DNA from: a virus
Taxonomy: Duplodnaviria > Caudoviricetes
Reading direction: 5' to 3' (one strand)
Length of the DNA stretch: 55,818 nucleotides
Virus record (IMG/VR): IMGVR_UViG_3300042350_003432
Location: 1 to 55,818 of that record
The translations under genes and the position numbers were made by a program. Under the pieces are notes generated by a model. It made no database searches. It had not been told where the DNA came from and saw only the letters and a list, made by a program, of their open reading frames with translations. Below, one piece after another: positions 1 to 55,818 of the stretch. How positions within the stretch are numbered: position 1 is the first letter of the stretch; every line of letters begins with the position of its first letter.

Positions 1-1
1 T

Positions 2-1123
2 CCTGATGCGATGAATGGAGCGCCTATTATCAATGAAGAAGGTTTGGTACTTGGGGGCAATAGCCGCACAATGGCAATTAAACGAGCATACGCAAGACAC
101 CCAGAAAAAGCAGAAACCTATAAAAACTATTTGGCCGATCATGCAGACTCTTTCGGATTTGCCCCCGAATATATTTCACAGTTCAAAAACCCTATTTTAG
201 TTAGGGAATATGATCCTGAAGATAAGAGTGAAAAAAATATGAAGTTACTTGTTCGTCAAATGAATGAAGGTTTTACGCAATCAATGGATGAGAAAACAGA
301 GATCGCCGCTATCTCTAGACGCTTGACAGACAAATCAATAAATGCAATAGGAAAAGCGTTCTCAAATTCCGACGCCGCTAATATCTATGAACTTTTAAAT
401 CTAGGTGATGATTATTCGCAAGACGTAATCAACGCACTTATGAAAGATGGTATCTTGTCTTATCAAAATATGAATAAATACATTGATGTAGATACAAAAC
501 GAGTTTCGCCCGCATTTGCTCATATGTTATCCGACGTTCTAGTAGGCAAAGTATTAACAAACAAGACGATCATGGCTAAAATGTCCCCCGCTTTACATGA
601 AAGATTTTCGGCGGGCGTGATTTCTCTTGTTGCCCTCAATCTCTTTGATGAGAAACAAAGACACGCCCTAGAACATGCCATCTATGCTTACTCATTCGCA
701 CAAAAAACAAACTTTGTACGAACAAGAGGGACAGCCGAACAAAACTTATCAGGCCTTCAAAATTGGATTAGTCAAGGCAAGACGGACACAGGAAAGGGCG
801 ATATTGAAGATAAAGTACGTAGTGAGCTTACTAATAACCCCTTAGCGCTTGCATACCTTGAGACGCTAGGGATTGCCACAACAGCAAGTAAATTACGCGA
901 TATGTTTTCAGCCGCCGGCGCAAAGGCCTTGGGCAAGGGAGCAGATCAAGAGGTTGATTTATTCGGGGAAACCGCTTCTATGGAGAAAGAATTAAAGAAG
1001 TTAAATGATTTCTATATGCCAGGCAAGACACAGGCGGAAAAAGACGCATATAAACTAAAGAAATCAATGAAATCAAAGTTTTCATATACCGATCTAGTTA
1101 AATCACTACGCACTAAGAAATAA
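2..1123 (+). CDS. C-terminal part of a large polyvalent-type protein with a ddrB-like ParB domain (5'-truncated by window)
   Basis: Frame is open from position 2. GAPIINEEGLVLGGNSRTMAIKRAY resembles the ddrB-ParB motif GAPI..DG.V..GN.RT.AI..AY, followed by NPILVR. Confidence 0.65.
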   Translation, partial: PDAMNGAPIINEEGLVLGGNSRTMAIKRAYARHPEKAETYKNYLADHADSFGFAPEYISQFKNPILVREYDPEDKSEKNMKLLVRQMNEGFTQSMDEKTEIAAISRRLTDKSINAIGKAFSNSDAANIYELLNLGDDYSQDVINALMKDGILSYQNMNKYIDVDTKRVSPAFAHMLSDVLVGKVLTNKTIMAKMSPALHERFSAGVISLVALNLFDEKQRHALEHAIYAYSFAQKTNFVRTRGTAEQNLSGLQNWISQGKTDTGKGDIEDKVRSELTNNPLALAYLETLGIATTASKLRDMFSAAGAKALGKGADQEVDLFGETASMEKELKKLNDFYMPGKTQAEKDAYKLKKSMKSKFSYTDLVKSLRTKK

Positions 1124-1189
1124 AATAAGCATGAAACTTGTGAACTTTGTAAAATGCAATTAAGAAACAAAGTGAACAGGATTAGAAAC

Positions 1190-2218
1190 ATGCCCTTTAA
1201 AAACGAACACGCCGCGAGGCAAACAGAACCCGAGCAATACAAAGAATTTAGACGATACCAGCCGAAGGGATTCCCTAAGGGCGTATCAGTGATCTTAGGT
1301 ATTAGCAACGATGGTAAAACAGAAATTCAAAGTGTCCGAGCAAACAAAGACGATATGACGCCCTCTGAATTTAAGCAATGGTTAAAAGAACACGATTTCA
1401 AAGATGAAGTAGAAGAGGCACAACTTGAAAAGGGCAATTACTTTGCTACTTGGATTCCCTTCACTACTCTTGCTAAAGCGAAAAAAGATAATGATGAACC
1501 TGAAATCATGGATGACAATGTAGGCATGATCGCCGGTATCGTATCAACTGATGATATGGATTTTGAAGGTGAGAAGATCAATCAAAGCGGCCTTGATTGG
1601 TCGTACTTTTTGAACAATGGTTGGTTTAATCATGAGCATAGGCCAGGGCCTGAAGCGGTTTTGGGGCATCCTACAAAGATTGAAAAGGTAGATGATCATA
1701 AAACACGCGTAGAAGGTAAATTGTATCTATCAAAACCATTAGCGAAAGAGTGCTATGATACAGCGGTAGCAATGCAAAAAGCCGGCGGGGAAAGATGCCT
1801 TGGTTTTTCGATTGAGGGAAAAGTGACACTTCGGGACCCTATCCAGCCTAAGAAGGTACTTAAAGCGAATGTGATCAATGTGGCTATTACTTCGCATCCT
1901 GTCAATCCGAATACCAATCTAGAAATCATTGCAAAGTCGATGAATGTTGGGTATCAAGAAGCGGCGATTCCTGATGCTGATGCTTCAATGTCCTCACTTG
2001 TAGAACAATCACTAGCGCAAAAAGTATCAAGCGCCACATATGGGGCGAACAACAAAGCACCCAAGAAAGAGAATAGAATGATTAGCAAAGAAGCCTTGAA
2101 AAACAAGTTAAAAGAACACTTTAGCGACTACACTAATGAGGAATTAGAGCGCCTTCTTAAACTTGTTATGGAGTCCGCAAAAAATAAGAGTCAAGAAAAA
2201 CTAAGAGATTATGAGTAA
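1190..2218 (+). CDS. prohead protease (HK97/SPO1-Twort type)
   Basis: IAGIVST.DMDFEGE, WFNHEH, LGFSIEG, NVAITSHPVNP motifs; lies upstream of scaffold and capsid. ORF opens at 1154; ATG 1190 preferred. Confidence 0.9.
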   Translation: MPFKNEHAARQTEPEQYKEFRRYQPKGFPKGVSVILGISNDGKTEIQSVRANKDDMTPSEFKQWLKEHDFKDEVEEAQLEKGNYFATWIPFTTLAKAKKDNDEPEIMDDNVGMIAGIVSTDDMDFEGEKINQSGLDWSYFLNNGWFNHEHRPGPEAVLGHPTKIEKVDDHKTRVEGKLYLSKPLAKECYDTAVAMQKAGGERCLGFSIEGKVTLRDPIQPKKVLKANVINVAITSHPVNPNTNLEIIAKSMNVGYQEAAIPDADASMSSLVEQSLAQKVSSATYGANNKAPKKENRMISKEALKNKLKEHFSDYTNEELERLLKLVMESAKNKSQEKLRDYE

Positions 2219-2274
2219 AAAGCTTGAAAAATACTTTGAACTCTAAAACAATGATCTATATAGGAGAATTTACG

Positions 2275-2988
2275 ATGAATAACGATTTAATCAAGCATCT
2301 TATGAATAAAGGGATGAGTGAGGCCGACGCCGTACAAGTCGCCGAAGGTTTCACCCCCGACGCCGTCAATGTTGACGATTTAACAATCGCCCTTGATGAT
2401 CTATCTAAAGCAATGAAAATGGATGATCAAGATCAAATGAGCGCCAAGAAAGCAAAGAAGGCCAAAACTCAAGGTTCTTTGTTTGAAAAGGGCAATGATG
2501 AAGATGGTTCTTCTTCTGAAGATGGTTCATCTTACGACGATGAAGATGAAGATGAAGATGAAGATGATGACAAGATGGAAAAAGCTATGATGGAGATGGC
2601 AAAAGGTACCGATGCCATTCTTGACGCTATGGACAAGCAATATAAAGCAATGCTTAAAGCGGTTGAAGCTTGTACAAAAGAAATCAAGGCGATGAAGGAC
2701 ACAGGGGCGGGCAAAATGCAACAAATGGAGAAATCTTTAAATCGTGCATTGCTTGAACCTGTCGCACCTACTTCTATCAATTTCAATAAGATTCCATATG
2801 TAGAACAAACAGCTAAGGCGCCCAGCTTCACTACTCAAGACGTAATGAACAAGGCCTTATCTTTAGTTCGTTCCGAGTCTGATTGGTCTAGAAAGTCCGA
2901 ACTTACAAGCGCAATTTCTAGATTAAGCGTTGGCGCTAATCCTCAAGAGATCATCGCTGAATTTAACATCAATATGAATAGCAAATAA
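2275..2988 (+). CDS. putative capsid scaffolding protein
   Basis: Between protease and capsid; acidic and helical with a D/E tract and repeated xxK[SAG] motifs; GGAG RBS before ATG 2275. Confidence 0.7.
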   Translation: MNNDLIKHLMNKGMSEADAVQVAEGFTPDAVNVDDLTIALDDLSKAMKMDDQDQMSAKKAKKAKTQGSLFEKGNDEDGSSSEDGSSYDDEDEDEDEDDDKMEKAMMEMAKGTDAILDAMDKQYKAMLKAVEACTKEIKAMKDTGAGKMQQMEKSLNRALLEPVAPTSINFNKIPYVEQTAKAPSFTTQDVMNKALSLVRSESDWSRKSELTSAISRLSVGANPQEIIAEFNINMNSK

Positions 2989-3002
2989 AGAGAGAGTAGA
3001 AC

Positions 3003-4433
3003 ATGAGTTTCAATTCATTAAATATCCCACAAGCCAACGGCCTTGTTTCCGCTGCTGATTTAGCTGATTTAAACAGTGCCCTTCGCAAGTCTGCAACTAT
3101 CGGTTATCAAACCCCCGCCGGCACTTCCGGTGGTGATACAGGTTCTTTAAGTCCTTTAGTTCCTCAAAGCATTGAAAACATTTTGGCAAGTGCTACTTAT
3201 AGCATGAAGCAACTTGCTTTATGGCCTGCAATGCCTAAAGTATCTGTTACTAATACCTTACACGAATACGCCGTAATCAATTCTCATGGCTTAGATATTG
3301 ATCCATTTATTAGCGAAGGTTCCGCCGGTACTACAAATCGCTCTGAATATCAAAGAAAGTCAATTCGTATCAAGTACTTAGCTGAAAGAAGAGAAGTAAC
3401 TGACGTAGGAACCTTGGTTGGCTTGATTGGCGCTAATCAAAATGCAATCGCATTAGAAACAGAACGCGGCACCCTCTCTTTACTTGCTAAGCTTGAAAAA
3501 GCAATGTTCCACGCTAAAGAAAGTAATAATCCTTTACATTTCGATGGTATCATTCATCAAATTGAATCCTATAACAACGGTTCAAATGTGTTTGATGCAC
3601 GCGGCGCAAGTCCATCACCTAGACTTCTTCAAGATATCTTGGCTAAACTTTATTCTGCGCCTTTATATGGTACTCCAGACTGTATCTATGTAACCCCAGA
3701 TATTCATGGCGAATTGATCAAGTTTGCTGTTCAATTTGGCCGTCATGATCAATTGGTTCTTACTAATTCTTCATCTATTACATATGGTACTCAAGAAATT
3801 TCTATCATGGGCCCAGTCGGACCAGTACCAGTAAAGAGCGCCCCATTCTTGGCGAACAATGGCAAAGCACCAGACACAGGAAGCGCAACCACCGGCGCCG
3901 CATCTACCCCTGTTCTTACTTCTGCTGTTGTTGCTAGTGATTCCGCTTCTCAATTTATTTCAAGCGACGCCGGCGATTACTTCTATAAGGTCGTAGCGAT
4001 CAATAATAGCGGTTATTCTGCTCCTGTTACTTCTGTTGCTAAGACAGTCGCCGCCGGTGAAAAAGTAACTTTGACCATCGCTCAACAATCAGACGCAATC
4101 TATTTCAAGATTTTCAGAACCCCTGTAGATCGTCCAGCTTCTGAAGCGGTCTTGATCAACGAAGTTCCCGCTACCAGTGGCGGGGCTACTGTGTTTGTTG
4201 ATCGCAATGAAAACTTAGCAAATGGTCATAAGATGGTATTTGTTCAACACAGTTCTGAAATTATGGAATTTGCAAAGTTACTTGATTTCTTCAGACGCCC
4301 CCTCGCTGAAGTACAAACAAGTAAACCATTCTTGCTCATGCTTTTTGGTTCACCTATTGTTAAAGTTCCTTCTAAGTGTTGGATTGTTAAGAATGTTCGT
4401 GTTGGTTCAAGCTTGATTGAAACTTTAGGCTAA
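3003..4433 (+). CDS. major capsid protein (SPO1/Twort-like)
   Basis: 476 aa; LRKS..GY N-terminus, K.IRIKYL, LHFDGI, YFYKVVAIN..G.SAP Ig-like insertion; gene order. Confidence 0.92.
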   Translation: MSFNSLNIPQANGLVSAADLADLNSALRKSATIGYQTPAGTSGGDTGSLSPLVPQSIENILASATYSMKQLALWPAMPKVSVTNTLHEYAVINSHGLDIDPFISEGSAGTTNRSEYQRKSIRIKYLAERREVTDVGTLVGLIGANQNAIALETERGTLSLLAKLEKAMFHAKESNNPLHFDGIIHQIESYNNGSNVFDARGASPSPRLLQDILAKLYSAPLYGTPDCIYVTPDIHGELIKFAVQFGRHDQLVLTNSSSITYGTQEISIMGPVGPVPVKSAPFLANNGKAPDTGSATTGAASTPVLTSAVVASDSASQFISSDAGDYFYKVVAINNSGYSAPVTSVAKTVAAGEKVTLTIAQQSDAIYFKIFRTPVDRPASEAVLINEVPATSGGATVFVDRNENLANGHKMVFVQHSSEIMEFAKLLDFFRRPLAEVQTSKPFLLMLFGSPIVKVPSKCWIVKNVRVGSSLIETLG

Positions 4434-4526
4434 GTTTATTATTTACTTATTTAATATGAAATTATGATAATATGAGGGCATAGAATAAAAGTTCTAGATC
4501 GTCAAAGTTCTAGATTAAGGTGTCCC

Positions 4527-5495
4527 ATGAGTACTACAACTTTACTAGATATTATCACGCCCGATTACCTCAAGAAAACTTCTTTATTAGGTGTTGACTT
4601 GACCACAGACGACGGCGCCCCCTTCCCTAATGAGATATATGAAACCTCTATTCAAGCATCTATTCAACACATTGAAAACGATATAGGTATCAACTTAGAA
4701 CCTTTTAAGGTATCCAGGGAGACACACGACGCCGAAAGACAAGGGCGATTCTCATATTGGCCTATGAAGCTTGATTATAGGCCTATCGTATCAATTGACA
4801 AAGTACGAATTAGATTCGGTTCGTTTCAACCTGTTGACTTGCCTGTCTCATGGATTCGCATGGTGTCCGCTATTCATGGGCAAATGCATATCATTCCATC
4901 TCAAGAGAGCTTAGGATCATATTTTTTTACGGCGGGCATGCCTATTTTAGGGAATTACGGAATTTTCTATGAAGGGCGGGACTTTATACCAGGTTACTTT
5001 GAGTTTGACTATACAGCGGGATTTGAAACACGAAAAGAAACAATCACATTCCCAGCGGGACAAACACAATACACAGTCAATCTAAGTCGTCACTGTTTTT
5101 TAAAATATCGTATTGCATTGACCTTGCCCGCCGGCGTTACCGGTAAAGCGATAACACTTGGTCAAGACTCATTTGTCATCGAACTAAATAGCGCCCCCGT
5201 AACAGATATTCAAATTACTTATCTACTTGATACTTTACCAAGTGACATTAAGCACATGATCACATTAAAAGCATCAAGTAATATGATTTTACAAGTAGCG
5301 GGGGATTTGATTTTAGGCGCCGGTATTGCATCAAGTTCTATTGGCATTGATGGTTTGTCTCAAAGTATTCAAACAACGTCAAGCGCTATGTATTCAGGTT
5401 ATTCATCGCGTGTTGATTACTATGAAAAACAGTATGACACACTAAAGAAGGCCGTAAAAGCACAGTACAAAATCAACCAGTTCGGAGTAATCTAA
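4527..5495 (+). CDS. head-tail adaptor / neck protein
   Basis: GDLILGAGIAS.SIGIDGLSQSIQTT.SAMY motif typical of Twort-like neck proteins; follows capsid. Confidence 0.75.
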   Translation: MSTTTLLDIITPDYLKKTSLLGVDLTTDDGAPFPNEIYETSIQASIQHIENDIGINLEPFKVSRETHDAERQGRFSYWPMKLDYRPIVSIDKVRIRFGSFQPVDLPVSWIRMVSAIHGQMHIIPSQESLGSYFFTAGMPILGNYGIFYEGRDFIPGYFEFDYTAGFETRKETITFPAGQTQYTVNLSRHCFLKYRIALTLPAGVTGKAITLGQDSFVIELNSAPVTDIQITYLLDTLPSDIKHMITLKASSNMILQVAGDLILGAGIASSSIGIDGLSQSIQTTSSAMYSGYSSRVDYYEKQYDTLKKAVKAQYKINQFGVI

Positions 5496-6323
5496 ATGAC
5501 TACGATCACCCCTAGAATACCAACAAAACTAAGGCCCCGCGTTGATTGGCTAAATGAGGAATTTAGAAAACAATTTTTCACAAGATCAATGCTCGTATCT
5601 TGGGAAATGTGCGCCGAATGCCCATGCTCAAATAAGGGCGGGGCGGTGGTGCTTGATCTTCCTAGTATAGATGCAAACTTAGAGAAACAAGGCGAAGTTC
5701 GTTCAGATTGCCCCCTATGCAAGGGCATTGGCTATTTTTGGCATAGCAAACAAGATACAAGGGCACTAATCACTAGCGCAAGTTCAGATGAATCAAGGTT
5801 TCATGAGTATGGAGAATACGCAAGAGGAATGGTAAACATTACGCTACTACCTGAAACATTGCCTTCATTCGGCGATCGCTTTACAATGGTAGATTCAAGC
5901 ATGATCTTTAAAGAGACAAAGACGCGAAAGACGGGGGCGATTCAGTCCCTTAGAAATCCTATTGTTCCTCGTGTACTAGATACACAGGGCGGGGCGACTA
6001 CTTTACGTGTTTTGCATCTACATACGGCGAATAGTACAGGTTTAGGCGTTCTAAATGGTAGCTTGATTGAGGGCGTAGACTTTGAAGTCAATGTAGATGG
6101 AGACATTGATTTTTCTAAAGGTGATCTAAATGGCAAAGCGCCGGCGGTGGGCGTGAGATACTCAATCTCTTATTATGGGCATCCTAGATACTATGTGGCG
6201 GATAACCCCCATACTCACAGGGATTCAAGATATGTTCGCAAGTCAACAGATGAACAAATTAGACTGATGCCAGTTCAATGTAAAGCAACCCTAGAATTCA
6301 TGGGGGCCGGTTTAAATGGTTAA
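5496..6323 (+). CDS. neck / head-closure protein with Zn-finger
   Basis: CPC...CPLCKGIG motif, SISY..HPRY; position in neck cluster. Confidence 0.7.
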   Translation: MTTITPRIPTKLRPRVDWLNEEFRKQFFTRSMLVSWEMCAECPCSNKGGAVVLDLPSIDANLEKQGEVRSDCPLCKGIGYFWHSKQDTRALITSASSDESRFHEYGEYARGMVNITLLPETLPSFGDRFTMVDSSMIFKETKTRKTGAIQSLRNPIVPRVLDTQGGATTLRVLHLHTANSTGLGVLNGSLIEGVDFEVNVDGDIDFSKGDLNGKAPAVGVRYSISYYGHPRYYVADNPHTHRDSRYVRKSTDEQIRLMPVQCKATLEFMGAGLNG

Positions 6324-7098
6324 CATTAAACGCTTATCCCTTGTAGATTTGATAGAGGGCTTAGGCCTTGGCAAACAAGACCAAAAACAACGATCAAGAC
6401 AACTTGCAAGCATGATACTTGCCGAATGGTCAGCGGAGGCCAGAAGCGCCCTTAAAGGTTCTGTTCAACAAAGTTATCTTAGATCATTATCAATCAATAA
6501 AGCGGATGAATACGGCGTATCTGTTAGCCTACCTAAACCAGGACAAAGCGCAACAATTGCCCTCATGTATGAACTTGGAATGGGGCCAGGGGGCATCGGG
6601 ACAACAGGGCCTTATGATATGCGTAAATTTATGCTTCAAGAGAAAACTAGAAACATAAGACGGGATAAAAAAGGCAATTTATATCTGAATGTTCCCTTTA
6701 AAAAGAGCGCTAAGAAACTACAGGCGGAGAACCCCGCTATCTATAAGCAAGCAAAGAAATTAGCCCCTATGATTTCTTTTCATGCAAATGCTCACAATGT
6801 TACGCCTCAAGGTAGCCCCCGCGGCGCTAAAGGTAATCAATTACCCCGCGGGCTAGTACCTAAAAAAGCGCCTCATCATGCTACTGATATCTATGCAGGT
6901 ATGAGAAGACAAGCGAGCGCATATTCAAACAAACAGGGGCGGCCAGTGATACAAACTAGCGGTTATATTACTTGGCGTAGAATGACAATTGATCAGAAGC
7001 CCCCTAAGTGGATGCACCCAGGTATCAAACCCTTAAATCTTGGCGATCGTGTCTTTAGAATGCTTCCGCAAATGATTAACCATATATATGGAGTATAA
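6316..7098 (+). CDS. putative neck / tail-completion protein
   Basis: Basic; PYDM, YL.VPF, Y.TWRR...W.HPG motifs; position. Confidence 0.55.
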   Translation: MVNIKRLSLVDLIEGLGLGKQDQKQRSRQLASMILAEWSAEARSALKGSVQQSYLRSLSINKADEYGVSVSLPKPGQSATIALMYELGMGPGGIGTTGPYDMRKFMLQEKTRNIRRDKKGNLYLNVPFKKSAKKLQAENPAIYKQAKKLAPMISFHANAHNVTPQGSPRGAKGNQLPRGLVPKKAPHHATDIYAGMRRQASAYSNKQGRPVIQTSGYITWRRMTIDQKPPKWMHPGIKPLNLGDRVFRMLPQMINHIYGV

Positions 7099-7101
7099 AT
7101 T

Positions 7102-7746
7102 ATGTTCGATCTACTATTACTAGAAACTTTACACAATGGATTTGAATACTACCTTCAAAACAAGAATGATTTTAAAGCTTTGTTCTTTGGCCTTAGTGAT
7201 GCGACTCTTGAACAGTGGTTTTCATTATTCATTGCACAAAAGCCGGTATTTCGTGCAAGATACGCACAAGGTACCGCTCAAGCGCCTATGATTACCATTT
7301 TAACAGGTCAAGAAGACGTACAAGAAAAGTTTATGGGTAAAACAGAATATAGGGGCAACGATGGGCGTATGGTTGTAGGCTACCATGTTTCAGAGAATGC
7401 TCAAGCGGTAATCTTTGCAAAGTCGCCCGAACTTGCAAGAGTTTATTTTATCGTACTTAGGGCAGCATTTGAGCAAGGCGCTAGGGCGCTAATGAAAGCG
7501 GGATACTCACAAACAGCGTACGAGGGCACAACGCTACTTGATCCAGAAGAAGAACTATCAAGCGAAGAATTAGGCATCTATGTAAGAAAGATGAACTTTA
7601 GCGCTAGTTATCCAGTAGAGATCAAACTTACTAAAGATGCAGAATTCGGAGATCAAACAACCTATTCAACCATTGATGATCTTCTCATTTTAGCCAGTGA
7701 TCAAGAAAAGAATAGCATCAAGGGCGGAGTCACCCCCGAAACCTAA
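7102..7746 (+). CDS. putative tail terminator protein
   Basis: Immediately upstream of sheath; size and synteny only. Confidence 0.5.
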   Translation: MFDLLLLETLHNGFEYYLQNKNDFKALFFGLSDATLEQWFSLFIAQKPVFRARYAQGTAQAPMITILTGQEDVQEKFMGKTEYRGNDGRMVVGYHVSENAQAVIFAKSPELARVYFIVLRAAFEQGARALMKAGYSQTAYEGTTLLDPEEELSSEELGIYVRKMNFSASYPVEIKLTKDAEFGDQTTYSTIDDLLILASDQEKNSIKGGVTPET

Positions 7747-7810
7747 CAAAAAATCAAACATGAAACTTTTATTTATTTTATAATAGAAAAAAAGATGAAG
7801 GAGTCTATAA

Positions 7811-9751
7811 ATGCCCAGTTCTTTAAATCTCAATGGATTAAGAATCTATAAACCAGGCGTATACGCAACAATCGACGCAAGCGCCTTAGGTGGTCAAAAT
7901 ACAAGTACAGGCAACGTTTGCCTAGTCGGTGCTTTTCCTAGTTTTGAAGCTGACAATCCGCTAACCTTTACAAGCGCCGGAGCGCTAAGGGATTATGACA
8001 GCACAGACAAAGAACTAGCGCTACTAGGCAAACTCGCCTTTGCCCCTAGCGTAGATGATCGTGTGCCCGCCGGCGTCAATTCGCTTACTATTTTGAATGT
8101 GCAAACATGCGCACAAGCTAAATACAACTTAGTAAATGACAACGCGGACACAGTGGCAACCTTTGAAGCTTCTGTGTGGGGCGCAAAAGGTAATAATACT
8201 TATTTAACTTGTTCTTTTGATGGTGCGTTCGATGTTGCTTTAAATCGTAATGGACTTGCAGAAGAATTCTTGAATGTGTCTAGTGGTGATGTTTGTTCTT
8301 TTGAGTATACAGGTACAGCCCTAACAACCGCAAGCCTTGATCTTAGCGATACAAGTAATCTAGTAATTACTTGGACTAAGACCGTTGATCTTAGTTCAAA
8401 TAATGCTTCTGTAAATGTTACCGATATGAAAACAGTGGCCGGCTTAGGTTTTCAATTGGATGAAGCGCCAACAGGGAATGTAGTAATCGTGATTAGTGGC
8501 TATAATGTGGCCGGCGTAGAGACTACACAAACGATTACCCTTAGCAATACAACTAAAGTGACAAGTAACGTGTTTTCTCAAATTTACGGGCTAACTATTA
8601 CAAATACAGCTAAGGCCGGCCTTGTTCTCACAATTGACGGCGTCGCGTTTGATCTTGATCTATCAACCTTTGAAACAGTGAATGACGTAGTCGACTTTGT
8701 AAATCAAGCGAACAATGATTATCATTTTACAGCAAACTACTTAGCATCTAAATCATACAATGCAACCGCTTTAGATGGTTTCAGAAGTGTACAAGATATC
8801 AAGGGCGTAGAAGTAGCCGTAACAGCGAATCTACAAGAGTTAATTGATACCTTGAGCGCTTCTAAAGTAGCTTCTTTGGTTCGTGTGGGAACGAATGCAT
8901 GCGATGATTTTACAAATATTACAGGTACTTTCTTGATCGGTGGTACTCAATCAAACGTAGTTCTTGGTGATTGGACTGATGCGCTTGAACTCATTGAAAC
9001 AAGCGATATTCAAATCGTTGTCCCTTTCTCAAGTGATGTAGATGTCCATAAAGAAGTTTTGAAACATTGTACTAAATCAGCGCTTGCAGGTAGTGAAAGA
9101 AATGGTTGGGTTGGTGCCAGTGCTAATCAATCAATCACTGATTTAAAGAACAATTGGGTTAAAGCGCTCAATAATAGAAACATTGCTTTAGTAGGTCAAA
9201 GCGTAAAAGTGACTAATCCTCAAGGCGTCATTCAGACACTTGAACCTAAATATTTTGCGTTGATCTGTGCAGCTATGCAAGCCGGTACGCCTGTTGCTAC
9301 GCCTCTCACTAGAAAGCGCCCCGACGTGGTCGATGTTCTTGGCGCTTGGATTGCTAATAGAGACGTAACAGACGCAATCAAGGCCGGCGTTTGCGCTTTA
9401 ACTTCTGATAATTTAGGGTGGCGCATTGAACGATCTGTGACTACATGGATCAAAGATGATAATCCTATTTATTCAGAAGTATCAGCGAATGAAAGTATCA
9501 ATACCAGCGTCAGAGACCTTAGAAACGCATTAGATATTTATATTGGCGATCGTAATTTAAATATTACCAGTTCAAGAATTCAAGGTATCGTTTCGGCCCG
9601 TCTCGATCAACAAGTAACAGATGGTATTATTAAAGCATATAAAAACATAGTCTTAGAGAACTTAGGCGATACGCTCAAAGTAAATTACACAGTCGCAGCC
9701 GTTGAACCTTTGAACTTTATTTCTATCACCGCCAGCGTTAGCAGATTTTAA
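7811..9751 (+). CDS. tail sheath protein
   Basis: N-terminal KPGVY..ID, sheath C-terminal domain (ATPLTRK, ERSVTTW, VEPLNFI); 646 aa. Confidence 0.93.
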   Translation: MPSSLNLNGLRIYKPGVYATIDASALGGQNTSTGNVCLVGAFPSFEADNPLTFTSAGALRDYDSTDKELALLGKLAFAPSVDDRVPAGVNSLTILNVQTCAQAKYNLVNDNADTVATFEASVWGAKGNNTYLTCSFDGAFDVALNRNGLAEEFLNVSSGDVCSFEYTGTALTTASLDLSDTSNLVITWTKTVDLSSNNASVNVTDMKTVAGLGFQLDEAPTGNVVIVISGYNVAGVETTQTITLSNTTKVTSNVFSQIYGLTITNTAKAGLVLTIDGVAFDLDLSTFETVNDVVDFVNQANNDYHFTANYLASKSYNATALDGFRSVQDIKGVEVAVTANLQELIDTLSASKVASLVRVGTNACDDFTNITGTFLIGGTQSNVVLGDWTDALELIETSDIQIVVPFSSDVDVHKEVLKHCTKSALAGSERNGWVGASANQSITDLKNNWVKALNNRNIALVGQSVKVTNPQGVIQTLEPKYFALICAAMQAGTPVATPLTRKRPDVVDVLGAWIANRDVTDAIKAGVCALTSDNLGWRIERSVTTWIKDDNPIYSEVSANESINTSVRDLRNALDIYIGDRNLNITSSRIQGIVSARLDQQVTDGIIKAYKNIVLENLGDTLKVNYTVAAVEPLNFISITASVSRF

Positions 9752-9764
9752 AGGAGCTTAGAAA

Positions 9765-10202
9765 ATGGAAAAAGTTTTTAGTGGTGCAAGAGCAAAGCTC
9801 TATTTTAACACAGCAACAGGGCAAGTAGAAGCGGGATTCGCTACCGGTATCAGTGTAAACGAAAATCACACTTTACAGCGTGTAAATGTGCTTGGTAACC
9901 TTGATTCAGAAGAAATCATAGCAACCTCTAGAACTGTTGATGTTCGTTGCGACCTAGTTCGTATTAGTGGCAAGTCTCTACGTACTTTGGGCATTTGGCC
10001 TAAGGGGCAAACTATCGACGTTCTAAACTTCCCTGAACTTACTATTGTTGTTTATGATGGAGTAGAGAACAAGATCGTTGCTCAAATTGAAGGGGCTAGA
10101 TGTGAAACAAGATCATTTCAAGTTCAAGCGGGCGCGATTGTGTCAGAAAATGCCAGTTTCCAAGCTAAGAGACTCAAAGACGAAGCCGATTTGACGTTGT
10201 AG
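9765..10202 (+). CDS. tail tube protein
   Basis: 145 aa beta-rich protein directly after sheath; AGGAG RBS. Confidence 0.85.
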   Translation: MEKVFSGARAKLYFNTATGQVEAGFATGISVNENHTLQRVNVLGNLDSEEIIATSRTVDVRCDLVRISGKSLRTLGIWPKGQTIDVLNFPELTIVVYDGVENKIVAQIEGARCETRSFQVQAGAIVSENASFQAKRLKDEADLTL

Positions 10203-10211
10203 AGTAGAATC

Positions 10212-10427
10212 ATGGATGAACAACAAAAGACAATTGGCGCCCCTGTTGATGATATCTCACAGATCAAAGATTTGATGAGTATGACACAAAACAACGCCCC
10301 TTTAGCCCTTGCCATCTTTGCCGTACTTATGCTTAACAAGGTAAAAAATAATCAAGTAAAATCTGAACTTGAAACAAAGATCAATGATCTTGCTAGCCGA
10401 ATTAAGAAGATTGAAAACAAAGATTAA
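10212..10427 (+). CDS. small hypothetical protein with hydrophobic helix and coiled coil
   Basis: Follows tube gene after 9 nt; PLALAIFAVLML segment. Confidence 0.6.
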   Translation: MDEQQKTIGAPVDDISQIKDLMSMTQNNAPLALAIFAVLMLNKVKNNQVKSELETKINDLASRIKKIENKD

Positions 10428-12073
10428 AGAAACTTGCTAAATAGAATTCTAAAAGCAAGTTCAGCGGTTGCAGGGACAACCCCATTCCCTAGTAAAGCTA
10501 TTTCGTCCACGATACTTGTATAACTTGTACACAATTTTTCATAGTCCAACCAATCGGAAGCCCCATCAACATTTCTACCCATCTCGGATTCAACATTTCC
10601 CGATAGTTCAATAGGTTGATCTCTTCCTGTGTTCTCTCTGATTCCGGCTTCGCTAGTGCTTGTTCTCTCATCGCTCGTAGTTCGGTGAATGTTAGTTTGT
10701 TCGATCGTAGGGCTTGCATTGCTAACATATCCATTCTTTGATTCTCTAATGCAAGATCCACAGATTCCGGCGTTAGTTTGTATGCGGTGCAATCCCCTTT
10801 CATCGGTGATTGCCAATTCATTGAATCCTTGTTCGTGTCCGATCGTAGGGCTTGAATTGGCATAGATTCTTGATGCCCGTTTTGAATGTATGTTGCTAAC
10901 GCTTCCGGAGAATAAGCAATCTGTTTGAAATCCGTCTTTTTCGGTGTTTGCCAATTCATTACTTGCTCGTTCATCGTGGCTAAGTGAACTTGCCTTGATA
11001 CTTTCGCATTCTCTCGGTCGAATATTTGATCTTCCTTGATCGGTGTTATCATTGTCACATCTAGGGCATCGCTCTTTGTTGGTGTTTGCCAGTGTTGCCC
11101 TGTCATTGTCTCTATGTGTACTTGCATCCCTAAATCTAATTGCCTGTTCTCTTCTAGTCTCTTGTTCAAGGTGTCCATCTGAAGAGGATAAATCGACCGG
11201 CGCGCTATGCTTTCCATTGGCGTTGCCCAAGTCTTTACTAAGGGTTCTTGGGGGTTCGTAGAATTGTTGTTCTCGGTCTCTACCGCTAGGCGTGCAAATG
11301 CTTGAGGATTGGATTTTTTCAGCGCTAAAAGCTGATGCAGTAATCTTTTGTAGTAAAATGGTTGCGTTGTCATTCCCATATCCGCCCTGATCATACTTAA
11401 GTTTTGATTCACATACACGCTCGCCATTACTGTTGCATGTATCCGACTTGCTTTTACCGGTGTGAAAAATGTATCGGGAAAACTCTTCAAGCCTAGACGT
11501 TTCAATATCTGTTCTTTTTCCCAAGATAAAGACTCTTTGCCTAAGATGGGGGAGGCCTGTTTCTCTCGCAGAGAATAAGCCCCAATGGCACTCGTAACCG
11601 ATTCTTTCCATTTCTCTAAGGACATGAAGCAATACGGGCGTTTCTTTGGGGTCTGTCCATTCGTCTGATTGGAGCTTTGAGCTGACAAGCCCTCGAACAT
11701 TTTCCAAGAGAACAAAGGCAGGTCTTGACTCAATGATTCCTTGTTTGATGAATGGGAATAAGTGGCGGGGGTCTGTGTCACCGTCTCTTCGTCCAGCACT
11801 TGAAAAAGGTTGACATGGGAAACCGCCAGATAAGATATCCACGCATCCACGAAATTTGCCGAATGGGAATGTTTTAAGGTTCGACCATATAGGAGCGGGC
11901 GCAATGATTCCTTTTTCCATTTTGTCAATAATGTTTTCGATTGCGTAAAGTTCGATCTCACAGTAAGCGAGGGTTCGCAGGTTTGGCAAAACTCTTGCAA
12001 GTCCAAGATCAATCCCGCCGTATCCTGTACAAAGGGAGATATGATTAAATTTTTTGGTAGTATCCACATTCAT
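10424..12073 (-). CDS. DNA (cytosine-5) methyltransferase, catalytic (alpha-like) polypeptide
   Basis: Motif I SLCTGYGG, IV GFPCQPFS, VI ENV, VIII RQRVF, X LGNGV; motif IX missing from this frame. Confidence 0.92.
   Translation of the reverse strand: MNVDTTKKFNHISLCTGYGGIDLGLARVLPNLRTLAYCEIELYAIENIIDKMEKGIIAPAPIWSNLKTFPFGKFRGCVDILSGGFPCQPFSSAGRRDGDTDPRHLFPFIKQGIIESRPAFVLLENVRGLVSSKLQSDEWTDPKETPVLLHVLREMERIGYECHWGLFSARETGLPHLRQRVFILGKRTDIETSRLEEFSRYIFHTGKSKSDTCNSNGERVCESKLKYDQGGYGNDNATILLQKITASAFSAEKIQSSSICTPSGRDREQQFYEPPRTLSKDLGNANGKHSAPVDLSSSDGHLEQETRREQAIRFRDASTHRDNDRATLANTNKERCPRCDNDNTDQGRSNIRPRECESIKASSLSHDERASNELANTEKDGFQTDCLFSGSVSNIHSKRASRIYANSSPTIGHEQGFNELAITDERGLHRIQTNAGICGSCIRESKNGYVSNASPTIEQTNIHRTTSDERTSTSEAGIRENTGRDQPIELSGNVESEMGRNVDGASDWLDYEKLCTSYTSIVDEIALLGNGVVPATAELAFRILFSKFL
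10498..12069 (-). CDS. overlapping-frame (beta-like) C5 methyltransferase polypeptide with four TRD-like repeats and motif IX
   Basis: 523-codon open frame with ATG 4 nt downstream of the alpha ATG; four W-x-[TS]-P units at exact 46-aa spacing; LNPRWVEMLMGLPIGWT is motif IX-like. Confidence 0.8.
   Translation of the reverse strand: MWILPKNLIISPFVQDTAGLILDLQEFCQTCEPSLTVRSNFTQSKTLLTKWKKESLRPLLYGRTLKHSHSANFVDAWISYLAVSHVNLFQVLDEETVTQTPATYSHSSNKESLSQDLPLFSWKMFEGLSAQSSNQTNGQTPKKRPYCFMSLEKWKESVTSAIGAYSLREKQASPILGKESLSWEKEQILKRLGLKSFPDTFFTPVKASRIHATVMASVYVNQNLSMIRADMGMTTQPFYYKRLLHQLLALKKSNPQAFARLAVETENNNSTNPQEPLVKTWATPMESIARRSIYPLQMDTLNKRLEENRQLDLGMQVHIETMTGQHWQTPTKSDALDVTMITPIKEDQIFDRENAKVSRQVHLATMNEQVMNWQTPKKTDFKQIAYSPEALATYIQNGHQESMPIQALRSDTNKDSMNWQSPMKGDCTAYKLTPESVDLALENQRMDMLAMQALRSNKLTFTELRAMREQALAKPESERTQEEINLLNYREMLNPRWVEMLMGLPIGWTMKNCVQVIQVSWTK
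10678..11229 (-). repeat. four diverged tandem 138-bp (46-codon) repeats
   Basis: Trp codons at 11229, 11091, 10953, 10815; shared strings TGCCAATTCATT (x2) and CGATCGTAGGGCTTG (x2) 138 bp apart. Confidence 0.85.
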
Positions 12074-12156
12074 TTTTTGCTTTCGTAGATTGATTAATTA
12101 GCGAATGAATTAAATATATAACAGTAACTTAGAAATAATATAAATTTGAAAAGTAA

Positions 12157-12492
12157 TTAGATGTACTTAATTTCTTTTTCTAAGCGATCTAAGATATCTT
12201 GCTTAGCCTTTAAGTAATCATTGATCGCGCTTGTGTATGCACTAAGTAATCTATAAACAGTGAGTTCAATTTCAGAAGAACCGAAGGCCCTGAACATGCC
12301 GATTTTAGAATGTTCTTTCATGCCATCCGCTTCTAAGAAGTATAAGTATTCATCGGAACTCATAACATAATTTACTGTGATTTGTGCTGTTTGTCCTTTT
12401 TCTCTTACGATCATTTGTAAGCGATCATCATTGTATTGTACTTCGTAGCCTTCGCTAATGAATAGGCAACTTGCGAACTGTAAAGAATCCAT
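12157..12492 (-). CDS. hypothetical (early-type) protein
   Basis: ORF opens at 12534, but a sigma70 promoter at 12535-12563 favours ATG 12492. Confidence 0.7.
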   Translation of the reverse strand: MDSLQFASCLFISEGYEVQYNDDRLQMIVREKGQTAQITVNYVMSSDEYLYFLEADGMKEHSKIGMFRAFGSSEIELTVYRLLSAYTSAINDYLKAKQDILDRLEKEIKYI

Positions 12493-12534
12493 GTGAAAAC
12501 TCGTTTCATAGTGGTTTTGGTTAAGGGTGAACAC

Positions 12535-12576
12535 ATACTAAATCAAGGTTTTTACTTTGTCAATAAATTTTACAAA
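12535..12576 (-). promoter_or_regulatory. sigma70-type promoter with dyad operator (copy A)
   Basis: TTGACA-17-TAGTAT; TTTGTAAA-N5-TTGACAAA dyad; 30 bp identical to 50947-50976. Confidence 0.8.
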
Positions 12577-12645
12577 GATTTATATTTTTATTTTTTACTT
12601 GAATTGCATAGTATCAAGGCAAACATGAACCAGGAGAAAAGAAAA

Positions 12646-13074
12646 ATGGACTTAAGAAACCTAGTAACAGAAGACGAAGCGATCAAGCCTCTAATCAAAA
12701 GAGAATTGCCCTTGATCATTACTTATCATGATCCAGAAGGAGAGAGGCATCAAGACACAGTGATTTCAAAAGTACCTGATGGAGACGGTAAACTATTGAT
12801 TGAACGAAAAATGGCACTTTTGGCCGCCGGCCCTTGGGAGAATTTAAGCCCGCTAGCTAAGTTAAGAATTGAGGCTATAGCCGTTTTAAGCGTGCAACTT
12901 GTGCAGCCCCCCGAATGGTTGAATAAATGGGCGGTGATTGATGATGAACTACTTTTCGATTTAAGGGAGCAACTTGGCAAGCATGCTAATTTATACTTTC
13001 GCTCAAGTGTTGGACAGGGTACGGGCGATTCGGCGGTCTCAAGAGTGGCGATTTATTCAAAAGAACTTGCCTAA
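12646..13074 (+). CDS. tail assembly chaperone
   Basis: AGGAG RBS; upstream of tape measure; acidic with PPEW motif and ...YFR near the end. Confidence 0.75.
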   Translation: MDLRNLVTEDEAIKPLIKRELPLIITYHDPEGERHQDTVISKVPDGDGKLLIERKMALLAAGPWENLSPLAKLRIEAIAVLSVQLVQPPEWLNKWAVIDDELLFDLREQLGKHANLYFRSSVGQGTGDSAVSRVAIYSKELA

Positions 13075-13282
13075 TACATACACTAGATCACAAGTAAACG
13101 TTGTTTATTCGTCCCTGTCAGAAAATGATCAATTTGAATCGTGGCTTTTATCCCTATCTGATGAAGATTATGATAAAATCCAACCTAGATACAAAGTAAA
13201 TCAAGACAAAACCATCAAGCACGAAAACAAGATCGATGATCAGTGGGAACGTGAATTTTGGCAAAAAGAAAAGGGGGAATAG
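12974..13282 (+). CDS. tail chaperone extension (probable +1 frameshift product)
   Basis: Overlaps chaperone in the +1 frame, has no good start, and ends 1 nt before the tape measure ATG; TTT-CGC at 12997-13002. Confidence 0.6.
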   Translation: MASMLIYTFAQVLDRVRAIRRSQEWRFIQKNLPNTYTRSQVNVVYSSLSENDQFESWLLSLSDEDYDKIQPRYKVNQDKTIKHENKIDDQWEREFWQKEKGE

Positions 13283-14917
13283 ATGGCAACGCAAAGAGTA
13301 GAAATTGTTGTAGATCTCAATGATCAAGCGGCCGTACAAGCCTTGAACACATTTAAAACACAGTTTCAATCAGTATCTAAAGACGCAGAAGACACACAAG
13401 AAAATTTAAAGCGTACACAAGAAACAATTCAAAAGAATGAAGAATATAGAGATTATCTAAGGCAGACAAGAGCACGAAGAGAACAAAGAGAAAGACGCGA
13501 AGAACAGCAGCACCAACAGCAGATGGCAAATGGTCAAACAACAATGATCACGCAGGCCGATCAGGCAAATAGACGACAGGCCCAGATTGAAAAAGAAAGA
13601 GTACAACAGCAACGATTAAACATACTTCAAGGGGCGGGGCGTATACTTACGGCGGGCGTCTCTACAGGTATGAACATTGCTACAAGTTCGGATGCCAGCG
13701 GTATCATTAGCGCATTAAGTAGCGGGGCGGGGCAAGGCGTCAATGCGCTTGGGGGCTTACTTAGTAATTTAGGCATGCAGAAAACCGGTTCTATTGTTCA
13801 GACAGCCGGTTCACTTGTCCCGCTCATTGGTCAAGGTATCTCTCAAGCGATAGGGCAACTCTATTCACGATATACCGAAGTAGCACAGTATGAATTGCCC
13901 AAAATGCTTGCGGGGTATAGGTTTAATGATGCATTTAGAGCAAAAGAAGCGCCTAAACTTGGCGGGGCTTATGGGTATTCTATGGCCGAATCATTGAACA
14001 ATATGAATGCTTATGCTTCCGCTTTTGGTACTAGAAGCGTTGACGCCCTCTCAACAAGTACGATCTTTTCAGATATGAGAAGCGCCGAAATGATGGGCCT
14101 TAACCCCTTAGCGATTCCCCAGTTCGCCGCTTTAGGTGGTATGGGCGGGGCAATGCAAGACGAAAGCGCAATGGCAGGGATTGCCCGCGGCGTTTTACAA
14201 TATGCAAATGATAAAAATATGTTAGGTTCACAGGCTGAAAAGTTACTAGGTGCGATCAATTCAGGAATTCAAGGGATGGCATCTAAGGGGCTTAATGTCA
14301 ATGCTGAAAAATTAACAGATTTTATCATTGGCGTATCGAATGCAGGTATCAAATCAGTACAAGGGGCGGGGGCGGTTCGTGCAATTCAAGGCATTGAGGC
14401 AATCGCGGGGCAGGCAAAGGGCGGATACTTAGGCAATTTTCAAGGTTTAGCAATGCAAGCCCTACAAGCGGAGGCCGCGGCCACAAGTGACGGTTCACCG
14501 CTTGGGATGGTTACTAAGCTTGAAGAGTTTCAAGCGGACCCAAGACAGGCAACAAATATTATCAAAAAGAGACTAGGGCAAACAGTTTCTAAACTTGCTT
14601 TAGGTGGTGCAGGTTTATCACAGGCACAAGTTAGCGCTTTATTCGGTGCAGGTAGTGGCGGACTTGGAACAAGCTTTGATCTTACGGGGCAGATTGGCGA
14701 TCAATTAGATGTCACTAAGAAGCTTAATAAATTAGAACGTGAACGAGTCGAACGCAATTTTGATTATACCAGGACCACAGAGGGGCAAGCTCAATTAGAT
14801 GCATTGTTAAAGATACAACAAGACTTAGAATTGATTATAGAGAATATAGCAACAAGCACACTATCAACAAAATTAATCGAACTTGCAAACACAATTAGCG
14901 ATTACTTTAAACCATAG
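13283..14917 (+). CDS. tape measure protein
   Basis: Helical, G/A/Q-rich, N-terminal coiled coil; between chaperones and baseplate. Confidence 0.8.
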   Translation: MATQRVEIVVDLNDQAAVQALNTFKTQFQSVSKDAEDTQENLKRTQETIQKNEEYRDYLRQTRARREQRERREEQQHQQQMANGQTTMITQADQANRRQAQIEKERVQQQRLNILQGAGRILTAGVSTGMNIATSSDASGIISALSSGAGQGVNALGGLLSNLGMQKTGSIVQTAGSLVPLIGQGISQAIGQLYSRYTEVAQYELPKMLAGYRFNDAFRAKEAPKLGGAYGYSMAESLNNMNAYASAFGTRSVDALSTSTIFSDMRSAEMMGLNPLAIPQFAALGGMGGAMQDESAMAGIARGVLQYANDKNMLGSQAEKLLGAINSGIQGMASKGLNVNAEKLTDFIIGVSNAGIKSVQGAGAVRAIQGIEAIAGQAKGGYLGNFQGLAMQALQAEAAATSDGSPLGMVTKLEEFQADPRQATNIIKKRLGQTVSKLALGGAGLSQAQVSALFGAGSGGLGTSFDLTGQIGDQLDVTKKLNKLERERVERNFDYTRTTEGQAQLDALLKIQQDLELIIENIATSTLSTKLIELANTISDYFKP

Positions 14918-14929
14918 GGAATAGTACAT

Positions 14930-16489
14930 ATGATTAAATTTGAAGTCTATTTGACACAATACAAACAAGATGAGTTTACAAGACCGGAACAATTAAACAC
15001 TGTATCAATTAGCGATTATATCACAGAAATTCAATATACATATATGATCAGAGCGCCCTATGAACAGGCAAGCATCAAGGCAAAGATGCCATTTAATGAC
15101 TTGTTTCTACAAATGGGGCGCGTTGTACAGCCACGCAATGAGGATTTACTAGAATATAAGATTATGCATGTTGACGGATGGGCTACGATCTATGAGATTG
15201 ATGATGAAAAGAACACAAGAACACTTAGATTTTTTGGCGTAGTTTCATCAATCAGTTCGGGACTTGTAGCAGATCAAAACGGCCTAAAAACTACTATTGA
15301 TCTAAATATTACTTTGAATTGTTGGTTGTCCGTCTTACAAACGCCTATTAAATTGATACTTTCAGAATATTACAACGCCCAAGGCCTAAAAGTAGATAGC
15401 GGCGCATCAAGTGAACTTGCTTATTATGGTAAACTTGACAGCATCCTAAAGAATTTTCAAGATCCTAAAGATGCGATTAAACAATGGTTCACTGTATTTG
15501 CCACATTTAAACCAGGCCCCGAGATCACAGATAAAGCGCTAAAGGATGTTATCTTTTTAACTAGAACGAACGAGTTAAAGAAATATTCAATCACAGGGCG
15601 CACGCTCACCGAAATCATATCATTTAACTTTGATACACTGTTTCCAGCTTTAAACAATTCTCTTTTGAGTTCATTGACTTCATCTTTTCAAGGTGAAATG
15701 GATAGTGTTCTTGAGTTCTTCCCATCTTATGAACAAGTGACAACTTTTGAAGGCCTTTTTTCAGATGAAGTAGAAACAGGCCCGCCAAGAACACAAGTTC
15801 AACCAGTTCTTATTTATCGCTATAGACCTTTACCAAGTGACTACATAAACGCGCCGGCATCTTCTGAAATCGTGTTGAATAAAGGTAAAGTACAAGGTGA
15901 ATTGGGTACGGGCGAACAAGGTGAAGCGCAACTAGAATTTAATAGATCAGGGGCTTCATTAACATTTACTTCTATTAAACCTAATATCTTGAAACCTATT
16001 AGAATTGACACAGTATCAAGTTTATCAATTTCATGGAATACGAACAACCGCTTGAATTTGATCAATGTATCTACAAGGGCGAGCGGCGTAAACAATATTC
16101 TAGGGACTACTACAGACTTCTTTATTGATGAAGAATCAATTAAAAAATACGGCGTGTTTTCGTATGAATCTACATATCCATTTTTCGGGGCAACTGATAA
16201 AAATGAGAACATAAGAGCTTTTGCAAAAGAATTAACTTTGTATGTTCGTTTGTTACTTGGTAGCGGTGAGACTTATGGAAATGCGCAATGTACTTCATAC
16301 TATGAACCTAATATCAAACAGGGTGAGTACGTAATAATTGGCATAGGTTATCAAAAAGACTTCCCAACAAGTTACTATATTGGCTATTGCACTCAAATCA
16401 CTCATAATCATAGAGCGCTTGCAGATGGTAGAATACAAAGATCATCAAGTTTCACACTAGAACGCTTACAAGAATATCAAGGAGGGTAG
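14930..16489 (+). CDS. baseplate hub protein
   Basis: After tape measure; SIKKYGV, IKQGEYV, Y..QITH hub-like C-terminus. Confidence 0.6.
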   Translation: MIKFEVYLTQYKQDEFTRPEQLNTVSISDYITEIQYTYMIRAPYEQASIKAKMPFNDLFLQMGRVVQPRNEDLLEYKIMHVDGWATIYEIDDEKNTRTLRFFGVVSSISSGLVADQNGLKTTIDLNITLNCWLSVLQTPIKLILSEYYNAQGLKVDSGASSELAYYGKLDSILKNFQDPKDAIKQWFTVFATFKPGPEITDKALKDVIFLTRTNELKKYSITGRTLTEIISFNFDTLFPALNNSLLSSLTSSFQGEMDSVLEFFPSYEQVTTFEGLFSDEVETGPPRTQVQPVLIYRYRPLPSDYINAPASSEIVLNKGKVQGELGTGEQGEAQLEFNRSGASLTFTSIKPNILKPIRIDTVSSLSISWNTNNRLNLINVSTRASGVNNILGTTTDFFIDEESIKKYGVFSYESTYPFFGATDKNENIRAFAKELTLYVRLLLGSGETYGNAQCTSYYEPNIKQGEYVIIGIGYQKDFPTSYYIGYCTQITHNHRALADGRIQRSSSFTLERLQEYQGG

Positions 16490-16495
16490 TAGACC

Positions 16496-17209
16496 ATGTT
16501 AAACATAAAGAAACCAGGGACAAGCACAGCACGCATACAGGGCAGCCCCTCAAAATCAAACAGCCAGCCAACAATCGGCGCTACTGTGTACAATGGTGCG
16601 GCGTCTCTCTATACGCCTATCATGGGAATCGGCGGCGGGCAATCCTTTGTTTATGCGCCCCCCGAAGATCAATCAGAAGCATTCATAGAGTACAATGATA
16701 AAATTTCAAGAGGTTTCTATGTATCTTCAGCAATTCCGAACGTATCAGACTTGCAAGAAGAGACAGACGCCCCGACCGCTGATTATGTGTACAGAGCATC
16801 AATTCAAGATGTACTTATGAAACAGGGCGATTCAGTGATTGCGGTATCAAGAAACAATGGTATTCTTTTGGATACCTCAAACACTGATCAATCAATTAGG
16901 ATTCAATTATCAGGGGCGGGCAAATTAAGAATTTCTTCAAATGGTGAAAGTGAGGATTTTGTAATAATTGCCAGTGACACAATGAACTATTTGACCGCCG
17001 AGACTCAAAAACAAGTTCTACTTGTGAACACGTTACTTGCAATCATAGAATCAATGATTGTCACACTGAACAGCATAAGCGGCGCCCCTGTAACAGGTAC
17101 AATCTTAGCGGGGCTAATAACACCAATTCAAACAATCTTAAATAATACAAATTTCTCAAATCCGCCCCCAAGTATGGTATCATCAAAAATAAAGATTCCT
17201 AGAGGATAG
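16496..17209 (+). CDS. putative baseplate spike (gpV-like)
   Basis: Follows hub; beta-strand-rich middle; position. Confidence 0.5.
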   Translation: MLNIKKPGTSTARIQGSPSKSNSQPTIGATVYNGAASLYTPIMGIGGGQSFVYAPPEDQSEAFIEYNDKISRGFYVSSAIPNVSDLQEETDAPTADYVYRASIQDVLMKQGDSVIAVSRNNGILLDTSNTDQSIRIQLSGAGKLRISSNGESEDFVIIASDTMNYLTAETQKQVLLVNTLLAIIESMIVTLNSISGAPVTGTILAGLITPIQTILNNTNFSNPPPSMVSSKIKIPRG

Positions 17210-17217
17210 GGGGCAAA

Positions 17218-18795
17218 ATGCCAAGCTCAATGCCTAAGGGCGTATCAGTACCTAAAACAGGGCGCTTAGGTACTCTATTTAAAGTGCCTATTGACTACAT
17301 AATAGAGACTAGCAAGGGCGATATGATCACGCTACCGAATAAACCTACAATGTATATGCAATCAAGGCCCAGTGCCTCACTGATTACATATACTTTGAAT
17401 TCGTATGTAAAAGAAAACACGCCCTATAGAAATACGCATATCGAACTAAGAGGTTCAAGCGGATACATGGAGCGAACCGGCTATAATAGGCAAGGTGATG
17501 TAATTTTTCAAAATGGCTTGATCATTCTAGAAGAGTTTGATCATTGGCTTAATGAGTGGCAAAAGACAGCCACGAACAAAGATTATCTAGTCTTTAGGAG
17601 CTTAAATGAAGGTTTCGCATATAAAGTAGGCGTAGAAAAATTTGAATGGTCAAGAGACGCGGACGCCTCTAAATTTTCGTATCAATGGACTTTGTCGCTT
17701 CATGCCTATGACAGCGCCCCCGAAAGCAAGTTAACACCTATCTTTTCACCAGTTACGGAGGCCGTCAAAGCGATCACAGATCAAATCGACGTTGCCAGCG
17801 CAAGCATTGCAATTCTTGACAACGCAATTCAAAACACAAATAAAGAAGTATCACAAATCATCAGAGGCCCTATTCAAGCGGTGAATCGTGTATCTTTAGC
17901 GATTAGGCAAGTAGCAAACAGCTTAGACGGGATTCTATTCCAGTTACCAAGCGCCATACTATCCGATATGGTCAACGTTTTTGGCAACCTTACGGCAGCG
18001 CTACGAACCGTAAAAGGGACAGCGCAGGGCTTACTAGGTATCAATGAGACTTTTGACCCATATCAAGATCAAATTGATGAGCTTATTAGCGAGACGCAAC
18101 AGGCGCAAAATTCGGTTATTGAATTGGCCGGCGTAACAAATCAATTGATTAGCGCCAGTACAAACAAAGAAGCTCAAGTAGAACTTGCAATCAATCAAAA
18201 CTTAGTTTCTTTATTGTACACAGTGCGAGCGGGCGAAAGCATTCGGACCATTGCGCAAAGGCAATTAAATAATGAGGGCGCATTAGGCGTAATTTTAACA
18301 CTTAATAACATGCTTGATCAATATACGTACGCAAATGGGCGCCCTTTGTTGCCAGGTGATGAAATCCTGATTCCTATTCTTGAAGGTGGCAACGCAAACG
18401 AATTTAAATTTAAACAGGATGATTACTTTTATACAGATTTACTATTAAATAATGATGGAGACCTTGAAATCAAGAACAACGATTTCAATTTGATTACTCA
18501 AGAAGATAACTTGGTTCAAGCTATAAAAAATCGTGTACTCACTGAAAAAGGAAGCGCTAGAACAATGCTTGATTATGGTTTACCTGTTCTTATTGGGGGC
18601 AATGTAAACAATCGAACAAGCGCTTTTCTATCTATGCATATCAAAGAACAATTAAACAGAGACCCCCGAATCGTGGGAGTGACACAAATTGAAATCATTG
18701 TTCAAGGTGATCAAATTGCTTTATCATGCATAGTTTCAAGTGTTCAAGGCGTCTCAATCCCTCTAATCGTACCAGTTAAAAAAGAGATAAACTAA
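17218..18795 (+). CDS. baseplate protein: tube-initiator-like N-terminus, LysM-like and gp25-like domains
   Basis: YTVRAGESIRTIA...LLPGDEILIP (LysM-like); NLVQAIKNRVLTEKG...YG...DPRI (gp25/GPW-like). Confidence 0.75.
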   Translation: MPSSMPKGVSVPKTGRLGTLFKVPIDYIIETSKGDMITLPNKPTMYMQSRPSASLITYTLNSYVKENTPYRNTHIELRGSSGYMERTGYNRQGDVIFQNGLIILEEFDHWLNEWQKTATNKDYLVFRSLNEGFAYKVGVEKFEWSRDADASKFSYQWTLSLHAYDSAPESKLTPIFSPVTEAVKAITDQIDVASASIAILDNAIQNTNKEVSQIIRGPIQAVNRVSLAIRQVANSLDGILFQLPSAILSDMVNVFGNLTAALRTVKGTAQGLLGINETFDPYQDQIDELISETQQAQNSVIELAGVTNQLISASTNKEAQVELAINQNLVSLLYTVRAGESIRTIAQRQLNNEGALGVILTLNNMLDQYTYANGRPLLPGDEILIPILEGGNANEFKFKQDDYFYTDLLLNNDGDLEIKNNDFNLITQEDNLVQAIKNRVLTEKGSARTMLDYGLPVLIGGNVNNRTSAFLSMHIKEQLNRDPRIVGVTQIEIIVQGDQIALSCIVSSVQGVSIPLIVPVKKEIN

Positions 18796-18796
18796 A

Positions 18797-20182
18797 ATGG
18801 CATATGTACAAAGAACAAAAGATGAAATCTTAACAAGTTTACTTGCCCGTATGGTAGCAAGAAGCGCCGTAACCGATATTGTTGAAGGTAGCGTAATTTA
18901 TACTTTGATGAGTGCTATTGCTGAACAGATAGCAGATTCAGAATATAAACTAGCGAAACTAAGACAACAATTTACACTTACAAACACTACAGGGACTGAT
19001 CTAGATGATCGGGCGCTTGAAATTGGTATTAGTAGACTACAACCAACCAACGCAACCGGTGAAATCACTTTGACACGATCAAGCATAGGGGCAACTCTTA
19101 CACTAGAAGCGGGCCTTCGTGTATCAAATCCTAGTAATCAAGCGCTAGTTTATTACACAAGAGAACAGGCCGTATTTGGTACTAATGATTTAACGAAAAC
19201 AGTTTCAATTATTGCAGGCGTAGCCGGTAGCGTAGGGAACGCAATAAATAACACGATTACACGCCTTGAGAATTTCCCAAGCTCCATTATTGCCTGTACA
19301 AATGTTAATGCGCTCACAAATGGACTTGATGAAGAGACAGATGATCAATTGCGCAATCGTTGTAAACAATTTATTCAATCACTTGCAAAGAGTCAACCAC
19401 AGGCAATTCAAACACTAGCTAAATCATACATTGCGACAGATGGGACACGAGCATTTAACGCAGCAATCTATGAGTCTGAAAACTTGCCCGCTTATTGTGA
19501 ACTTTTGATAGATGATGGTAGCGCCCTATATAACAACGTAGTAACTCAAACAATTACTAGCACGTCTTTTGTTGTGTATGGTGATCAAAGTCCTCTTGTG
19601 ATGCCAGTTTCAAGCCCTATCACAGATGCATCTAATCTTGTACTGACTAGAACAAGAGGGTCACTTGTGATCAATCCGAATAAATATCGAATTATTCATG
19701 AACGCGGCTTAATCATCTTCTTAGATCGTAGTGATTTAGTAGATGGTGATATTGTTACTACGAACTCTTATAGTATCTATACAGGCCTAATTAGTGAACT
19801 ACAAAACTTGATTGAAGGTTCGCCGGCGGATCCTATCAATAATCCAGGCTATAGGGCGGCGGGCGTTCGTGTTCGTGTACTACCGGCACCTATTACGCTT
19901 GTTTCTTTTGATTTACAAATTACCGCTTATAATGGCGTAGACCTAGCCGCACTACAAGCTAGACTACAGGGAATCGCCAATGGTTTTGTAAATTCGCTTG
20001 AGGCGGGGCAACCTTTATTAATTGCTCAATTGATTGACGCACTTATGAACGATGTAGATTTACAGAATGTTAAAGTATATTCAAGTAACACATTGAACCT
20101 AAGCCCCGATATTTACCCAACAACACAAAGACACATACTAAAAGCAGACACTATCAATCTATTTGTTAGTACTAGGAGATAA
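18797..20182 (+). CDS. baseplate J-like wedge protein
   Basis: GSVI.TL, DLDDRA, GN...NTIT, GLDEETDDQLRNR, YRAAGV motifs. Confidence 0.9.
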   Translation: MAYVQRTKDEILTSLLARMVARSAVTDIVEGSVIYTLMSAIAEQIADSEYKLAKLRQQFTLTNTTGTDLDDRALEIGISRLQPTNATGEITLTRSSIGATLTLEAGLRVSNPSNQALVYYTREQAVFGTNDLTKTVSIIAGVAGSVGNAINNTITRLENFPSSIIACTNVNALTNGLDEETDDQLRNRCKQFIQSLAKSQPQAIQTLAKSYIATDGTRAFNAAIYESENLPAYCELLIDDGSALYNNVVTQTITSTSFVVYGDQSPLVMPVSSPITDASNLVLTRTRGSLVINPNKYRIIHERGLIIFLDRSDLVDGDIVTTNSYSIYTGLISELQNLIEGSPADPINNPGYRAAGVRVRVLPAPITLVSFDLQITAYNGVDLAALQARLQGIANGFVNSLEAGQPLLIAQLIDALMNDVDLQNVKVYSSNTLNLSPDIYPTTQRHILKADTINLFVSTRR

Positions 20183-20183
20183 A

Positions 20184-21554
20184 ATGGATAAAGTTAAATT
20201 ATACCCCCAAGAACGATTAGACTTAGGAGACGCCGGCGCTCTACAACAATTAGTCTATGACTATGTACAAGATGCTTTAGGTTCACTAATTGGCCCCGCT
20301 AGAGGTTGCCTCTCTCAACCGCTTGTTACTTTTATCAATGGAACACCTGATAAAATTTCACTTAGTGACTTCTCATTTATTGCCAGTAAACCTATCGGTA
20401 ATGCACTTTTAGGCTTGTATAAAGTTAATTTTTCATCTCACATTGTCAAGTTTGATAGTTTGCTTACTGATCATGGTAATTACCCCATTCCATTAACCGG
20501 CGTAGATAATACGATGTTTCTTTGGGCCCGCCCGCTTATGGTTGATACTGATCTAGGTAATCGTAGAAAATGGGACGTAGCACAGGGCGGAGAGGTTACT
20601 TTTTCAGACAATACACGTGAGCGCATGCGTGTTGAATTTGCTTTCGGCGCTACTGATCCCACAATAGAGGGTGATGATTTTCAATATTCACCATTAGCAA
20701 AAGTTCGGGCGATTACCGGAACTTATGTATTGTTTGATTTTATTTCGGCGTTTGATTCCGAAGATATGCAAGCAGTGACAGGCGAAAGCGGGACTTTTTA
20801 CGATAGTACAAATACAAACGCAACAGCTTTTAGCGGCATGCTTCCAACATATCAACAGAGCGCATTAGATGTAAATGTTGGCCTATTAAGTGTGATTCAT
20901 GCACTAGGTAGAATGACAAGACAGATGCACGCAAAGGGCGAAAATGATCCAGTCGGCACAAGTACGCCCGCCGCTTGGTATAATACACAGCCTAAAATCT
21001 CTTTGAATGGAGCATATAAGAAGATCGATGCGCACGATACACAAATCGACGATCTACAAGGGCAAGTAGACAACCTAGAAACGCAAGTTCTTGAACGTGG
21101 AACTGTTCCTTTTGCTTATTGGATTGTGCAAGGTAACCCGCTATTTGCTTCTAATATTTGGCAAGTAATACGTGGGACTACAACCGGTATTTACGTTGAT
21201 CCTAATAATCCTAATAATTTTAGATTGCTTATGAATACGGAAATGGTGAACAGTGGTTTTTATGTGAATGGTTGTAGTATCACACAAAGACACCAACCTT
21301 CAAACAAGAATCATAATAGAGTAAGTACACAATTACGATGGTTTGCTACACCTACAAGTCATACAGATTGGATTGATCCAGATGTAGGCAATCAAAGAAC
21401 ATTTTCATTTGACACAATCCCTTGGCAACTATCAAATGAAGCATCATTCACAAGTACCGCCGGTTCCGCCGATTACAACAATTTGACAAACGCAGCAAGT
21501 ATCACACTTCTAATTACGCTATTTGGCGCCCCTGTCAATCCTTATGGAGCGTAA
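20184..21554 (+). CDS. putative tail/baseplate structural protein
   Basis: AGGAG RBS before ATG 20184; follows baseplate J; short coiled coil before the C-terminal domain. Confidence 0.55.
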   Translation: MDKVKLYPQERLDLGDAGALQQLVYDYVQDALGSLIGPARGCLSQPLVTFINGTPDKISLSDFSFIASKPIGNALLGLYKVNFSSHIVKFDSLLTDHGNYPIPLTGVDNTMFLWARPLMVDTDLGNRRKWDVAQGGEVTFSDNTRERMRVEFAFGATDPTIEGDDFQYSPLAKVRAITGTYVLFDFISAFDSEDMQAVTGESGTFYDSTNTNATAFSGMLPTYQQSALDVNVGLLSVIHALGRMTRQMHAKGENDPVGTSTPAAWYNTQPKISLNGAYKKIDAHDTQIDDLQGQVDNLETQVLERGTVPFAYWIVQGNPLFASNIWQVIRGTTTGIYVDPNNPNNFRLLMNTEMVNSGFYVNGCSITQRHQPSNKNHNRVSTQLRWFATPTSHTDWIDPDVGNQRTFSFDTIPWQLSNEASFTSTAGSADYNNLTNAASITLLITLFGAPVNPYGA

Positions 21555-21557
21555 CAA

Positions 21558-22304
21558 ATGGCAAACCTAGAAATTAGTCCCCTATCAACAACGATCGGTG
21601 ATAATGGTGGATACTTGATTTATGTAATCGGTGACTATTTCACAGATGGCACGATTTCAAATGATCAAGAGATCAAGATCAGGCTTAAGAATACAAGTAC
21701 TCTTGCTTATACACAGTATCTTTATTCATGTATATCAGGGCAGGGCGTAAATTGCCAAGTACAAAGGGGCCAATACGTTTTATGCGCCTCACCTATCCTT
21801 GAACCAGGTATTTATGATCTAGTGTTAACCTACGGCGTACAAAATTACACAGTGAGCGCCGGCATACAGGTTAAACGAAGATTAAGAAGTCTTGAGGCGT
21901 ATGAGCTTCGGGCGTCTTTGCCCCCTCTATATAAGGCCGGCGAACGCATATTAAATCAAGATACATTGTTTGCGTATGGTTCAAGTGATCTTGATCAAAC
22001 AGAACTTAGCAACTTAGCGATTTTGACTTCTTGCATAGGCGACGAATTAACTTATCTAAAGGGCAAATCTAGAACAAGAGTAGCGGAACAAGTCACAATG
22101 CCCTATGAAATCAATTCTAGTGATAATTCACTGATCAAACTAGAAAGTAACTTAGGACTTGAGGCCGGTCAAATTATCTATGTACAGGGCATTAAATGCG
22201 TAGTCAATAGCATTGCAGGCCACGCCGTCTATATTCAAACACAACAACCCTTTTCAATCGTACAACAGGGGGCAGAGATTACATATGCTACTATCACAAA
22301 TTGA
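21558..22304 (+). CDS. structural protein with Ig/IPT-like N-terminal domain
   Basis: ISP....GG....V.G..F and SP.LEPG.YDL.L pattern. Confidence 0.5.
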   Translation: MANLEISPLSTTIGDNGGYLIYVIGDYFTDGTISNDQEIKIRLKNTSTLAYTQYLYSCISGQGVNCQVQRGQYVLCASPILEPGIYDLVLTYGVQNYTVSAGIQVKRRLRSLEAYELRASLPPLYKAGERILNQDTLFAYGSSDLDQTELSNLAILTSCIGDELTYLKGKSRTRVAEQVTMPYEINSSDNSLIKLESNLGLEAGQIIYVQGIKCVVNSIAGHAVYIQTQQPFSIVQQGAEITYATITN

Positions 22305-23199
22305 CAAGGCCCGACATTCTACGATCTTCACTAGGGCGACCACGACCGATCTAGATAGACTAAGTTTTTTTTATGATCTAGTCCGCCCCGCATCGTTCCC
22401 TCGTGCATATTGGGCAAAGGTGATGCAATCCATTATCTACCAGCCAAAAGGCACTTATGCACAGCTATTCAATGTTCTCTATTGGCTATTCAAACCATGG
22501 ACCGATCAAGAGACTTATGAAAATGTGACAATTAGCACCGATGGGCGTTTTGTACTACCTACCGGCGATCTGTCTGATGGTAGAGTACATAAATTGCTAA
22601 GATGCACCTTTAGCGATGGTTCAGTAAAAATTTACATGGTTTATCAAATACATGAAACAGGGACGCCCCCGATCGTGGTTCGTAGGTATCAATTGTTTAC
22701 TGATCAAACATTTGCCAGTAATTCAATGTTTTCAGTGTATACACGCGGGCAAAATGTGACAGTGAGCACGATGGAATTTTTACCATTCTTAATCTTTGAG
22801 ACTACAGGCGGGGGCCTTGGGAATGTAAATGCCTTAGATGATCTAAGAAATGGTAAGCTTACAATTTACCTTGATTCTACACTAGCTAAAGCGCCCCCAA
22901 CGTATATGAAAGAAGATAATGAAGAGAGAGACGCCGGCGAACCATTCGGGGGGCAATTACTAGAATTGTTTGATCTTAACCCAGACACAGAGAACTATGG
23001 CGATCAGATCACAGGGCCCTTTCCTCTATATGTAGGAGGTTCACAATTAGAAGGCGTATTTGGTACGATTTTAAATAAATGCATTTCAGCCGGTATCAAG
23101 TACGAACTTGTAAATCAAGATTGGGATACTTCCCTTGACTATCAGTCACTTAGCATCTACGCACAGCAAGGACTTTACCCGTTCCCGCCTAAAATTTAG
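22285..23199 (+). CDS. putative baseplate wedge protein (gpI-like)
   Basis: AT..DLDRL...Y...R, PKGT, C-terminal SAGI.Y; end of structural operon. Confidence 0.55.
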   Translation: MLLSQIDKARHSTIFTRATTTDLDRLSFFYDLVRPASFPRAYWAKVMQSIIYQPKGTYAQLFNVLYWLFKPWTDQETYENVTISTDGRFVLPTGDLSDGRVHKLLRCTFSDGSVKIYMVYQIHETGTPPIVVRRYQLFTDQTFASNSMFSVYTRGQNVTVSTMEFLPFLIFETTGGGLGNVNALDDLRNGKLTIYLDSTLAKAPPTYMKEDNEERDAGEPFGGQLLELFDLNPDTENYGDQITGPFPLYVGGSQLEGVFGTILNKCISAGIKYELVNQDWDTSLDYQSLSIYAQQGLYPFPPKI

Positions 23200-23448
23200 T
23201 TAAGATACTTGATCATAGTTAAGATGTTTCTTGTATATCGTAACTAGAAAATCTTGTTATGTTTCAACAATTTACCAAGATAATTAAGATAATTAAGATA
23301 TTTTGAAGAGTAGTATAATATTAAAAATAAAATATATGTACATGATGTATATGTGATTTATATATATAGGGGCTATCGGGCCAATAATTATCTAATCATC
23401 TATGTAAATCATTGATTTATAACAATATTCTCTAGTTAAGATGTTTTT
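23197..23448. repeat. AT-rich inverted-repeat/iteron element, copy 1 (candidate origin)
   Basis: Multiple TTAAGAT; imperfect inverted arms at about 23235-23275 and 23404-23444; homologous to 51540-51805; directly upstream of primase. Confidence 0.75.
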
Positions 23449-23473
23449 CACATATCTTTTTCATGGTTTTAGT

Positions 23474-23502
23474 TTGACAAATCACACTTTTTTCTCTATT
23501 TT
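23474..23502 (+). promoter_or_regulatory. sigma70-type promoter for primase operon
   Basis: TTGACA-17-TATTTT, then AGGAG RBS. Confidence 0.6.
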
Positions 23503-23536
23503 GATTCAACCTTAATCCATTGCTAGGAGTACAGCC

Positions 23537-26500
23537 ATGAACGAAGCAAAAGGCAAGTTCTATCCTCATCTATCCAGTGAAGTTTTGAATCAGTGGTATA
23601 ATGAACCCTTATTCTGTTCCATTTTGCCTAATCTCAAAGTTAAAGCGGGCCAGTATACAAACCCCGCCGTTTTTCATGTAGACTTGAAAGATGCACTTAG
23701 AACACAGTTTAACACAGATGCACAGATGCAACCTGCATACGCATCACAACTTGTTAAAGCAACAGCACAAACTTGGAGACTTGGGACAGAACATATCAAA
23801 GATTTACAAGTACAAATTGATTTTATCGCTTTAGATTTTGATGCAAAGAGGGAAGAGAGTCCACGTGAAAAATGGGCTTGGTCAAATGATGACTTTAGCG
23901 CTTGCGTTATCTCTTGGGCGGCGCATCCTATTCTAGGAAATTCATTGACCTATAAGACAAAACATGGTCTACGCGTTCTAATCCCTCTTGAAGCGCCCTT
24001 TATGATTGATAAAGAGTTACGGGGTAAAGATTGGGAGAAAGTCTATGAATCCATTTTGGCCAGGTTGCCTAAATCATCTTTTGGCGCGTTTGATGTATCT
24101 TGCGACACAGTAGTAAAAACTTATAGATTGCCACAAGTAATTAGAGAAAAAGAATACTTGTACTCTTTTTTCTATGTGCCAGCTAAACAATATGTACATA
24201 AAATTGATATGCTCTCTATGTTCTCTGATATTTCATACATTACAGCACAGAGACAAGCAATCAGGGGCGTAAGTCAAGGCTTAATCGAAGTATTCAAAGA
24301 AAACAAGCTTTATATCGAACCTATGAACAAGCAAATCAACGGCGAATTAGTTCATCGTGTTCAATGCCCTTGGCATGATTTACATTCATCAAACGACGAT
24401 AAAAGCACCGCTAGCGTTCTTTTTCTTGGTGATAATGGTTGGGTTTTCAATTGTATGCATGCATCTTGTAAAACTGAACGAACTAAACCTAATGCGCTTC
24501 GGAACAAGTTCCCTAGAGGTTGGAGTGATTTTGTTCAAGATGGTTTTGAATATGAGTTTAACAGCATAGACGGGCAAGAGATTATTAGAAACTTAGTAGA
24601 AGTTCTAAAATCATCTAAAGAAGCGCCCTTTTATCAAAGAGGGAATGAAATTGTTCGTGTAAAAATGAACTTAGAAATTGATAGAGAGACTATCTACACG
24701 CCAAGCGTAGAAGAAATTACGGGGTACATTTTACAGTTTTCTAGATGGTACACAGTAAAGACAACAAAAGAAGGTTTGACACGAAATTACATAGCTTTAC
24801 AAGTAGCCACGATCAAAATTTACTATGCATATATCAAAGACATGTTGCCACGTATTGAGGGCGTGACTAGCATCCCCCCGATCAATAGCGCATTTGAACC
24901 ATTGCAAACACATAAGGGCTATTGTGAGGCCCAAGCATGCTTTTATTCACCTGTACGCCATTTCAATTTTAAGGCGTTGCAAGATATACCATCTAGCACT
25001 CAAGCAGCGAAAGATGCAGCACTTAGACTACTTGATCTATTTTGCGATTTCCCATTTGCGCAGGACCATTATAGACTTATGGCACTAGCTACACTATTCA
25101 CAGCCGGTTTCCGTAAGAAGATTGACGCCCCCGCCCCTTTGTTTCTAGTATCCGCAAACACTAAGGCCGCCGGTAAAACTACCTTTATTCAGACCGCTTT
25201 GGCCGGCGTGTATGGTATCCGCCAGCCTTCAATCATGGCAACACCAGAAAAACAAGAAGAACTTGAGAAACAATTAAATACAATGCTCTTAGAAGGTGAA
25301 GATTTCATTGTACTTGATAATATTACACAGGCCCTCGGTTCAGGTAGTATCGATGCGATCTTAACAAGTTCAGTTTATAAAACTCGTATTCTTGGCAAAA
25401 GTCACATGCCAACAATTAAGATTAGATCATTCTTTGCGGGCACTTCTAACAATGCAGTTATGAAAGCGGATACAGATAGACGCGTAATTACTGTTCGCCT
25501 TGTATCTGATTTAGATAGACCAGATGAACGAAGAGACTTTAAACATAGAGATATCTTGACTTTTGCGTCTCAAAATACAAGTTCTATTTGGCGTGATATG
25601 CTCACCATTCAAAAGAGCTTTCAGGAATTGGCAGACGTAGAAGAGTTATCAAAAGAACTTTCATCAATGGGAAGTTTCACAGAATGGGCGGATTGGGTTC
25701 AATATCCTGTCGCATGGGTGGGCAAGTTACTAGGTTTCATGAATGTTGATATTGTTGAAATGTCACGATCTGAAATTGTATCAAGAGAAAACGATGATCT
25801 AAATACAATATTTCAAGGCCTATACAGTTATCAAAGAGATTTAGGGGCGGGCGTTCAATGGAATGCACCAGACTTGTACACAGCCTTAAAAAATAAGCAT
25901 TCAGAAGATGAATACTTAGAACCTTTACAAGATGCACTACTTCAAGGCATCTCTTTAAGCGTTGTTAATTTAGGCCGTAGATTGATGAGATACAAAGATA
26001 AAGTATGTAACGGGTATAAACTACAATACTACAGATTAGCAGGTAATAAGAGTGTATACTCTTTAGTACGTATTACACCACCTACCGAACGAAAAGATTT
26101 TACACCAGAACAAACGTATCAAGATCATTTAAATACACAAGAAGCGCCAAAAGAAACAAATCAACCTATCAATCAAGTAACAAGTAGCGTGAATACAAGT
26201 ACTACAACAATTGAAAGTATTTTGTCACTTTGTGGGCATAAGGAAGATGCAGACAAGAAGCAGCCTTGTAAATTCATTCAAAAGGGCAATGTTTGCGCGC
26301 TAAATGATGGTGAACCTTGCGAAGCATCTTTTGTGTATCAGGTTGAAGAACCTAAAAAGAAAGAAGAGACCAAAGAAGCATTGTTCGAACTTGAGACCAT
26401 TGACACATTCAAGCAAATATGCACAGAAGCCTTGAAACAAAGATTAACTACGTTACTGAATGATCTAAAGAAGCCCGCTGAAATCGTGGATATCTTGAAT

Positions 26501-26884
26501 AAAGAAGGATTCGCCGTAGACAAGGGCAAATGGTCAAGTATCAAGGTAAATAAAGCAATCGAATTCTTTAGATTGACACAAAAGAAGATCACCGGCGCCG
26601 AACAGAAACTTGAAAAAAGGGGCGTGTATGATCATCGTTGGCTTGCGGGGTATCCAACAACCAGGATTTCACAAGAAGAATATTTATCTAAGCATTCAGA
26701 AGGTTTACCGATTGGCGGCGTAACATGTGGATCAAGTACAGATAGAAAGAGTGTACTATTTACCGGCGCTTCCCTTATTCAAAGCGTGCTAGGCGTAACA
26801 CAGATCAAAGATGCTATCGCTAAGGCGACCACGCCCGAACAAAGAGAGCAGGCAGCAAAAGAGAAATATGGTGATAAAGAATAA
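23537..26884 (+). CDS. bifunctional primase(-polymerase)-helicase
   Basis: AEP/PrimPol-like DFD...YKTKHGLRV; Zn-binding CPWH..H...CMHASC; P-loop ANTKAAGKTT, Walker B VLDN, TSNN; long C-terminal extension. Confidence 0.85.
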   Translation: MNEAKGKFYPHLSSEVLNQWYNEPLFCSILPNLKVKAGQYTNPAVFHVDLKDALRTQFNTDAQMQPAYASQLVKATAQTWRLGTEHIKDLQVQIDFIALDFDAKREESPREKWAWSNDDFSACVISWAAHPILGNSLTYKTKHGLRVLIPLEAPFMIDKELRGKDWEKVYESILARLPKSSFGAFDVSCDTVVKTYRLPQVIREKEYLYSFFYVPAKQYVHKIDMLSMFSDISYITAQRQAIRGVSQGLIEVFKENKLYIEPMNKQINGELVHRVQCPWHDLHSSNDDKSTASVLFLGDNGWVFNCMHASCKTERTKPNALRNKFPRGWSDFVQDGFEYEFNSIDGQEIIRNLVEVLKSSKEAPFYQRGNEIVRVKMNLEIDRETIYTPSVEEITGYILQFSRWYTVKTTKEGLTRNYIALQVATIKIYYAYIKDMLPRIEGVTSIPPINSAFEPLQTHKGYCEAQACFYSPVRHFNFKALQDIPSSTQAAKDAALRLLDLFCDFPFAQDHYRLMALATLFTAGFRKKIDAPAPLFLVSANTKAAGKTTFIQTALAGVYGIRQPSIMATPEKQEELEKQLNTMLLEGEDFIVLDNITQALGSGSIDAILTSSVYKTRILGKSHMPTIKIRSFFAGTSNNAVMKADTDRRVITVRLVSDLDRPDERRDFKHRDILTFASQNTSSIWRDMLTIQKSFQELADVEELSKELSSMGSFTEWADWVQYPVAWVGKLLGFMNVDIVEMSRSEIVSRENDDLNTIFQGLYSYQRDLGAGVQWNAPDLYTALKNKHSEDEYLEPLQDALLQGISLSVVNLGRRLMRYKDKVCNGYKLQYYRLAGNKSVYSLVRITPPTERKDFTPEQTYQDHLNTQEAPKETNQPINQVTSSVNTSTTTIESILSLCGHKEDADKKQPCKFIQKGNVCALNDGEPCEASFVYQVEEPKKKEETKEALFELETIDTFKQICTEALKQRLTTLLNDLKKPAEIVDILNKEGFAVDKGKWSSIKVNKAIEFFRLTQKKITGAEQKLEKRGVYDHRWLAGYPTTRISQEEYLSKHSEGLPIGGVTCGSSTDRKSVLFTGASLIQSVLGVTQIKDAIAKATTPEQREQAAKEKYGDKE

Positions 26885-28038
26885 TGAGTTCAAAATTTAC
26901 GCATGTTTCCGCATCACAGATCAAAACTTATCTTGATTGCCCCCGCAAATGGTATCTACAAAAGATCGTTGGGCTACCGTCTCCATCAAGCGCATCTACT
27001 GAACTTGGTAAAGATATACATAGCATCATAGAAGCCTATTTCAGAGATGGGCTAGATATCCCAGAAACAGACACAGGGGCAATCGCTAAACGCGGGCTTG
27101 AGTATTTACCTAGTAGAGATGAAGATTTATCAATTGAATTAGGTATTCATGAGGCCCTACCGATCAAAGATTCCCCCGTCCCTATTATGGGATTCATTGA
27201 TTTACTCCATAAAGGGGCGGGGTTTGTACGTATCATTGATCATAAAACGACCAGTTCAAAGAAGTATACAAAGACTTCAAAAGAACTAGGTTATGATGTT
27301 CAAATGAATATCTATGCACGATCAATCTTTGATAATATGCCCGCCCTTGAACAGGTTGAGGTTGTGCATGTTTACTATGGTACGAAAGCGCCGGCGTGGT
27401 CGTCTAGTGTTTCATATGTACTCACTAGACAAGAAAACGATGATCATTTTAATGAAATTGTAAAAACGATTGACAAAATGAAAATCGACGCTATAAAAGA
27501 AGAAAACGAGGTTGAAAAAAACCTTGAAGCATGTTTCAAGTTCGGGGGTTGCCCTTATCGCTCCGAATGCCTTTTAAAACGAAAAGAGATTGACACTATG
27601 ACACAGACACAAGGTCAAGATTTAGCAAGTAAGTTAGGACTTACAGCGCCTAAAGCACCAGTACAAGCAGCACCAGTACAAGCAACACAAGTAGAAGCAA
27701 AGATTCAAGCACAAATTGAACGCCCTTTAGCAATTGTCCCGCCGTATGAACGCCGATCATTGTTCATTGGTTGTTTGCCCCAAAAGAGTACGATTGCACC
27801 TGTCACATTTTACGAAGCATTTAGAGAAGAAATTCAGATGATTTGTAATCAGTTTCAAGTTTTTCATTTGTCTCAAGTCGATTATGGTAAAGGTTGGAAT
27901 GCGTTCCAGTCTTTACTAGCTTCTCAAAGTTGGTCAAAGACAACAACAGCTATCTACATTGATCCTATGAGCGATGAATTTACAAGAGTCGGCAGCTTAT
28001 TAATTGCGAATGCAAGTACAGTGATTCGAAGAGTCTAG
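26884..28038 (+). CDS. PD-(D/E)xK exonuclease (Cas4/AddB-like, Fe-S)
   Basis: SASQIKTYLDCPRKWY, GFID, IIDHKT, Q...Y, CFKFGGCPYRSEC. Confidence 0.88.
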   Translation: MSSKFTHVSASQIKTYLDCPRKWYLQKIVGLPSPSSASTELGKDIHSIIEAYFRDGLDIPETDTGAIAKRGLEYLPSRDEDLSIELGIHEALPIKDSPVPIMGFIDLLHKGAGFVRIIDHKTTSSKKYTKTSKELGYDVQMNIYARSIFDNMPALEQVEVVHVYYGTKAPAWSSSVSYVLTRQENDDHFNEIVKTIDKMKIDAIKEENEVEKNLEACFKFGGCPYRSECLLKRKEIDTMTQTQGQDLASKLGLTAPKAPVQAAPVQATQVEAKIQAQIERPLAIVPPYERRSLFIGCLPQKSTIAPVTFYEAFREEIQMICNQFQVFHLSQVDYGKGWNAFQSLLASQSWSKTTTAIYIDPMSDEFTRVGSLLIANASTVIRRV

Positions 28039-28044
28039 AATAAA

Positions 28045-29676
28045 ATGATTGCTACTGAATGGGAACGCCTCCGATTAGTTCCCTTAGATAAAATTGAACA
28101 TAAGCAAGATTTGACAAAATACTTAAAGAGACCAGAAGGCAAACAACAATTACGGCCTATTCAAAATGAGATGCTATGGCAAGCAATCGACCGAAGGGGC
28201 TTACTTGGTTTTGTTGCCTGTGGTGAAGGTAAAACGCTAGTTTCTATGCTTCTACCATCTGTATTGCGTTCTAATCGCCCTTTGTTATTGTTGCCCGCGT
28301 TTATGATTACACAGCATAAATCCGATCGTAGTTCTTATGGTTTACATTGGGACTTGAAAGAGATGAAAGTGTTATCATATGAAACTCTTTCAAGTCCTAA
28401 AAGACTAAAAGAACTTGAGGACTACGCCCCAGATCTGATCATATGTGACGAAGCGCACTTACTACGCAACCTAAAAAGCGCAAGAGTGAGACGCCTTGAT
28501 AACTACATGATCAAGTTTAGTCCTATGTTCTGTGCGCTAAGTGGTACTTTGGTTGCACGCTCAATCGTTGATTATTCGCATTTGGCATCATGGGCGCTTG
28601 GTGCATATTCAACAATTCCTAGAATTGCTTCTATCGTGCAAGAATGGTGCTTGAGCATTGAGGAAGGGATACACTCTAAATTAGTAAATACGATCATCCC
28701 TAAAGGTTCAAAAGAAGAATATCTATCAAGACTACAAAGAACAAAGGGAATCGTTATAACTAAAAGTCAAGAGGTTGGGGCGTCCCTAGTAATCAATAAA
28801 GAGAAAATAAGCATGCCAGCCAGTCTAAAAAAGAGTATTGCAATTGCTATGAGTACTAATGACATTGTAAGCGCAACAAATGAAATCCTAGACGCCGAAC
28901 AGCTTGAAGCAGTGTTTCAATCATCCGATCTATGGACGCCAAAAGACGCGTTTTTACTTAGAGTATGGGGGCAAATTTCATGCGGTTTTATCTATGCTTG
29001 GGATTGGGAAGATAGAGAAATTGATCATGAATGGATTGAGTACAAGAGGGCATGGGGGCGGGCATCGTTTCAAATGCTTGAGCGATCAAGTTTTGATAGT
29101 ATCTCTTTGATTTCACAGTATGCAGAAACAAAAGAAGCGCCTAAGGCCCTTTCTATAGCGTGGCAAAATTGGAAGAGTGTAAAGGATAGGGAAGCGCCAA
29201 AAACTAAAGCGATTTGGCTTGATGATTTCTTGATTGACTATGTTAAAAAGTGGACTCTTGAACAGCCTGAACCTGTTTTAATATGGTGTGCATATTCCGC
29301 CCTAGCGCATAGATTAAAGGGCGCTTTGAATTGTGAATTATATGGGGCGGGCAACGATGATGCAAAAAGACTTGATACAAATAAGCACAAGGCACATACG
29401 GCGATCATGAGCATTCAAGCACATGGGACAGGGAAGAATTTACAGGCTTGGAATAATCAGATCATCGTTCATCCGCTCTCTCATCCTAGCACATGGGAAC
29501 AAATGATCGCTAGGACACACAGACCAGGGCAAGCAGCGGATGAAGTACATGTATCTATTTTAAACATGGGCTTATTTGCTAAATCGTTTAATAAGGCGCT
29601 TAGAGATGCTCAATATATCCAAGATACAACAGGGCAAAAGCAACGCTTAATCTATGCAACAAAGAATGATAAATAA
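28045..29676 (+). CDS. SF2 (SNF2-like) helicase
   Basis: CGEGKT, DEAH, LSGT, GTGKNLQ, Q..ARTHRPGQ. Confidence 0.9.
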   Translation: MIATEWERLRLVPLDKIEHKQDLTKYLKRPEGKQQLRPIQNEMLWQAIDRRGLLGFVACGEGKTLVSMLLPSVLRSNRPLLLLPAFMITQHKSDRSSYGLHWDLKEMKVLSYETLSSPKRLKELEDYAPDLIICDEAHLLRNLKSARVRRLDNYMIKFSPMFCALSGTLVARSIVDYSHLASWALGAYSTIPRIASIVQEWCLSIEEGIHSKLVNTIIPKGSKEEYLSRLQRTKGIVITKSQEVGASLVINKEKISMPASLKKSIAIAMSTNDIVSATNEILDAEQLEAVFQSSDLWTPKDAFLLRVWGQISCGFIYAWDWEDREIDHEWIEYKRAWGRASFQMLERSSFDSISLISQYAETKEAPKALSIAWQNWKSVKDREAPKTKAIWLDDFLIDYVKKWTLEQPEPVLIWCAYSALAHRLKGALNCELYGAGNDDAKRLDTNKHKAHTAIMSIQAHGTGKNLQAWNNQIIVHPLSHPSTWEQMIARTHRPGQAADEVHVSILNMGLFAKSFNKALRDAQYIQDTTGQKQRLIYATKNDK

Positions 29677-29717
29677 TTTGTAAAATAATTTGACAAACTA
29701 GAAAAACATGCTAATTT
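29677..29717 (+). promoter_or_regulatory. sigma70-type promoter with dyad operator (copy D)
   Basis: TTTGTAAA-N5-TTGACAAA, then TG-c-TAATTT extended -10-like. Confidence 0.65.
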
Positions 29718-29761
29718 GAACTTATCAATCATGCTCAACCCTTAAAACAAGGAAATGACAA

Positions 29762-30274
29762 ATGACATTTGACATTAGCAAATACGCCGGACAAATCGCA
29801 CAAGCAACACAAGCCCGCGTCTCTCGTGAAAACATCGCCCAAGGTGATCACATTCTACAAATCGAAGGCGTCAAAGGCCTCACAAGTCAAAACGACGGTT
29901 CAGATTATATCATTATCGAGGCGTCTATTTACACAAGTAACACAATGAAGCCAGGCACACCAGTAAAGCACATGTACAAATTAACAGGCGTACCATCTTG
30001 GAAGCAAAAGGGCAATCTTGAAGCGCTCAAGTCTTTTGTTTGTTCTGTTTTGCCCCCTGAATTTCGTTCACAAGTTACGGCTGAAGTGGTGATCAATGCT
30101 TGCAATGGTGGCACTGAATCAGCGCTTGTAAATCATCAAGTTCGTTGTAGAGTCGTTGAAAAGAAAAGCAAACTTGATAAAGCGTTTCTTGAGACTAATT
30201 GGATGCCTGTAGATGGTGCATTGCCTCAAGCGGTAACAAACGATGATGATGACGCCAACGATTTACCATTCTAA
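29762..30274 (+). CDS. putative single-stranded DNA-binding protein
   Basis: OB-fold size; acidic tail DDDDANDLPF; between helicase and polymerase. Confidence 0.7.
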   Translation: MTFDISKYAGQIAQATQARVSRENIAQGDHILQIEGVKGLTSQNDGSDYIIIEASIYTSNTMKPGTPVKHMYKLTGVPSWKQKGNLEALKSFVCSVLPPEFRSQVTAEVVINACNGGTESALVNHQVRCRVVEKKSKLDKAFLETNWMPVDGALPQAVTNDDDDANDLPF

Positions 30275-30301
30275 AAGATTGAAAAATCTAAAAGAAATTT
30301 G

Positions 30302-30329
30302 TTGACAAAGTACAAAAAACAGCTAAAAT
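30302..30329 (+). promoter_or_regulatory. sigma70-type promoter for a small RNA
   Basis: TTGACA-16-TAAAAT with A-rich spacer like the other early promoters. Confidence 0.65.
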
Positions 30330-30335
30330 CAAAAC

Positions 30336-30396
30336 AACTCCGTAGTGGAGGTTAAGGCGTAGAAAAGCCCGAGCGTTAATTCGTTCGGGTTTTTTT
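30336..30396 (+). ncRNA. candidate ~60-nt small RNA
   Basis: Bounded by promoter and terminator; no ORF; 5' hairpin CUCC-GUAGU-GGAG. Confidence 0.5.
30363..30396 (+). terminator. intrinsic terminator
   Basis: CCCGAGCG-TTAATT-CGTTCGGG followed by T7. Confidence 0.85.
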
Positions 30397-30438
30397 ACAT
30401 TTAGGCCCGAAGATACATATTTTAATTATTTAAATTTA

Positions 30439-30467
30439 TTGACAATTTGAAGAACACAAGTTATTAT
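30439..30467 (+). promoter_or_regulatory. sigma70-type promoter for DNA polymerase
   Basis: TTGACA-17-TATTAT, AGGAG RBS downstream. Confidence 0.75.
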
Positions 30468-30500
30468 GGGACACCTTAGCCACACAACAGGAGAAAACCA

Positions 30501-32387
30501 ATGAAATATGTTGCTATTGATACCGAAACACATCTAATCGTTGATAACAATGTGCCCGCCCCTATTTGCTTGACCGCTTTTTTAATGGATGATCAAGATA
30601 ACACTGATTCATTTATTGCCCGCTTTGATGCTTCATTGTACACATGGTTAAAAAGTATCTTTCTAGACACCAGCCGAACAATCATCATGCACAACGCCGC
30701 TTTTGATCTATCTGTCATCTGTGCCGCGTATCCCACGCTCTACGCCCCAGTATTCAAGGCACTTCAAGAAGGTAGAGTACATGATACAGGTATCATCGAA
30801 AAATTGCATAAGATCGCACATGGGGGCGAGGGCGTAGGGATGATGGATGTAAATGGTTCAAAAGTATCTAAATTAAGCCTTGCCGGCCTTGTATACAAAT
30901 ACTTCATGATCGACATTACAGCCTCTAAACAGGCCGATTCCGTACGCTATAACTATGATTCACTTAGAAATCAATCCCTTGATATTTGGAGTCATGAGGC
31001 TAAGATTTATGCGGTTTATGATGCAATGTATACATTCCTTGTGTATCAAGTTCAGATGGTTCAAATTCCACAAGATGAGATCATGGGACACGCTAAACAA
31101 GTAGCCTACGATTTCGCTTTACGCTTGACCGGTTCGCATGGCATCTGTGTTGATCAATCAAAAGTAGAATCAGTAAAAAAGAACCTAGAGGATGCAATCA
31201 AAGAGACAGCAGCCCCCTTACTTGAAAAAGGTATCTTGAAGATTGAAAAGAATGAGATCAAAGAAAACAAGAGCATTTTGAAAGCAAAAGTACAAAGTGC
31301 ATATGAGAGCATGAAAAAAGAGATCAAGAAGACAAATTCGGGAGAAATTAGCATAGATAAGGGCGCATTAGAAGAGAGTGAAGATGCAGACCTGTTATCA
31401 CTCTTAGAATATAGGGAAGTAACTAAATTGCTAAGTACATATATTGATTCTGTTGAAATGGTCAATTTGCCCCTTATGGATGGTAGATTACGATGTGATT
31501 ATGAAGTCTTACAGGCAACAGGGCGCACCAGTTCAAAAGATCCTAATTTACAAAATTTGCCCCGTCGTGAAGGCATTCGTGATTGTTTTGTCCCTAGTAA
31601 TGGATTTGTATTTGTTGCATGTGATTATGACGCCGCCGAACTTAGAACACTTGCCCAATGCCACTACTCAATAACAGGCAAAGAAAGCCCCCTTTTAAGC
31701 ATGTATAAGAAAGATTCGGGGTTTGATCCTCATACTTGGTTTGCGTGCAAAATGCTTGGGATTACCTATGAAGAGGGCATGACTAGAAAAGCACAAGGCG
31801 ACAAAGAAATCAAGAAGCAACGACAAAGGGCGAAAGCTTGTAATTTCGGATTTCCAGGCGGTATGGGGGCAAGTTCCTTTATGGCATACGCTAAGGGGTA
31901 CGGCGTAACACTGACAAGAGACGAAGCGCAAGAGTTAAAGAATCAATGGTTTGACGCGTGGCAATTGTGGGATTGGCTAGATCATGCACAAGATGCACAA
32001 GATCAAGGATTTGTCATTATTCCACAGTCACAACGAAAGCGGGGGCGTGTATCATTTACGCAGGCCTGTAATACACCATTTCAAGGCTTGGCAAGCGACG
32101 GGGCAAAAGAAGCGCTATTTCGTGTTTCTTTTGAGTGTTTTGCTGATACTAAATCTTCTTTGTATGACTCTAGACCGGTTGTCTTTATTCATGATGAAAT
32201 TATTATTGAGTCGCCAGAACATAAGGCGCAGGCAGCATCTAGACGATTGCAAGAAGTCATGATTGAAGCAATGCAAGCATTTTGCCCCGATACACCTATT
32301 GAGGCATCACCAACGCTTATGCGCCAATGGTCAAAGAATGCAGAAAGTAAACTAGATAATAACGGGAACTATACGATTTGGGGCTAA
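30501..32387 (+). CDS. polA: DNA polymerase family A with 3'-5' exonuclease
   Basis: Exo DTET and HNAAFD; TGRTSS..PNLQN; motif A DYDAAELR; motif B RQRAKACNFG; motif C IHDE. Confidence 0.95.
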   Translation: MKYVAIDTETHLIVDNNVPAPICLTAFLMDDQDNTDSFIARFDASLYTWLKSIFLDTSRTIIMHNAAFDLSVICAAYPTLYAPVFKALQEGRVHDTGIIEKLHKIAHGGEGVGMMDVNGSKVSKLSLAGLVYKYFMIDITASKQADSVRYNYDSLRNQSLDIWSHEAKIYAVYDAMYTFLVYQVQMVQIPQDEIMGHAKQVAYDFALRLTGSHGICVDQSKVESVKKNLEDAIKETAAPLLEKGILKIEKNEIKENKSILKAKVQSAYESMKKEIKKTNSGEISIDKGALEESEDADLLSLLEYREVTKLLSTYIDSVEMVNLPLMDGRLRCDYEVLQATGRTSSKDPNLQNLPRREGIRDCFVPSNGFVFVACDYDAAELRTLAQCHYSITGKESPLLSMYKKDSGFDPHTWFACKMLGITYEEGMTRKAQGDKEIKKQRQRAKACNFGFPGGMGASSFMAYAKGYGVTLTRDEAQELKNQWFDAWQLWDWLDHAQDAQDQGFVIIPQSQRKRGRVSFTQACNTPFQGLASDGAKEALFRVSFECFADTKSSLYDSRPVVFIHDEIIIESPEHKAQAASRRLQEVMIEAMQAFCPDTPIEASPTLMRQWSKNAESKLDNNGNYTIWG

Positions 32388-32675
32388 TTAAATATTTTTC
32401 TTTTGTTGTAGGTTTACTAATCGTTCTTCAATCCTACCAAGTAAAACCTTGATATCTGAAATTTCTGACACTAATTTATCTTGCTTAGTATCCATTGATC
32501 TAATCTCTTGATCAATAGAAACATGTTTATCATTTAAACTCTTTAACTCTTGTTCAAGGCGTACCAATCTTTGTTCTTTATCGCTAAGAGATTTGTAAAT
32601 AGGATAGACAGAAGAAATCAAGGTAGATAGGCCGGCGATTGAAATTGTGATTGTTTGATTATCCATTTTGCTCAT
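32388..32675 (-). CDS. putative holin-like membrane protein
   Basis: N-terminal hydrophobic helix and coiled coil; ATGA overlap with endolysin stop. Confidence 0.45.
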   Translation of the reverse strand: MSKMDNQTITISIAGLSTLISSVYPIYKSLSDKEQRLVRLEQELKSLNDKHVSIDQEIRSMDTKQDKLVSEISDIKVLLGRIEERLVNLQQKKNI

Positions 32676-33151
32676 CCCTTCCACTGTGTGAGAGTGCCAC
32701 GAATATCATAATGAACAAAGTTTTCATAGATACCTACGCCGCCCTGTTTCATCTTGCCTTGATCAATAAGTTTCAAGATTGTTTGTTGAACTTGTGCGGG
32801 CGTTAAACCTTCAATTCTAATATCAGACGCCTTCGCTTGTAGGTGCTGACTATTCTTTGAACCTTTACACTGTGTATTTAGCTTTTGATCACGATAGCCC
32901 CCGCCAGGAATGATCTTGATGGGGCGCTTTACTTCGTTTCTAAGTACTTGTAAATTTTCAAGTAACTCTTGGGCATTGTCTAGTAATTCGCTAGGGATTT
33001 CGCATGAGTACTCTAATTCTTTGATTGAAAAGTTTTCAGTGCCTAGTTTCTTATCTACCAAGGGCACAGAATCCGCCGGCAATTGCTCCGATGGTGCTAA
33101 ATCCAAGATTGAGGTATTCAGAGACTTTGATATTTTTGTTCTCGCAGCCAT
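32672..33151 (-). CDS. endolysin, peptidase M15A family
   Basis: GYR...N, SQHLQAKASD, GVGIY.NFVHYD Zn-peptidase motifs. Confidence 0.9.
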   Translation of the reverse strand: MAARTKISKSLNTSILDLAPSEQLPADSVPLVDKKLGTENFSIKELEYSCEIPSELLDNAQELLENLQVLRNEVKRPIKIIPGGGYRDQKLNTQCKGSKNSQHLQAKASDIRIEGLTPAQVQQTILKLIDQGKMKQGGVGIYENFVHYDIRGTLTQWKG

Positions 33152-33329
33152 TTAGTTTGTCCTTTAGTTCGTCATTTTGTTGTGTTAATTGTCTATTCTC
33201 TTCTTTTAGTCTATTTATTTCAAGTTTCAAGTTTCTAAGTTCTTGAGCAAATAGCTTGATCAATGCATCATCATCTTGAGCTTGAATAGGTGATAAGAAG
33301 ATTAGTGTAAAAAATACTATGTTTTTCAT
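33051..33329 (-). CDS. secreted/membrane coiled-coil protein (possible spanin-like)
   Basis: Signal-peptide-like N-terminus, coiled coil, hydrophobic C-terminus; overlaps endolysin start. Confidence 0.45.
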   Translation of the reverse strand: MKNIVFFTLIFLSPIQAQDDDALIKLFAQELRNLKLEINRLKEENRQLTQQNDELKDKLNGCENKNIKVSEYLNLGFSTIGAIAGGFCALGR

Positions 33330-33330
33330 T

Positions 33331-34248
33331 TTAGGCCTTTACATAGCCCTCATTTGATACCGGTACTTCTACCCATCGTATGCCTGTCCATACCCATTTC
33401 CAAGCAACACGCCCGCCCATATCTTTATTGTTACCTGCCGCGCCAGTAGAACCAACAACCGAACTAATTAGAGTTTGAGATGTTGGGGGGCTTGTGATTG
33501 TGATCGCCGCCGTTGTTGAATTATTTAATTGAAAAAATCCGAACCAGTCCCCAACCTGTGAAGGAATCGGGGCGTAAAAAGTTTGTGTGAGCGCTGTTGT
33601 ATTCACCCAAAATTTATTCAAAGTTTCAGCGGGCATCTGTTGCGCTCCGCCCCAAGATGCTATGCTATTTGTTGCGTCTAGTGTACTAACTACCGGATTA
33701 ACATATGACGCAACCTCAATCGCATAAATATCTATATGTGACTTATGAGACGTTGTAAGGGCGGTTGTTGTTTGTTGGTTATCAAAATAAACATTGCCCA
33801 TACTTGCCCAGCCTGCGCCCCTAGCAACAATTTTTAGAGTCTTAGAGGATGCTGAACAGTCTACAAAGCGTAAGCCCCTATAAGATGCGTTTGACCCTGT
33901 GGGCTGATCGCTCACATAATGACTTTGAAACCTTGGGACTGTGTCCACGCCGTCAATATTCCAAGTAAAATAAGGCGTGGCTACATATGTACTCCCTGAA
34001 GAATAATACATATAAGGATCAAGAAGAAAATAGTAACCTTGAGGCAAAACAAGACCATCTACAGATGTTGAAACGCCTTCAATGTACTTGCCCACAAAAT
34101 GAACCTGTCTTGTAAAGAATTGATGGACCTCTACACCGTCTAAAATGCGGGGGTTATATGTGGGATCTTGTACACCGGCCACAGAGTCAAAACCTGTTTC
34201 AAGTGTGAAGATTGATTGATTTGTGGATTGAATAGGAATATGTGACAT
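33331..34248 (-). CDS. putative tail fibre / receptor-binding accessory protein
   Basis: GGGAGG RBS before ATG 34248; S/T/G/aromatic beta-rich; in fibre cluster. Confidence 0.55.
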   Translation of the reverse strand: MSHIPIQSTNQSIFTLETGFDSVAGVQDPTYNPRILDGVEVHQFFTRQVHFVGKYIEGVSTSVDGLVLPQGYYFLLDPYMYYSSGSTYVATPYFTWNIDGVDTVPRFQSHYVSDQPTGSNASYRGLRFVDCSASSKTLKIVARGAGWASMGNVYFDNQQTTTALTTSHKSHIDIYAIEVASYVNPVVSTLDATNSIASWGGAQQMPAETLNKFWVNTTALTQTFYAPIPSQVGDWFGFFQLNNSTTAAITITSPPTSQTLISSVVGSTGAAGNNKDMGGRVAWKWVWTGIRWVEVPVSNEGYVKA

Positions 34249-34249
34249 A

Positions 34250-34645
34250 CTACACCTCCCATTCAATGCGCATGGTTGCGGTACTGCCTGTGGTTGTATT
34301 CCAACTATCCATTCCGTAGTAATCACAAGAGGCAACGCCCTTTGAAAATGGGGGATACCATCGTTGGACAACCGCCGTAGGACTTCCAAGCCACATAGAT
34401 TTATTTGGCAACAAGTCGGCGCCTGTCAATGTTCTTTGAAAATTGTAAGAAAAACCTGTTGTTCCCGCCCCGCCAGTATCCGGAATAAGCCGAAGCATCG
34501 TTTTATTAAAAGTATTACGATAGACTACATACGGACCGGAAACAATCCTATGACTTGTAGTCATATTAGGATACACACTAGACGAATTCCCGCAAAAAAT
34601 TTGTACATATTTTGAATTGCGAGATGTTGAACCTTCATAACTCAT
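34250..34645 (-). CDS. hypothetical protein in fibre cluster
   Basis: GGAGG RBS; coupled to neighbours. Confidence 0.6.
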   Translation of the reverse strand: MSYEGSTSRNSKYVQIFCGNSSSVYPNMTTSHRIVSGPYVVYRNTFNKTMLRLIPDTGGAGTTGFSYNFQRTLTGADLLPNKSMWLGSPTAVVQRWYPPFSKGVASCDYYGMDSWNTTTGSTATMRIEWEV

Positions 34646-35067
34646 AGCGGAAACCTCCATATTAAAAGAGAAGAAGATGTGCTTTCATAAAAAGATGCGC
34701 CCATTTGAATTTCACAATCGCAAGGGGCATCAAAGACGACAGACGCTTCATGTGTCTGAACATTGTATGTACCCCCAACATCAGATGTGACTTCTCTTGA
34801 AACTAGATAATTTGATGTTACAGATGAACCGCCTGTAAACCTCACAACACTAAAAGTGGTAGATCTAAGTGCTGTTGTTGTGTTAGACGATGCCCAATTC
34901 CATACAACCATGTAACGAAAACCACCTTCAAGAGTCACATAATAGCCATTAATAGTAGGCGTAAAAGTTCCCCCTTGTATTTGCCAAGCAAAATTAATGC
35001 CAGTTCCTGCACGATTGAGAACACAAAAGCCCGCATGCCCTGTAAAGTCTTTGATTAAGAAACTCAT
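34642..35067 (-). CDS. hypothetical beta-rich protein in fibre cluster
   Basis: Directly after fibre gene, AAGGA RBS. Confidence 0.6.
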   Translation of the reverse strand: MSFLIKDFTGHAGFCVLNRAGTGINFAWQIQGGTFTPTINGYYVTLEGGFRYMVVWNWASSNTTTALRSTTFSVVRFTGGSSVTSNYLVSREVTSDVGGTYNVQTHEASVVFDAPCDCEIQMGASFYESTSSSLLIWRFPL

Positions 35068-35076
35068 AGAAAATCC

Positions 35077-38000
35077 TTATAGAATGATCCAGGCTGAACC
35101 GGTTGACTGTAAAGTCAATGCGGAATATTGTTGAATCATATCCGTACCACTTGTTAAACCGTCAATCGCAACCCCAGTACTAGGCGTAATTAATACATAG
35201 AACGAAGTTAATTTTTTAAAGTTTAACTTCATCCCTTTATTGCCTGCGCTAGGTACGATATTGGTTAGATTTACGGTTGAATTGGCGGTAGGACTAAGAA
35301 GATAGGTTACTTCAAGCGTGCCGGCGCTAGGTTCTGCGGGGGTATAGATATTTGAAACAAAAGTAGCGTTTAGCACATCAGGCAAAGAACCACCACCACC
35401 GCCCCCGCTAATTGTGCCAGGTTTCCATAATGAACTTGCGCTTTCCCATACTAGCGCCTGTCCATTGGTTGGGGCTGTTGTGGCTGTGTCAACATCTGAA
35501 AGCGCATTGACAGAAAAACCGGCAAGAGAGACAACGGCGTCAATTCTTGATGCGCCTGTGTTATTTGTGAATGTTATCCCTGTATTTGTTGCGTTGCCAC
35601 TAGCAAGACCGGCGCCGGCGGCGCTTCGTGCTAGTGCGTCTGTGTACTGTGTCAATGTTGTACTAATAACACCAGTAGCGGAAGTAAACACGATCGGGGC
35701 CGTTGCGCTTAGTAAACTTCGCACATTTGTTGCGCTTGCGTACTTGTTTGTAGAACCTTCGGTCAAGTCGTCTGTGGTTCTAATTGCCCGATCATTTGTG
35801 TTTGTGACTTCCCAAGATACCGTAGAGGTTGTAGTATCCTTGGCGGTGCATCTAAAGACATATTCACCAGAAGAACGCAAAGAGGCTAAACTATTTGTAC
35901 TTGTTGTATTGTTATAATAAAAAGTCGCTGTGTAATTATTCGCGGGGCGTGTGATTGTGAATGCACCAGTTCCACGAATACGCAAATAAATGAGATCGCC
36001 TAGATTTGTATTTGCAAAACTAGGAATTCTAATGCTCCAATTCCCCGAACTATTCATCAAATGGTAAAATCCAGAAGTCATAGAACTATTATCAGCGGTT
36101 AATGCAATGATGCCCATATTACCATTTGACAAAAGACTTTCAGTATTATCAATCACGATAAAATCAGTAGCTTGAACAACGCCCCCCGAAACATTAGCAA
36201 TAAAGACAATTTGATCATTAGCTGTTAATGTTACGCCGGCAAGAGTCCCGCTAGTCGATACTTGATAAAAGAATCCTTTTTTCGCATTTGCAAGACTTGG
36301 CACCGCTGTTGCTGCGTTATATGTACCTTGATAAATAAGCGCACCATTTGCCCCGATGGTTGATTGTACATTTGCAATCGCTGAATCAACATACTTTGAA
36401 TTTACGCCCTTGGTTGAATTGTCATTGGCGCTTAGATCGGGCAAAATAGGTGACGCCGAAAAAGTCTTTGTTCCTGCAATTGTTTGATCTGTTGTCATTC
36501 GTACGAAATCGCTTGAGTCTAAGCCATCAAGTAAATCAGCATCTAGCCCGCTTCCTGAACCGTCAACAGTCTTGATCTTTGTTAGTACGTCGTTCGCTGT
36601 ATAACTTGTACTATCAAGCTTGCCCGCTAGTCCATTATCAACATATGTAGTAGTCGCAAAGGTCAAAGCGCTTGTTTCTAGTGTGTCTACGCGGGAATCT
36701 AAAGCGTCTGTGATACCGGTAACATAGAGTTTGACTGTTGGCGCATCGGGCGCTTTGGTTGCATCATCAATATCATTTGTTACGGTGGCGCTTAAAGCTC
36801 TTGAATCGGTGAAATAAAGTTTAGATGCTTCACCTTGCGCCCCTACGCCTTCGCTAATGTCTCCAGTGTATAAAGTAACGTCGCCAATTTGTCCATTTAC
36901 TTGGTTAACAGGTGATGAAGAGTTATATAACTTAATCCACGAAGGACCATCGGAATCATAGATATAATTCCCATTGTTTGAGGGCGTGGGATCATCTACC
37001 ACGATCGCAACGTCGCCGGTATTGATTCCGGTCAAGGCGTCTCGTTCTGCAATGGTTTGAACTACATATGGCTTAGTTAATGCAAGAGGCGGAATATGGT
37101 GATTAGGAATATAGCCGTTTGCGTCTAGTTCAGCGACACCATTCGCCACGCCCTTATCAGAAGTTCTAAGAAGCTGCGCTGAATCGGTTAATTGCGTGCT
37201 AGCGGTTACCAAGGTTGGTTTGTCTCTTAGTTCGGTATAACTACCGGTGAAAGAAGTTTCTACACCTAAAGCACTAATGAAATTCGCTGAAGTGGTGAAG
37301 GTTTTTACTGTGTTATTTGAATATCCGGTACGCCCTACAATGGCTACGCCACTCGTCAAATTAGTTTGTAGTGTGTTTAGTCCGCTACATTCTGAAACAA
37401 TGATTAGGAATGGCGATGCAACATTTGAAGGGATAATACGAAGATTATTCAGTGAGCAACGATTAAAGTAGATTGTGCAATTTGTGATATTTGAAATCAG
37501 AATGTTTTGGCTTGCAAATTCGCAATCTGTAAAGGTCATAAAGGTAGCGCTTGAGTCTGTCACGCCGTCAATAGTGAGACCTCCTAAAAAGTCAACACGA
37601 TTAAAGATATGGCGGCCCTTAGTCCCTGTAATGCTAGCCGCACCCTCAATTTGCAAGTTAGTAATGCGAATGCGTTCACTTGTCCCGCTGATTGAAAGAC
37701 CACGCCCGCCCGCTAGTTCACAAATTGTGTTGCCTACTTCGGGGCAAACGATACCTAAATTAACTTTGTTTTCAATAGACAAAGTAGCCCCACCATACGA
37801 ACCGGCGGAAGCATAGATAACATTCCCTTGATCAGCTCCAATTTCATTGATCACCGCTTGAAAATCGTTTAGGCCGTCGTTTACATAGTATGAGTTACTA
37901 TGTAAATGATGAGCTTCTACATCATCTAAACGAAGATCAAGGGCGTTGTCTGCATTGGTCCTATTAGTGATCTCACTTTGTAAATCAGCCTCTAAAGCTC

Positions 38001-38688
38001 TAAGATCAACGCCGGCGGTTAGTGTGAGAATGTCCGCTTGTAGGTTGTCAATATCCGCTTCCGCTGTGGTTACTCTTGCCGCCAAGTCTGTCACAGATTG
38101 AGAAGATGCCTTGTTTGATAAATCAGTTTGTAGGTTATCAATATCTGTTTCAGCGCTTGTCACTCTTGTTGCTAAGTCTGTCACAGATTGAGAAGATGCC
38201 TTGTTTGATAGATCAGTTTGTAGGTTATCAATATCTGTTTCAGCGCTTGTCAATCGTGTATCAAGTCCGCTTACTTGCCCGTCTAGTGTGCTTACTTGCC
38301 CTTCTAGCGTGCTTACTTGCCCTTCTAGCGTGCTTACTCTTGTATCAAGTGCATTGTCACCATTTGTTCTATTAGTGATTTCTGTTGCTAAGTCTGTTTC
38401 AAGAGTTTGTAAACCTAGTTCAAGGCTTGCGGAAGCGCTATCATACGCCGTATTAAAGCGTGTTTGTGTCCAGTAAAGATTTGTCCCTTCAGGCATGTTT
38501 GAAGTAGTCATTGAAACATTGCCATTTACATCCGGAAGAATTCCATTGACTGAATCTACATCACCTTGACCAAGCCCACCAGGGATTTGATCAGCGGGAA
38601 TTTTGCCAGTTTCGTCTAGTGTGGCAACCCCGCCCGCTTGTCCCTTTTCTGATTCGGGAATACCTTTGTTCTTGTAAAGAGTAGCCAT
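35077..38688 (-). CDS. long tail fibre / tail spike protein
   Basis: 1203 aa; GVA.LD..GKIP (x2), V.SVNG..G.V, EG.TNLY.T, GSGLDADLLDG, DQTIAG.KTF fibre motifs; heptad repeats; beta-helix-like region. Confidence 0.85.
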   Translation of the reverse strand: MATLYKNKGIPESEKGQAGGVATLDETGKIPADQIPGGLGQGDVDSVNGILPDVNGNVSMTTSNMPEGTNLYWTQTRFNTAYDSASASLELGLQTLETDLATEITNRTNGDNALDTRVSTLEGQVSTLEGQVSTLDGQVSGLDTRLTSAETDIDNLQTDLSNKASSQSVTDLATRVTSAETDIDNLQTDLSNKASSQSVTDLAARVTTAEADIDNLQADILTLTAGVDLRALEADLQSEITNRTNADNALDLRLDDVEAHHLHSNSYYVNDGLNDFQAVINEIGADQGNVIYASAGSYGGATLSIENKVNLGIVCPEVGNTICELAGGRGLSISGTSERIRITNLQIEGAASITGTKGRHIFNRVDFLGGLTIDGVTDSSATFMTFTDCEFASQNILISNITNCTIYFNRCSLNNLRIIPSNVASPFLIIVSECSGLNTLQTNLTSGVAIVGRTGYSNNTVKTFTTSANFISALGVETSFTGSYTELRDKPTLVTASTQLTDSAQLLRTSDKGVANGVAELDANGYIPNHHIPPLALTKPYVVQTIAERDALTGINTGDVAIVVDDPTPSNNGNYIYDSDGPSWIKLYNSSSPVNQVNGQIGDVTLYTGDISEGVGAQGEASKLYFTDSRALSATVTNDIDDATKAPDAPTVKLYVTGITDALDSRVDTLETSALTFATTTYVDNGLAGKLDSTSYTANDVLTKIKTVDGSGSGLDADLLDGLDSSDFVRMTTDQTIAGTKTFSASPILPDLSANDNSTKGVNSKYVDSAIANVQSTIGANGALIYQGTYNAATAVPSLANAKKGFFYQVSTSGTLAGVTLTANDQIVFIANVSGGVVQATDFIVIDNTESLLSNGNMGIIALTADNSSMTSGFYHLMNSSGNWSIRIPSFANTNLGDLIYLRIRGTGAFTITRPANNYTATFYYNNTTSTNSLASLRSSGEYVFRCTAKDTTTSTVSWEVTNTNDRAIRTTDDLTEGSTNKYASATNVRSLLSATAPIVFTSATGVISTTLTQYTDALARSAAGAGLASGNATNTGITFTNNTGASRIDAVVSLAGFSVNALSDVDTATTAPTNGQALVWESASSLWKPGTISGGGGGGSLPDVLNATFVSNIYTPAEPSAGTLEVTYLLSPTANSTVNLTNIVPSAGNKGMKLNFKKLTSFYVLITPSTGVAIDGLTSGTDMIQQYSALTLQSTGSAWIIL
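38037..38337 (-). repeat. tandem 90-bp and 21-bp coding repeats in fibre coiled coil
   Basis: TSAETDIDNLQTDLSNKASSQSVTDLA.RV x2 plus a partial copy (units at 38084 and 38174); VSTLEGQ x3. Confidence 0.85.
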
Positions 38689-39003
38689 TTAAATACCTCG
38701 TTCCCATGCTGTCAATGTGGCTGTTACTTCGTCTAAATTGTCATTGAAGATTACTTTCACTTGCTCAAATAAAGGGGCATCTTTGCCGGCGATCATCACT
38801 GTATCAAGTTCACTTGCTCCTAAGATATGAGACTTAAAGTCACTTTCACCACAGGGCAAAATGTAAACGTCAAAAGTGCCCCCGCCAAGATTACTACATG
38901 AAACTTGAACATTTGAGGGATAGCGGGCAAAGTCTACACGTGAATTGCTGCGTGTAAAAGTTACTTGATTTATATCAGTTAACTTCGTTGTTTGGTAAGT
39001 CAT
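38689..39003 (-). CDS. hypothetical protein
   Basis: AAGGAG RBS; between terL and fibre. Confidence 0.7.
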   Translation of the reverse strand: MTYQTTKLTDINQVTFTRSNSRVDFARYPSNVQVSCSNLGGGTFDVYILPCGESDFKSHILGASELDTVMIAGKDAPLFEQVKVIFNDNLDEVTATLTAWERGI

Positions 39004-39042
39004 AATTGTTTCTCCTTCTTATTGATCATAGTATCTTGTTAT

Positions 39043-40743
39043 TTAGTTTTCATCATCAAAATCATCTTTGAAGTCCCAACTTGCTAAAATTCTATGTAAA
39101 TCTTTTGTGTCCTCTTCTCGTAGATCGTTGACTGTTTGATCTAGATCATCCAGATACTCACGATCACCGAATGAGATGATATGTTGAAATCTTTCTTCTC
39201 TTAGTACACAATGAGCAATCCATAAACTCATAACAGTATCATCATGCTTCTCTCTACCAAGCCCCCATAATTCTTGTATTAATGGATCACTTATTTCTTT
39301 ATCAACACTCGTACGGCTAGGAATTATCACTTTCCCATTTTCAAAGAGAACAGATAAAGAGGTTACGCCGTCCCAAGGACTCGCTTTTTTTGCCCCTGTG
39401 GTCAAGTGAGGGCGTAAAGGTAGATCGGAAGTTTGTTTGAGACCTACATAATGCAATTCACCGAATGCGTTTCGTTCTACGGCGACTGCGTAAACTTTGC
39501 CCCTAAATCTTTCATATTCACGAATCACCGCGTTTCTAAGTTCGCTTGTACTCATACCCCGCTTTCTAAACAAACCTAGTAAATAATGATCACCAGTTCG
39601 CCTATCTCTTGCCCAAGTAGTGCCAACAGTAAAATCCGAATCCTTTGTTTCCGCATGTTGTGCATTTTGCACAAGTGAAAAATCCCAACCTTGCACAATA
39701 TCAAACTGATCTTGATTAACATGTTTAGGGACTTCATAAAAACTTAGATTTCTTCCTCTCTCTTGTGCATGTTGCAACCATTCCCATTTAAAGGCCGCCG
39801 CCGTATCGTCTTGAACTTGGTTTAAAAATTCTCTTGCGAACATTTGTGATCCAATAGTCATGCGTTCTTCCATGAGCATTTCAAAAGGCCTATGTTCCTT
39901 CCATAAAACTACCGGTTCGCCTACTACCTTTACGCCGGTTATTCTTGATTTACCATTGATTTCTTTTGTCTCATATTCATAATGTTCAGGCCACTTGATA
40001 ATTGCGGGATCTTCTTGAACTGACCATGTTGCATCAACTTTTAAATGTCCGTAGAGATCATCGTGATGCTTCCTAGTCCCAATTACAATCATAAGGCCCC
40101 CAGGTTCTAACATTGGTTGAACAGTACCCCGAAACCATCTTCTAGTTTTCTCTCTACTTGTTTGTGAATAGACTGTGTCATCATCCTCTAAGTCGTCCGC
40201 TAGGATAATATCAAAATGCGCCCCTGTGATTGCGCCCCCCGCCCCAATTGCTTGAATAGTAGGATCAACACTATGATTTTTTCTTTTTACATAGATTTGT
40301 CTTTGTGTCCAGCTTTCGCCGCCCCCTTCAAATGGTAAACAGCCCGCATCTTGATCACTTGCCCAATCTTCTATAATTCGATCACTCTTTAAAAGTTCTT
40401 TCACGCGGGACATACGGCGCTCCGCCTGTGGGGCGCTTGCACATATCCACAAGATACGCACATCCCTGTTTAAACAAATTGCACGAAGGGCATACGTTAC
40501 CGCTAGTTCAGTTTTACCATGAGAACGAGGGGCAAGTAATAGGATTCTATTTTTACGCCTCTCTTTGATTGCTTGATTGCGTTCATCCTCTAATCGTTTA
40601 AGCCATTGCACGCGGTGCTTTGCGTATTGCATACCACAATAATAAACATCAAAGAAAACCGGCGAATGTGCAGCTAATAATCTACGTTCAGCCGGCGTAC
40701 TAGGCAAAATCATTTTATTTGACAAACTTTGATTGTTTGGCAT
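39043..40743 (-). CDS. terL: terminase large subunit
   Basis: APRSHGKT Walker A, DIILADD Walker B, IGTR, GWD nuclease Asp, HDD; start could be 40713. Confidence 0.93.
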   Translation of the reverse strand: MPNNQSLSNKMILPSTPAERRLLAAHSPVFFDVYYCGMQYAKHRVQWLKRLEDERNQAIKERRKNRILLLAPRSHGKTELAVTYALRAICLNRDVRILWICASAPQAERRMSRVKELLKSDRIIEDWASDQDAGCLPFEGGGESWTQRQIYVKRKNHSVDPTIQAIGAGGAITGAHFDIILADDLEDDDTVYSQTSREKTRRWFRGTVQPMLEPGGLMIVIGTRKHHDDLYGHLKVDATWSVQEDPAIIKWPEHYEYETKEINGKSRITGVKVVGEPVVLWKEHRPFEMLMEERMTIGSQMFAREFLNQVQDDTAAAFKWEWLQHAQERGRNLSFYEVPKHVNQDQFDIVQGWDFSLVQNAQHAETKDSDFTVGTTWARDRRTGDHYLLGLFRKRGMSTSELRNAVIREYERFRGKVYAVAVERNAFGELHYVGLKQTSDLPLRPHLTTGAKKASPWDGVTSLSVLFENGKVIIPSRTSVDKEISDPLIQELWGLGREKHDDTVMSLWIAHCVLREERFQHIISFGDREYLDDLDQTVNDLREEDTKDLHRILASWDFKDDFDDEN

Positions 40744-40746
40744 ACT
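40719..40746 (+). promoter_or_regulatory. possible sigma70 promoter for the transglycosylase-clamp operon
   Basis: TTGACA-16-CATACT overlapping the terL 5' end. Confidence 0.45.
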
Positions 40747-40781
40747 AGATAAACCCTTTCAACCTCTATAAAGGCTTAAAA

Positions 40782-41258
40782 ATGCTTTGTTATATCATGA
40801 TCTTATCACTTTTTACACATGATCAATCAATCGACTATTCAAAAAAACTAAGTAAAACTTTTCAAAATAGATTGAAAACGTGTAAGATGGTCGCCCAAGA
40901 AGCGAAGAATCAGGCTATTGACCCAGTCTTAGCAGTTTCAATCGCATTCAATGAATCTAAGTTTACACAAGACGCAATCGCTTTTGATAACAAAGGTTTT
41001 GGACCTATGCAGGCAACCCCCCGCCTATGGTGCGAAAACAAAAAACTTGAGAATTGCGACTTGATCAAGGCCGGCGTAACAGCCCTTAGAACCTATTTAG
41101 AAATTCATGATGGTGATGAGTTTCAAGCGGTCAAGGCATATGCAGGCAAGGGCGAAAAGGCGCATAAGTACGCCCGCCGTATCCTTAGAATCAAGGCTAA
41201 AACAATCAACCTTTTAGAAGGAATTCAAGATGAAGATCTCATTATCATTGAAAACTAA
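40782..41258 (+). CDS. lytic transglycosylase (SLT domain) with N-terminal hydrophobic segment
   Basis: IAFNESKF catalytic Glu, GPMQ, A..AY motifs. Confidence 0.8.
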   Translation: MLCYIMILSLFTHDQSIDYSKKLSKTFQNRLKTCKMVAQEAKNQAIDPVLAVSIAFNESKFTQDAIAFDNKGFGPMQATPRLWCENKKLENCDLIKAGVTALRTYLEIHDGDEFQAVKAYAGKGEKAHKYARRILRIKAKTINLLEGIQDEDLIIIEN

Positions 41259-42342
41259 TATCAAAGCTATCAAAGAAATCATCGCCGTAGCAAAACGCAA
41301 GAAGACGCCTGATTATTTATCGTTCGTTCATGTTGATTGTGTTGTTGTTGGCGCTGATCGCTTTGTGCGTCTGTCCGCTACCGATCTTGAAACTACGATC
41401 ACACATAAACTTGTTGATTGTGATTTTGTTGGTGATGCGTCTTTTAGTACCTTGATTCATCATGATGCATTGGCCAAGTTACTACCAACATACAAGACTA
41501 TTGATATCATTGACGACAAGATCAAGGCCGGACAAGCTGAAATCACGCATCAAATCCTTGATTCAAGAGACTATGCAGACATTTTAAACGATATTCAAGG
41601 GATCAAGGGGCAAGACGGCGCCTACGCCCTTACTGATGATGATATTATTGAGCTTAGAACCGCTTTATCTACCGCCCTTATTGCATCATCAAACGAAGAA
41701 TCAAGAGTCCGCCTATGTAGTGTGTACTTATCCACAAATGAAGAGGGGTTTCTAATCGCTACCGCTACCGATGGACACAGATTGACAATCTACAAAACAG
41801 GCATCAAAACAAGTTTAAATGCGCTACTTCCAAAAGGTCAAGTTCCTCTTCTTTGTGACGTGCTCAATGGTAACTTTGATGTAAAGATTTGGGCAACAAA
41901 GAGTATGTTATACATATCAAGGGGGCAAGATTTCATTTTAGCCGTCCGCTTGATTGCTGAAGATTTCCCAGATACTTCTAAAATTATTCCTAAGAACAAT
42001 GAGTACTTGATTACATTCAACAGCGCTCATCTATTTAGTATCAAAGAAGCTTTGTTATTTGCACAGGATAAAGCGGGGGCGGGTATCACTTTGAAACACC
42101 AAAAAGAAGGTAACAAATTATTTATCAGTCTCAAAGATGCAAATACAACCGGTTTGACATATGAGTCAAAAGATGAAGGATTTGAGCGTATTGATTACTC
42201 TATTTGCTTTTCACCTAAGTATCTTTTAGACGCCCTACAAAATACGCCAACCATGCTCGCCGGTCATAGTGAGTTTTCCCCTGTACTTTGTATAGAAGAG
42301 ACAGGCAAGATCATGAATATTTTGATGGCTAGACGTGGCTAA
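41230..42342 (+). CDS. dnaN: DNA sliding clamp (Pol III beta-like)
   Basis: LSATDLE, ATDGHRL, FPD..KIIP, FSPKYLLDAL, LM.R; 370 aa. Confidence 0.9.
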   Translation: MKISLSLKTNIKAIKEIIAVAKRKKTPDYLSFVHVDCVVVGADRFVRLSATDLETTITHKLVDCDFVGDASFSTLIHHDALAKLLPTYKTIDIIDDKIKAGQAEITHQILDSRDYADILNDIQGIKGQDGAYALTDDDIIELRTALSTALIASSNEESRVRLCSVYLSTNEEGFLIATATDGHRLTIYKTGIKTSLNALLPKGQVPLLCDVLNGNFDVKIWATKSMLYISRGQDFILAVRLIAEDFPDTSKIIPKNNEYLITFNSAHLFSIKEALLFAQDKAGAGITLKHQKEGNKLFISLKDANTTGLTYESKDEGFERIDYSICFSPKYLLDALQNTPTMLAGHSEFSPVLCIEETGKIMNILMARRG

Positions 42343-42366
42343 CATTTAAAAAAGTTATTATTTACA

Positions 42367-43374
42367 ATGAAAACTAATCAAATTTATCATGGTGATTGTC
42401 TTGACCTCATGCCGTCAATTCCCAGTAAATCGGTTGATATGATCCTTTGCGATTTGCCTTATGGAACAACGGCTTGTGAATGGGATTCGATAATTGATAT
42501 GGGTAGACTATGGGAGCAATATGAGAGAGTGATCAAAGATAACGGGAATATCATTTTAACAAGTCAAGGCATGTTCACAGCTAAATTGATGGTTTACAAA
42601 GAGGCATGGTTTAATCACGATTATGTATGGATTAAGAACATCCAATCTAATTTTGCTTTAACAGGATACCAACCGCATAGAATATTTGAAAATGTTTTAG
42701 TGTTTAGACCACCTAGAAAAGAAGATTTAAATATTCAATTCAATTTAGAGCTTCGTACTTATTCTCATAAGATATTATCTTTTATCAATATGCCAAGTAA
42801 AAAGATTTGTGAGAAATTGGGCAATAGGAAAGCAGAACACTTCTTTTACTATAACAGCTCACAATTTGGATTGTGTACAAAAGAAACATATCAAGAGTTG
42901 ATCGAGCATTTCAAGATTGACCAGATGCAGGGCTTTTTGAATTATGAAACTTTGCAATCTATGAATCCCCCTTTCACTTTTAACTTTGATGATCGTATTA
43001 AAAGTACAAAGCAAAAAATAAAAGCTAATTTTGACATAAGAATGTACGGTGATACTAATAAAAAAGAAACAAGATATGTAGAAAAAGCATACGAAAATTA
43101 TCCAAGAAATACATTATATTTTGATCGAGAAATAGGATTACACCCAACACAGAAACCGGTATCCCTGTTTGAATATTTAATAAGAACCTACAGCAATGAA
43201 AATGAAGTAGTCTTAGATAATTGCAGCGGTTCAGGGACTACAGCGATAGCGTGTTTAAATAGTAATAGGCAATATATTTGCATAGAAAAAGATGAAGCAT
43301 ACTACAAGAAATCACTTGAACGCGTAGCAAATCATGAACCTCTTTTAAATTTACAAAATATCAATGAAAACTAA
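42367..43374 (+). CDS. site-specific DNA methyltransferase (N6-A/N4-C, beta class)
   Basis: GDCL, DLPY, HPTQKPV, VLDNCSGSGTT. Confidence 0.92.
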   Translation: MKTNQIYHGDCLDLMPSIPSKSVDMILCDLPYGTTACEWDSIIDMGRLWEQYERVIKDNGNIILTSQGMFTAKLMVYKEAWFNHDYVWIKNIQSNFALTGYQPHRIFENVLVFRPPRKEDLNIQFNLELRTYSHKILSFINMPSKKICEKLGNRKAEHFFYYNSSQFGLCTKETYQELIEHFKIDQMQGFLNYETLQSMNPPFTFNFDDRIKSTKQKIKANFDIRMYGDTNKKETRYVEKAYENYPRNTLYFDREIGLHPTQKPVSLFEYLIRTYSNENEVVLDNCSGSGTTAIACLNSNRQYICIEKDEAYYKKSLERVANHEPLLNLQNINEN

Positions 43375-43475
43375 GAAAGAAAAATAAAAAGTTCTTTGTT
43401 TATCATGCGACTCATTTTGAAAGAAAGTGAGGACTAGACGGGCGAACCTTTAAAAAGTTATTAGGGAGATACAGG

Positions 43476-43883
43476 ATGCAAAAAGAAATGAGCAATGATT
43501 TACAAAGAACACTGATGATTGAAGAGATGATGGAACGGGGCGAAGTTTACGAAGGTTATCGGGAAAATCAAAAGTTCATACTTGAACATAAGCGATTTTA
43601 CAACAAATGCACAAAAGAACGCTTTCTAAGTGAGTTCTCTTACGATTTAACTTGGGGCGAAATTGCTTTAAAACTTGGAATTAGTAAATATTCCGCCCGC
43701 GAACTTGGGATTTATTATGGTATCCATAAGAAACAAAAGAACAAGAATAGAACTGTGACAGATGCACAACTTATAGAAGCATTCAAAGAGTATCCACGTA
43801 AAGCAATCAAAGAGATCAAGGATGATTTGAAATTAAGCTTCTCTACTGTTTGGCGAAGAGCAAAAGAACTAGGCCTACTATGA
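43476..43883 (+). CDS. putative HTH DNA-binding protein
   Basis: Two HTH-like segments: TWGEIALKLGIS and IKEIKDDLKLSFSTVWRRAKELGL; GGGAG RBS. Confidence 0.65.
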   Translation: MQKEMSNDLQRTLMIEEMMERGEVYEGYRENQKFILEHKRFYNKCTKERFLSEFSYDLTWGEIALKLGISKYSARELGIYYGIHKKQKNKNRTVTDAQLIEAFKEYPRKAIKEIKDDLKLSFSTVWRRAKELGLL

Positions 43884-43935
43884 TCAATGATATAGAGAAA
43901 CTAAGCGCCTTATTATATAAGAATTTAGCTACTTT

Positions 43936-46527
43936 TTAAATGATACAAGCGCCGCCCGCACATGCCAGCTCTTGGGCCTGTGTTGTCTCATCTGTGCCCT
44001 CTAAAACGCTATCAAAGTCAACCGCATTGCTTGATCTAAGAGATACCCATAAATCGAATGCTTCCGCCCGTTCTTGCTTCTTTTGGCGTGCTCTCTCTAA
44101 GTCTTGTTCTAGTGTAGTTTTTGAATTGTGTTCTTTGTATGCATGTTCAAGCTGTTCAACCTCATCAAAGTACATGTTCTGATTCTCTATGTGATCATAT
44201 ACCGCTTTGAATGGGGGTTGTTGGTAGTCATAATCGCCGCTCATGCTTAGGAATGATACACCGCAAAAATACTCTTGATTATCAAAGACAAATTCGCCCG
44301 CCTGTTCCCATTCGTTAGGGCGTACGTTGCAAGTATTTGAAACATTATGATCAGAACCTTCAAGGGATTTAGGGCGTGCGTTGCCATTCTTTACCCATGA
44401 ATTATAGACCATCTTAACAAGTGATAAGAATTCTGTTGCTTTGAGATCGTTTTTAAACACGTTTTCGGGGTTGCATTCTACAGCGAAGATCAAACATTTA
44501 TCAGTTCCATTCGCCGCCCATACACTGTTTTTCACCGCTTGGGGGTTAAGTTCCTCAAACTTTTGAACAAGTGCGGAATCGGCGGGAACTTGTACATGTC
44601 TTAGAAACCGGCGGGCGTGTTCGGGGTGAATGCCAGACGCACAGCCCAAAATTACGGAAGCGGTCCCGCTAGGTTTTACACATGTAATTCTAGCCGCCGG
44701 TTTGATACCTATTTTCTTTGAAAATTGCTTATTGATTACGATTGCAAATTCAGCAAGCGACTTGAGCAAAAATGATGCCCGATCTTCTTCATGCTTGAAA
44801 AAGAAAGCGGAATTGGCTAGACCGGTCAACGATACCCCTAACAATGCTTCACGCTCTACAATTTGCTCACTTACAGGGCCTAAGTAGTCTGATTTAGTAT
44901 AACTTGCTTGCAATGTGCCAAGTTTTACAGCGTTCTTAACAGCTATGTAAAACGCATCAATAGAATCAATAGAGAAATCTTTAAATTTGGATGCATTAAC
45001 TTCTGTTAAATTGCACGCTTGCCAGCCGCTCTCAAATGTGTATCCTTGATCTTCGTATTTGGTTCTATTTTCGGGGTTGATAAGATCAAGTGTATATTCG
45101 TCAACAATGTGGCCCGCATTGTCTTTGATGAGCATAGGACACATAGAAATTTCTACGCAATTATGAACAACAACACCATTCGCAATAAAACTATGCGTTT
45201 TGTTTTCTGTGAGATCATAAACTTCTTCTTTAGCAACAAAATCAAAAGAGACTACGGCGGAAACATCAACATTTGAAACATTATCATCTAAGACAACATG
45301 CACAAGATCACCAGGCAACAAATCGCCCGCTTCAATCCAGCCTTTAGAAGTCATGATTTGATGGTTTTTAGTACATTCTACAAAGTATCCATTTTCTAAG
45401 GTTAATTTGTACACGTCTTGAATACCGGTAGAAAATACGCCCTTATCTGTGCTTTCTGAATAAGTCCCTTGCTTAAATCGTGGGTCAATTCGTAAAGATG
45501 TTTTTTGTTTTGCGTCAAATAGTTGCTTGGCTGTCTTGTACCCCTCAGCGGTCAAGATTTTTGTTCTACCACTAACGCATGGATTGAAACAGAACTCTGT
45601 TGACTCGGTAAACACGAATCCAGGTTCGCCCCATTGTGGCACATTGTCTAGGAATTTCTTCATGAAATCTTGTTTGTCAAGTTTATTTTTCAAGGCTACC
45701 GCTGAAATATTGGCCCTTGCTCTATATGGTGCATCTTTCCACCAATTCCCAGTTTTAGCGGTCCACATGTCCGAATCATCCATGCTGAAAATTGCAATGG
45801 TTGCACTTCTACGCACGCCACCAGATAACACACAATCAGACGCAACGCACACGATATCAAGGCAATCAATACTACGTAGAGTCATGCCCGCCCTTGAGAC
45901 AAGTATCTTTTCAATCATTTGTAAACTGAATTTGAGAGGCACGGGCCCGGGCGCTTTACCACCATGAGACAAAGGGGCGCCTTTCTTTCTAATCAGTGAA
46001 TAATTGAAGATGGGCATGGTATCAGATTGACCAAGATAGAACTGAATAAGGGCATCAAGCGCATCAGCCCAGCCCTCAATCGTATCTTTGATCATGAGGA
46101 TCCTCATTTGTGCGTTGTTAATTTGATCAGATGAGATCACAGGGGGCAACTTTGAAACGTGGTGCTTTTGTACAGAATAACCCACGCCACAGCCACACAG
46201 AAGAAGCCATAGTGACTCCGCAAAGAAGCGGGGGCGGTCACAAAATGAAGTAGTACAATTGAAAATGCGCCAAGGCTTATCAAGTATCGCCTTGCCCCCA
46301 AATTGCAATGATCTTTGAGAACCTAGAATATCTTTACGCTTTAGTGAATCTTCGATCTCGTTCAAATCCTCAAAGATTTCAATGTTATCAATGAACTTTG
46401 AGGCGTGCATATTCATAAGCCTATCTACAGACTCGCCCCAGTTCTCACGCCGTCTCTTAGATGGTAGATACTTTGCGTAGGTTTGTTTAAATGTGAAATT
46501 GGCAAGGTTGCTGCGTTGAATATCCAT
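43936..46527 (-). CDS. nrdJ: class II (B12-dependent) ribonucleotide reductase, intein-containing
   Basis: FNC, GCGVG, GGVRRSA, NP[intein]CVE, CNLTE, TCVKPSGT, C-terminal CAGGAC; no nrdB nearby. GGAG RBS favours ATG 46527 (ORF opens at 46542). Confidence 0.9.
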   Translation of the reverse strand: MDIQRSNLANFTFKQTYAKYLPSKRRRENWGESVDRLMNMHASKFIDNIEIFEDLNEIEDSLKRKDILGSQRSLQFGGKAILDKPWRIFNCTTSFCDRPRFFAESLWLLLCGCGVGYSVQKHHVSKLPPVISSDQINNAQMRILMIKDTIEGWADALDALIQFYLGQSDTMPIFNYSLIRKKGAPLSHGGKAPGPVPLKFSLQMIEKILVSRAGMTLRSIDCLDIVCVASDCVLSGGVRRSATIAIFSMDDSDMWTAKTGNWWKDAPYRARANISAVALKNKLDKQDFMKKFLDNVPQWGEPGFVFTESTEFCFNPCVSGRTKILTAEGYKTAKQLFDAKQKTSLRIDPRFKQGTYSESTDKGVFSTGIQDVYKLTLENGYFVECTKNHQIMTSKGWIEAGDLLPGDLVHVVLDDNVSNVDVSAVVSFDFVAKEEVYDLTENKTHSFIANGVVVHNCVEISMCPMLIKDNAGHIVDEYTLDLINPENRTKYEDQGYTFESGWQACNLTEVNASKFKDFSIDSIDAFYIAVKNAVKLGTLQASYTKSDYLGPVSEQIVEREALLGVSLTGLANSAFFFKHEEDRASFLLKSLAEFAIVINKQFSKKIGIKPAARITCVKPSGTASVILGCASGIHPEHARRFLRHVQVPADSALVQKFEELNPQAVKNSVWAANGTDKCLIFAVECNPENVFKNDLKATEFLSLVKMVYNSWVKNGNARPKSLEGSDHNVSNTCNVRPNEWEQAGEFVFDNQEYFCGVSFLSMSGDYDYQQPPFKAVYDHIENQNMYFDEVEQLEHAYKEHNSKTTLEQDLERARQKKQERAEAFDLWVSLRSSNAVDFDSVLEGTDETTQAQELACAGGACII
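45160..45579 (-). mobile_element. mini-intein (140 aa, no homing endonuclease) in RNR
   Basis: Starts CVSGRT; block B CTKNH; ends VYDL...HSFIANGVVVHN before Cys; splits the NPC.E loop. Confidence 0.93.
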
Positions 46528-46604
46528 GTTTATTTTCTCCATGGTTTACAGTGATGAAAGTTCTTAAGTATAATTCTTTAAATGCCAGTAAACAATTTTA
46601 TTTT

Positions 46605-47051
46605 TTATCTTGTGTACTCAAGTTCAATGAGTTCTTGAATTTCCTGATTTACTTCTTTTACTTCTGTTTCAATGGTCAATTGAATCTCTTTCATCTCTTT
46701 TGCGCCCTTGCCTACATAGAAAAACACAAGAGAAAGAGACAATGTAAACAAAGTAAATTCGCCGAAGGTCAGTAGTGAGACAATATCAACAAATAACAGG
46801 GGCAACAAACAGGCAATTAGAAAACAAGTAAAAATTGTTAGCGCCGCTTTTCTTTGTCTATAAAGTTCTTTTTGAACAAATAACAATTTTTGAAGGGTTA
46901 AGCGGTAAACCATTAGATTTAAGAGGTCAACGCCCGCTTGTTTCAAGTTAATTTGTTCGGGGTTGGGATTGATTTCGTTGTCTTGGTCGATCATCGTTTT
47001 TTGTGTCCTTTTTGTGAGTTTCTTTGATCCATTGTTGAACAATCCAGGCAT
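46605..47051 (-). CDS. hypothetical membrane protein (2 TM)
   Basis: Two hydrophobic helices followed by a coiled coil. Confidence 0.65.
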   Translation of the reverse strand: MPGLFNNGSKKLTKRTQKTMIDQDNEINPNPEQINLKQAGVDLLNLMVYRLTLQKLLFVQKELYRQRKAALTIFTCFLIACLLPLLFVDIVSLLTFGEFTLFTLSLSLVFFYVGKGAKEMKEIQLTIETEVKEVNQEIQELIELEYTR

Positions 47052-47825
47052 TCATTTTTGTTCATCCATATTCAATTTTAATTGTGTTTCGGTGAGTCCT
47101 TGGTAATAGACTACTTCTTGTGTTTGTCTTGCTCTACAATTTTGTAAAGATGAGAAAGGTTCAAAAGGTAGCCAATCAGCACCTTGATTCTCACATACGA
47201 TGATCTCACCTTGCCTTTCTTTGCACCATTTACCAAGATGCTTGAAATCAATATTTTTACTTGATTCCTTGTAGCTTTTTCCAGCTAATTGATAAGGAGG
47301 GTCAATAAACCATGTTGCATCTTCATTCTCGATTTCATCGTAACTTTTTTGCTCAATTTTCCAATGTCTTATGTATTCTAATTGATTTGCTATTTTGTTC
47401 TTATTTTGAATCGTCCAACAACAAAAGTTTCTCGGTTTTCTTGTGGTATAATAATCCCCTTCAATTAGAATTTTTGATCTACTTGTATGCTTGATTCCAG
47501 GTTTTGTACTTGTAAGCATAAGCCAGAAACCAATCAAATATTTAGCTTCTTGGCAAATAGGATACTCATCAACAGATTTATCAAAATCAATCAATGGTAA
47601 ACTAAGAAACTCGCTTTCAGATACACTGATTAAGTAATCCCAGATCGAACATATAACATCGTACTTGTCAAACAATTTTACTTGTTTGTGTGGATAGTGT
47701 AATGAGTAACACGCGCTACCTGCAAACGGTTCTATTATCACATTTTTTGTTGGTGCATGGTACTTTTTAGATAATCTATACTTGCTGCCAAAATAACTAA
47801 AGAACGGTTTTAATGGTTTACTCAT
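47052..47825 (-). CDS. DNA adenine methyltransferase (Dam/D12-like alpha class)
   Basis: FFSYFGSK, EPFAGSA, FIDPPY. Confidence 0.85.
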   Translation of the reverse strand: MSKPLKPFFSYFGSKYRLSKKYHAPTKNVIIEPFAGSACYSLHYPHKQVKLFDKYDVICSIWDYLISVSESEFLSLPLIDFDKSVDEYPICQEAKYLIGFWLMLTSTKPGIKHTSRSKILIEGDYYTTRKPRNFCCWTIQNKNKIANQLEYIRHWKIEQKSYDEIENEDATWFIDPPYQLAGKSYKESSKNIDFKHLGKWCKERQGEIIVCENQGADWLPFEPFSSLQNCRARQTQEVVYYQGLTETQLKLNMDEQK

Positions 47826-48112
47826 GTTTCATCCATATTCAAAATAAATTGATTATTGATACCGGTAACAGTGAAATTTGCGTCACTGTTGGCGGGGTGA
47901 ATTTTTACTAGAAACTTGCCACTAACGACCGGATGAAAATCAATTTCCCAGTTATCAAACACGCGGTAAATGTTTTTATCTGTCACCTCTGCAATCATCG
48001 AAGCTGCTTCTATCAAAGAATACATAGATGAAAACTTAGTAGGGATTCCCATTTCTTTTTCATGGTCGCATTTGCGTACAAAGTCTATTTCAAACTTTTC
48101 GGGGGTTCTCAT
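47822..48112 (-). CDS. hypothetical protein
   Basis: GGAG RBS; overlaps with thyX and the methyltransferase. Confidence 0.65.
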   Translation of the reverse strand: MRTPEKFEIDFVRKCDHEKEMGIPTKFSSMYSLIEAASMIAEVTDKNIYRVFDNWEIDFHPVVSGKFLVKIHPANSDANFTVTGINNQFILNMDET

Positions 48113-48818
48113 AGGTTCTCCATAGTTCAGATTTCATGTGTTCTAGTTCTTTTTTAACGTAGATTGATTTGTCTAGTAGCTTCATAGATTCAGGGAATAA
48201 GCCCGCCGTAATATGTTTCACAGCGCTTGCAAACTCTCTAATCTCTTCTTGTGCGTGCTCATCAAGTCTTAGCGTTAAAAAGTGCATAATCGCTTGTAAA
48301 TCAGCCTTCCAGATACAAGAAGAGTACATACCAACGGGCAATTGTACGCGTGCTTGTTCCCTGCATATACCCTGTTCAAGCATCCACTTATAATTATCAT
48401 AGCATGTTCTATAGGTTTCTTCTAGTCTTGCGAAGGCCTCTAGTTCAACATTGTTTTCAATTTGCCCGTAACTTGATTGCTTGCTTGTTGGGTGCTGCTT
48501 TCTCCATAGTACAGGCTTAAAGAACTCTTCTTTGATTTCTACATATCGCCCGCTTACCTCATTCCACGAACAGCCGATAACATGCTTCATCCATTGCCTA
48601 AGAACAAAAATCGGCGCTTTAACTCTAAATTTAATCGTTGCCATTCTAAAGGGTGATGTATGCTCATGCTCCCATAGGTAGTTCATCAGTTTTGCATCTT
48701 TATCAGTGAAATCTTGAGTTTGTGCGCCAAAAGACACGCGGGCGGCGTTTACAATTGCGCAATCATCGCCGAATACGTCGACCAGTTCAACGAATCCTTC
48801 ATATACATTGATTTTCAT
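48090..48818 (-). CDS. thyX: FAD-dependent thymidylate synthase
   Basis: AARVS, H.SPF, RQWMKH, WNEVSGRY, AR..LP, LR...HAQ.EIR. Confidence 0.95.
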   Translation of the reverse strand: MKINVYEGFVELVDVFGDDCAIVNAARVSFGAQTQDFTDKDAKLMNYLWEHEHTSPFRMATIKFRVKAPIFVLRQWMKHVIGCSWNEVSGRYVEIKEEFFKPVLWRKQHPTSKQSSYGQIENNVELEAFARLEETYRTCYDNYKWMLEQGICREQARVQLPVGMYSSCIWKADLQAIMHFLTLRLDEHAQEEIREFASAVKHITAGLFPESMKLLDKSIYVKKELEHMKSELWRTYENPRKV

Positions 48819-48851
48819 TTGTCTGCCTTACTGTTTGCTAGTTTCAAGGAC

Positions 48852-49385
48852 CTATTCTATTTTGTTCAAATATAATTCGTTTATTTTAGATACTAGATCG
48901 GGCAAGTCTGTATTTGGTACTAAGTCTACTTTGTAGGCTTGTAAATCCTTAGTATTGAGGGACTTTTTAGACTCATGCACAAAGTTTCTAAAGGGAATAA
49001 GAAACCATTGATCATCTGCATCTTTGGGCGTGAGACAAACTAGAATACAGGCAATAAAGCCCCACCGGTCAAGAAGTCTAAGTTCATCGATTTGTTTCTC
49101 ATTGATTGCGTCTAGTGTGATCATTGTACTTGATCTGTACTTTAGTTCAAAGAGTCCACTTTTACCATTACTTAAAAAGATTTCAAAGTCTGCGCCCGCC
49201 GCTCCAGTGTTCACCGCTAAAAACCTATGATTACTTAAGTTCTTTGATACGCGTACATATGGTTCAAATCTCTTTTTGATTAGTGCGCTATCAGTGCTTA
49301 GATAGTACGTATTCAAGCGGTCAATAAGGCGTTCATAGTAATCGCCCGCCCGCTTTGATTTCAAGCCCCGTCTTAGATTGTCCAT
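48852..49385 (-). CDS. recU: Holliday junction resolvase, RecU family
   Basis: G..YE..I...N..Y, ADF...FELK, Q..EL motifs. Confidence 0.75.
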   Translation of the reverse strand: MDNLRRGLKSKRAGDYYERLIDRLNTYYLSTDSALIKKRFEPYVRVSKNLSNHRFLAVNTGAAGADFEIFLSNGKSGLFELKYRSSTMITLDAINEKQIDELRLLDRWGFIACILVCLTPKDADDQWFLIPFRNFVHESKKSLNTKDLQAYKVDLVPNTDLPDLVSKINELYLNKIE

Positions 49386-49426
49386 TTGGTTCTATGCTCC
49401 TATGTGTAAAAGAGCATGATAACAGT

Positions 49427-49963
49427 TTAAAGAGAAAAAGATTTAACTTTATATCGTGCGCTTGATAAATATAGTTTCTTATGATCAGCTAGGAACTTTG
49501 CCCAGCGCACATTTGGTTCATGTGTATCAATTGTATTCTTGATCTCTTGCCCGATGCTTGAGACTGCATCAAACAAAGATGATACAACGTTTCTTGTGGT
49601 GATTGCTGCGGTCGCAATGCTACCGAATGAATTTCGACAAAAGACGTAGTTTTGACCGATATAATATCGCGCGCTGATCATATGTTGACCATGAGCGACG
49701 CCCATATTTAAAACTACGAATGAGTATTTATAAGCGCAATGAACTTCTAAAACATTGTTTTCACTAATGGACATATTCAACACTTGTACGCCGTCAATCG
49801 CTAATTGTTGATCAAGTTCTTGGGCTACTTCTTCTAAGCGTACAGGCAACACAATATCATTTCTTTCGCCGGTGATTGCTGCTTCAAGCACATGTTCAAT
49901 TTCGTTCATTGTGCCTGTGATTACGATTGCGCCTGTGTTTACTGTGGTTAATTGGTAGATCAT
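49427..49963 (-). CDS. hypothetical early protein
   Basis: Promoter copy B and GGAG RBS before ATG 49963. Confidence 0.7.
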   Translation of the reverse strand: MIYQLTTVNTGAIVITGTMNEIEHVLEAAITGERNDIVLPVRLEEVAQELDQQLAIDGVQVLNMSISENNVLEVHCAYKYSFVVLNMGVAHGQHMISARYYIGQNYVFCRNSFGSIATAAITTRNVVSSLFDAVSSIGQEIKNTIDTHEPNVRWAKFLADHKKLYLSSARYKVKSFSL

Positions 49964-50001
49964 TTTGTTCTCCATAGTGTGTTCTTGGTTAAGGTATATT
50001 C

Positions 50002-50043
50002 TAAATAACACAGGTTTTGTACATTGTCAATAAATTTTACAAA
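50002..50043 (-). promoter_or_regulatory. sigma70-type promoter with dyad operator (copy B)
   Basis: TTTGTAAAATTTATTGACAA; TG-t-TATTTA -10-like at 17 nt. Confidence 0.7.
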
Positions 50044-50063
50044 GTAAATAAGATAAAAGTAAA

Positions 50064-50258
50064 TTAGAACATATTGACTACATATTGTACGAGTAAACAC
50101 CAGCCAACCAACAAGGCGGGGATTAAGATCACACCTAAGACGCATACAACACAAGTCGCCACGAACGAATAAACTTCGCTTAAAAATGTATTCTTTGTTG
50201 TCTTTGTCTCTTCTTTTTGCACGATTGGGAATAGTCCGCATGGTTCAGGTTTTCTCAT
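50064..50258 (-). CDS. small putative membrane protein
   Basis: ATGA overlap with upstream gene; hydrophobic C-terminal half; ends before promoter B. Confidence 0.5.
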   Translation of the reverse strand: MRKPEPCGLFPIVQKEETKTTKNTFLSEVYSFVATCVVCVLGVILIPALLVGWCLLVQYVVNMF

Positions 50259-50584
50259 TTGCTTAGTACGCTTTCTCTTGTTTCAAGTTCATTGATTTCT
50301 TGTTTGATAAATTCGATTTTAGAGGCCAACACTGATTCAAATGTATCTTTTTTGCTTAGGTTAAAGCGTAGATACTTTGTTGTAAAGTGGCGGCCAAGGG
50401 ATACGTGAATAAATCTGTAATCATTGAATACGTTGAGTACAATGACTACATCTACTTCACCGATACACGCACTCAATAGAACTTCATGCAATTCTTCTTT
50501 GTTGTCTAGTTCTAAGCGGCGTTCTGTTACTTCCCAAGCGAGGCCGGATGGTTCAAGGCCGGCATTTAGTAAATTGGCGATCAT
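50255..50584 (-). CDS. hypothetical early protein (paralog 2)
   Basis: AGGAG RBS; LLNAGL...FIHVS shared with neighbour. Confidence 0.75.
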   Translation of the reverse strand: MIANLLNAGLEPSGLAWEVTERRLELDNKEELHEVLLSACIGEVDVVIVLNVFNDYRFIHVSLGRHFTTKYLRFNLSKKDTFESVLASKIEFIKQEINELETRESVLSK

Positions 50585-50605
50585 TTGTTTTCTCCTGTCT
50601 CTTTC

Positions 50606-50890
50606 TTAGTTTGATTGTGTGTATTGCTTAACAAAGTTACATGCCTCTACAAGTGCTTCATCAAGGCAACCATCAGCAAATTCAATTTGTGTAGCATGGT
50701 AAACAAGGGCGCTAATTGAAACATGCACATATTTTGTATGGTCCGCATAAAAGATTGTCATTGTGACATAGCGGCCAAGATAGTACGCAAACACTGTGAA
50801 GCTTTTTTCTTCTGTCTCACTTGCGTAGTCATTGATTTGGGCAACGTTCAAGCCAGCATTTAGCAAAGTGTCTTTGATTTGTGCGATCAT
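50606..50890 (-). CDS. hypothetical early protein (paralog 1)
   Basis: GGAG RBS before ATG 50890; LLNAGL...YVHVS. Confidence 0.75.
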   Translation of the reverse strand: MIAQIKDTLLNAGLNVAQINDYASETEEKSFTVFAYYLGRYVTMTIFYADHTKYVHVSISALVYHATQIEFADGCLDEALVEACNFVKQYTQSN

Positions 50891-50934
50891 TTGTTTTCTC
50901 CGTAGTGTGTGATCGTTTTTGTTAAGGTACTTTC

Positions 50935-50976
50935 TAAATAACATACGGTTTTTACTTTGTCAATAAATTTTACAAA
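50935..50976 (-). promoter_or_regulatory. sigma70-type promoter with dyad operator (copy C)
   Basis: 30 bp identical to 12547-12576. Confidence 0.75.
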
Positions 50977-51104
50977 TTAAATTGAAAATATTTTACTTGT
51001 CTTCTTTGTCTCATTTTTTCTTTGCTTCATATGCACTAAAAACACCGATCTTTTGATTGATACATATAAGCATAGTTCATAAAATCAAAGAGAAAGGATA
51101 AATC

Positions 51105-51485
51105 ATGTACGATTACGAATTACAACAATGCACCATAGAACCGCCGCCACCTAATACCCCGATCATGTATCAAGGTACTTTTGACCCAGTGAAGCACGAT
51201 AGAAGAGAACCCATTGATTTTGTTCTCTTTAACTTGCCCCTTGTTCTCATCTTTCTTTTTTGCTTAGTGGCTAGGCTGCTAAAGAAGCCCAGTAGGCAAA
51301 TCGACCATTTCACCATTCAAACAGATACTAGAATAAATCAGTTACGCCTTAGAATTGAAACACTAGAAAGACAAAGTAGACAAGACCCATTGAACCTGAA
51401 CGCAAAGATTAGCCGGTTGGAAGATATACTAAGATCACTTGAGACACCAGCCCCATTTTTACCAAAAAACACAGATCAGGACTAA
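51105..51485 (+). CDS. hypothetical membrane protein with coiled coil
   Basis: AAGGA RBS; one TM helix. Confidence 0.65.
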   Translation: MYDYELQQCTIEPPPPNTPIMYQGTFDPVKHDRREPIDFVLFNLPLVLIFLFCLVARLLKKPSRQIDHFTIQTDTRINQLRLRIETLERQSRQDPLNLNAKISRLEDILRSLETPAPFLPKNTDQD

Positions 51486-51539
51486 AGGGCTAATTTTGCC
51501 CCTGTGTCTACTATGTAGCCCCGCCCAAAAGTGGCGTTT

Positions 51540-51805
51540 TAGTTAAGATCTTGGCTAGTAGTTAAGATCTTAACTGTACATCTTAACTAGAAAATATTGT
51601 TATAGATCAATAAGTTACATAGATGATTAAGATTATTAAGATAGTTTAAGGCTTAATGATAAACTAAAAACACATAAGAAAATAAATTATGTGTTTTGTG
51701 TTTATATATAAGAGTATAGAAAAAATCTTCATTTTCCTTACCATCCTAACAGGGGCGAGTTAAACTATTGATCTATAACAATATTTTCTAGTTAAGATGT
51801 TTTTT
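51540..51805. repeat. AT-rich inverted-repeat/iteron element, copy 2
   Basis: Perfect 35-bp inverted repeat 51578-51612 / 51766-51800; 16-bp palindrome 51560-51575; inner 11-bp inverted repeat 51667-51697. Confidence 0.85.
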
Positions 51806-51924
51806 TTTAGTACCTTTTGGCATACTAACAAGACCGCCCTATCCTCATCTTCTTAATTTTTGAGGCCTAAAAAGAAAACAAGTATCATGAAAACTATAGA
51901 CCAGGACCGAAAGAGAGAACGAAC

Positions 51925-52467
51925 ATGATCGCTAGTGAATATTTTGAGATGCTTAGCGCGTCTGAATGGCAAGTGGCCAATCTAGATACTTTTCTTAGAG
52001 AAGTACAGGGCGGGGCAACCTTGAAGAATGCGGGCATATTAGCCGAGTACACGCCAAAACAGATTAAAAAGATAGAAAGTATCTATGCGCAATTTTGTAA
52101 TGATGAACTAGATGAACCATCGATTGAATTTGTTGTAGGTTTCTATGTATCCAAGGCCGTTGCGTACAGGGATAAACGATGGATAGGATTTGTAGAGGCC
52201 GGCGGCAAACAGGCGAGCGCCGGCATGTGGCTATTAGAAAGACGTGTAGGCGGTGAGTTTGGCGCACCAGTTCAAAAAGTACAGCAAGAGATCAAGGCGG
52301 GCGTTATGTACTCAAGCGTACAAGAGGCAATAGAGGCAACACAAAAGAAGCTTGGTATCAAGCAAATAGAGGAACAGGGCGACTATTGGGCAAAACTACA
52401 AACAGCCGCGGCCCTATCTCAAGAGTTGCCAGTGTTGCCCATAGAGACACCGAACAAAAAAGATTAG
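51925..52467 (+). CDS. probable terminase small subunit
   Basis: N-terminal HTH-like G.TLKNA..LA; A.MWLLERR..EFG motif common in small terminases. Confidence 0.5.
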   Translation: MIASEYFEMLSASEWQVANLDTFLREVQGGATLKNAGILAEYTPKQIKKIESIYAQFCNDELDEPSIEFVVGFYVSKAVAYRDKRWIGFVEAGGKQASAGMWLLERRVGGEFGAPVQKVQQEIKAGVMYSSVQEAIEATQKKLGIKQIEEQGDYWAKLQTAAALSQELPVLPIETPNKKD

Positions 52468-52620
52468 TGAACATGATCAAAAAATACAAAGTAGAATATG
52501 AAACTTGTTATCATGCTCTAGATTGCTTTAAAACCTATCTAAAATAGATCATACGCCCTTAGTGAATAGGTTGACTAGGTAACCATTAACAAAATAGAAA
52601 ATCATAGGGAATTAGAGCAT

Positions 52621-53343
52621 ATGAAAAAGAAATATAGTACGCGGGACTTTTTGAAACCTAAGAGCACATGTGAAGGGGCATTGATTGCGACGCGCCGCGC
52701 TTTAGCTGATTGCGAAGTACGGGGGTGGCTTGCGGAAGATTTGGGCGTCTCATATTCAAAGTTTTGTGATTACCTATCAACATATGAAGACAAAGCAAAC
52801 ATATTGCCCACTTGGTCAAAGCATTGGGACATAGCGCCCTCTATACTTCAAAAGATCGTACTCATTGATCCTAGTATTCCTAGCATACTAAAGACAACAC
52901 GAATGGAGCACGTGACGGCCTCACAGGTTCTAGCTAATTTAAAGTTCTGTGTTTCCATAGTACAAAGAAACCTAAATCAATCAATCATTGATCAAAAGAT
53001 AGCTATTCGCAAATGGACAGGCCTAAATAGTGACTATGCAATCTTAGCCCCTAGCCTGTATCACTGTTCAGAAGTCTTAATTGATGCCAGTATTGACGAG
53101 GGCGATTGTGAGTGTCATATAGATGAACGAATTCTTTTTATCGTGGCAACTTGGGGCGGGTGGCAACTAAGGGCGGAGATTGAACATTGGCTAACAAATG
53201 TAGCTACGATTTTTAGGGGCGTGTCTCTTGGTTACTATCCACATGATCAACATGTTGACTTTACAACATGCTCAATTAAGAAGGCACCTGTAGATACGCT
53301 TGAAAAACATAAGCTTGATCAAATTAGAAAAATCTTTGTTTAG
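52621..53343 (+). CDS. hypothetical protein (possible HTH)
   Basis: WLAEDLGVSYSKFCDYL HTH-like segment. Confidence 0.65.
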   Translation: MKKKYSTRDFLKPKSTCEGALIATRRALADCEVRGWLAEDLGVSYSKFCDYLSTYEDKANILPTWSKHWDIAPSILQKIVLIDPSIPSILKTTRMEHVTASQVLANLKFCVSIVQRNLNQSIIDQKIAIRKWTGLNSDYAILAPSLYHCSEVLIDASIDEGDCECHIDERILFIVATWGGWQLRAEIEHWLTNVATIFRGVSLGYYPHDQHVDFTTCSIKKAPVDTLEKHKLDQIRKIFV

Positions 53344-53353
53344 AAAGTATGCT

Positions 53354-54196
53354 ATGAAACCACTTCTTAAATATCCAGGCGGGAAGCTTGATGAACTTGT
53401 TCATATTTTGCCTGTGTTGCCTACATATAAGAGATATGTTGAACCATTTATTGGCGGGGGCGCTTTATACTTTTTCTTAGCACCTGATCAAGCCTGTATC
53501 AATGATCTAAATAGTAATGTGATCAATTTTTATAAGACAATTAGAGATGATTATGACTTGTTCATGAACCAGATTACAAAGATACATGAACTCTATCTAC
53601 ACAATCAAAATAGATACGCTAAGCAATGCGCCCAAGGTATGGAGAACCCAACAAATGAGAATGAAGCTTTATACTATGCCCTACGAAACGCGTTCAATGG
53701 TGAACCTTCTGACTATTTGCCCGCCGTCCTATACTACTTTATCAATAAAACAGCGTATGGAGGCCTTACACGATACAACAATAAAGGGCGGTTCAATGTA
53801 CCATTCGGGCGCTATGCTTCTTTTAACATTGATAGCGTGAGTAAGTATCATAGTACGTTACTACAAAATACACAGATACAAAATCAAGACTATTCAAGCA
53901 TCTTTGAGCACATAGAAACAAGTGATTTCATGTTTCTAGATCCGCCCTATGATTGCAAGTTTCATGAGTATGGTAATCAAGAGATCAAAGATGCAGATAA
54001 TGAAGCATTTCAGAGGAGACTAGCAGCCGATTTTAAGAATTTACATTGTTCGGCGCTGATGGTAGTAGCAGAAACACCATTGATCAAAGATTTGTACGCT
54101 AATTATATCTTTGCCAGCTATCAGAAAAAGTACGCCGTCAACATTAAGAACCGGTTCAATCAAGAAGTAAAGCACTTGATCATAAAAAACTATTAA
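53354..54196 (+). CDS. Dam-family DNA adenine methyltransferase
   Basis: LKYPGGK, EPFIGGG, IND.N, RYN.KG.FNVPFG, FLDPPY; specificity not determinable. Confidence 0.92.
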   Translation: MKPLLKYPGGKLDELVHILPVLPTYKRYVEPFIGGGALYFFLAPDQACINDLNSNVINFYKTIRDDYDLFMNQITKIHELYLHNQNRYAKQCAQGMENPTNENEALYYALRNAFNGEPSDYLPAVLYYFINKTAYGGLTRYNNKGRFNVPFGRYASFNIDSVSKYHSTLLQNTQIQNQDYSSIFEHIETSDFMFLDPPYDCKFHEYGNQEIKDADNEAFQRRLAADFKNLHCSALMVVAETPLIKDLYANYIFASYQKKYAVNIKNRFNQEVKHLIIKNY

Positions 54197-54271
54197 ATCT
54201 TTATTTAAATATACTATGAAAGATTAAACTTGTTAAAAGTGTTTACAAGTCACAAAACACACGAGGGAATC

Positions 54272-54571
54272 ATGAAAAAGATTAAGCCAGCACCTAGACA
54301 GGTTGTACATTTAGACCGCCCACAAACAGCGATTCTAAAGCTCATTGCCCTAATGGGCGAAGTATCACAGAAACAAGCAATCACAGCTATTTTCAATATG
54401 GGCCTTGGCGCTTTACTCAAGGCAATCAATGAAAAAGATGATATTCAGTTTCTAGCGACTCTCAAAACCTATGGCAACGATGAGACCACAGATCATTTAT
54501 TCACAGAACTTTTCAAGCTTAGTGACTCAAGGAAGGCCCACAATGAACGCACACAATCAGACGAGACTTGA
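54272..54571 (+). CDS. hypothetical protein
   Basis: GAGGG RBS before ATG 54272. Confidence 0.6.
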   Translation: MKKIKPAPRQVVHLDRPQTAILKLIALMGEVSQKQAITAIFNMGLGALLKAINEKDDIQFLATLKTYGNDETTDHLFTELFKLSDSRKAHNERTQSDET

Positions 54572-55145
54572 AATCTTTGAATTTCTTTGTTGCAAAGACC
54601 ACTTGAAAGAGAATGAACCTATGAGAAATAGAACACTATATGAAGATTTAAACAATGAACTTGCGACTTCAAAAGATATCGCTGATCTTTGCGATCGATC
54701 ATCCATTTTACTAGCAAACATTATCAAACTTGCAGACAACCCAGACGCCGTAGATATCTTCATGAAACAGGCTGAAGTTTTAAGTTACATGTTCAAAGAT
54801 ATGGCGTACAAATGCCCTAAGAAGTCCGTTCGTTCTCTTGTATCTGAATGGATCAGAGAAGAAAAGACACTACGGGAAATGGCTAAATTGCTCAATGAGC
54901 AAGGATTGACCACCAACACAGGTAAACCATGGACTTACGCGCTAGTTGCCTATACCTTCAAAGACTTGTTCGATGCAAACAAGGCAAACCCCGCACAAGT
55001 TAGCGCACCAGTTCGGGCAAAAGAATTGCGAGATCGAGGATGGACACTAGAAGCAATTGCACAGGCGCTCAATGATGAAGGATTTACCACGCTACGAGGC
55101 GGGGCGTATTCATCCGGTACTGTGCATCACCTATTGAAGGATTAA
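54543..55145 (+). CDS. protein with two recombinase-family DNA-binding (HTH) units and no catalytic domain
   Basis: TLREMAKLLNEQGLTTNTGKPWT and TLEAIAQALNDEGFTTLRGGAYS. Confidence 0.7.
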   Translation: MNAHNQTRLEIFEFLCCKDHLKENEPMRNRTLYEDLNNELATSKDIADLCDRSSILLANIIKLADNPDAVDIFMKQAEVLSYMFKDMAYKCPKKSVRSLVSEWIREEKTLREMAKLLNEQGLTTNTGKPWTYALVAYTFKDLFDANKANPAQVSAPVRAKELRDRGWTLEAIAQALNDEGFTTLRGGAYSSGTVHHLLKD

Positions 55146-55147
55146 CT

Positions 55148-55288
55148 ATGAACGCTATTATGATTGCCAGCCTTGGGCTACTACGACAGATTGCCGAACC
55201 TATCCTAAGGGAAGATGAAACAATTCAAAGAAGAGTCTTAGATTTCTTAGATACCTTGATCAGTGAACTTGAGGGAATTGATAAATGA
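55148..55288 (+). CDS. small hypothetical protein (46 aa, not in ORF track)
   Basis: MNAIMIASLGLLRQIAEP...LEGIDK fills the gap; AAGGA RBS; ATGA overlap with next gene. Confidence 0.6.
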   Translation: MNAIMIASLGLLRQIAEPILREDETIQRRVLDFLDTLISELEGIDK

Positions 55289-55746
55289 AGATCAAAGAAC
55301 AGATACAGGAACTAAGAGAACAAATCGCACGCTTAACGATGCACCTTGTCAATAAGAATGAAGTACTTAGAGAACATAGATATGAGATTGCCAGCCTCAA
55401 AGAAGAAAACAAGCTATTGAGGGCGTGCGTAGATGAAACACGCTTAAAAGTACTAGCGTTATTCCTGAAACAAGATATTCATCATCCAGTTTATTCCCAT
55501 GACTTTGAAACATTGTATCAGTCGATCGGTGATTACTTCTTTTCGCCGATCATGGCAGACAATGTGTATCCCGCCCTTTTTGCGTCTGAAGACTTAGCAC
55601 ATAAAAACATTTGTATTCATGCACTCTATGAGCAAATGAAAGACAATGAACGCACGCTTGAAGATGCAAGGATAATAGAAATCATTGAGAAGGCTAGCCA
55701 GTACCGAGCAGCACAGAACCAACAGGGCAAGAACGATGAAGAGTGA
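55285..55746 (+). CDS. hypothetical coiled-coil protein
   Basis: ORF track; coupled start. Confidence 0.65.
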   Translation: MKIKEQIQELREQIARLTMHLVNKNEVLREHRYEIASLKEENKLLRACVDETRLKVLALFLKQDIHHPVYSHDFETLYQSIGDYFFSPIMADNVYPALFASEDLAHKNICIHALYEQMKDNERTLEDARIIEIIEKASQYRAAQNQQGKNDEE

Positions 55747-55818
55747 GCACCTAAAACAAAGAATGAATCAAGTCTTAGTACTTGCTCAATCGTCTAAATG
55801 CCCACGAAAACAATTCGG
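55736..55818 (+). CDS. probable dCMP deaminase (3'-truncated)
   Basis: MKSEHLKQRMNQVLVLAQSSKCPRKQFG matches the M..A...A..S.C.R..VG start of dCMP deaminases; thyX and nrdJ are in the genome. Confidence 0.55.
   Translation, partial: MKSEHLKQRMNQVLVLAQSSKCPRKQF

Follow-up and report, generated by a model that had tools for sequence, protein, structure and literature searches.

Complete one-way orientation of the tetramer CCAG in a lake-water phage genome, with possible evasion of an orientation-dependent host nuclease

Throughout the 55,818-base window (G000), the full record of a lake-water Caudoviricetes phage, a machine count of the + strand found 157 copies of CCAG and none of its reverse complement CTGG, whereas the second most skewed pair of 4-mers stood at only 144:61. 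The purge of CTGG is total, affects one orientation only, ignores gene direction and has persisted while sites turned over. With moderate confidence, based on the comparative analysis below, we attribute it to evasion of a host nuclease that would need inverted pairs of CCAG, a Type III-like enzyme with a 4-bp site, in the manner of T7 against EcoP15I.

The purge of CTGG in the window

The count bears out the first-pass annotation, which had reported CTGG as missing from the + strand and CCAG as present more than 100 times; the GC content, which it put at about 38%, was measured at 40.0%. Base composition predicts 129 CTGG and 139 CCAG, and an order-2 Markov model predicts 51 and 89, respectively. 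The sites, all co-oriented, extend from position 101 to position 55698, with gaps of 4 to 1,607 b (mean 356 b), and sites 4, 6 and 9 b apart are present. Any inversion longer than the largest gap would flip at least one site, so that the earlier claim of no recent inversion stands for this genome. Reversed copies were missing for every 5′ extension (ACCAG 49:0, CCCAG 29:0, GCCAG 48:0, and TCCAG 31:0) and for every 3′ extension (CCAGA 31:0, CCAGC 32:0, CCAGG 31:0, and CCAGT 63:0); given that all eight 5-mers are equally banned, only 4 bp are specified and all four bases matter. The word is asymmetric, differing from its own reverse complement, and contains one adenine, with none in CTGG, so that the sole A lies on one strand.

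The CCAG:CTGG ratio was 108:0 in + genes (35,828 b), 44:0 in − genes (16,176 b) and 5:0 in intergenic DNA (3,814 b), in agreement with the annotation; 31% of the coding DNA lies on the opposite strand. As a control for codon use, we generated 300 synonymous-codon shuffles of the genes. About 103 reversed sites were expected overall and none was observed (0 vs. 71.2 ± 6.9 in + genes, lowest shuffle 49; 0 vs. 31.7 ± 5.3 in − genes, lowest shuffle 19). The kept orientation numbered 108 vs. 95.4 ± 7.9 in + genes (z = 1.6) and 44 vs. 43.8 ± 5.5 in − genes (z = 0.0). Because the reversed copies are missing and the kept orientation is at the shuffle expectation, the pattern is a purge of one orientation of which codon usage is not the cause; transcription bias, likewise discounted in the annotation, fails in the same way, the bias being unchanged by gene direction. 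Among the 3-mers and 4-mers listed, CCAG alone had a bias in the same direction in both gene orientations (p = 1 × 10−13). Tryptophan codons followed a codon ending in C in 0 of 121 cases in + genes and in 13 of 79 cases in − genes. The base skews of the window change sign with gene direction, and a replication-type asymmetry was not seen.

No 5-mer in the window qualified as a further polar word, and the candidate ATTTGG was dropped, being 22:1 in the window but 22:6 in the relative G001. An extended site was also rejected: the stretch 5–8 b past CCAG is A-rich and T-poor in both gene directions, and it is placed outside the site since it also trails ACAG, CCAC and GCAG.

The same rule governs the methyltransferase genes and the intein, as the annotation had stated. 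The ratio was 3:0 in the C5 cytosine DNA methyltransferase gene (10424..12073, − strand), which is lacking in G001 and has a 64% identical copy in the relative G002; 2:0 in the N6/N4 beta-class DNA methyltransferase gene (42367..43374, + strand); 4:0 in the D12-class adenine methyltransferase gene (47052..47825, − strand), which is exclusive to the window; and 3:0 in the Dam-family adenine methyltransferase gene (53300..54196, + strand). The ribonucleotide reductase gene (43936..46542, − strand) has 10:0, and the intein within it (about 45159–45558, − strand) has 2:0. These four methyltransferase genes belong to a set that differs among close relatives, and nine 6-bp palindromes are absent from the window, which together suggest an arms-race setting. 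No single gene followed the polarity in the gene-content comparison.

A phage-encoded Type III system, Mod plus Res, was considered and rejected. The phage methyltransferases fit Type II or orphan models (for the N6/N4 enzyme, among the best 25 of 52 families) and Type II structures, the nearest solved relatives of the N6/N4 enzyme being the Type II enzymes M.RsrI, CcrM, DpnA and M.MboIIA, with no Type III Mod. The candidates for a Res-like pair, a Cas4-like PD-(D/E)XK nuclease gene and an SNF2-like helicase gene (26884..29676, + strand), gave weak, generic matches (the SNF2 match under the curated cut-off, the ResIII match without a qualifying matched stretch) and probably serve replication or recombination. 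A terminal repeat was not found in the record, and about 12 kb carried by G001 is missing from it, so that the record may be incomplete as a phage genome.

Polarity, turnover and spacing in relatives

Following a suggestion in the annotation, the count was extended to related phages. In the 62.2-kb backbone of G001, CCAG:CTGG was 174:0. Three islands of G001 (5.4 kb in all, without nucleotide homology to the window) had 12:8 and contained all 8 reversed sites of that genome, 6 of the 8 within five N6/N4 methyltransferase genes. The cassette site that holds the N6/N4 gene in the window is occupied in G001 by four tandem methyltransferase genes with 4 reversed sites inside, and a second cassette site, that of the D12-class gene, by another methyltransferase with 2 reversed sites. 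In this relative, then, the purge lapses in recently acquired DNA only. Conservation of the kept sites was average: 49.6% of 137 aligned CCAG sites of the window were kept in G001 (rank 117 of 250 4-mers). A second mapping gave 68 shared sites, 67 sites only in the window and 75 only in G001, with zero reversed sites in both backbones. Gain of a site near the loss of another, compared between the two genomes, showed no compensation (p = 0.11; 21 of 107 control 4-mers had p ≤ 0.05). Kept sites in G001 deviated from expectation by z = 1.6 and 3.1 according to gene direction, − genes having 55 vs. 39.6. The three reversed sites of locus L066 and the single one of L086 likewise fall outside the homologous part.

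G002 is close to the window and has replication and packaging genes in common with it, and there the site was scarce both ways (53 vs. 101, 8 vs. 84, 2 vs. 26, and 14 vs. 36); 15% of 133 sites of the window were kept (rank 238 of 250). The candidate polar words of G002, ACACAG and GCTGA, were discarded, being one-sided in + ORFs only. In the G003 lineage the fully one-way word was CCBAG, 71:0 in G003 whatever the gene direction, and 13:0 in L008, 29:1 in L071 and 15:2 in L097. G003 itself had 18 reversed CCAG sites, with CTGGH tolerated and CTVGG banned. The target word varies between sister lineages. The kept orientation was above expectation in G003 (125 vs. 81 ± 6; z = 6.9 and 3.5 for the two gene directions), an enrichment that evasion would not predict.

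None of the 23 relatives with less than 70% capsid identity (GC at least 54% in all but one) was one-way, and most were near 1:1. Gene calls by longest ORF are unreliable for the high-GC relatives, and no conclusion on these relatives is drawn from them. Other polar 4-mers found in single lineages across the family (GACA 76:0 in L027; CAGA 53:1 and GCAG 51:1 in L046) were set aside as coding bias, because the loci are almost one-directional and the trinucleotide skew is broad (in L027, GAC 225:30 and CAG 215:50); between L007 and L071, moreover, the GCAG bias changes sides as the genes do. The orientation of CCAG that is kept is the same in all relatives, as shared ancestry would lead one to expect; the opposite choice was not seen independently in any of them, a point that counts against evasion.

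The kept sites are spaced more regularly than evasion would predict. Compared to 4-mers of similar count, CCAG was the most regular in the window (coefficient of variation, CV, 0.80; rank 1 of 108), in G001 (0.91; rank 1 of 103) and in G003 (0.67; rank 1 of 84), and spacing as even was reached by 0 of 400 synonymous shuffles for the window and for G003 and by 33 of 400 for G001. Short and very long gaps were both depleted: gaps above three times the mean made up 1.3% and 0.8% vs. 4.9% expected, and gaps below a quarter of the mean accounted for 7.3% in G003 (vs. 21.8%) and for 17% in the window (vs. 22%). The CV in L071 was 0.72 (p = 0.003). CCBAG in G003 was Poisson-spaced (CV 1.04).

Candidate agents of the purge

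Under evasion, a host nuclease would recognise CCAG and would cut only if two unmodified sites faced each other on the same DNA; the 157 head-to-tail sites would form no inverted pair, and the genome would stay uncut without methylation while retaining its sites. We infer that the agent would be a Type III-like host nuclease reading just four bases. The window has several of the features that evasion calls for: an asymmetric word with a methylatable adenine confined to one strand, all copies in direct repeat, the permitted orientation not depleted, and a bias independent of transcription and codons. A host-defence reading is favoured because the kept orientation behaves neutrally, both in its count and in its conservation, and the reversed one is fully purged despite continuing site turnover, because the exceptions in G001 sit only in newly gained methyltransferase islands, and because the polar word is unlike between sister lineages. 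The 8 reversed sites of G001 and the 18 of G003 indicate that a single inverted site is not always lethal; they may be tolerated through different hosts or through methyltransferase protection.

The EcoP15I site has 6 bp, and the genes of T7 all run one way, so that coding bias would be able to yield the T7 site pattern. The source for T7 (PMC3874151) describes all 36 EcoP15 sites as lying in one orientation in an unrestricted phage, EcoP15I sites in direct repeat as modifiable but uncut, with cleavage requiring two inversely oriented sites, and Type III sites as hemimethylated. T7 and the window are alike in having an asymmetric site with every copy in the same orientation; they differ in that T7 has 36 six-bp sites, whereas the window has 157 four-bp sites and a bias blind to gene direction, and its enzyme is hypothetical. 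For Pseudomonas phages, a preprint (bioRxiv 10.64898/2026.09.23.753747) describes Type III and MANTIS sites as depleted with a strand bias, and gives MANTIS sites as 6 bp and their orientation preference as graded. Those phages, too, are depleted on one strand of an asymmetric and hemimethylated defence site as a route of evasion; as far as that text goes, however, their biases are statistical over phage panels, whereas the purge in the window is absolute and concerns a 4-bp site. ISP-like systems have sites of 6–7 bp, and Type ISP and MANTIS systems need facing sites more loosely than Type III systems do. Evasion of Type ISP, BREX or MANTIS sites therefore fits less well, those sites being 6–7 bp long and CCAG being specified over 4 bp. 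Short Type III sites are on record in two papers: the Mod ModH5 of H. pylori has the 4-bp site G(m6A)CC (PMC5700931), the Mod ModD1 of N. meningitidis has a CCAG core, CC(m6A)GC (PMC4417156), and, apart from that of ModH5, the sites described there have 5 bp (CGYAG, ACACC and CCAGC, PMC4417156; GWCAY, PMC5700931). Type III enzymes also include an m4C subgroup. Neither ModH5 nor ModD1 reads plain CCAG, and both belong to host-adapted pathogens, not lake bacteria, with no known link to the phage. Our literature search for an enzyme with bare CCAG specificity returned only longer sites, namely CCAGC (Type III), CCAGT (Type IIG) and CCAG(N6)TGAY (Type I).

The spacing of the kept sites raises an alternative that we regard as unlikely but deserving of attention, in which CCAG acts as a polar signal intrinsic to the phage. 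A directional machine of phage or host would read it on one strand, and a reversed copy would misdirect that machine and so be harmful in itself. The signal could conceivably be a KOPS-like translocase guide, a very short Chi-like protector of a rolling-circle tail or the permanent strand mark of an asymmetric methyltransferase, and its reader a translocase encoded by either phage or host, a nuclease-helicase checked in Chi-like fashion, or a strand-marking methyltransferase or nickase. Chi and KOPS/SRS are short, directionally read words in excess on one strand, and the even coverage of the genome by the kept CCAG sites is of the kind that they require; the enrichment of G003 and, mildly, of the − genes of G001 points the same way. 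However, Chi and KOPS/SRS are enriched, whereas in the window the count is neutral and the reversed word is banned; to our knowledge, Chi and KOPS are 5–8 bp long and never absolutely one-sided. Average conservation of the sites and the lack of compensation between the window and G001 also argue against a signal, as do the loss of sites both ways in G002 despite shared replication and packaging genes, and the tolerance of reversed CCAG in G003, whose absolute word is randomly spaced. The search for a reader found none, as the methyltransferases look like Type II enzymes and the matches of the helicase and the nuclease are generic, and a primase or Chi by itself would leave the ban on the reversed copy unexplained. 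Nicks on one strand are found in T5 virion DNA, and short-site nickases exist. A nuclease nicking one strand at CCAG, as host defence or as a phage weapon against host DNA, seems to us rather improbable; sites on both strands would then give broken DNA, and sites on one strand repairable nicks, as in T5. It would account for the absolute ban on reversed sites with a neutral kept count, and the depletion of close sites in G003 and the window fits a cost of nearby same-strand nicks, yet sites a few bases apart occur, a scan of 48 reading frames turned up no HNH, GIY-YIG or other nickase family, and nicking would explain neither the scarcity of long gaps nor the surplus of kept sites in G003.

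We give very little credence to a strand-specific mutation or repair bias, for instance on the strand exposed in one-way replication, that would erode CTGG without selection. A process linked to replication would indeed act evenly on genes of both directions, and C before TGG mainly became T (base preceding TGG in the window: 61 T, 46 A, 14 G, and 0 C). On the other hand, the shortfall demands an extreme rate, yet reversed sites persist in the islands of G001; base skews follow gene direction; no neighbouring word is correspondingly over-represented on one strand in genes of both directions; and the ban on CTVGG with tolerance of CTGGH in G003 is the pattern of a recognition site, not of a mutational context. 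Plain chance, codon usage and an artefact of assembly or sequencing are negligible explanations, with nothing found in their favour: no shuffle came near zero reversed sites, the polarity is equal in relatives on separate contigs from two public collections, reading frames are intact, and a methylation-linked base-calling error should strike both orientations equally.

If evasion of a host nuclease is correct, one genome would predict an undescribed, orientation-dependent restriction specificity of four bases in uncultured lake bacteria, and polarity would be enforceable against both gene orientations, at 157 sites, for long enough that half of them turn over. The sister genomes would then be a natural series of responses to one pressure, the window holding all sites one way, G001 gaining methyltransferases and relaxing, G002 dropping the site altogether and the G003 lineage following a shifted target. 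The even spacing is a separate lead, and would be far more surprising if functional; should CCAG prove to be a polar signal, viral genomes would have a new type of polar punctuation that spans their whole length, with the Type III logic a mere resemblance.

Host and habitat

The host is probably a Gram-negative lake bacterium. Megablast of the window against phages gave no match, its terminase had less than 30% identity to every cultured phage listed, and the best 120 of 373 capsid homologues included no named phage. Neither tRNA genes nor HIP1 repeats were found in the window, and a single metagenome-assembled genome (MAG) matched the phage, distantly (44% identity). In the form of contigs, which carry no record of nicks or methylation, the stretch was present in 20 of the 24 runs listed, from 15 studies, 3 of which runs may be its source; the runs are labelled as lake, freshwater, wastewater, aquatic or marine metagenomes.

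Orientation of CCAG in the window

A machine count on the + strand of the 55,818-b window identified 157 CCAG and 0 CTGG, which bears out the first-pass annotation that CTGG is missing from this strand while CCAG is abundant; the next most lopsided 4-mer pair in the window stands at 144:61. The GC content is 40.0%, and the expected numbers of CTGG and CCAG are 129 and 139 from base composition, and 51 and 89 from an order-2 Markov model. Based on a gene map of 52 long reading frames (our own long-ORF calls, without curated annotation), CCAG:CTGG stands at 108:0 in the + genes (3.0 CCAG per kb), 44:0 in the − genes (2.7 per kb) and 5:0 in the spacers (1.3 per kb); none of the four methyltransferase genes breaks the one-way rule, nor does the intein. 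The polarity had thus been correctly described as extending over genes of both directions, methyltransferase genes, intein and intergenic DNA. The base skews of the window reverse with gene direction, as usual, and among the 3- and 4-mers listed, CCAG alone keeps the direction of its bias in + and − genes alike. Tryptophan codons follow a C-ending codon in 0 of 121 cases in + genes and in 13 of 79 cases in − genes.

Comparison with 300 synonymous-codon shuffles within each gene class of the window shows that the reversed orientation (CTGG on the + strand) is far below expectation in + genes (0 vs. 71.2 ± 6.9 expected, lowest shuffle 49) and in − genes (0 vs. 31.7 ± 5.3, lowest shuffle 19), as maintained in the earlier claim that the bias is not one of codon usage. 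The kept orientation (CCAG on the + strand) is near expectation in both classes (108 vs. 95.4 ± 7.9 in + genes, and 44 vs. 43.8 ± 5.5 in − genes), indicating a purge that struck one orientation and spared the other. The reversed forms of all eight one-base extensions of CCAG are equally absent from the window, and the word is therefore specified by four bases.

CCAG orientation in related phages

Viral contigs supplied 48 terminase loci and metagenomes 48 capsid loci for comparison with the window, and five relatives were compared as whole contigs. The contig G001 (67.6 kb) is collinear with the window, with 83.5% nucleotide identity over 49 kb, and has a CCAG:CTGG ratio of 186:8. The 8 reversed sites are confined to three segments without a nucleotide match to the window (5.4 kb, 12:8), and the other 62.2 kb stand at 174:0. 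These segments encode four tandem N6/N4 methyltransferases (~255 aa each), a fifth, and a 538-aa frame of unknown family (locus L051, 471-3518 and 8062-8889; locus L049, 136-1752, with the 538-aa frame), and 6 of the reversed sites fall within methyltransferase genes. The G001 methyltransferases fill two cassette sites, at which the window has single, different methyltransferases. The aligned backbone has 68 sites in both genomes, 67 in the window only and 75 in G001 only, and no reversed site has arisen there in either genome. Conservation of CCAG from the window to G001 (49.6% of 137) is average for 250 4-mers (mean 48.7 ± 9.9%), which, together with the gains and losses, indicates that kept sites turn over neutrally. 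Other near relatives show similar counts (36:3 in L066, 20:1 in L067, 18:0 in L068, 33:1 in L086, 16:1 in L100 and 17:0 in L094); in L066 and L086, the reversed sites fall outside the part homologous to the window, and the single ones of L067 and L100 arose by a point difference.

The contig G002 (65.8 kb, 76.9% identity, CCAG:CTGG 71:10) has both orientations under expectation (53 vs. 101, 8 vs. 84, 2 vs. 26, and 14 vs. 36), and only 15% of 133 window sites are kept in it (rank 238 of 250 4-mers). CCAGG and CCTGG are both at 0 in its loci L053-L056, that is, CCWGG is fully avoided; loci L069 (1:3) and L070 (8:5) resemble G002. Two further words of G002 are one-sided in a single gene class, namely GCTGA:TCAGC (51:0 in + ORFs, 9:11 in − ORFs) and ACACAG (27:0 and 2:2, respectively).

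In G003 (L057 and L058, a 25,534-b fragment with a 69% identical terminase), CCAG stands at 125:18, and all 18 reversed sites are CTGGH. CCBAG is absolutely polar here (71:0, comprising CCCAG 39:0, CCGAG 9:0 and CCTAG 23:0) in ORFs of both directions, compared to 52:50 for CCAAG, and its polarity recurs in L008 (13:0), L071 (29:1) and L097 (15:2). None of the 23 relatives with less than 70% capsid identity, of which 22 have a GC content of at least 54%, has its sites all one way, the ratio being close to 1:1 in most. The word is nearly missing on both strands in five distant relatives with a GC content of 51-61%, namely L027 (12,983 b, 1:0), L079 (9,621 b, 0:0), L024 (12:0), L025 (5:0) and L026 (11:0), and the few survivors all have a single orientation. 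The main coding strand of L027 (e.g., GAC 225:30 and CAG 215:50), L034, L043, L046, L048, G004 and G005 has a very strong trinucleotide skew; in these higher-GC relatives it looks like coding bias, though extreme.

Possible causes of the polarity

We favour, with modest confidence, evasion of a host nuclease that needs inverted CCAG pairs. Cleavage demanding inverted site pairs would make a reversed copy intolerable and leave the kept copy harmless; we know of no other mechanism that would forbid the reversed form of a site harmless in itself. Evasion fits the complete purge combined with a neutral kept orientation, the restriction of lapses to newly acquired methyltransferase cassettes (one of the G001 enzymes may itself protect CCAG), and the shifted target in the sister lineage together with the different strategy in G002. 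The setting fits as well: the methyltransferase complement differs among close relatives, and nine 6-bp palindromes, with 8-18 copies expected, are absent from the window (ACTAGT, CAGCTG, CCTAGG, CTCGAG, CTGCAG, GACGTC, GAGCTC, GTGCAC and TCGCGA).

Type III enzymes cleave only with inverted site pairs, and the single orientation of all 36 EcoP15 sites is the classical escape of T7 (PMC3874151), which the window resembles in that its asymmetric sites, 157 in number, are all co-oriented. In Pseudomonas phages, Type III and MANTIS sites are reported to be depleted with a strand bias (bioRxiv 10.64898/2026.09.23.753747), and Type III Mod enzymes are described with a 4-bp site (GACC; PMC5700931) and with a CCAG core (CCAGC; PMC4417156). 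Full-text searches of the literature returned no enzyme with plain CCAG specificity. From an orientation-dependent nuclease we infer that the host enzyme may be Type III-like. Judging from its genes, the phage seems to lack a Type III system of its own: the matches of its methyltransferases are to Type II or orphan models and to Type II structures, its nuclease match is Cas4-like and its helicase match is generic.

Kept sites are spaced more regularly than any 4-mer of similar count in the window (CV 0.80, rank 1 of 108, 0 of 400 shuffles as low), in G001 (CV 0.91, rank 1 of 103, 33 of 400 shuffles) and in G003 (CV 0.67, rank 1 of 84, 0 of 400 shuffles), with a depletion of short gaps and of gaps more than 3 times the mean. 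The window and G001 have half their sites in common and hence are not independent in this respect; G003 is largely independent, and L071 (CV 0.72, p = 0.003) overlaps G003 over 5.8 of its 14.6 kb. The sequence analysed from the G003 lineage amounts to 25.5 kb and a further ~9 kb. Kept sites in G003 are also ~1.5-fold enriched (125 vs. 81 ± 6 expected). Neither regular spacing nor enrichment is predicted by evasion alone, and some probability therefore falls to a phage-intrinsic polar signal and to site-specific nicking at CCAG. The even spacing in three genomes and the enrichment in G003 speak for a polar signal, which we nevertheless consider unlikely; a positional function is at odds with the average conservation of CCAG in G001, with the loss of sites without compensating gains nearby, with the shedding of sites by G002, and with the Poisson spacing of the absolutely polar CCBAG in G003 (CV 1.04). 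Nicking seems improbable to us. A strand-specific mutational bias removing the reversed word is very unlikely, and an origin of the polarity in chance or artefact is very unlikely to an even greater degree.

Gene content, habitat and other words

By its Pfam and PHROG matches, which include capsid, protease, sheath, baseplate and large terminase genes, the phage has a contractile tail. The window further encodes a family A DNA polymerase, a clamp and a large primase-polymerase-like protein, along with a resolvase, a Cas4-like nuclease and an SNF2-like helicase, a thymidylate synthase, a class II ribonucleotide reductase that carries an intein, an SLT transglycosylase, an M15 peptidase and four DNA methyltransferases; no tRNA gene was found in it. 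Megablast gave no match to a cultured relative, the terminase has less than 30% identity to all listed phages, and of 373 capsid homologues, the best 120 include no phage name. Near-identical DNA is present in contigs of 20 of the 24 listed runs (15 studies), labelled as lake, freshwater, wastewater, aquatic or marine metagenomes, 3 of the 20 being a possible source of the window's own DNA.

The window has no terminal repeat and lacks ~12 kb present at the right end of G001 (55796-67646), where CCAG stands at 27:0 and two more N6/N4 methyltransferase paralogues are encoded; G002 looks circularly permuted relative to the window, and the record may fall short of a complete genome. A ddrB-ParB-domain protein encoded at the left end (11-1123) has no counterpart in G001, G002 or the G003 pieces and a 26% match in the distant G005.

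TCGA and ACGT are at about one third of expectation in the window, and GATC (316 vs. 200) and GCGC (211 vs. 89) exceed it. ATTTGG (22:1; 15:0 in + genes and 7:1 in − genes) is a candidate for another one-way word, but a weak one, since it stands at 22:6 in G001 and 19:12 in G002. The 5-8 b downstream of CCAG are A-rich and T-poor in both gene directions, also in G001-G003, with 9% T six bases past the site in the window. We rejected this stretch as part of the site because it also follows ACAG, CCAC and GCAG, and thus belongs to a broader sequence pattern in these genomes.
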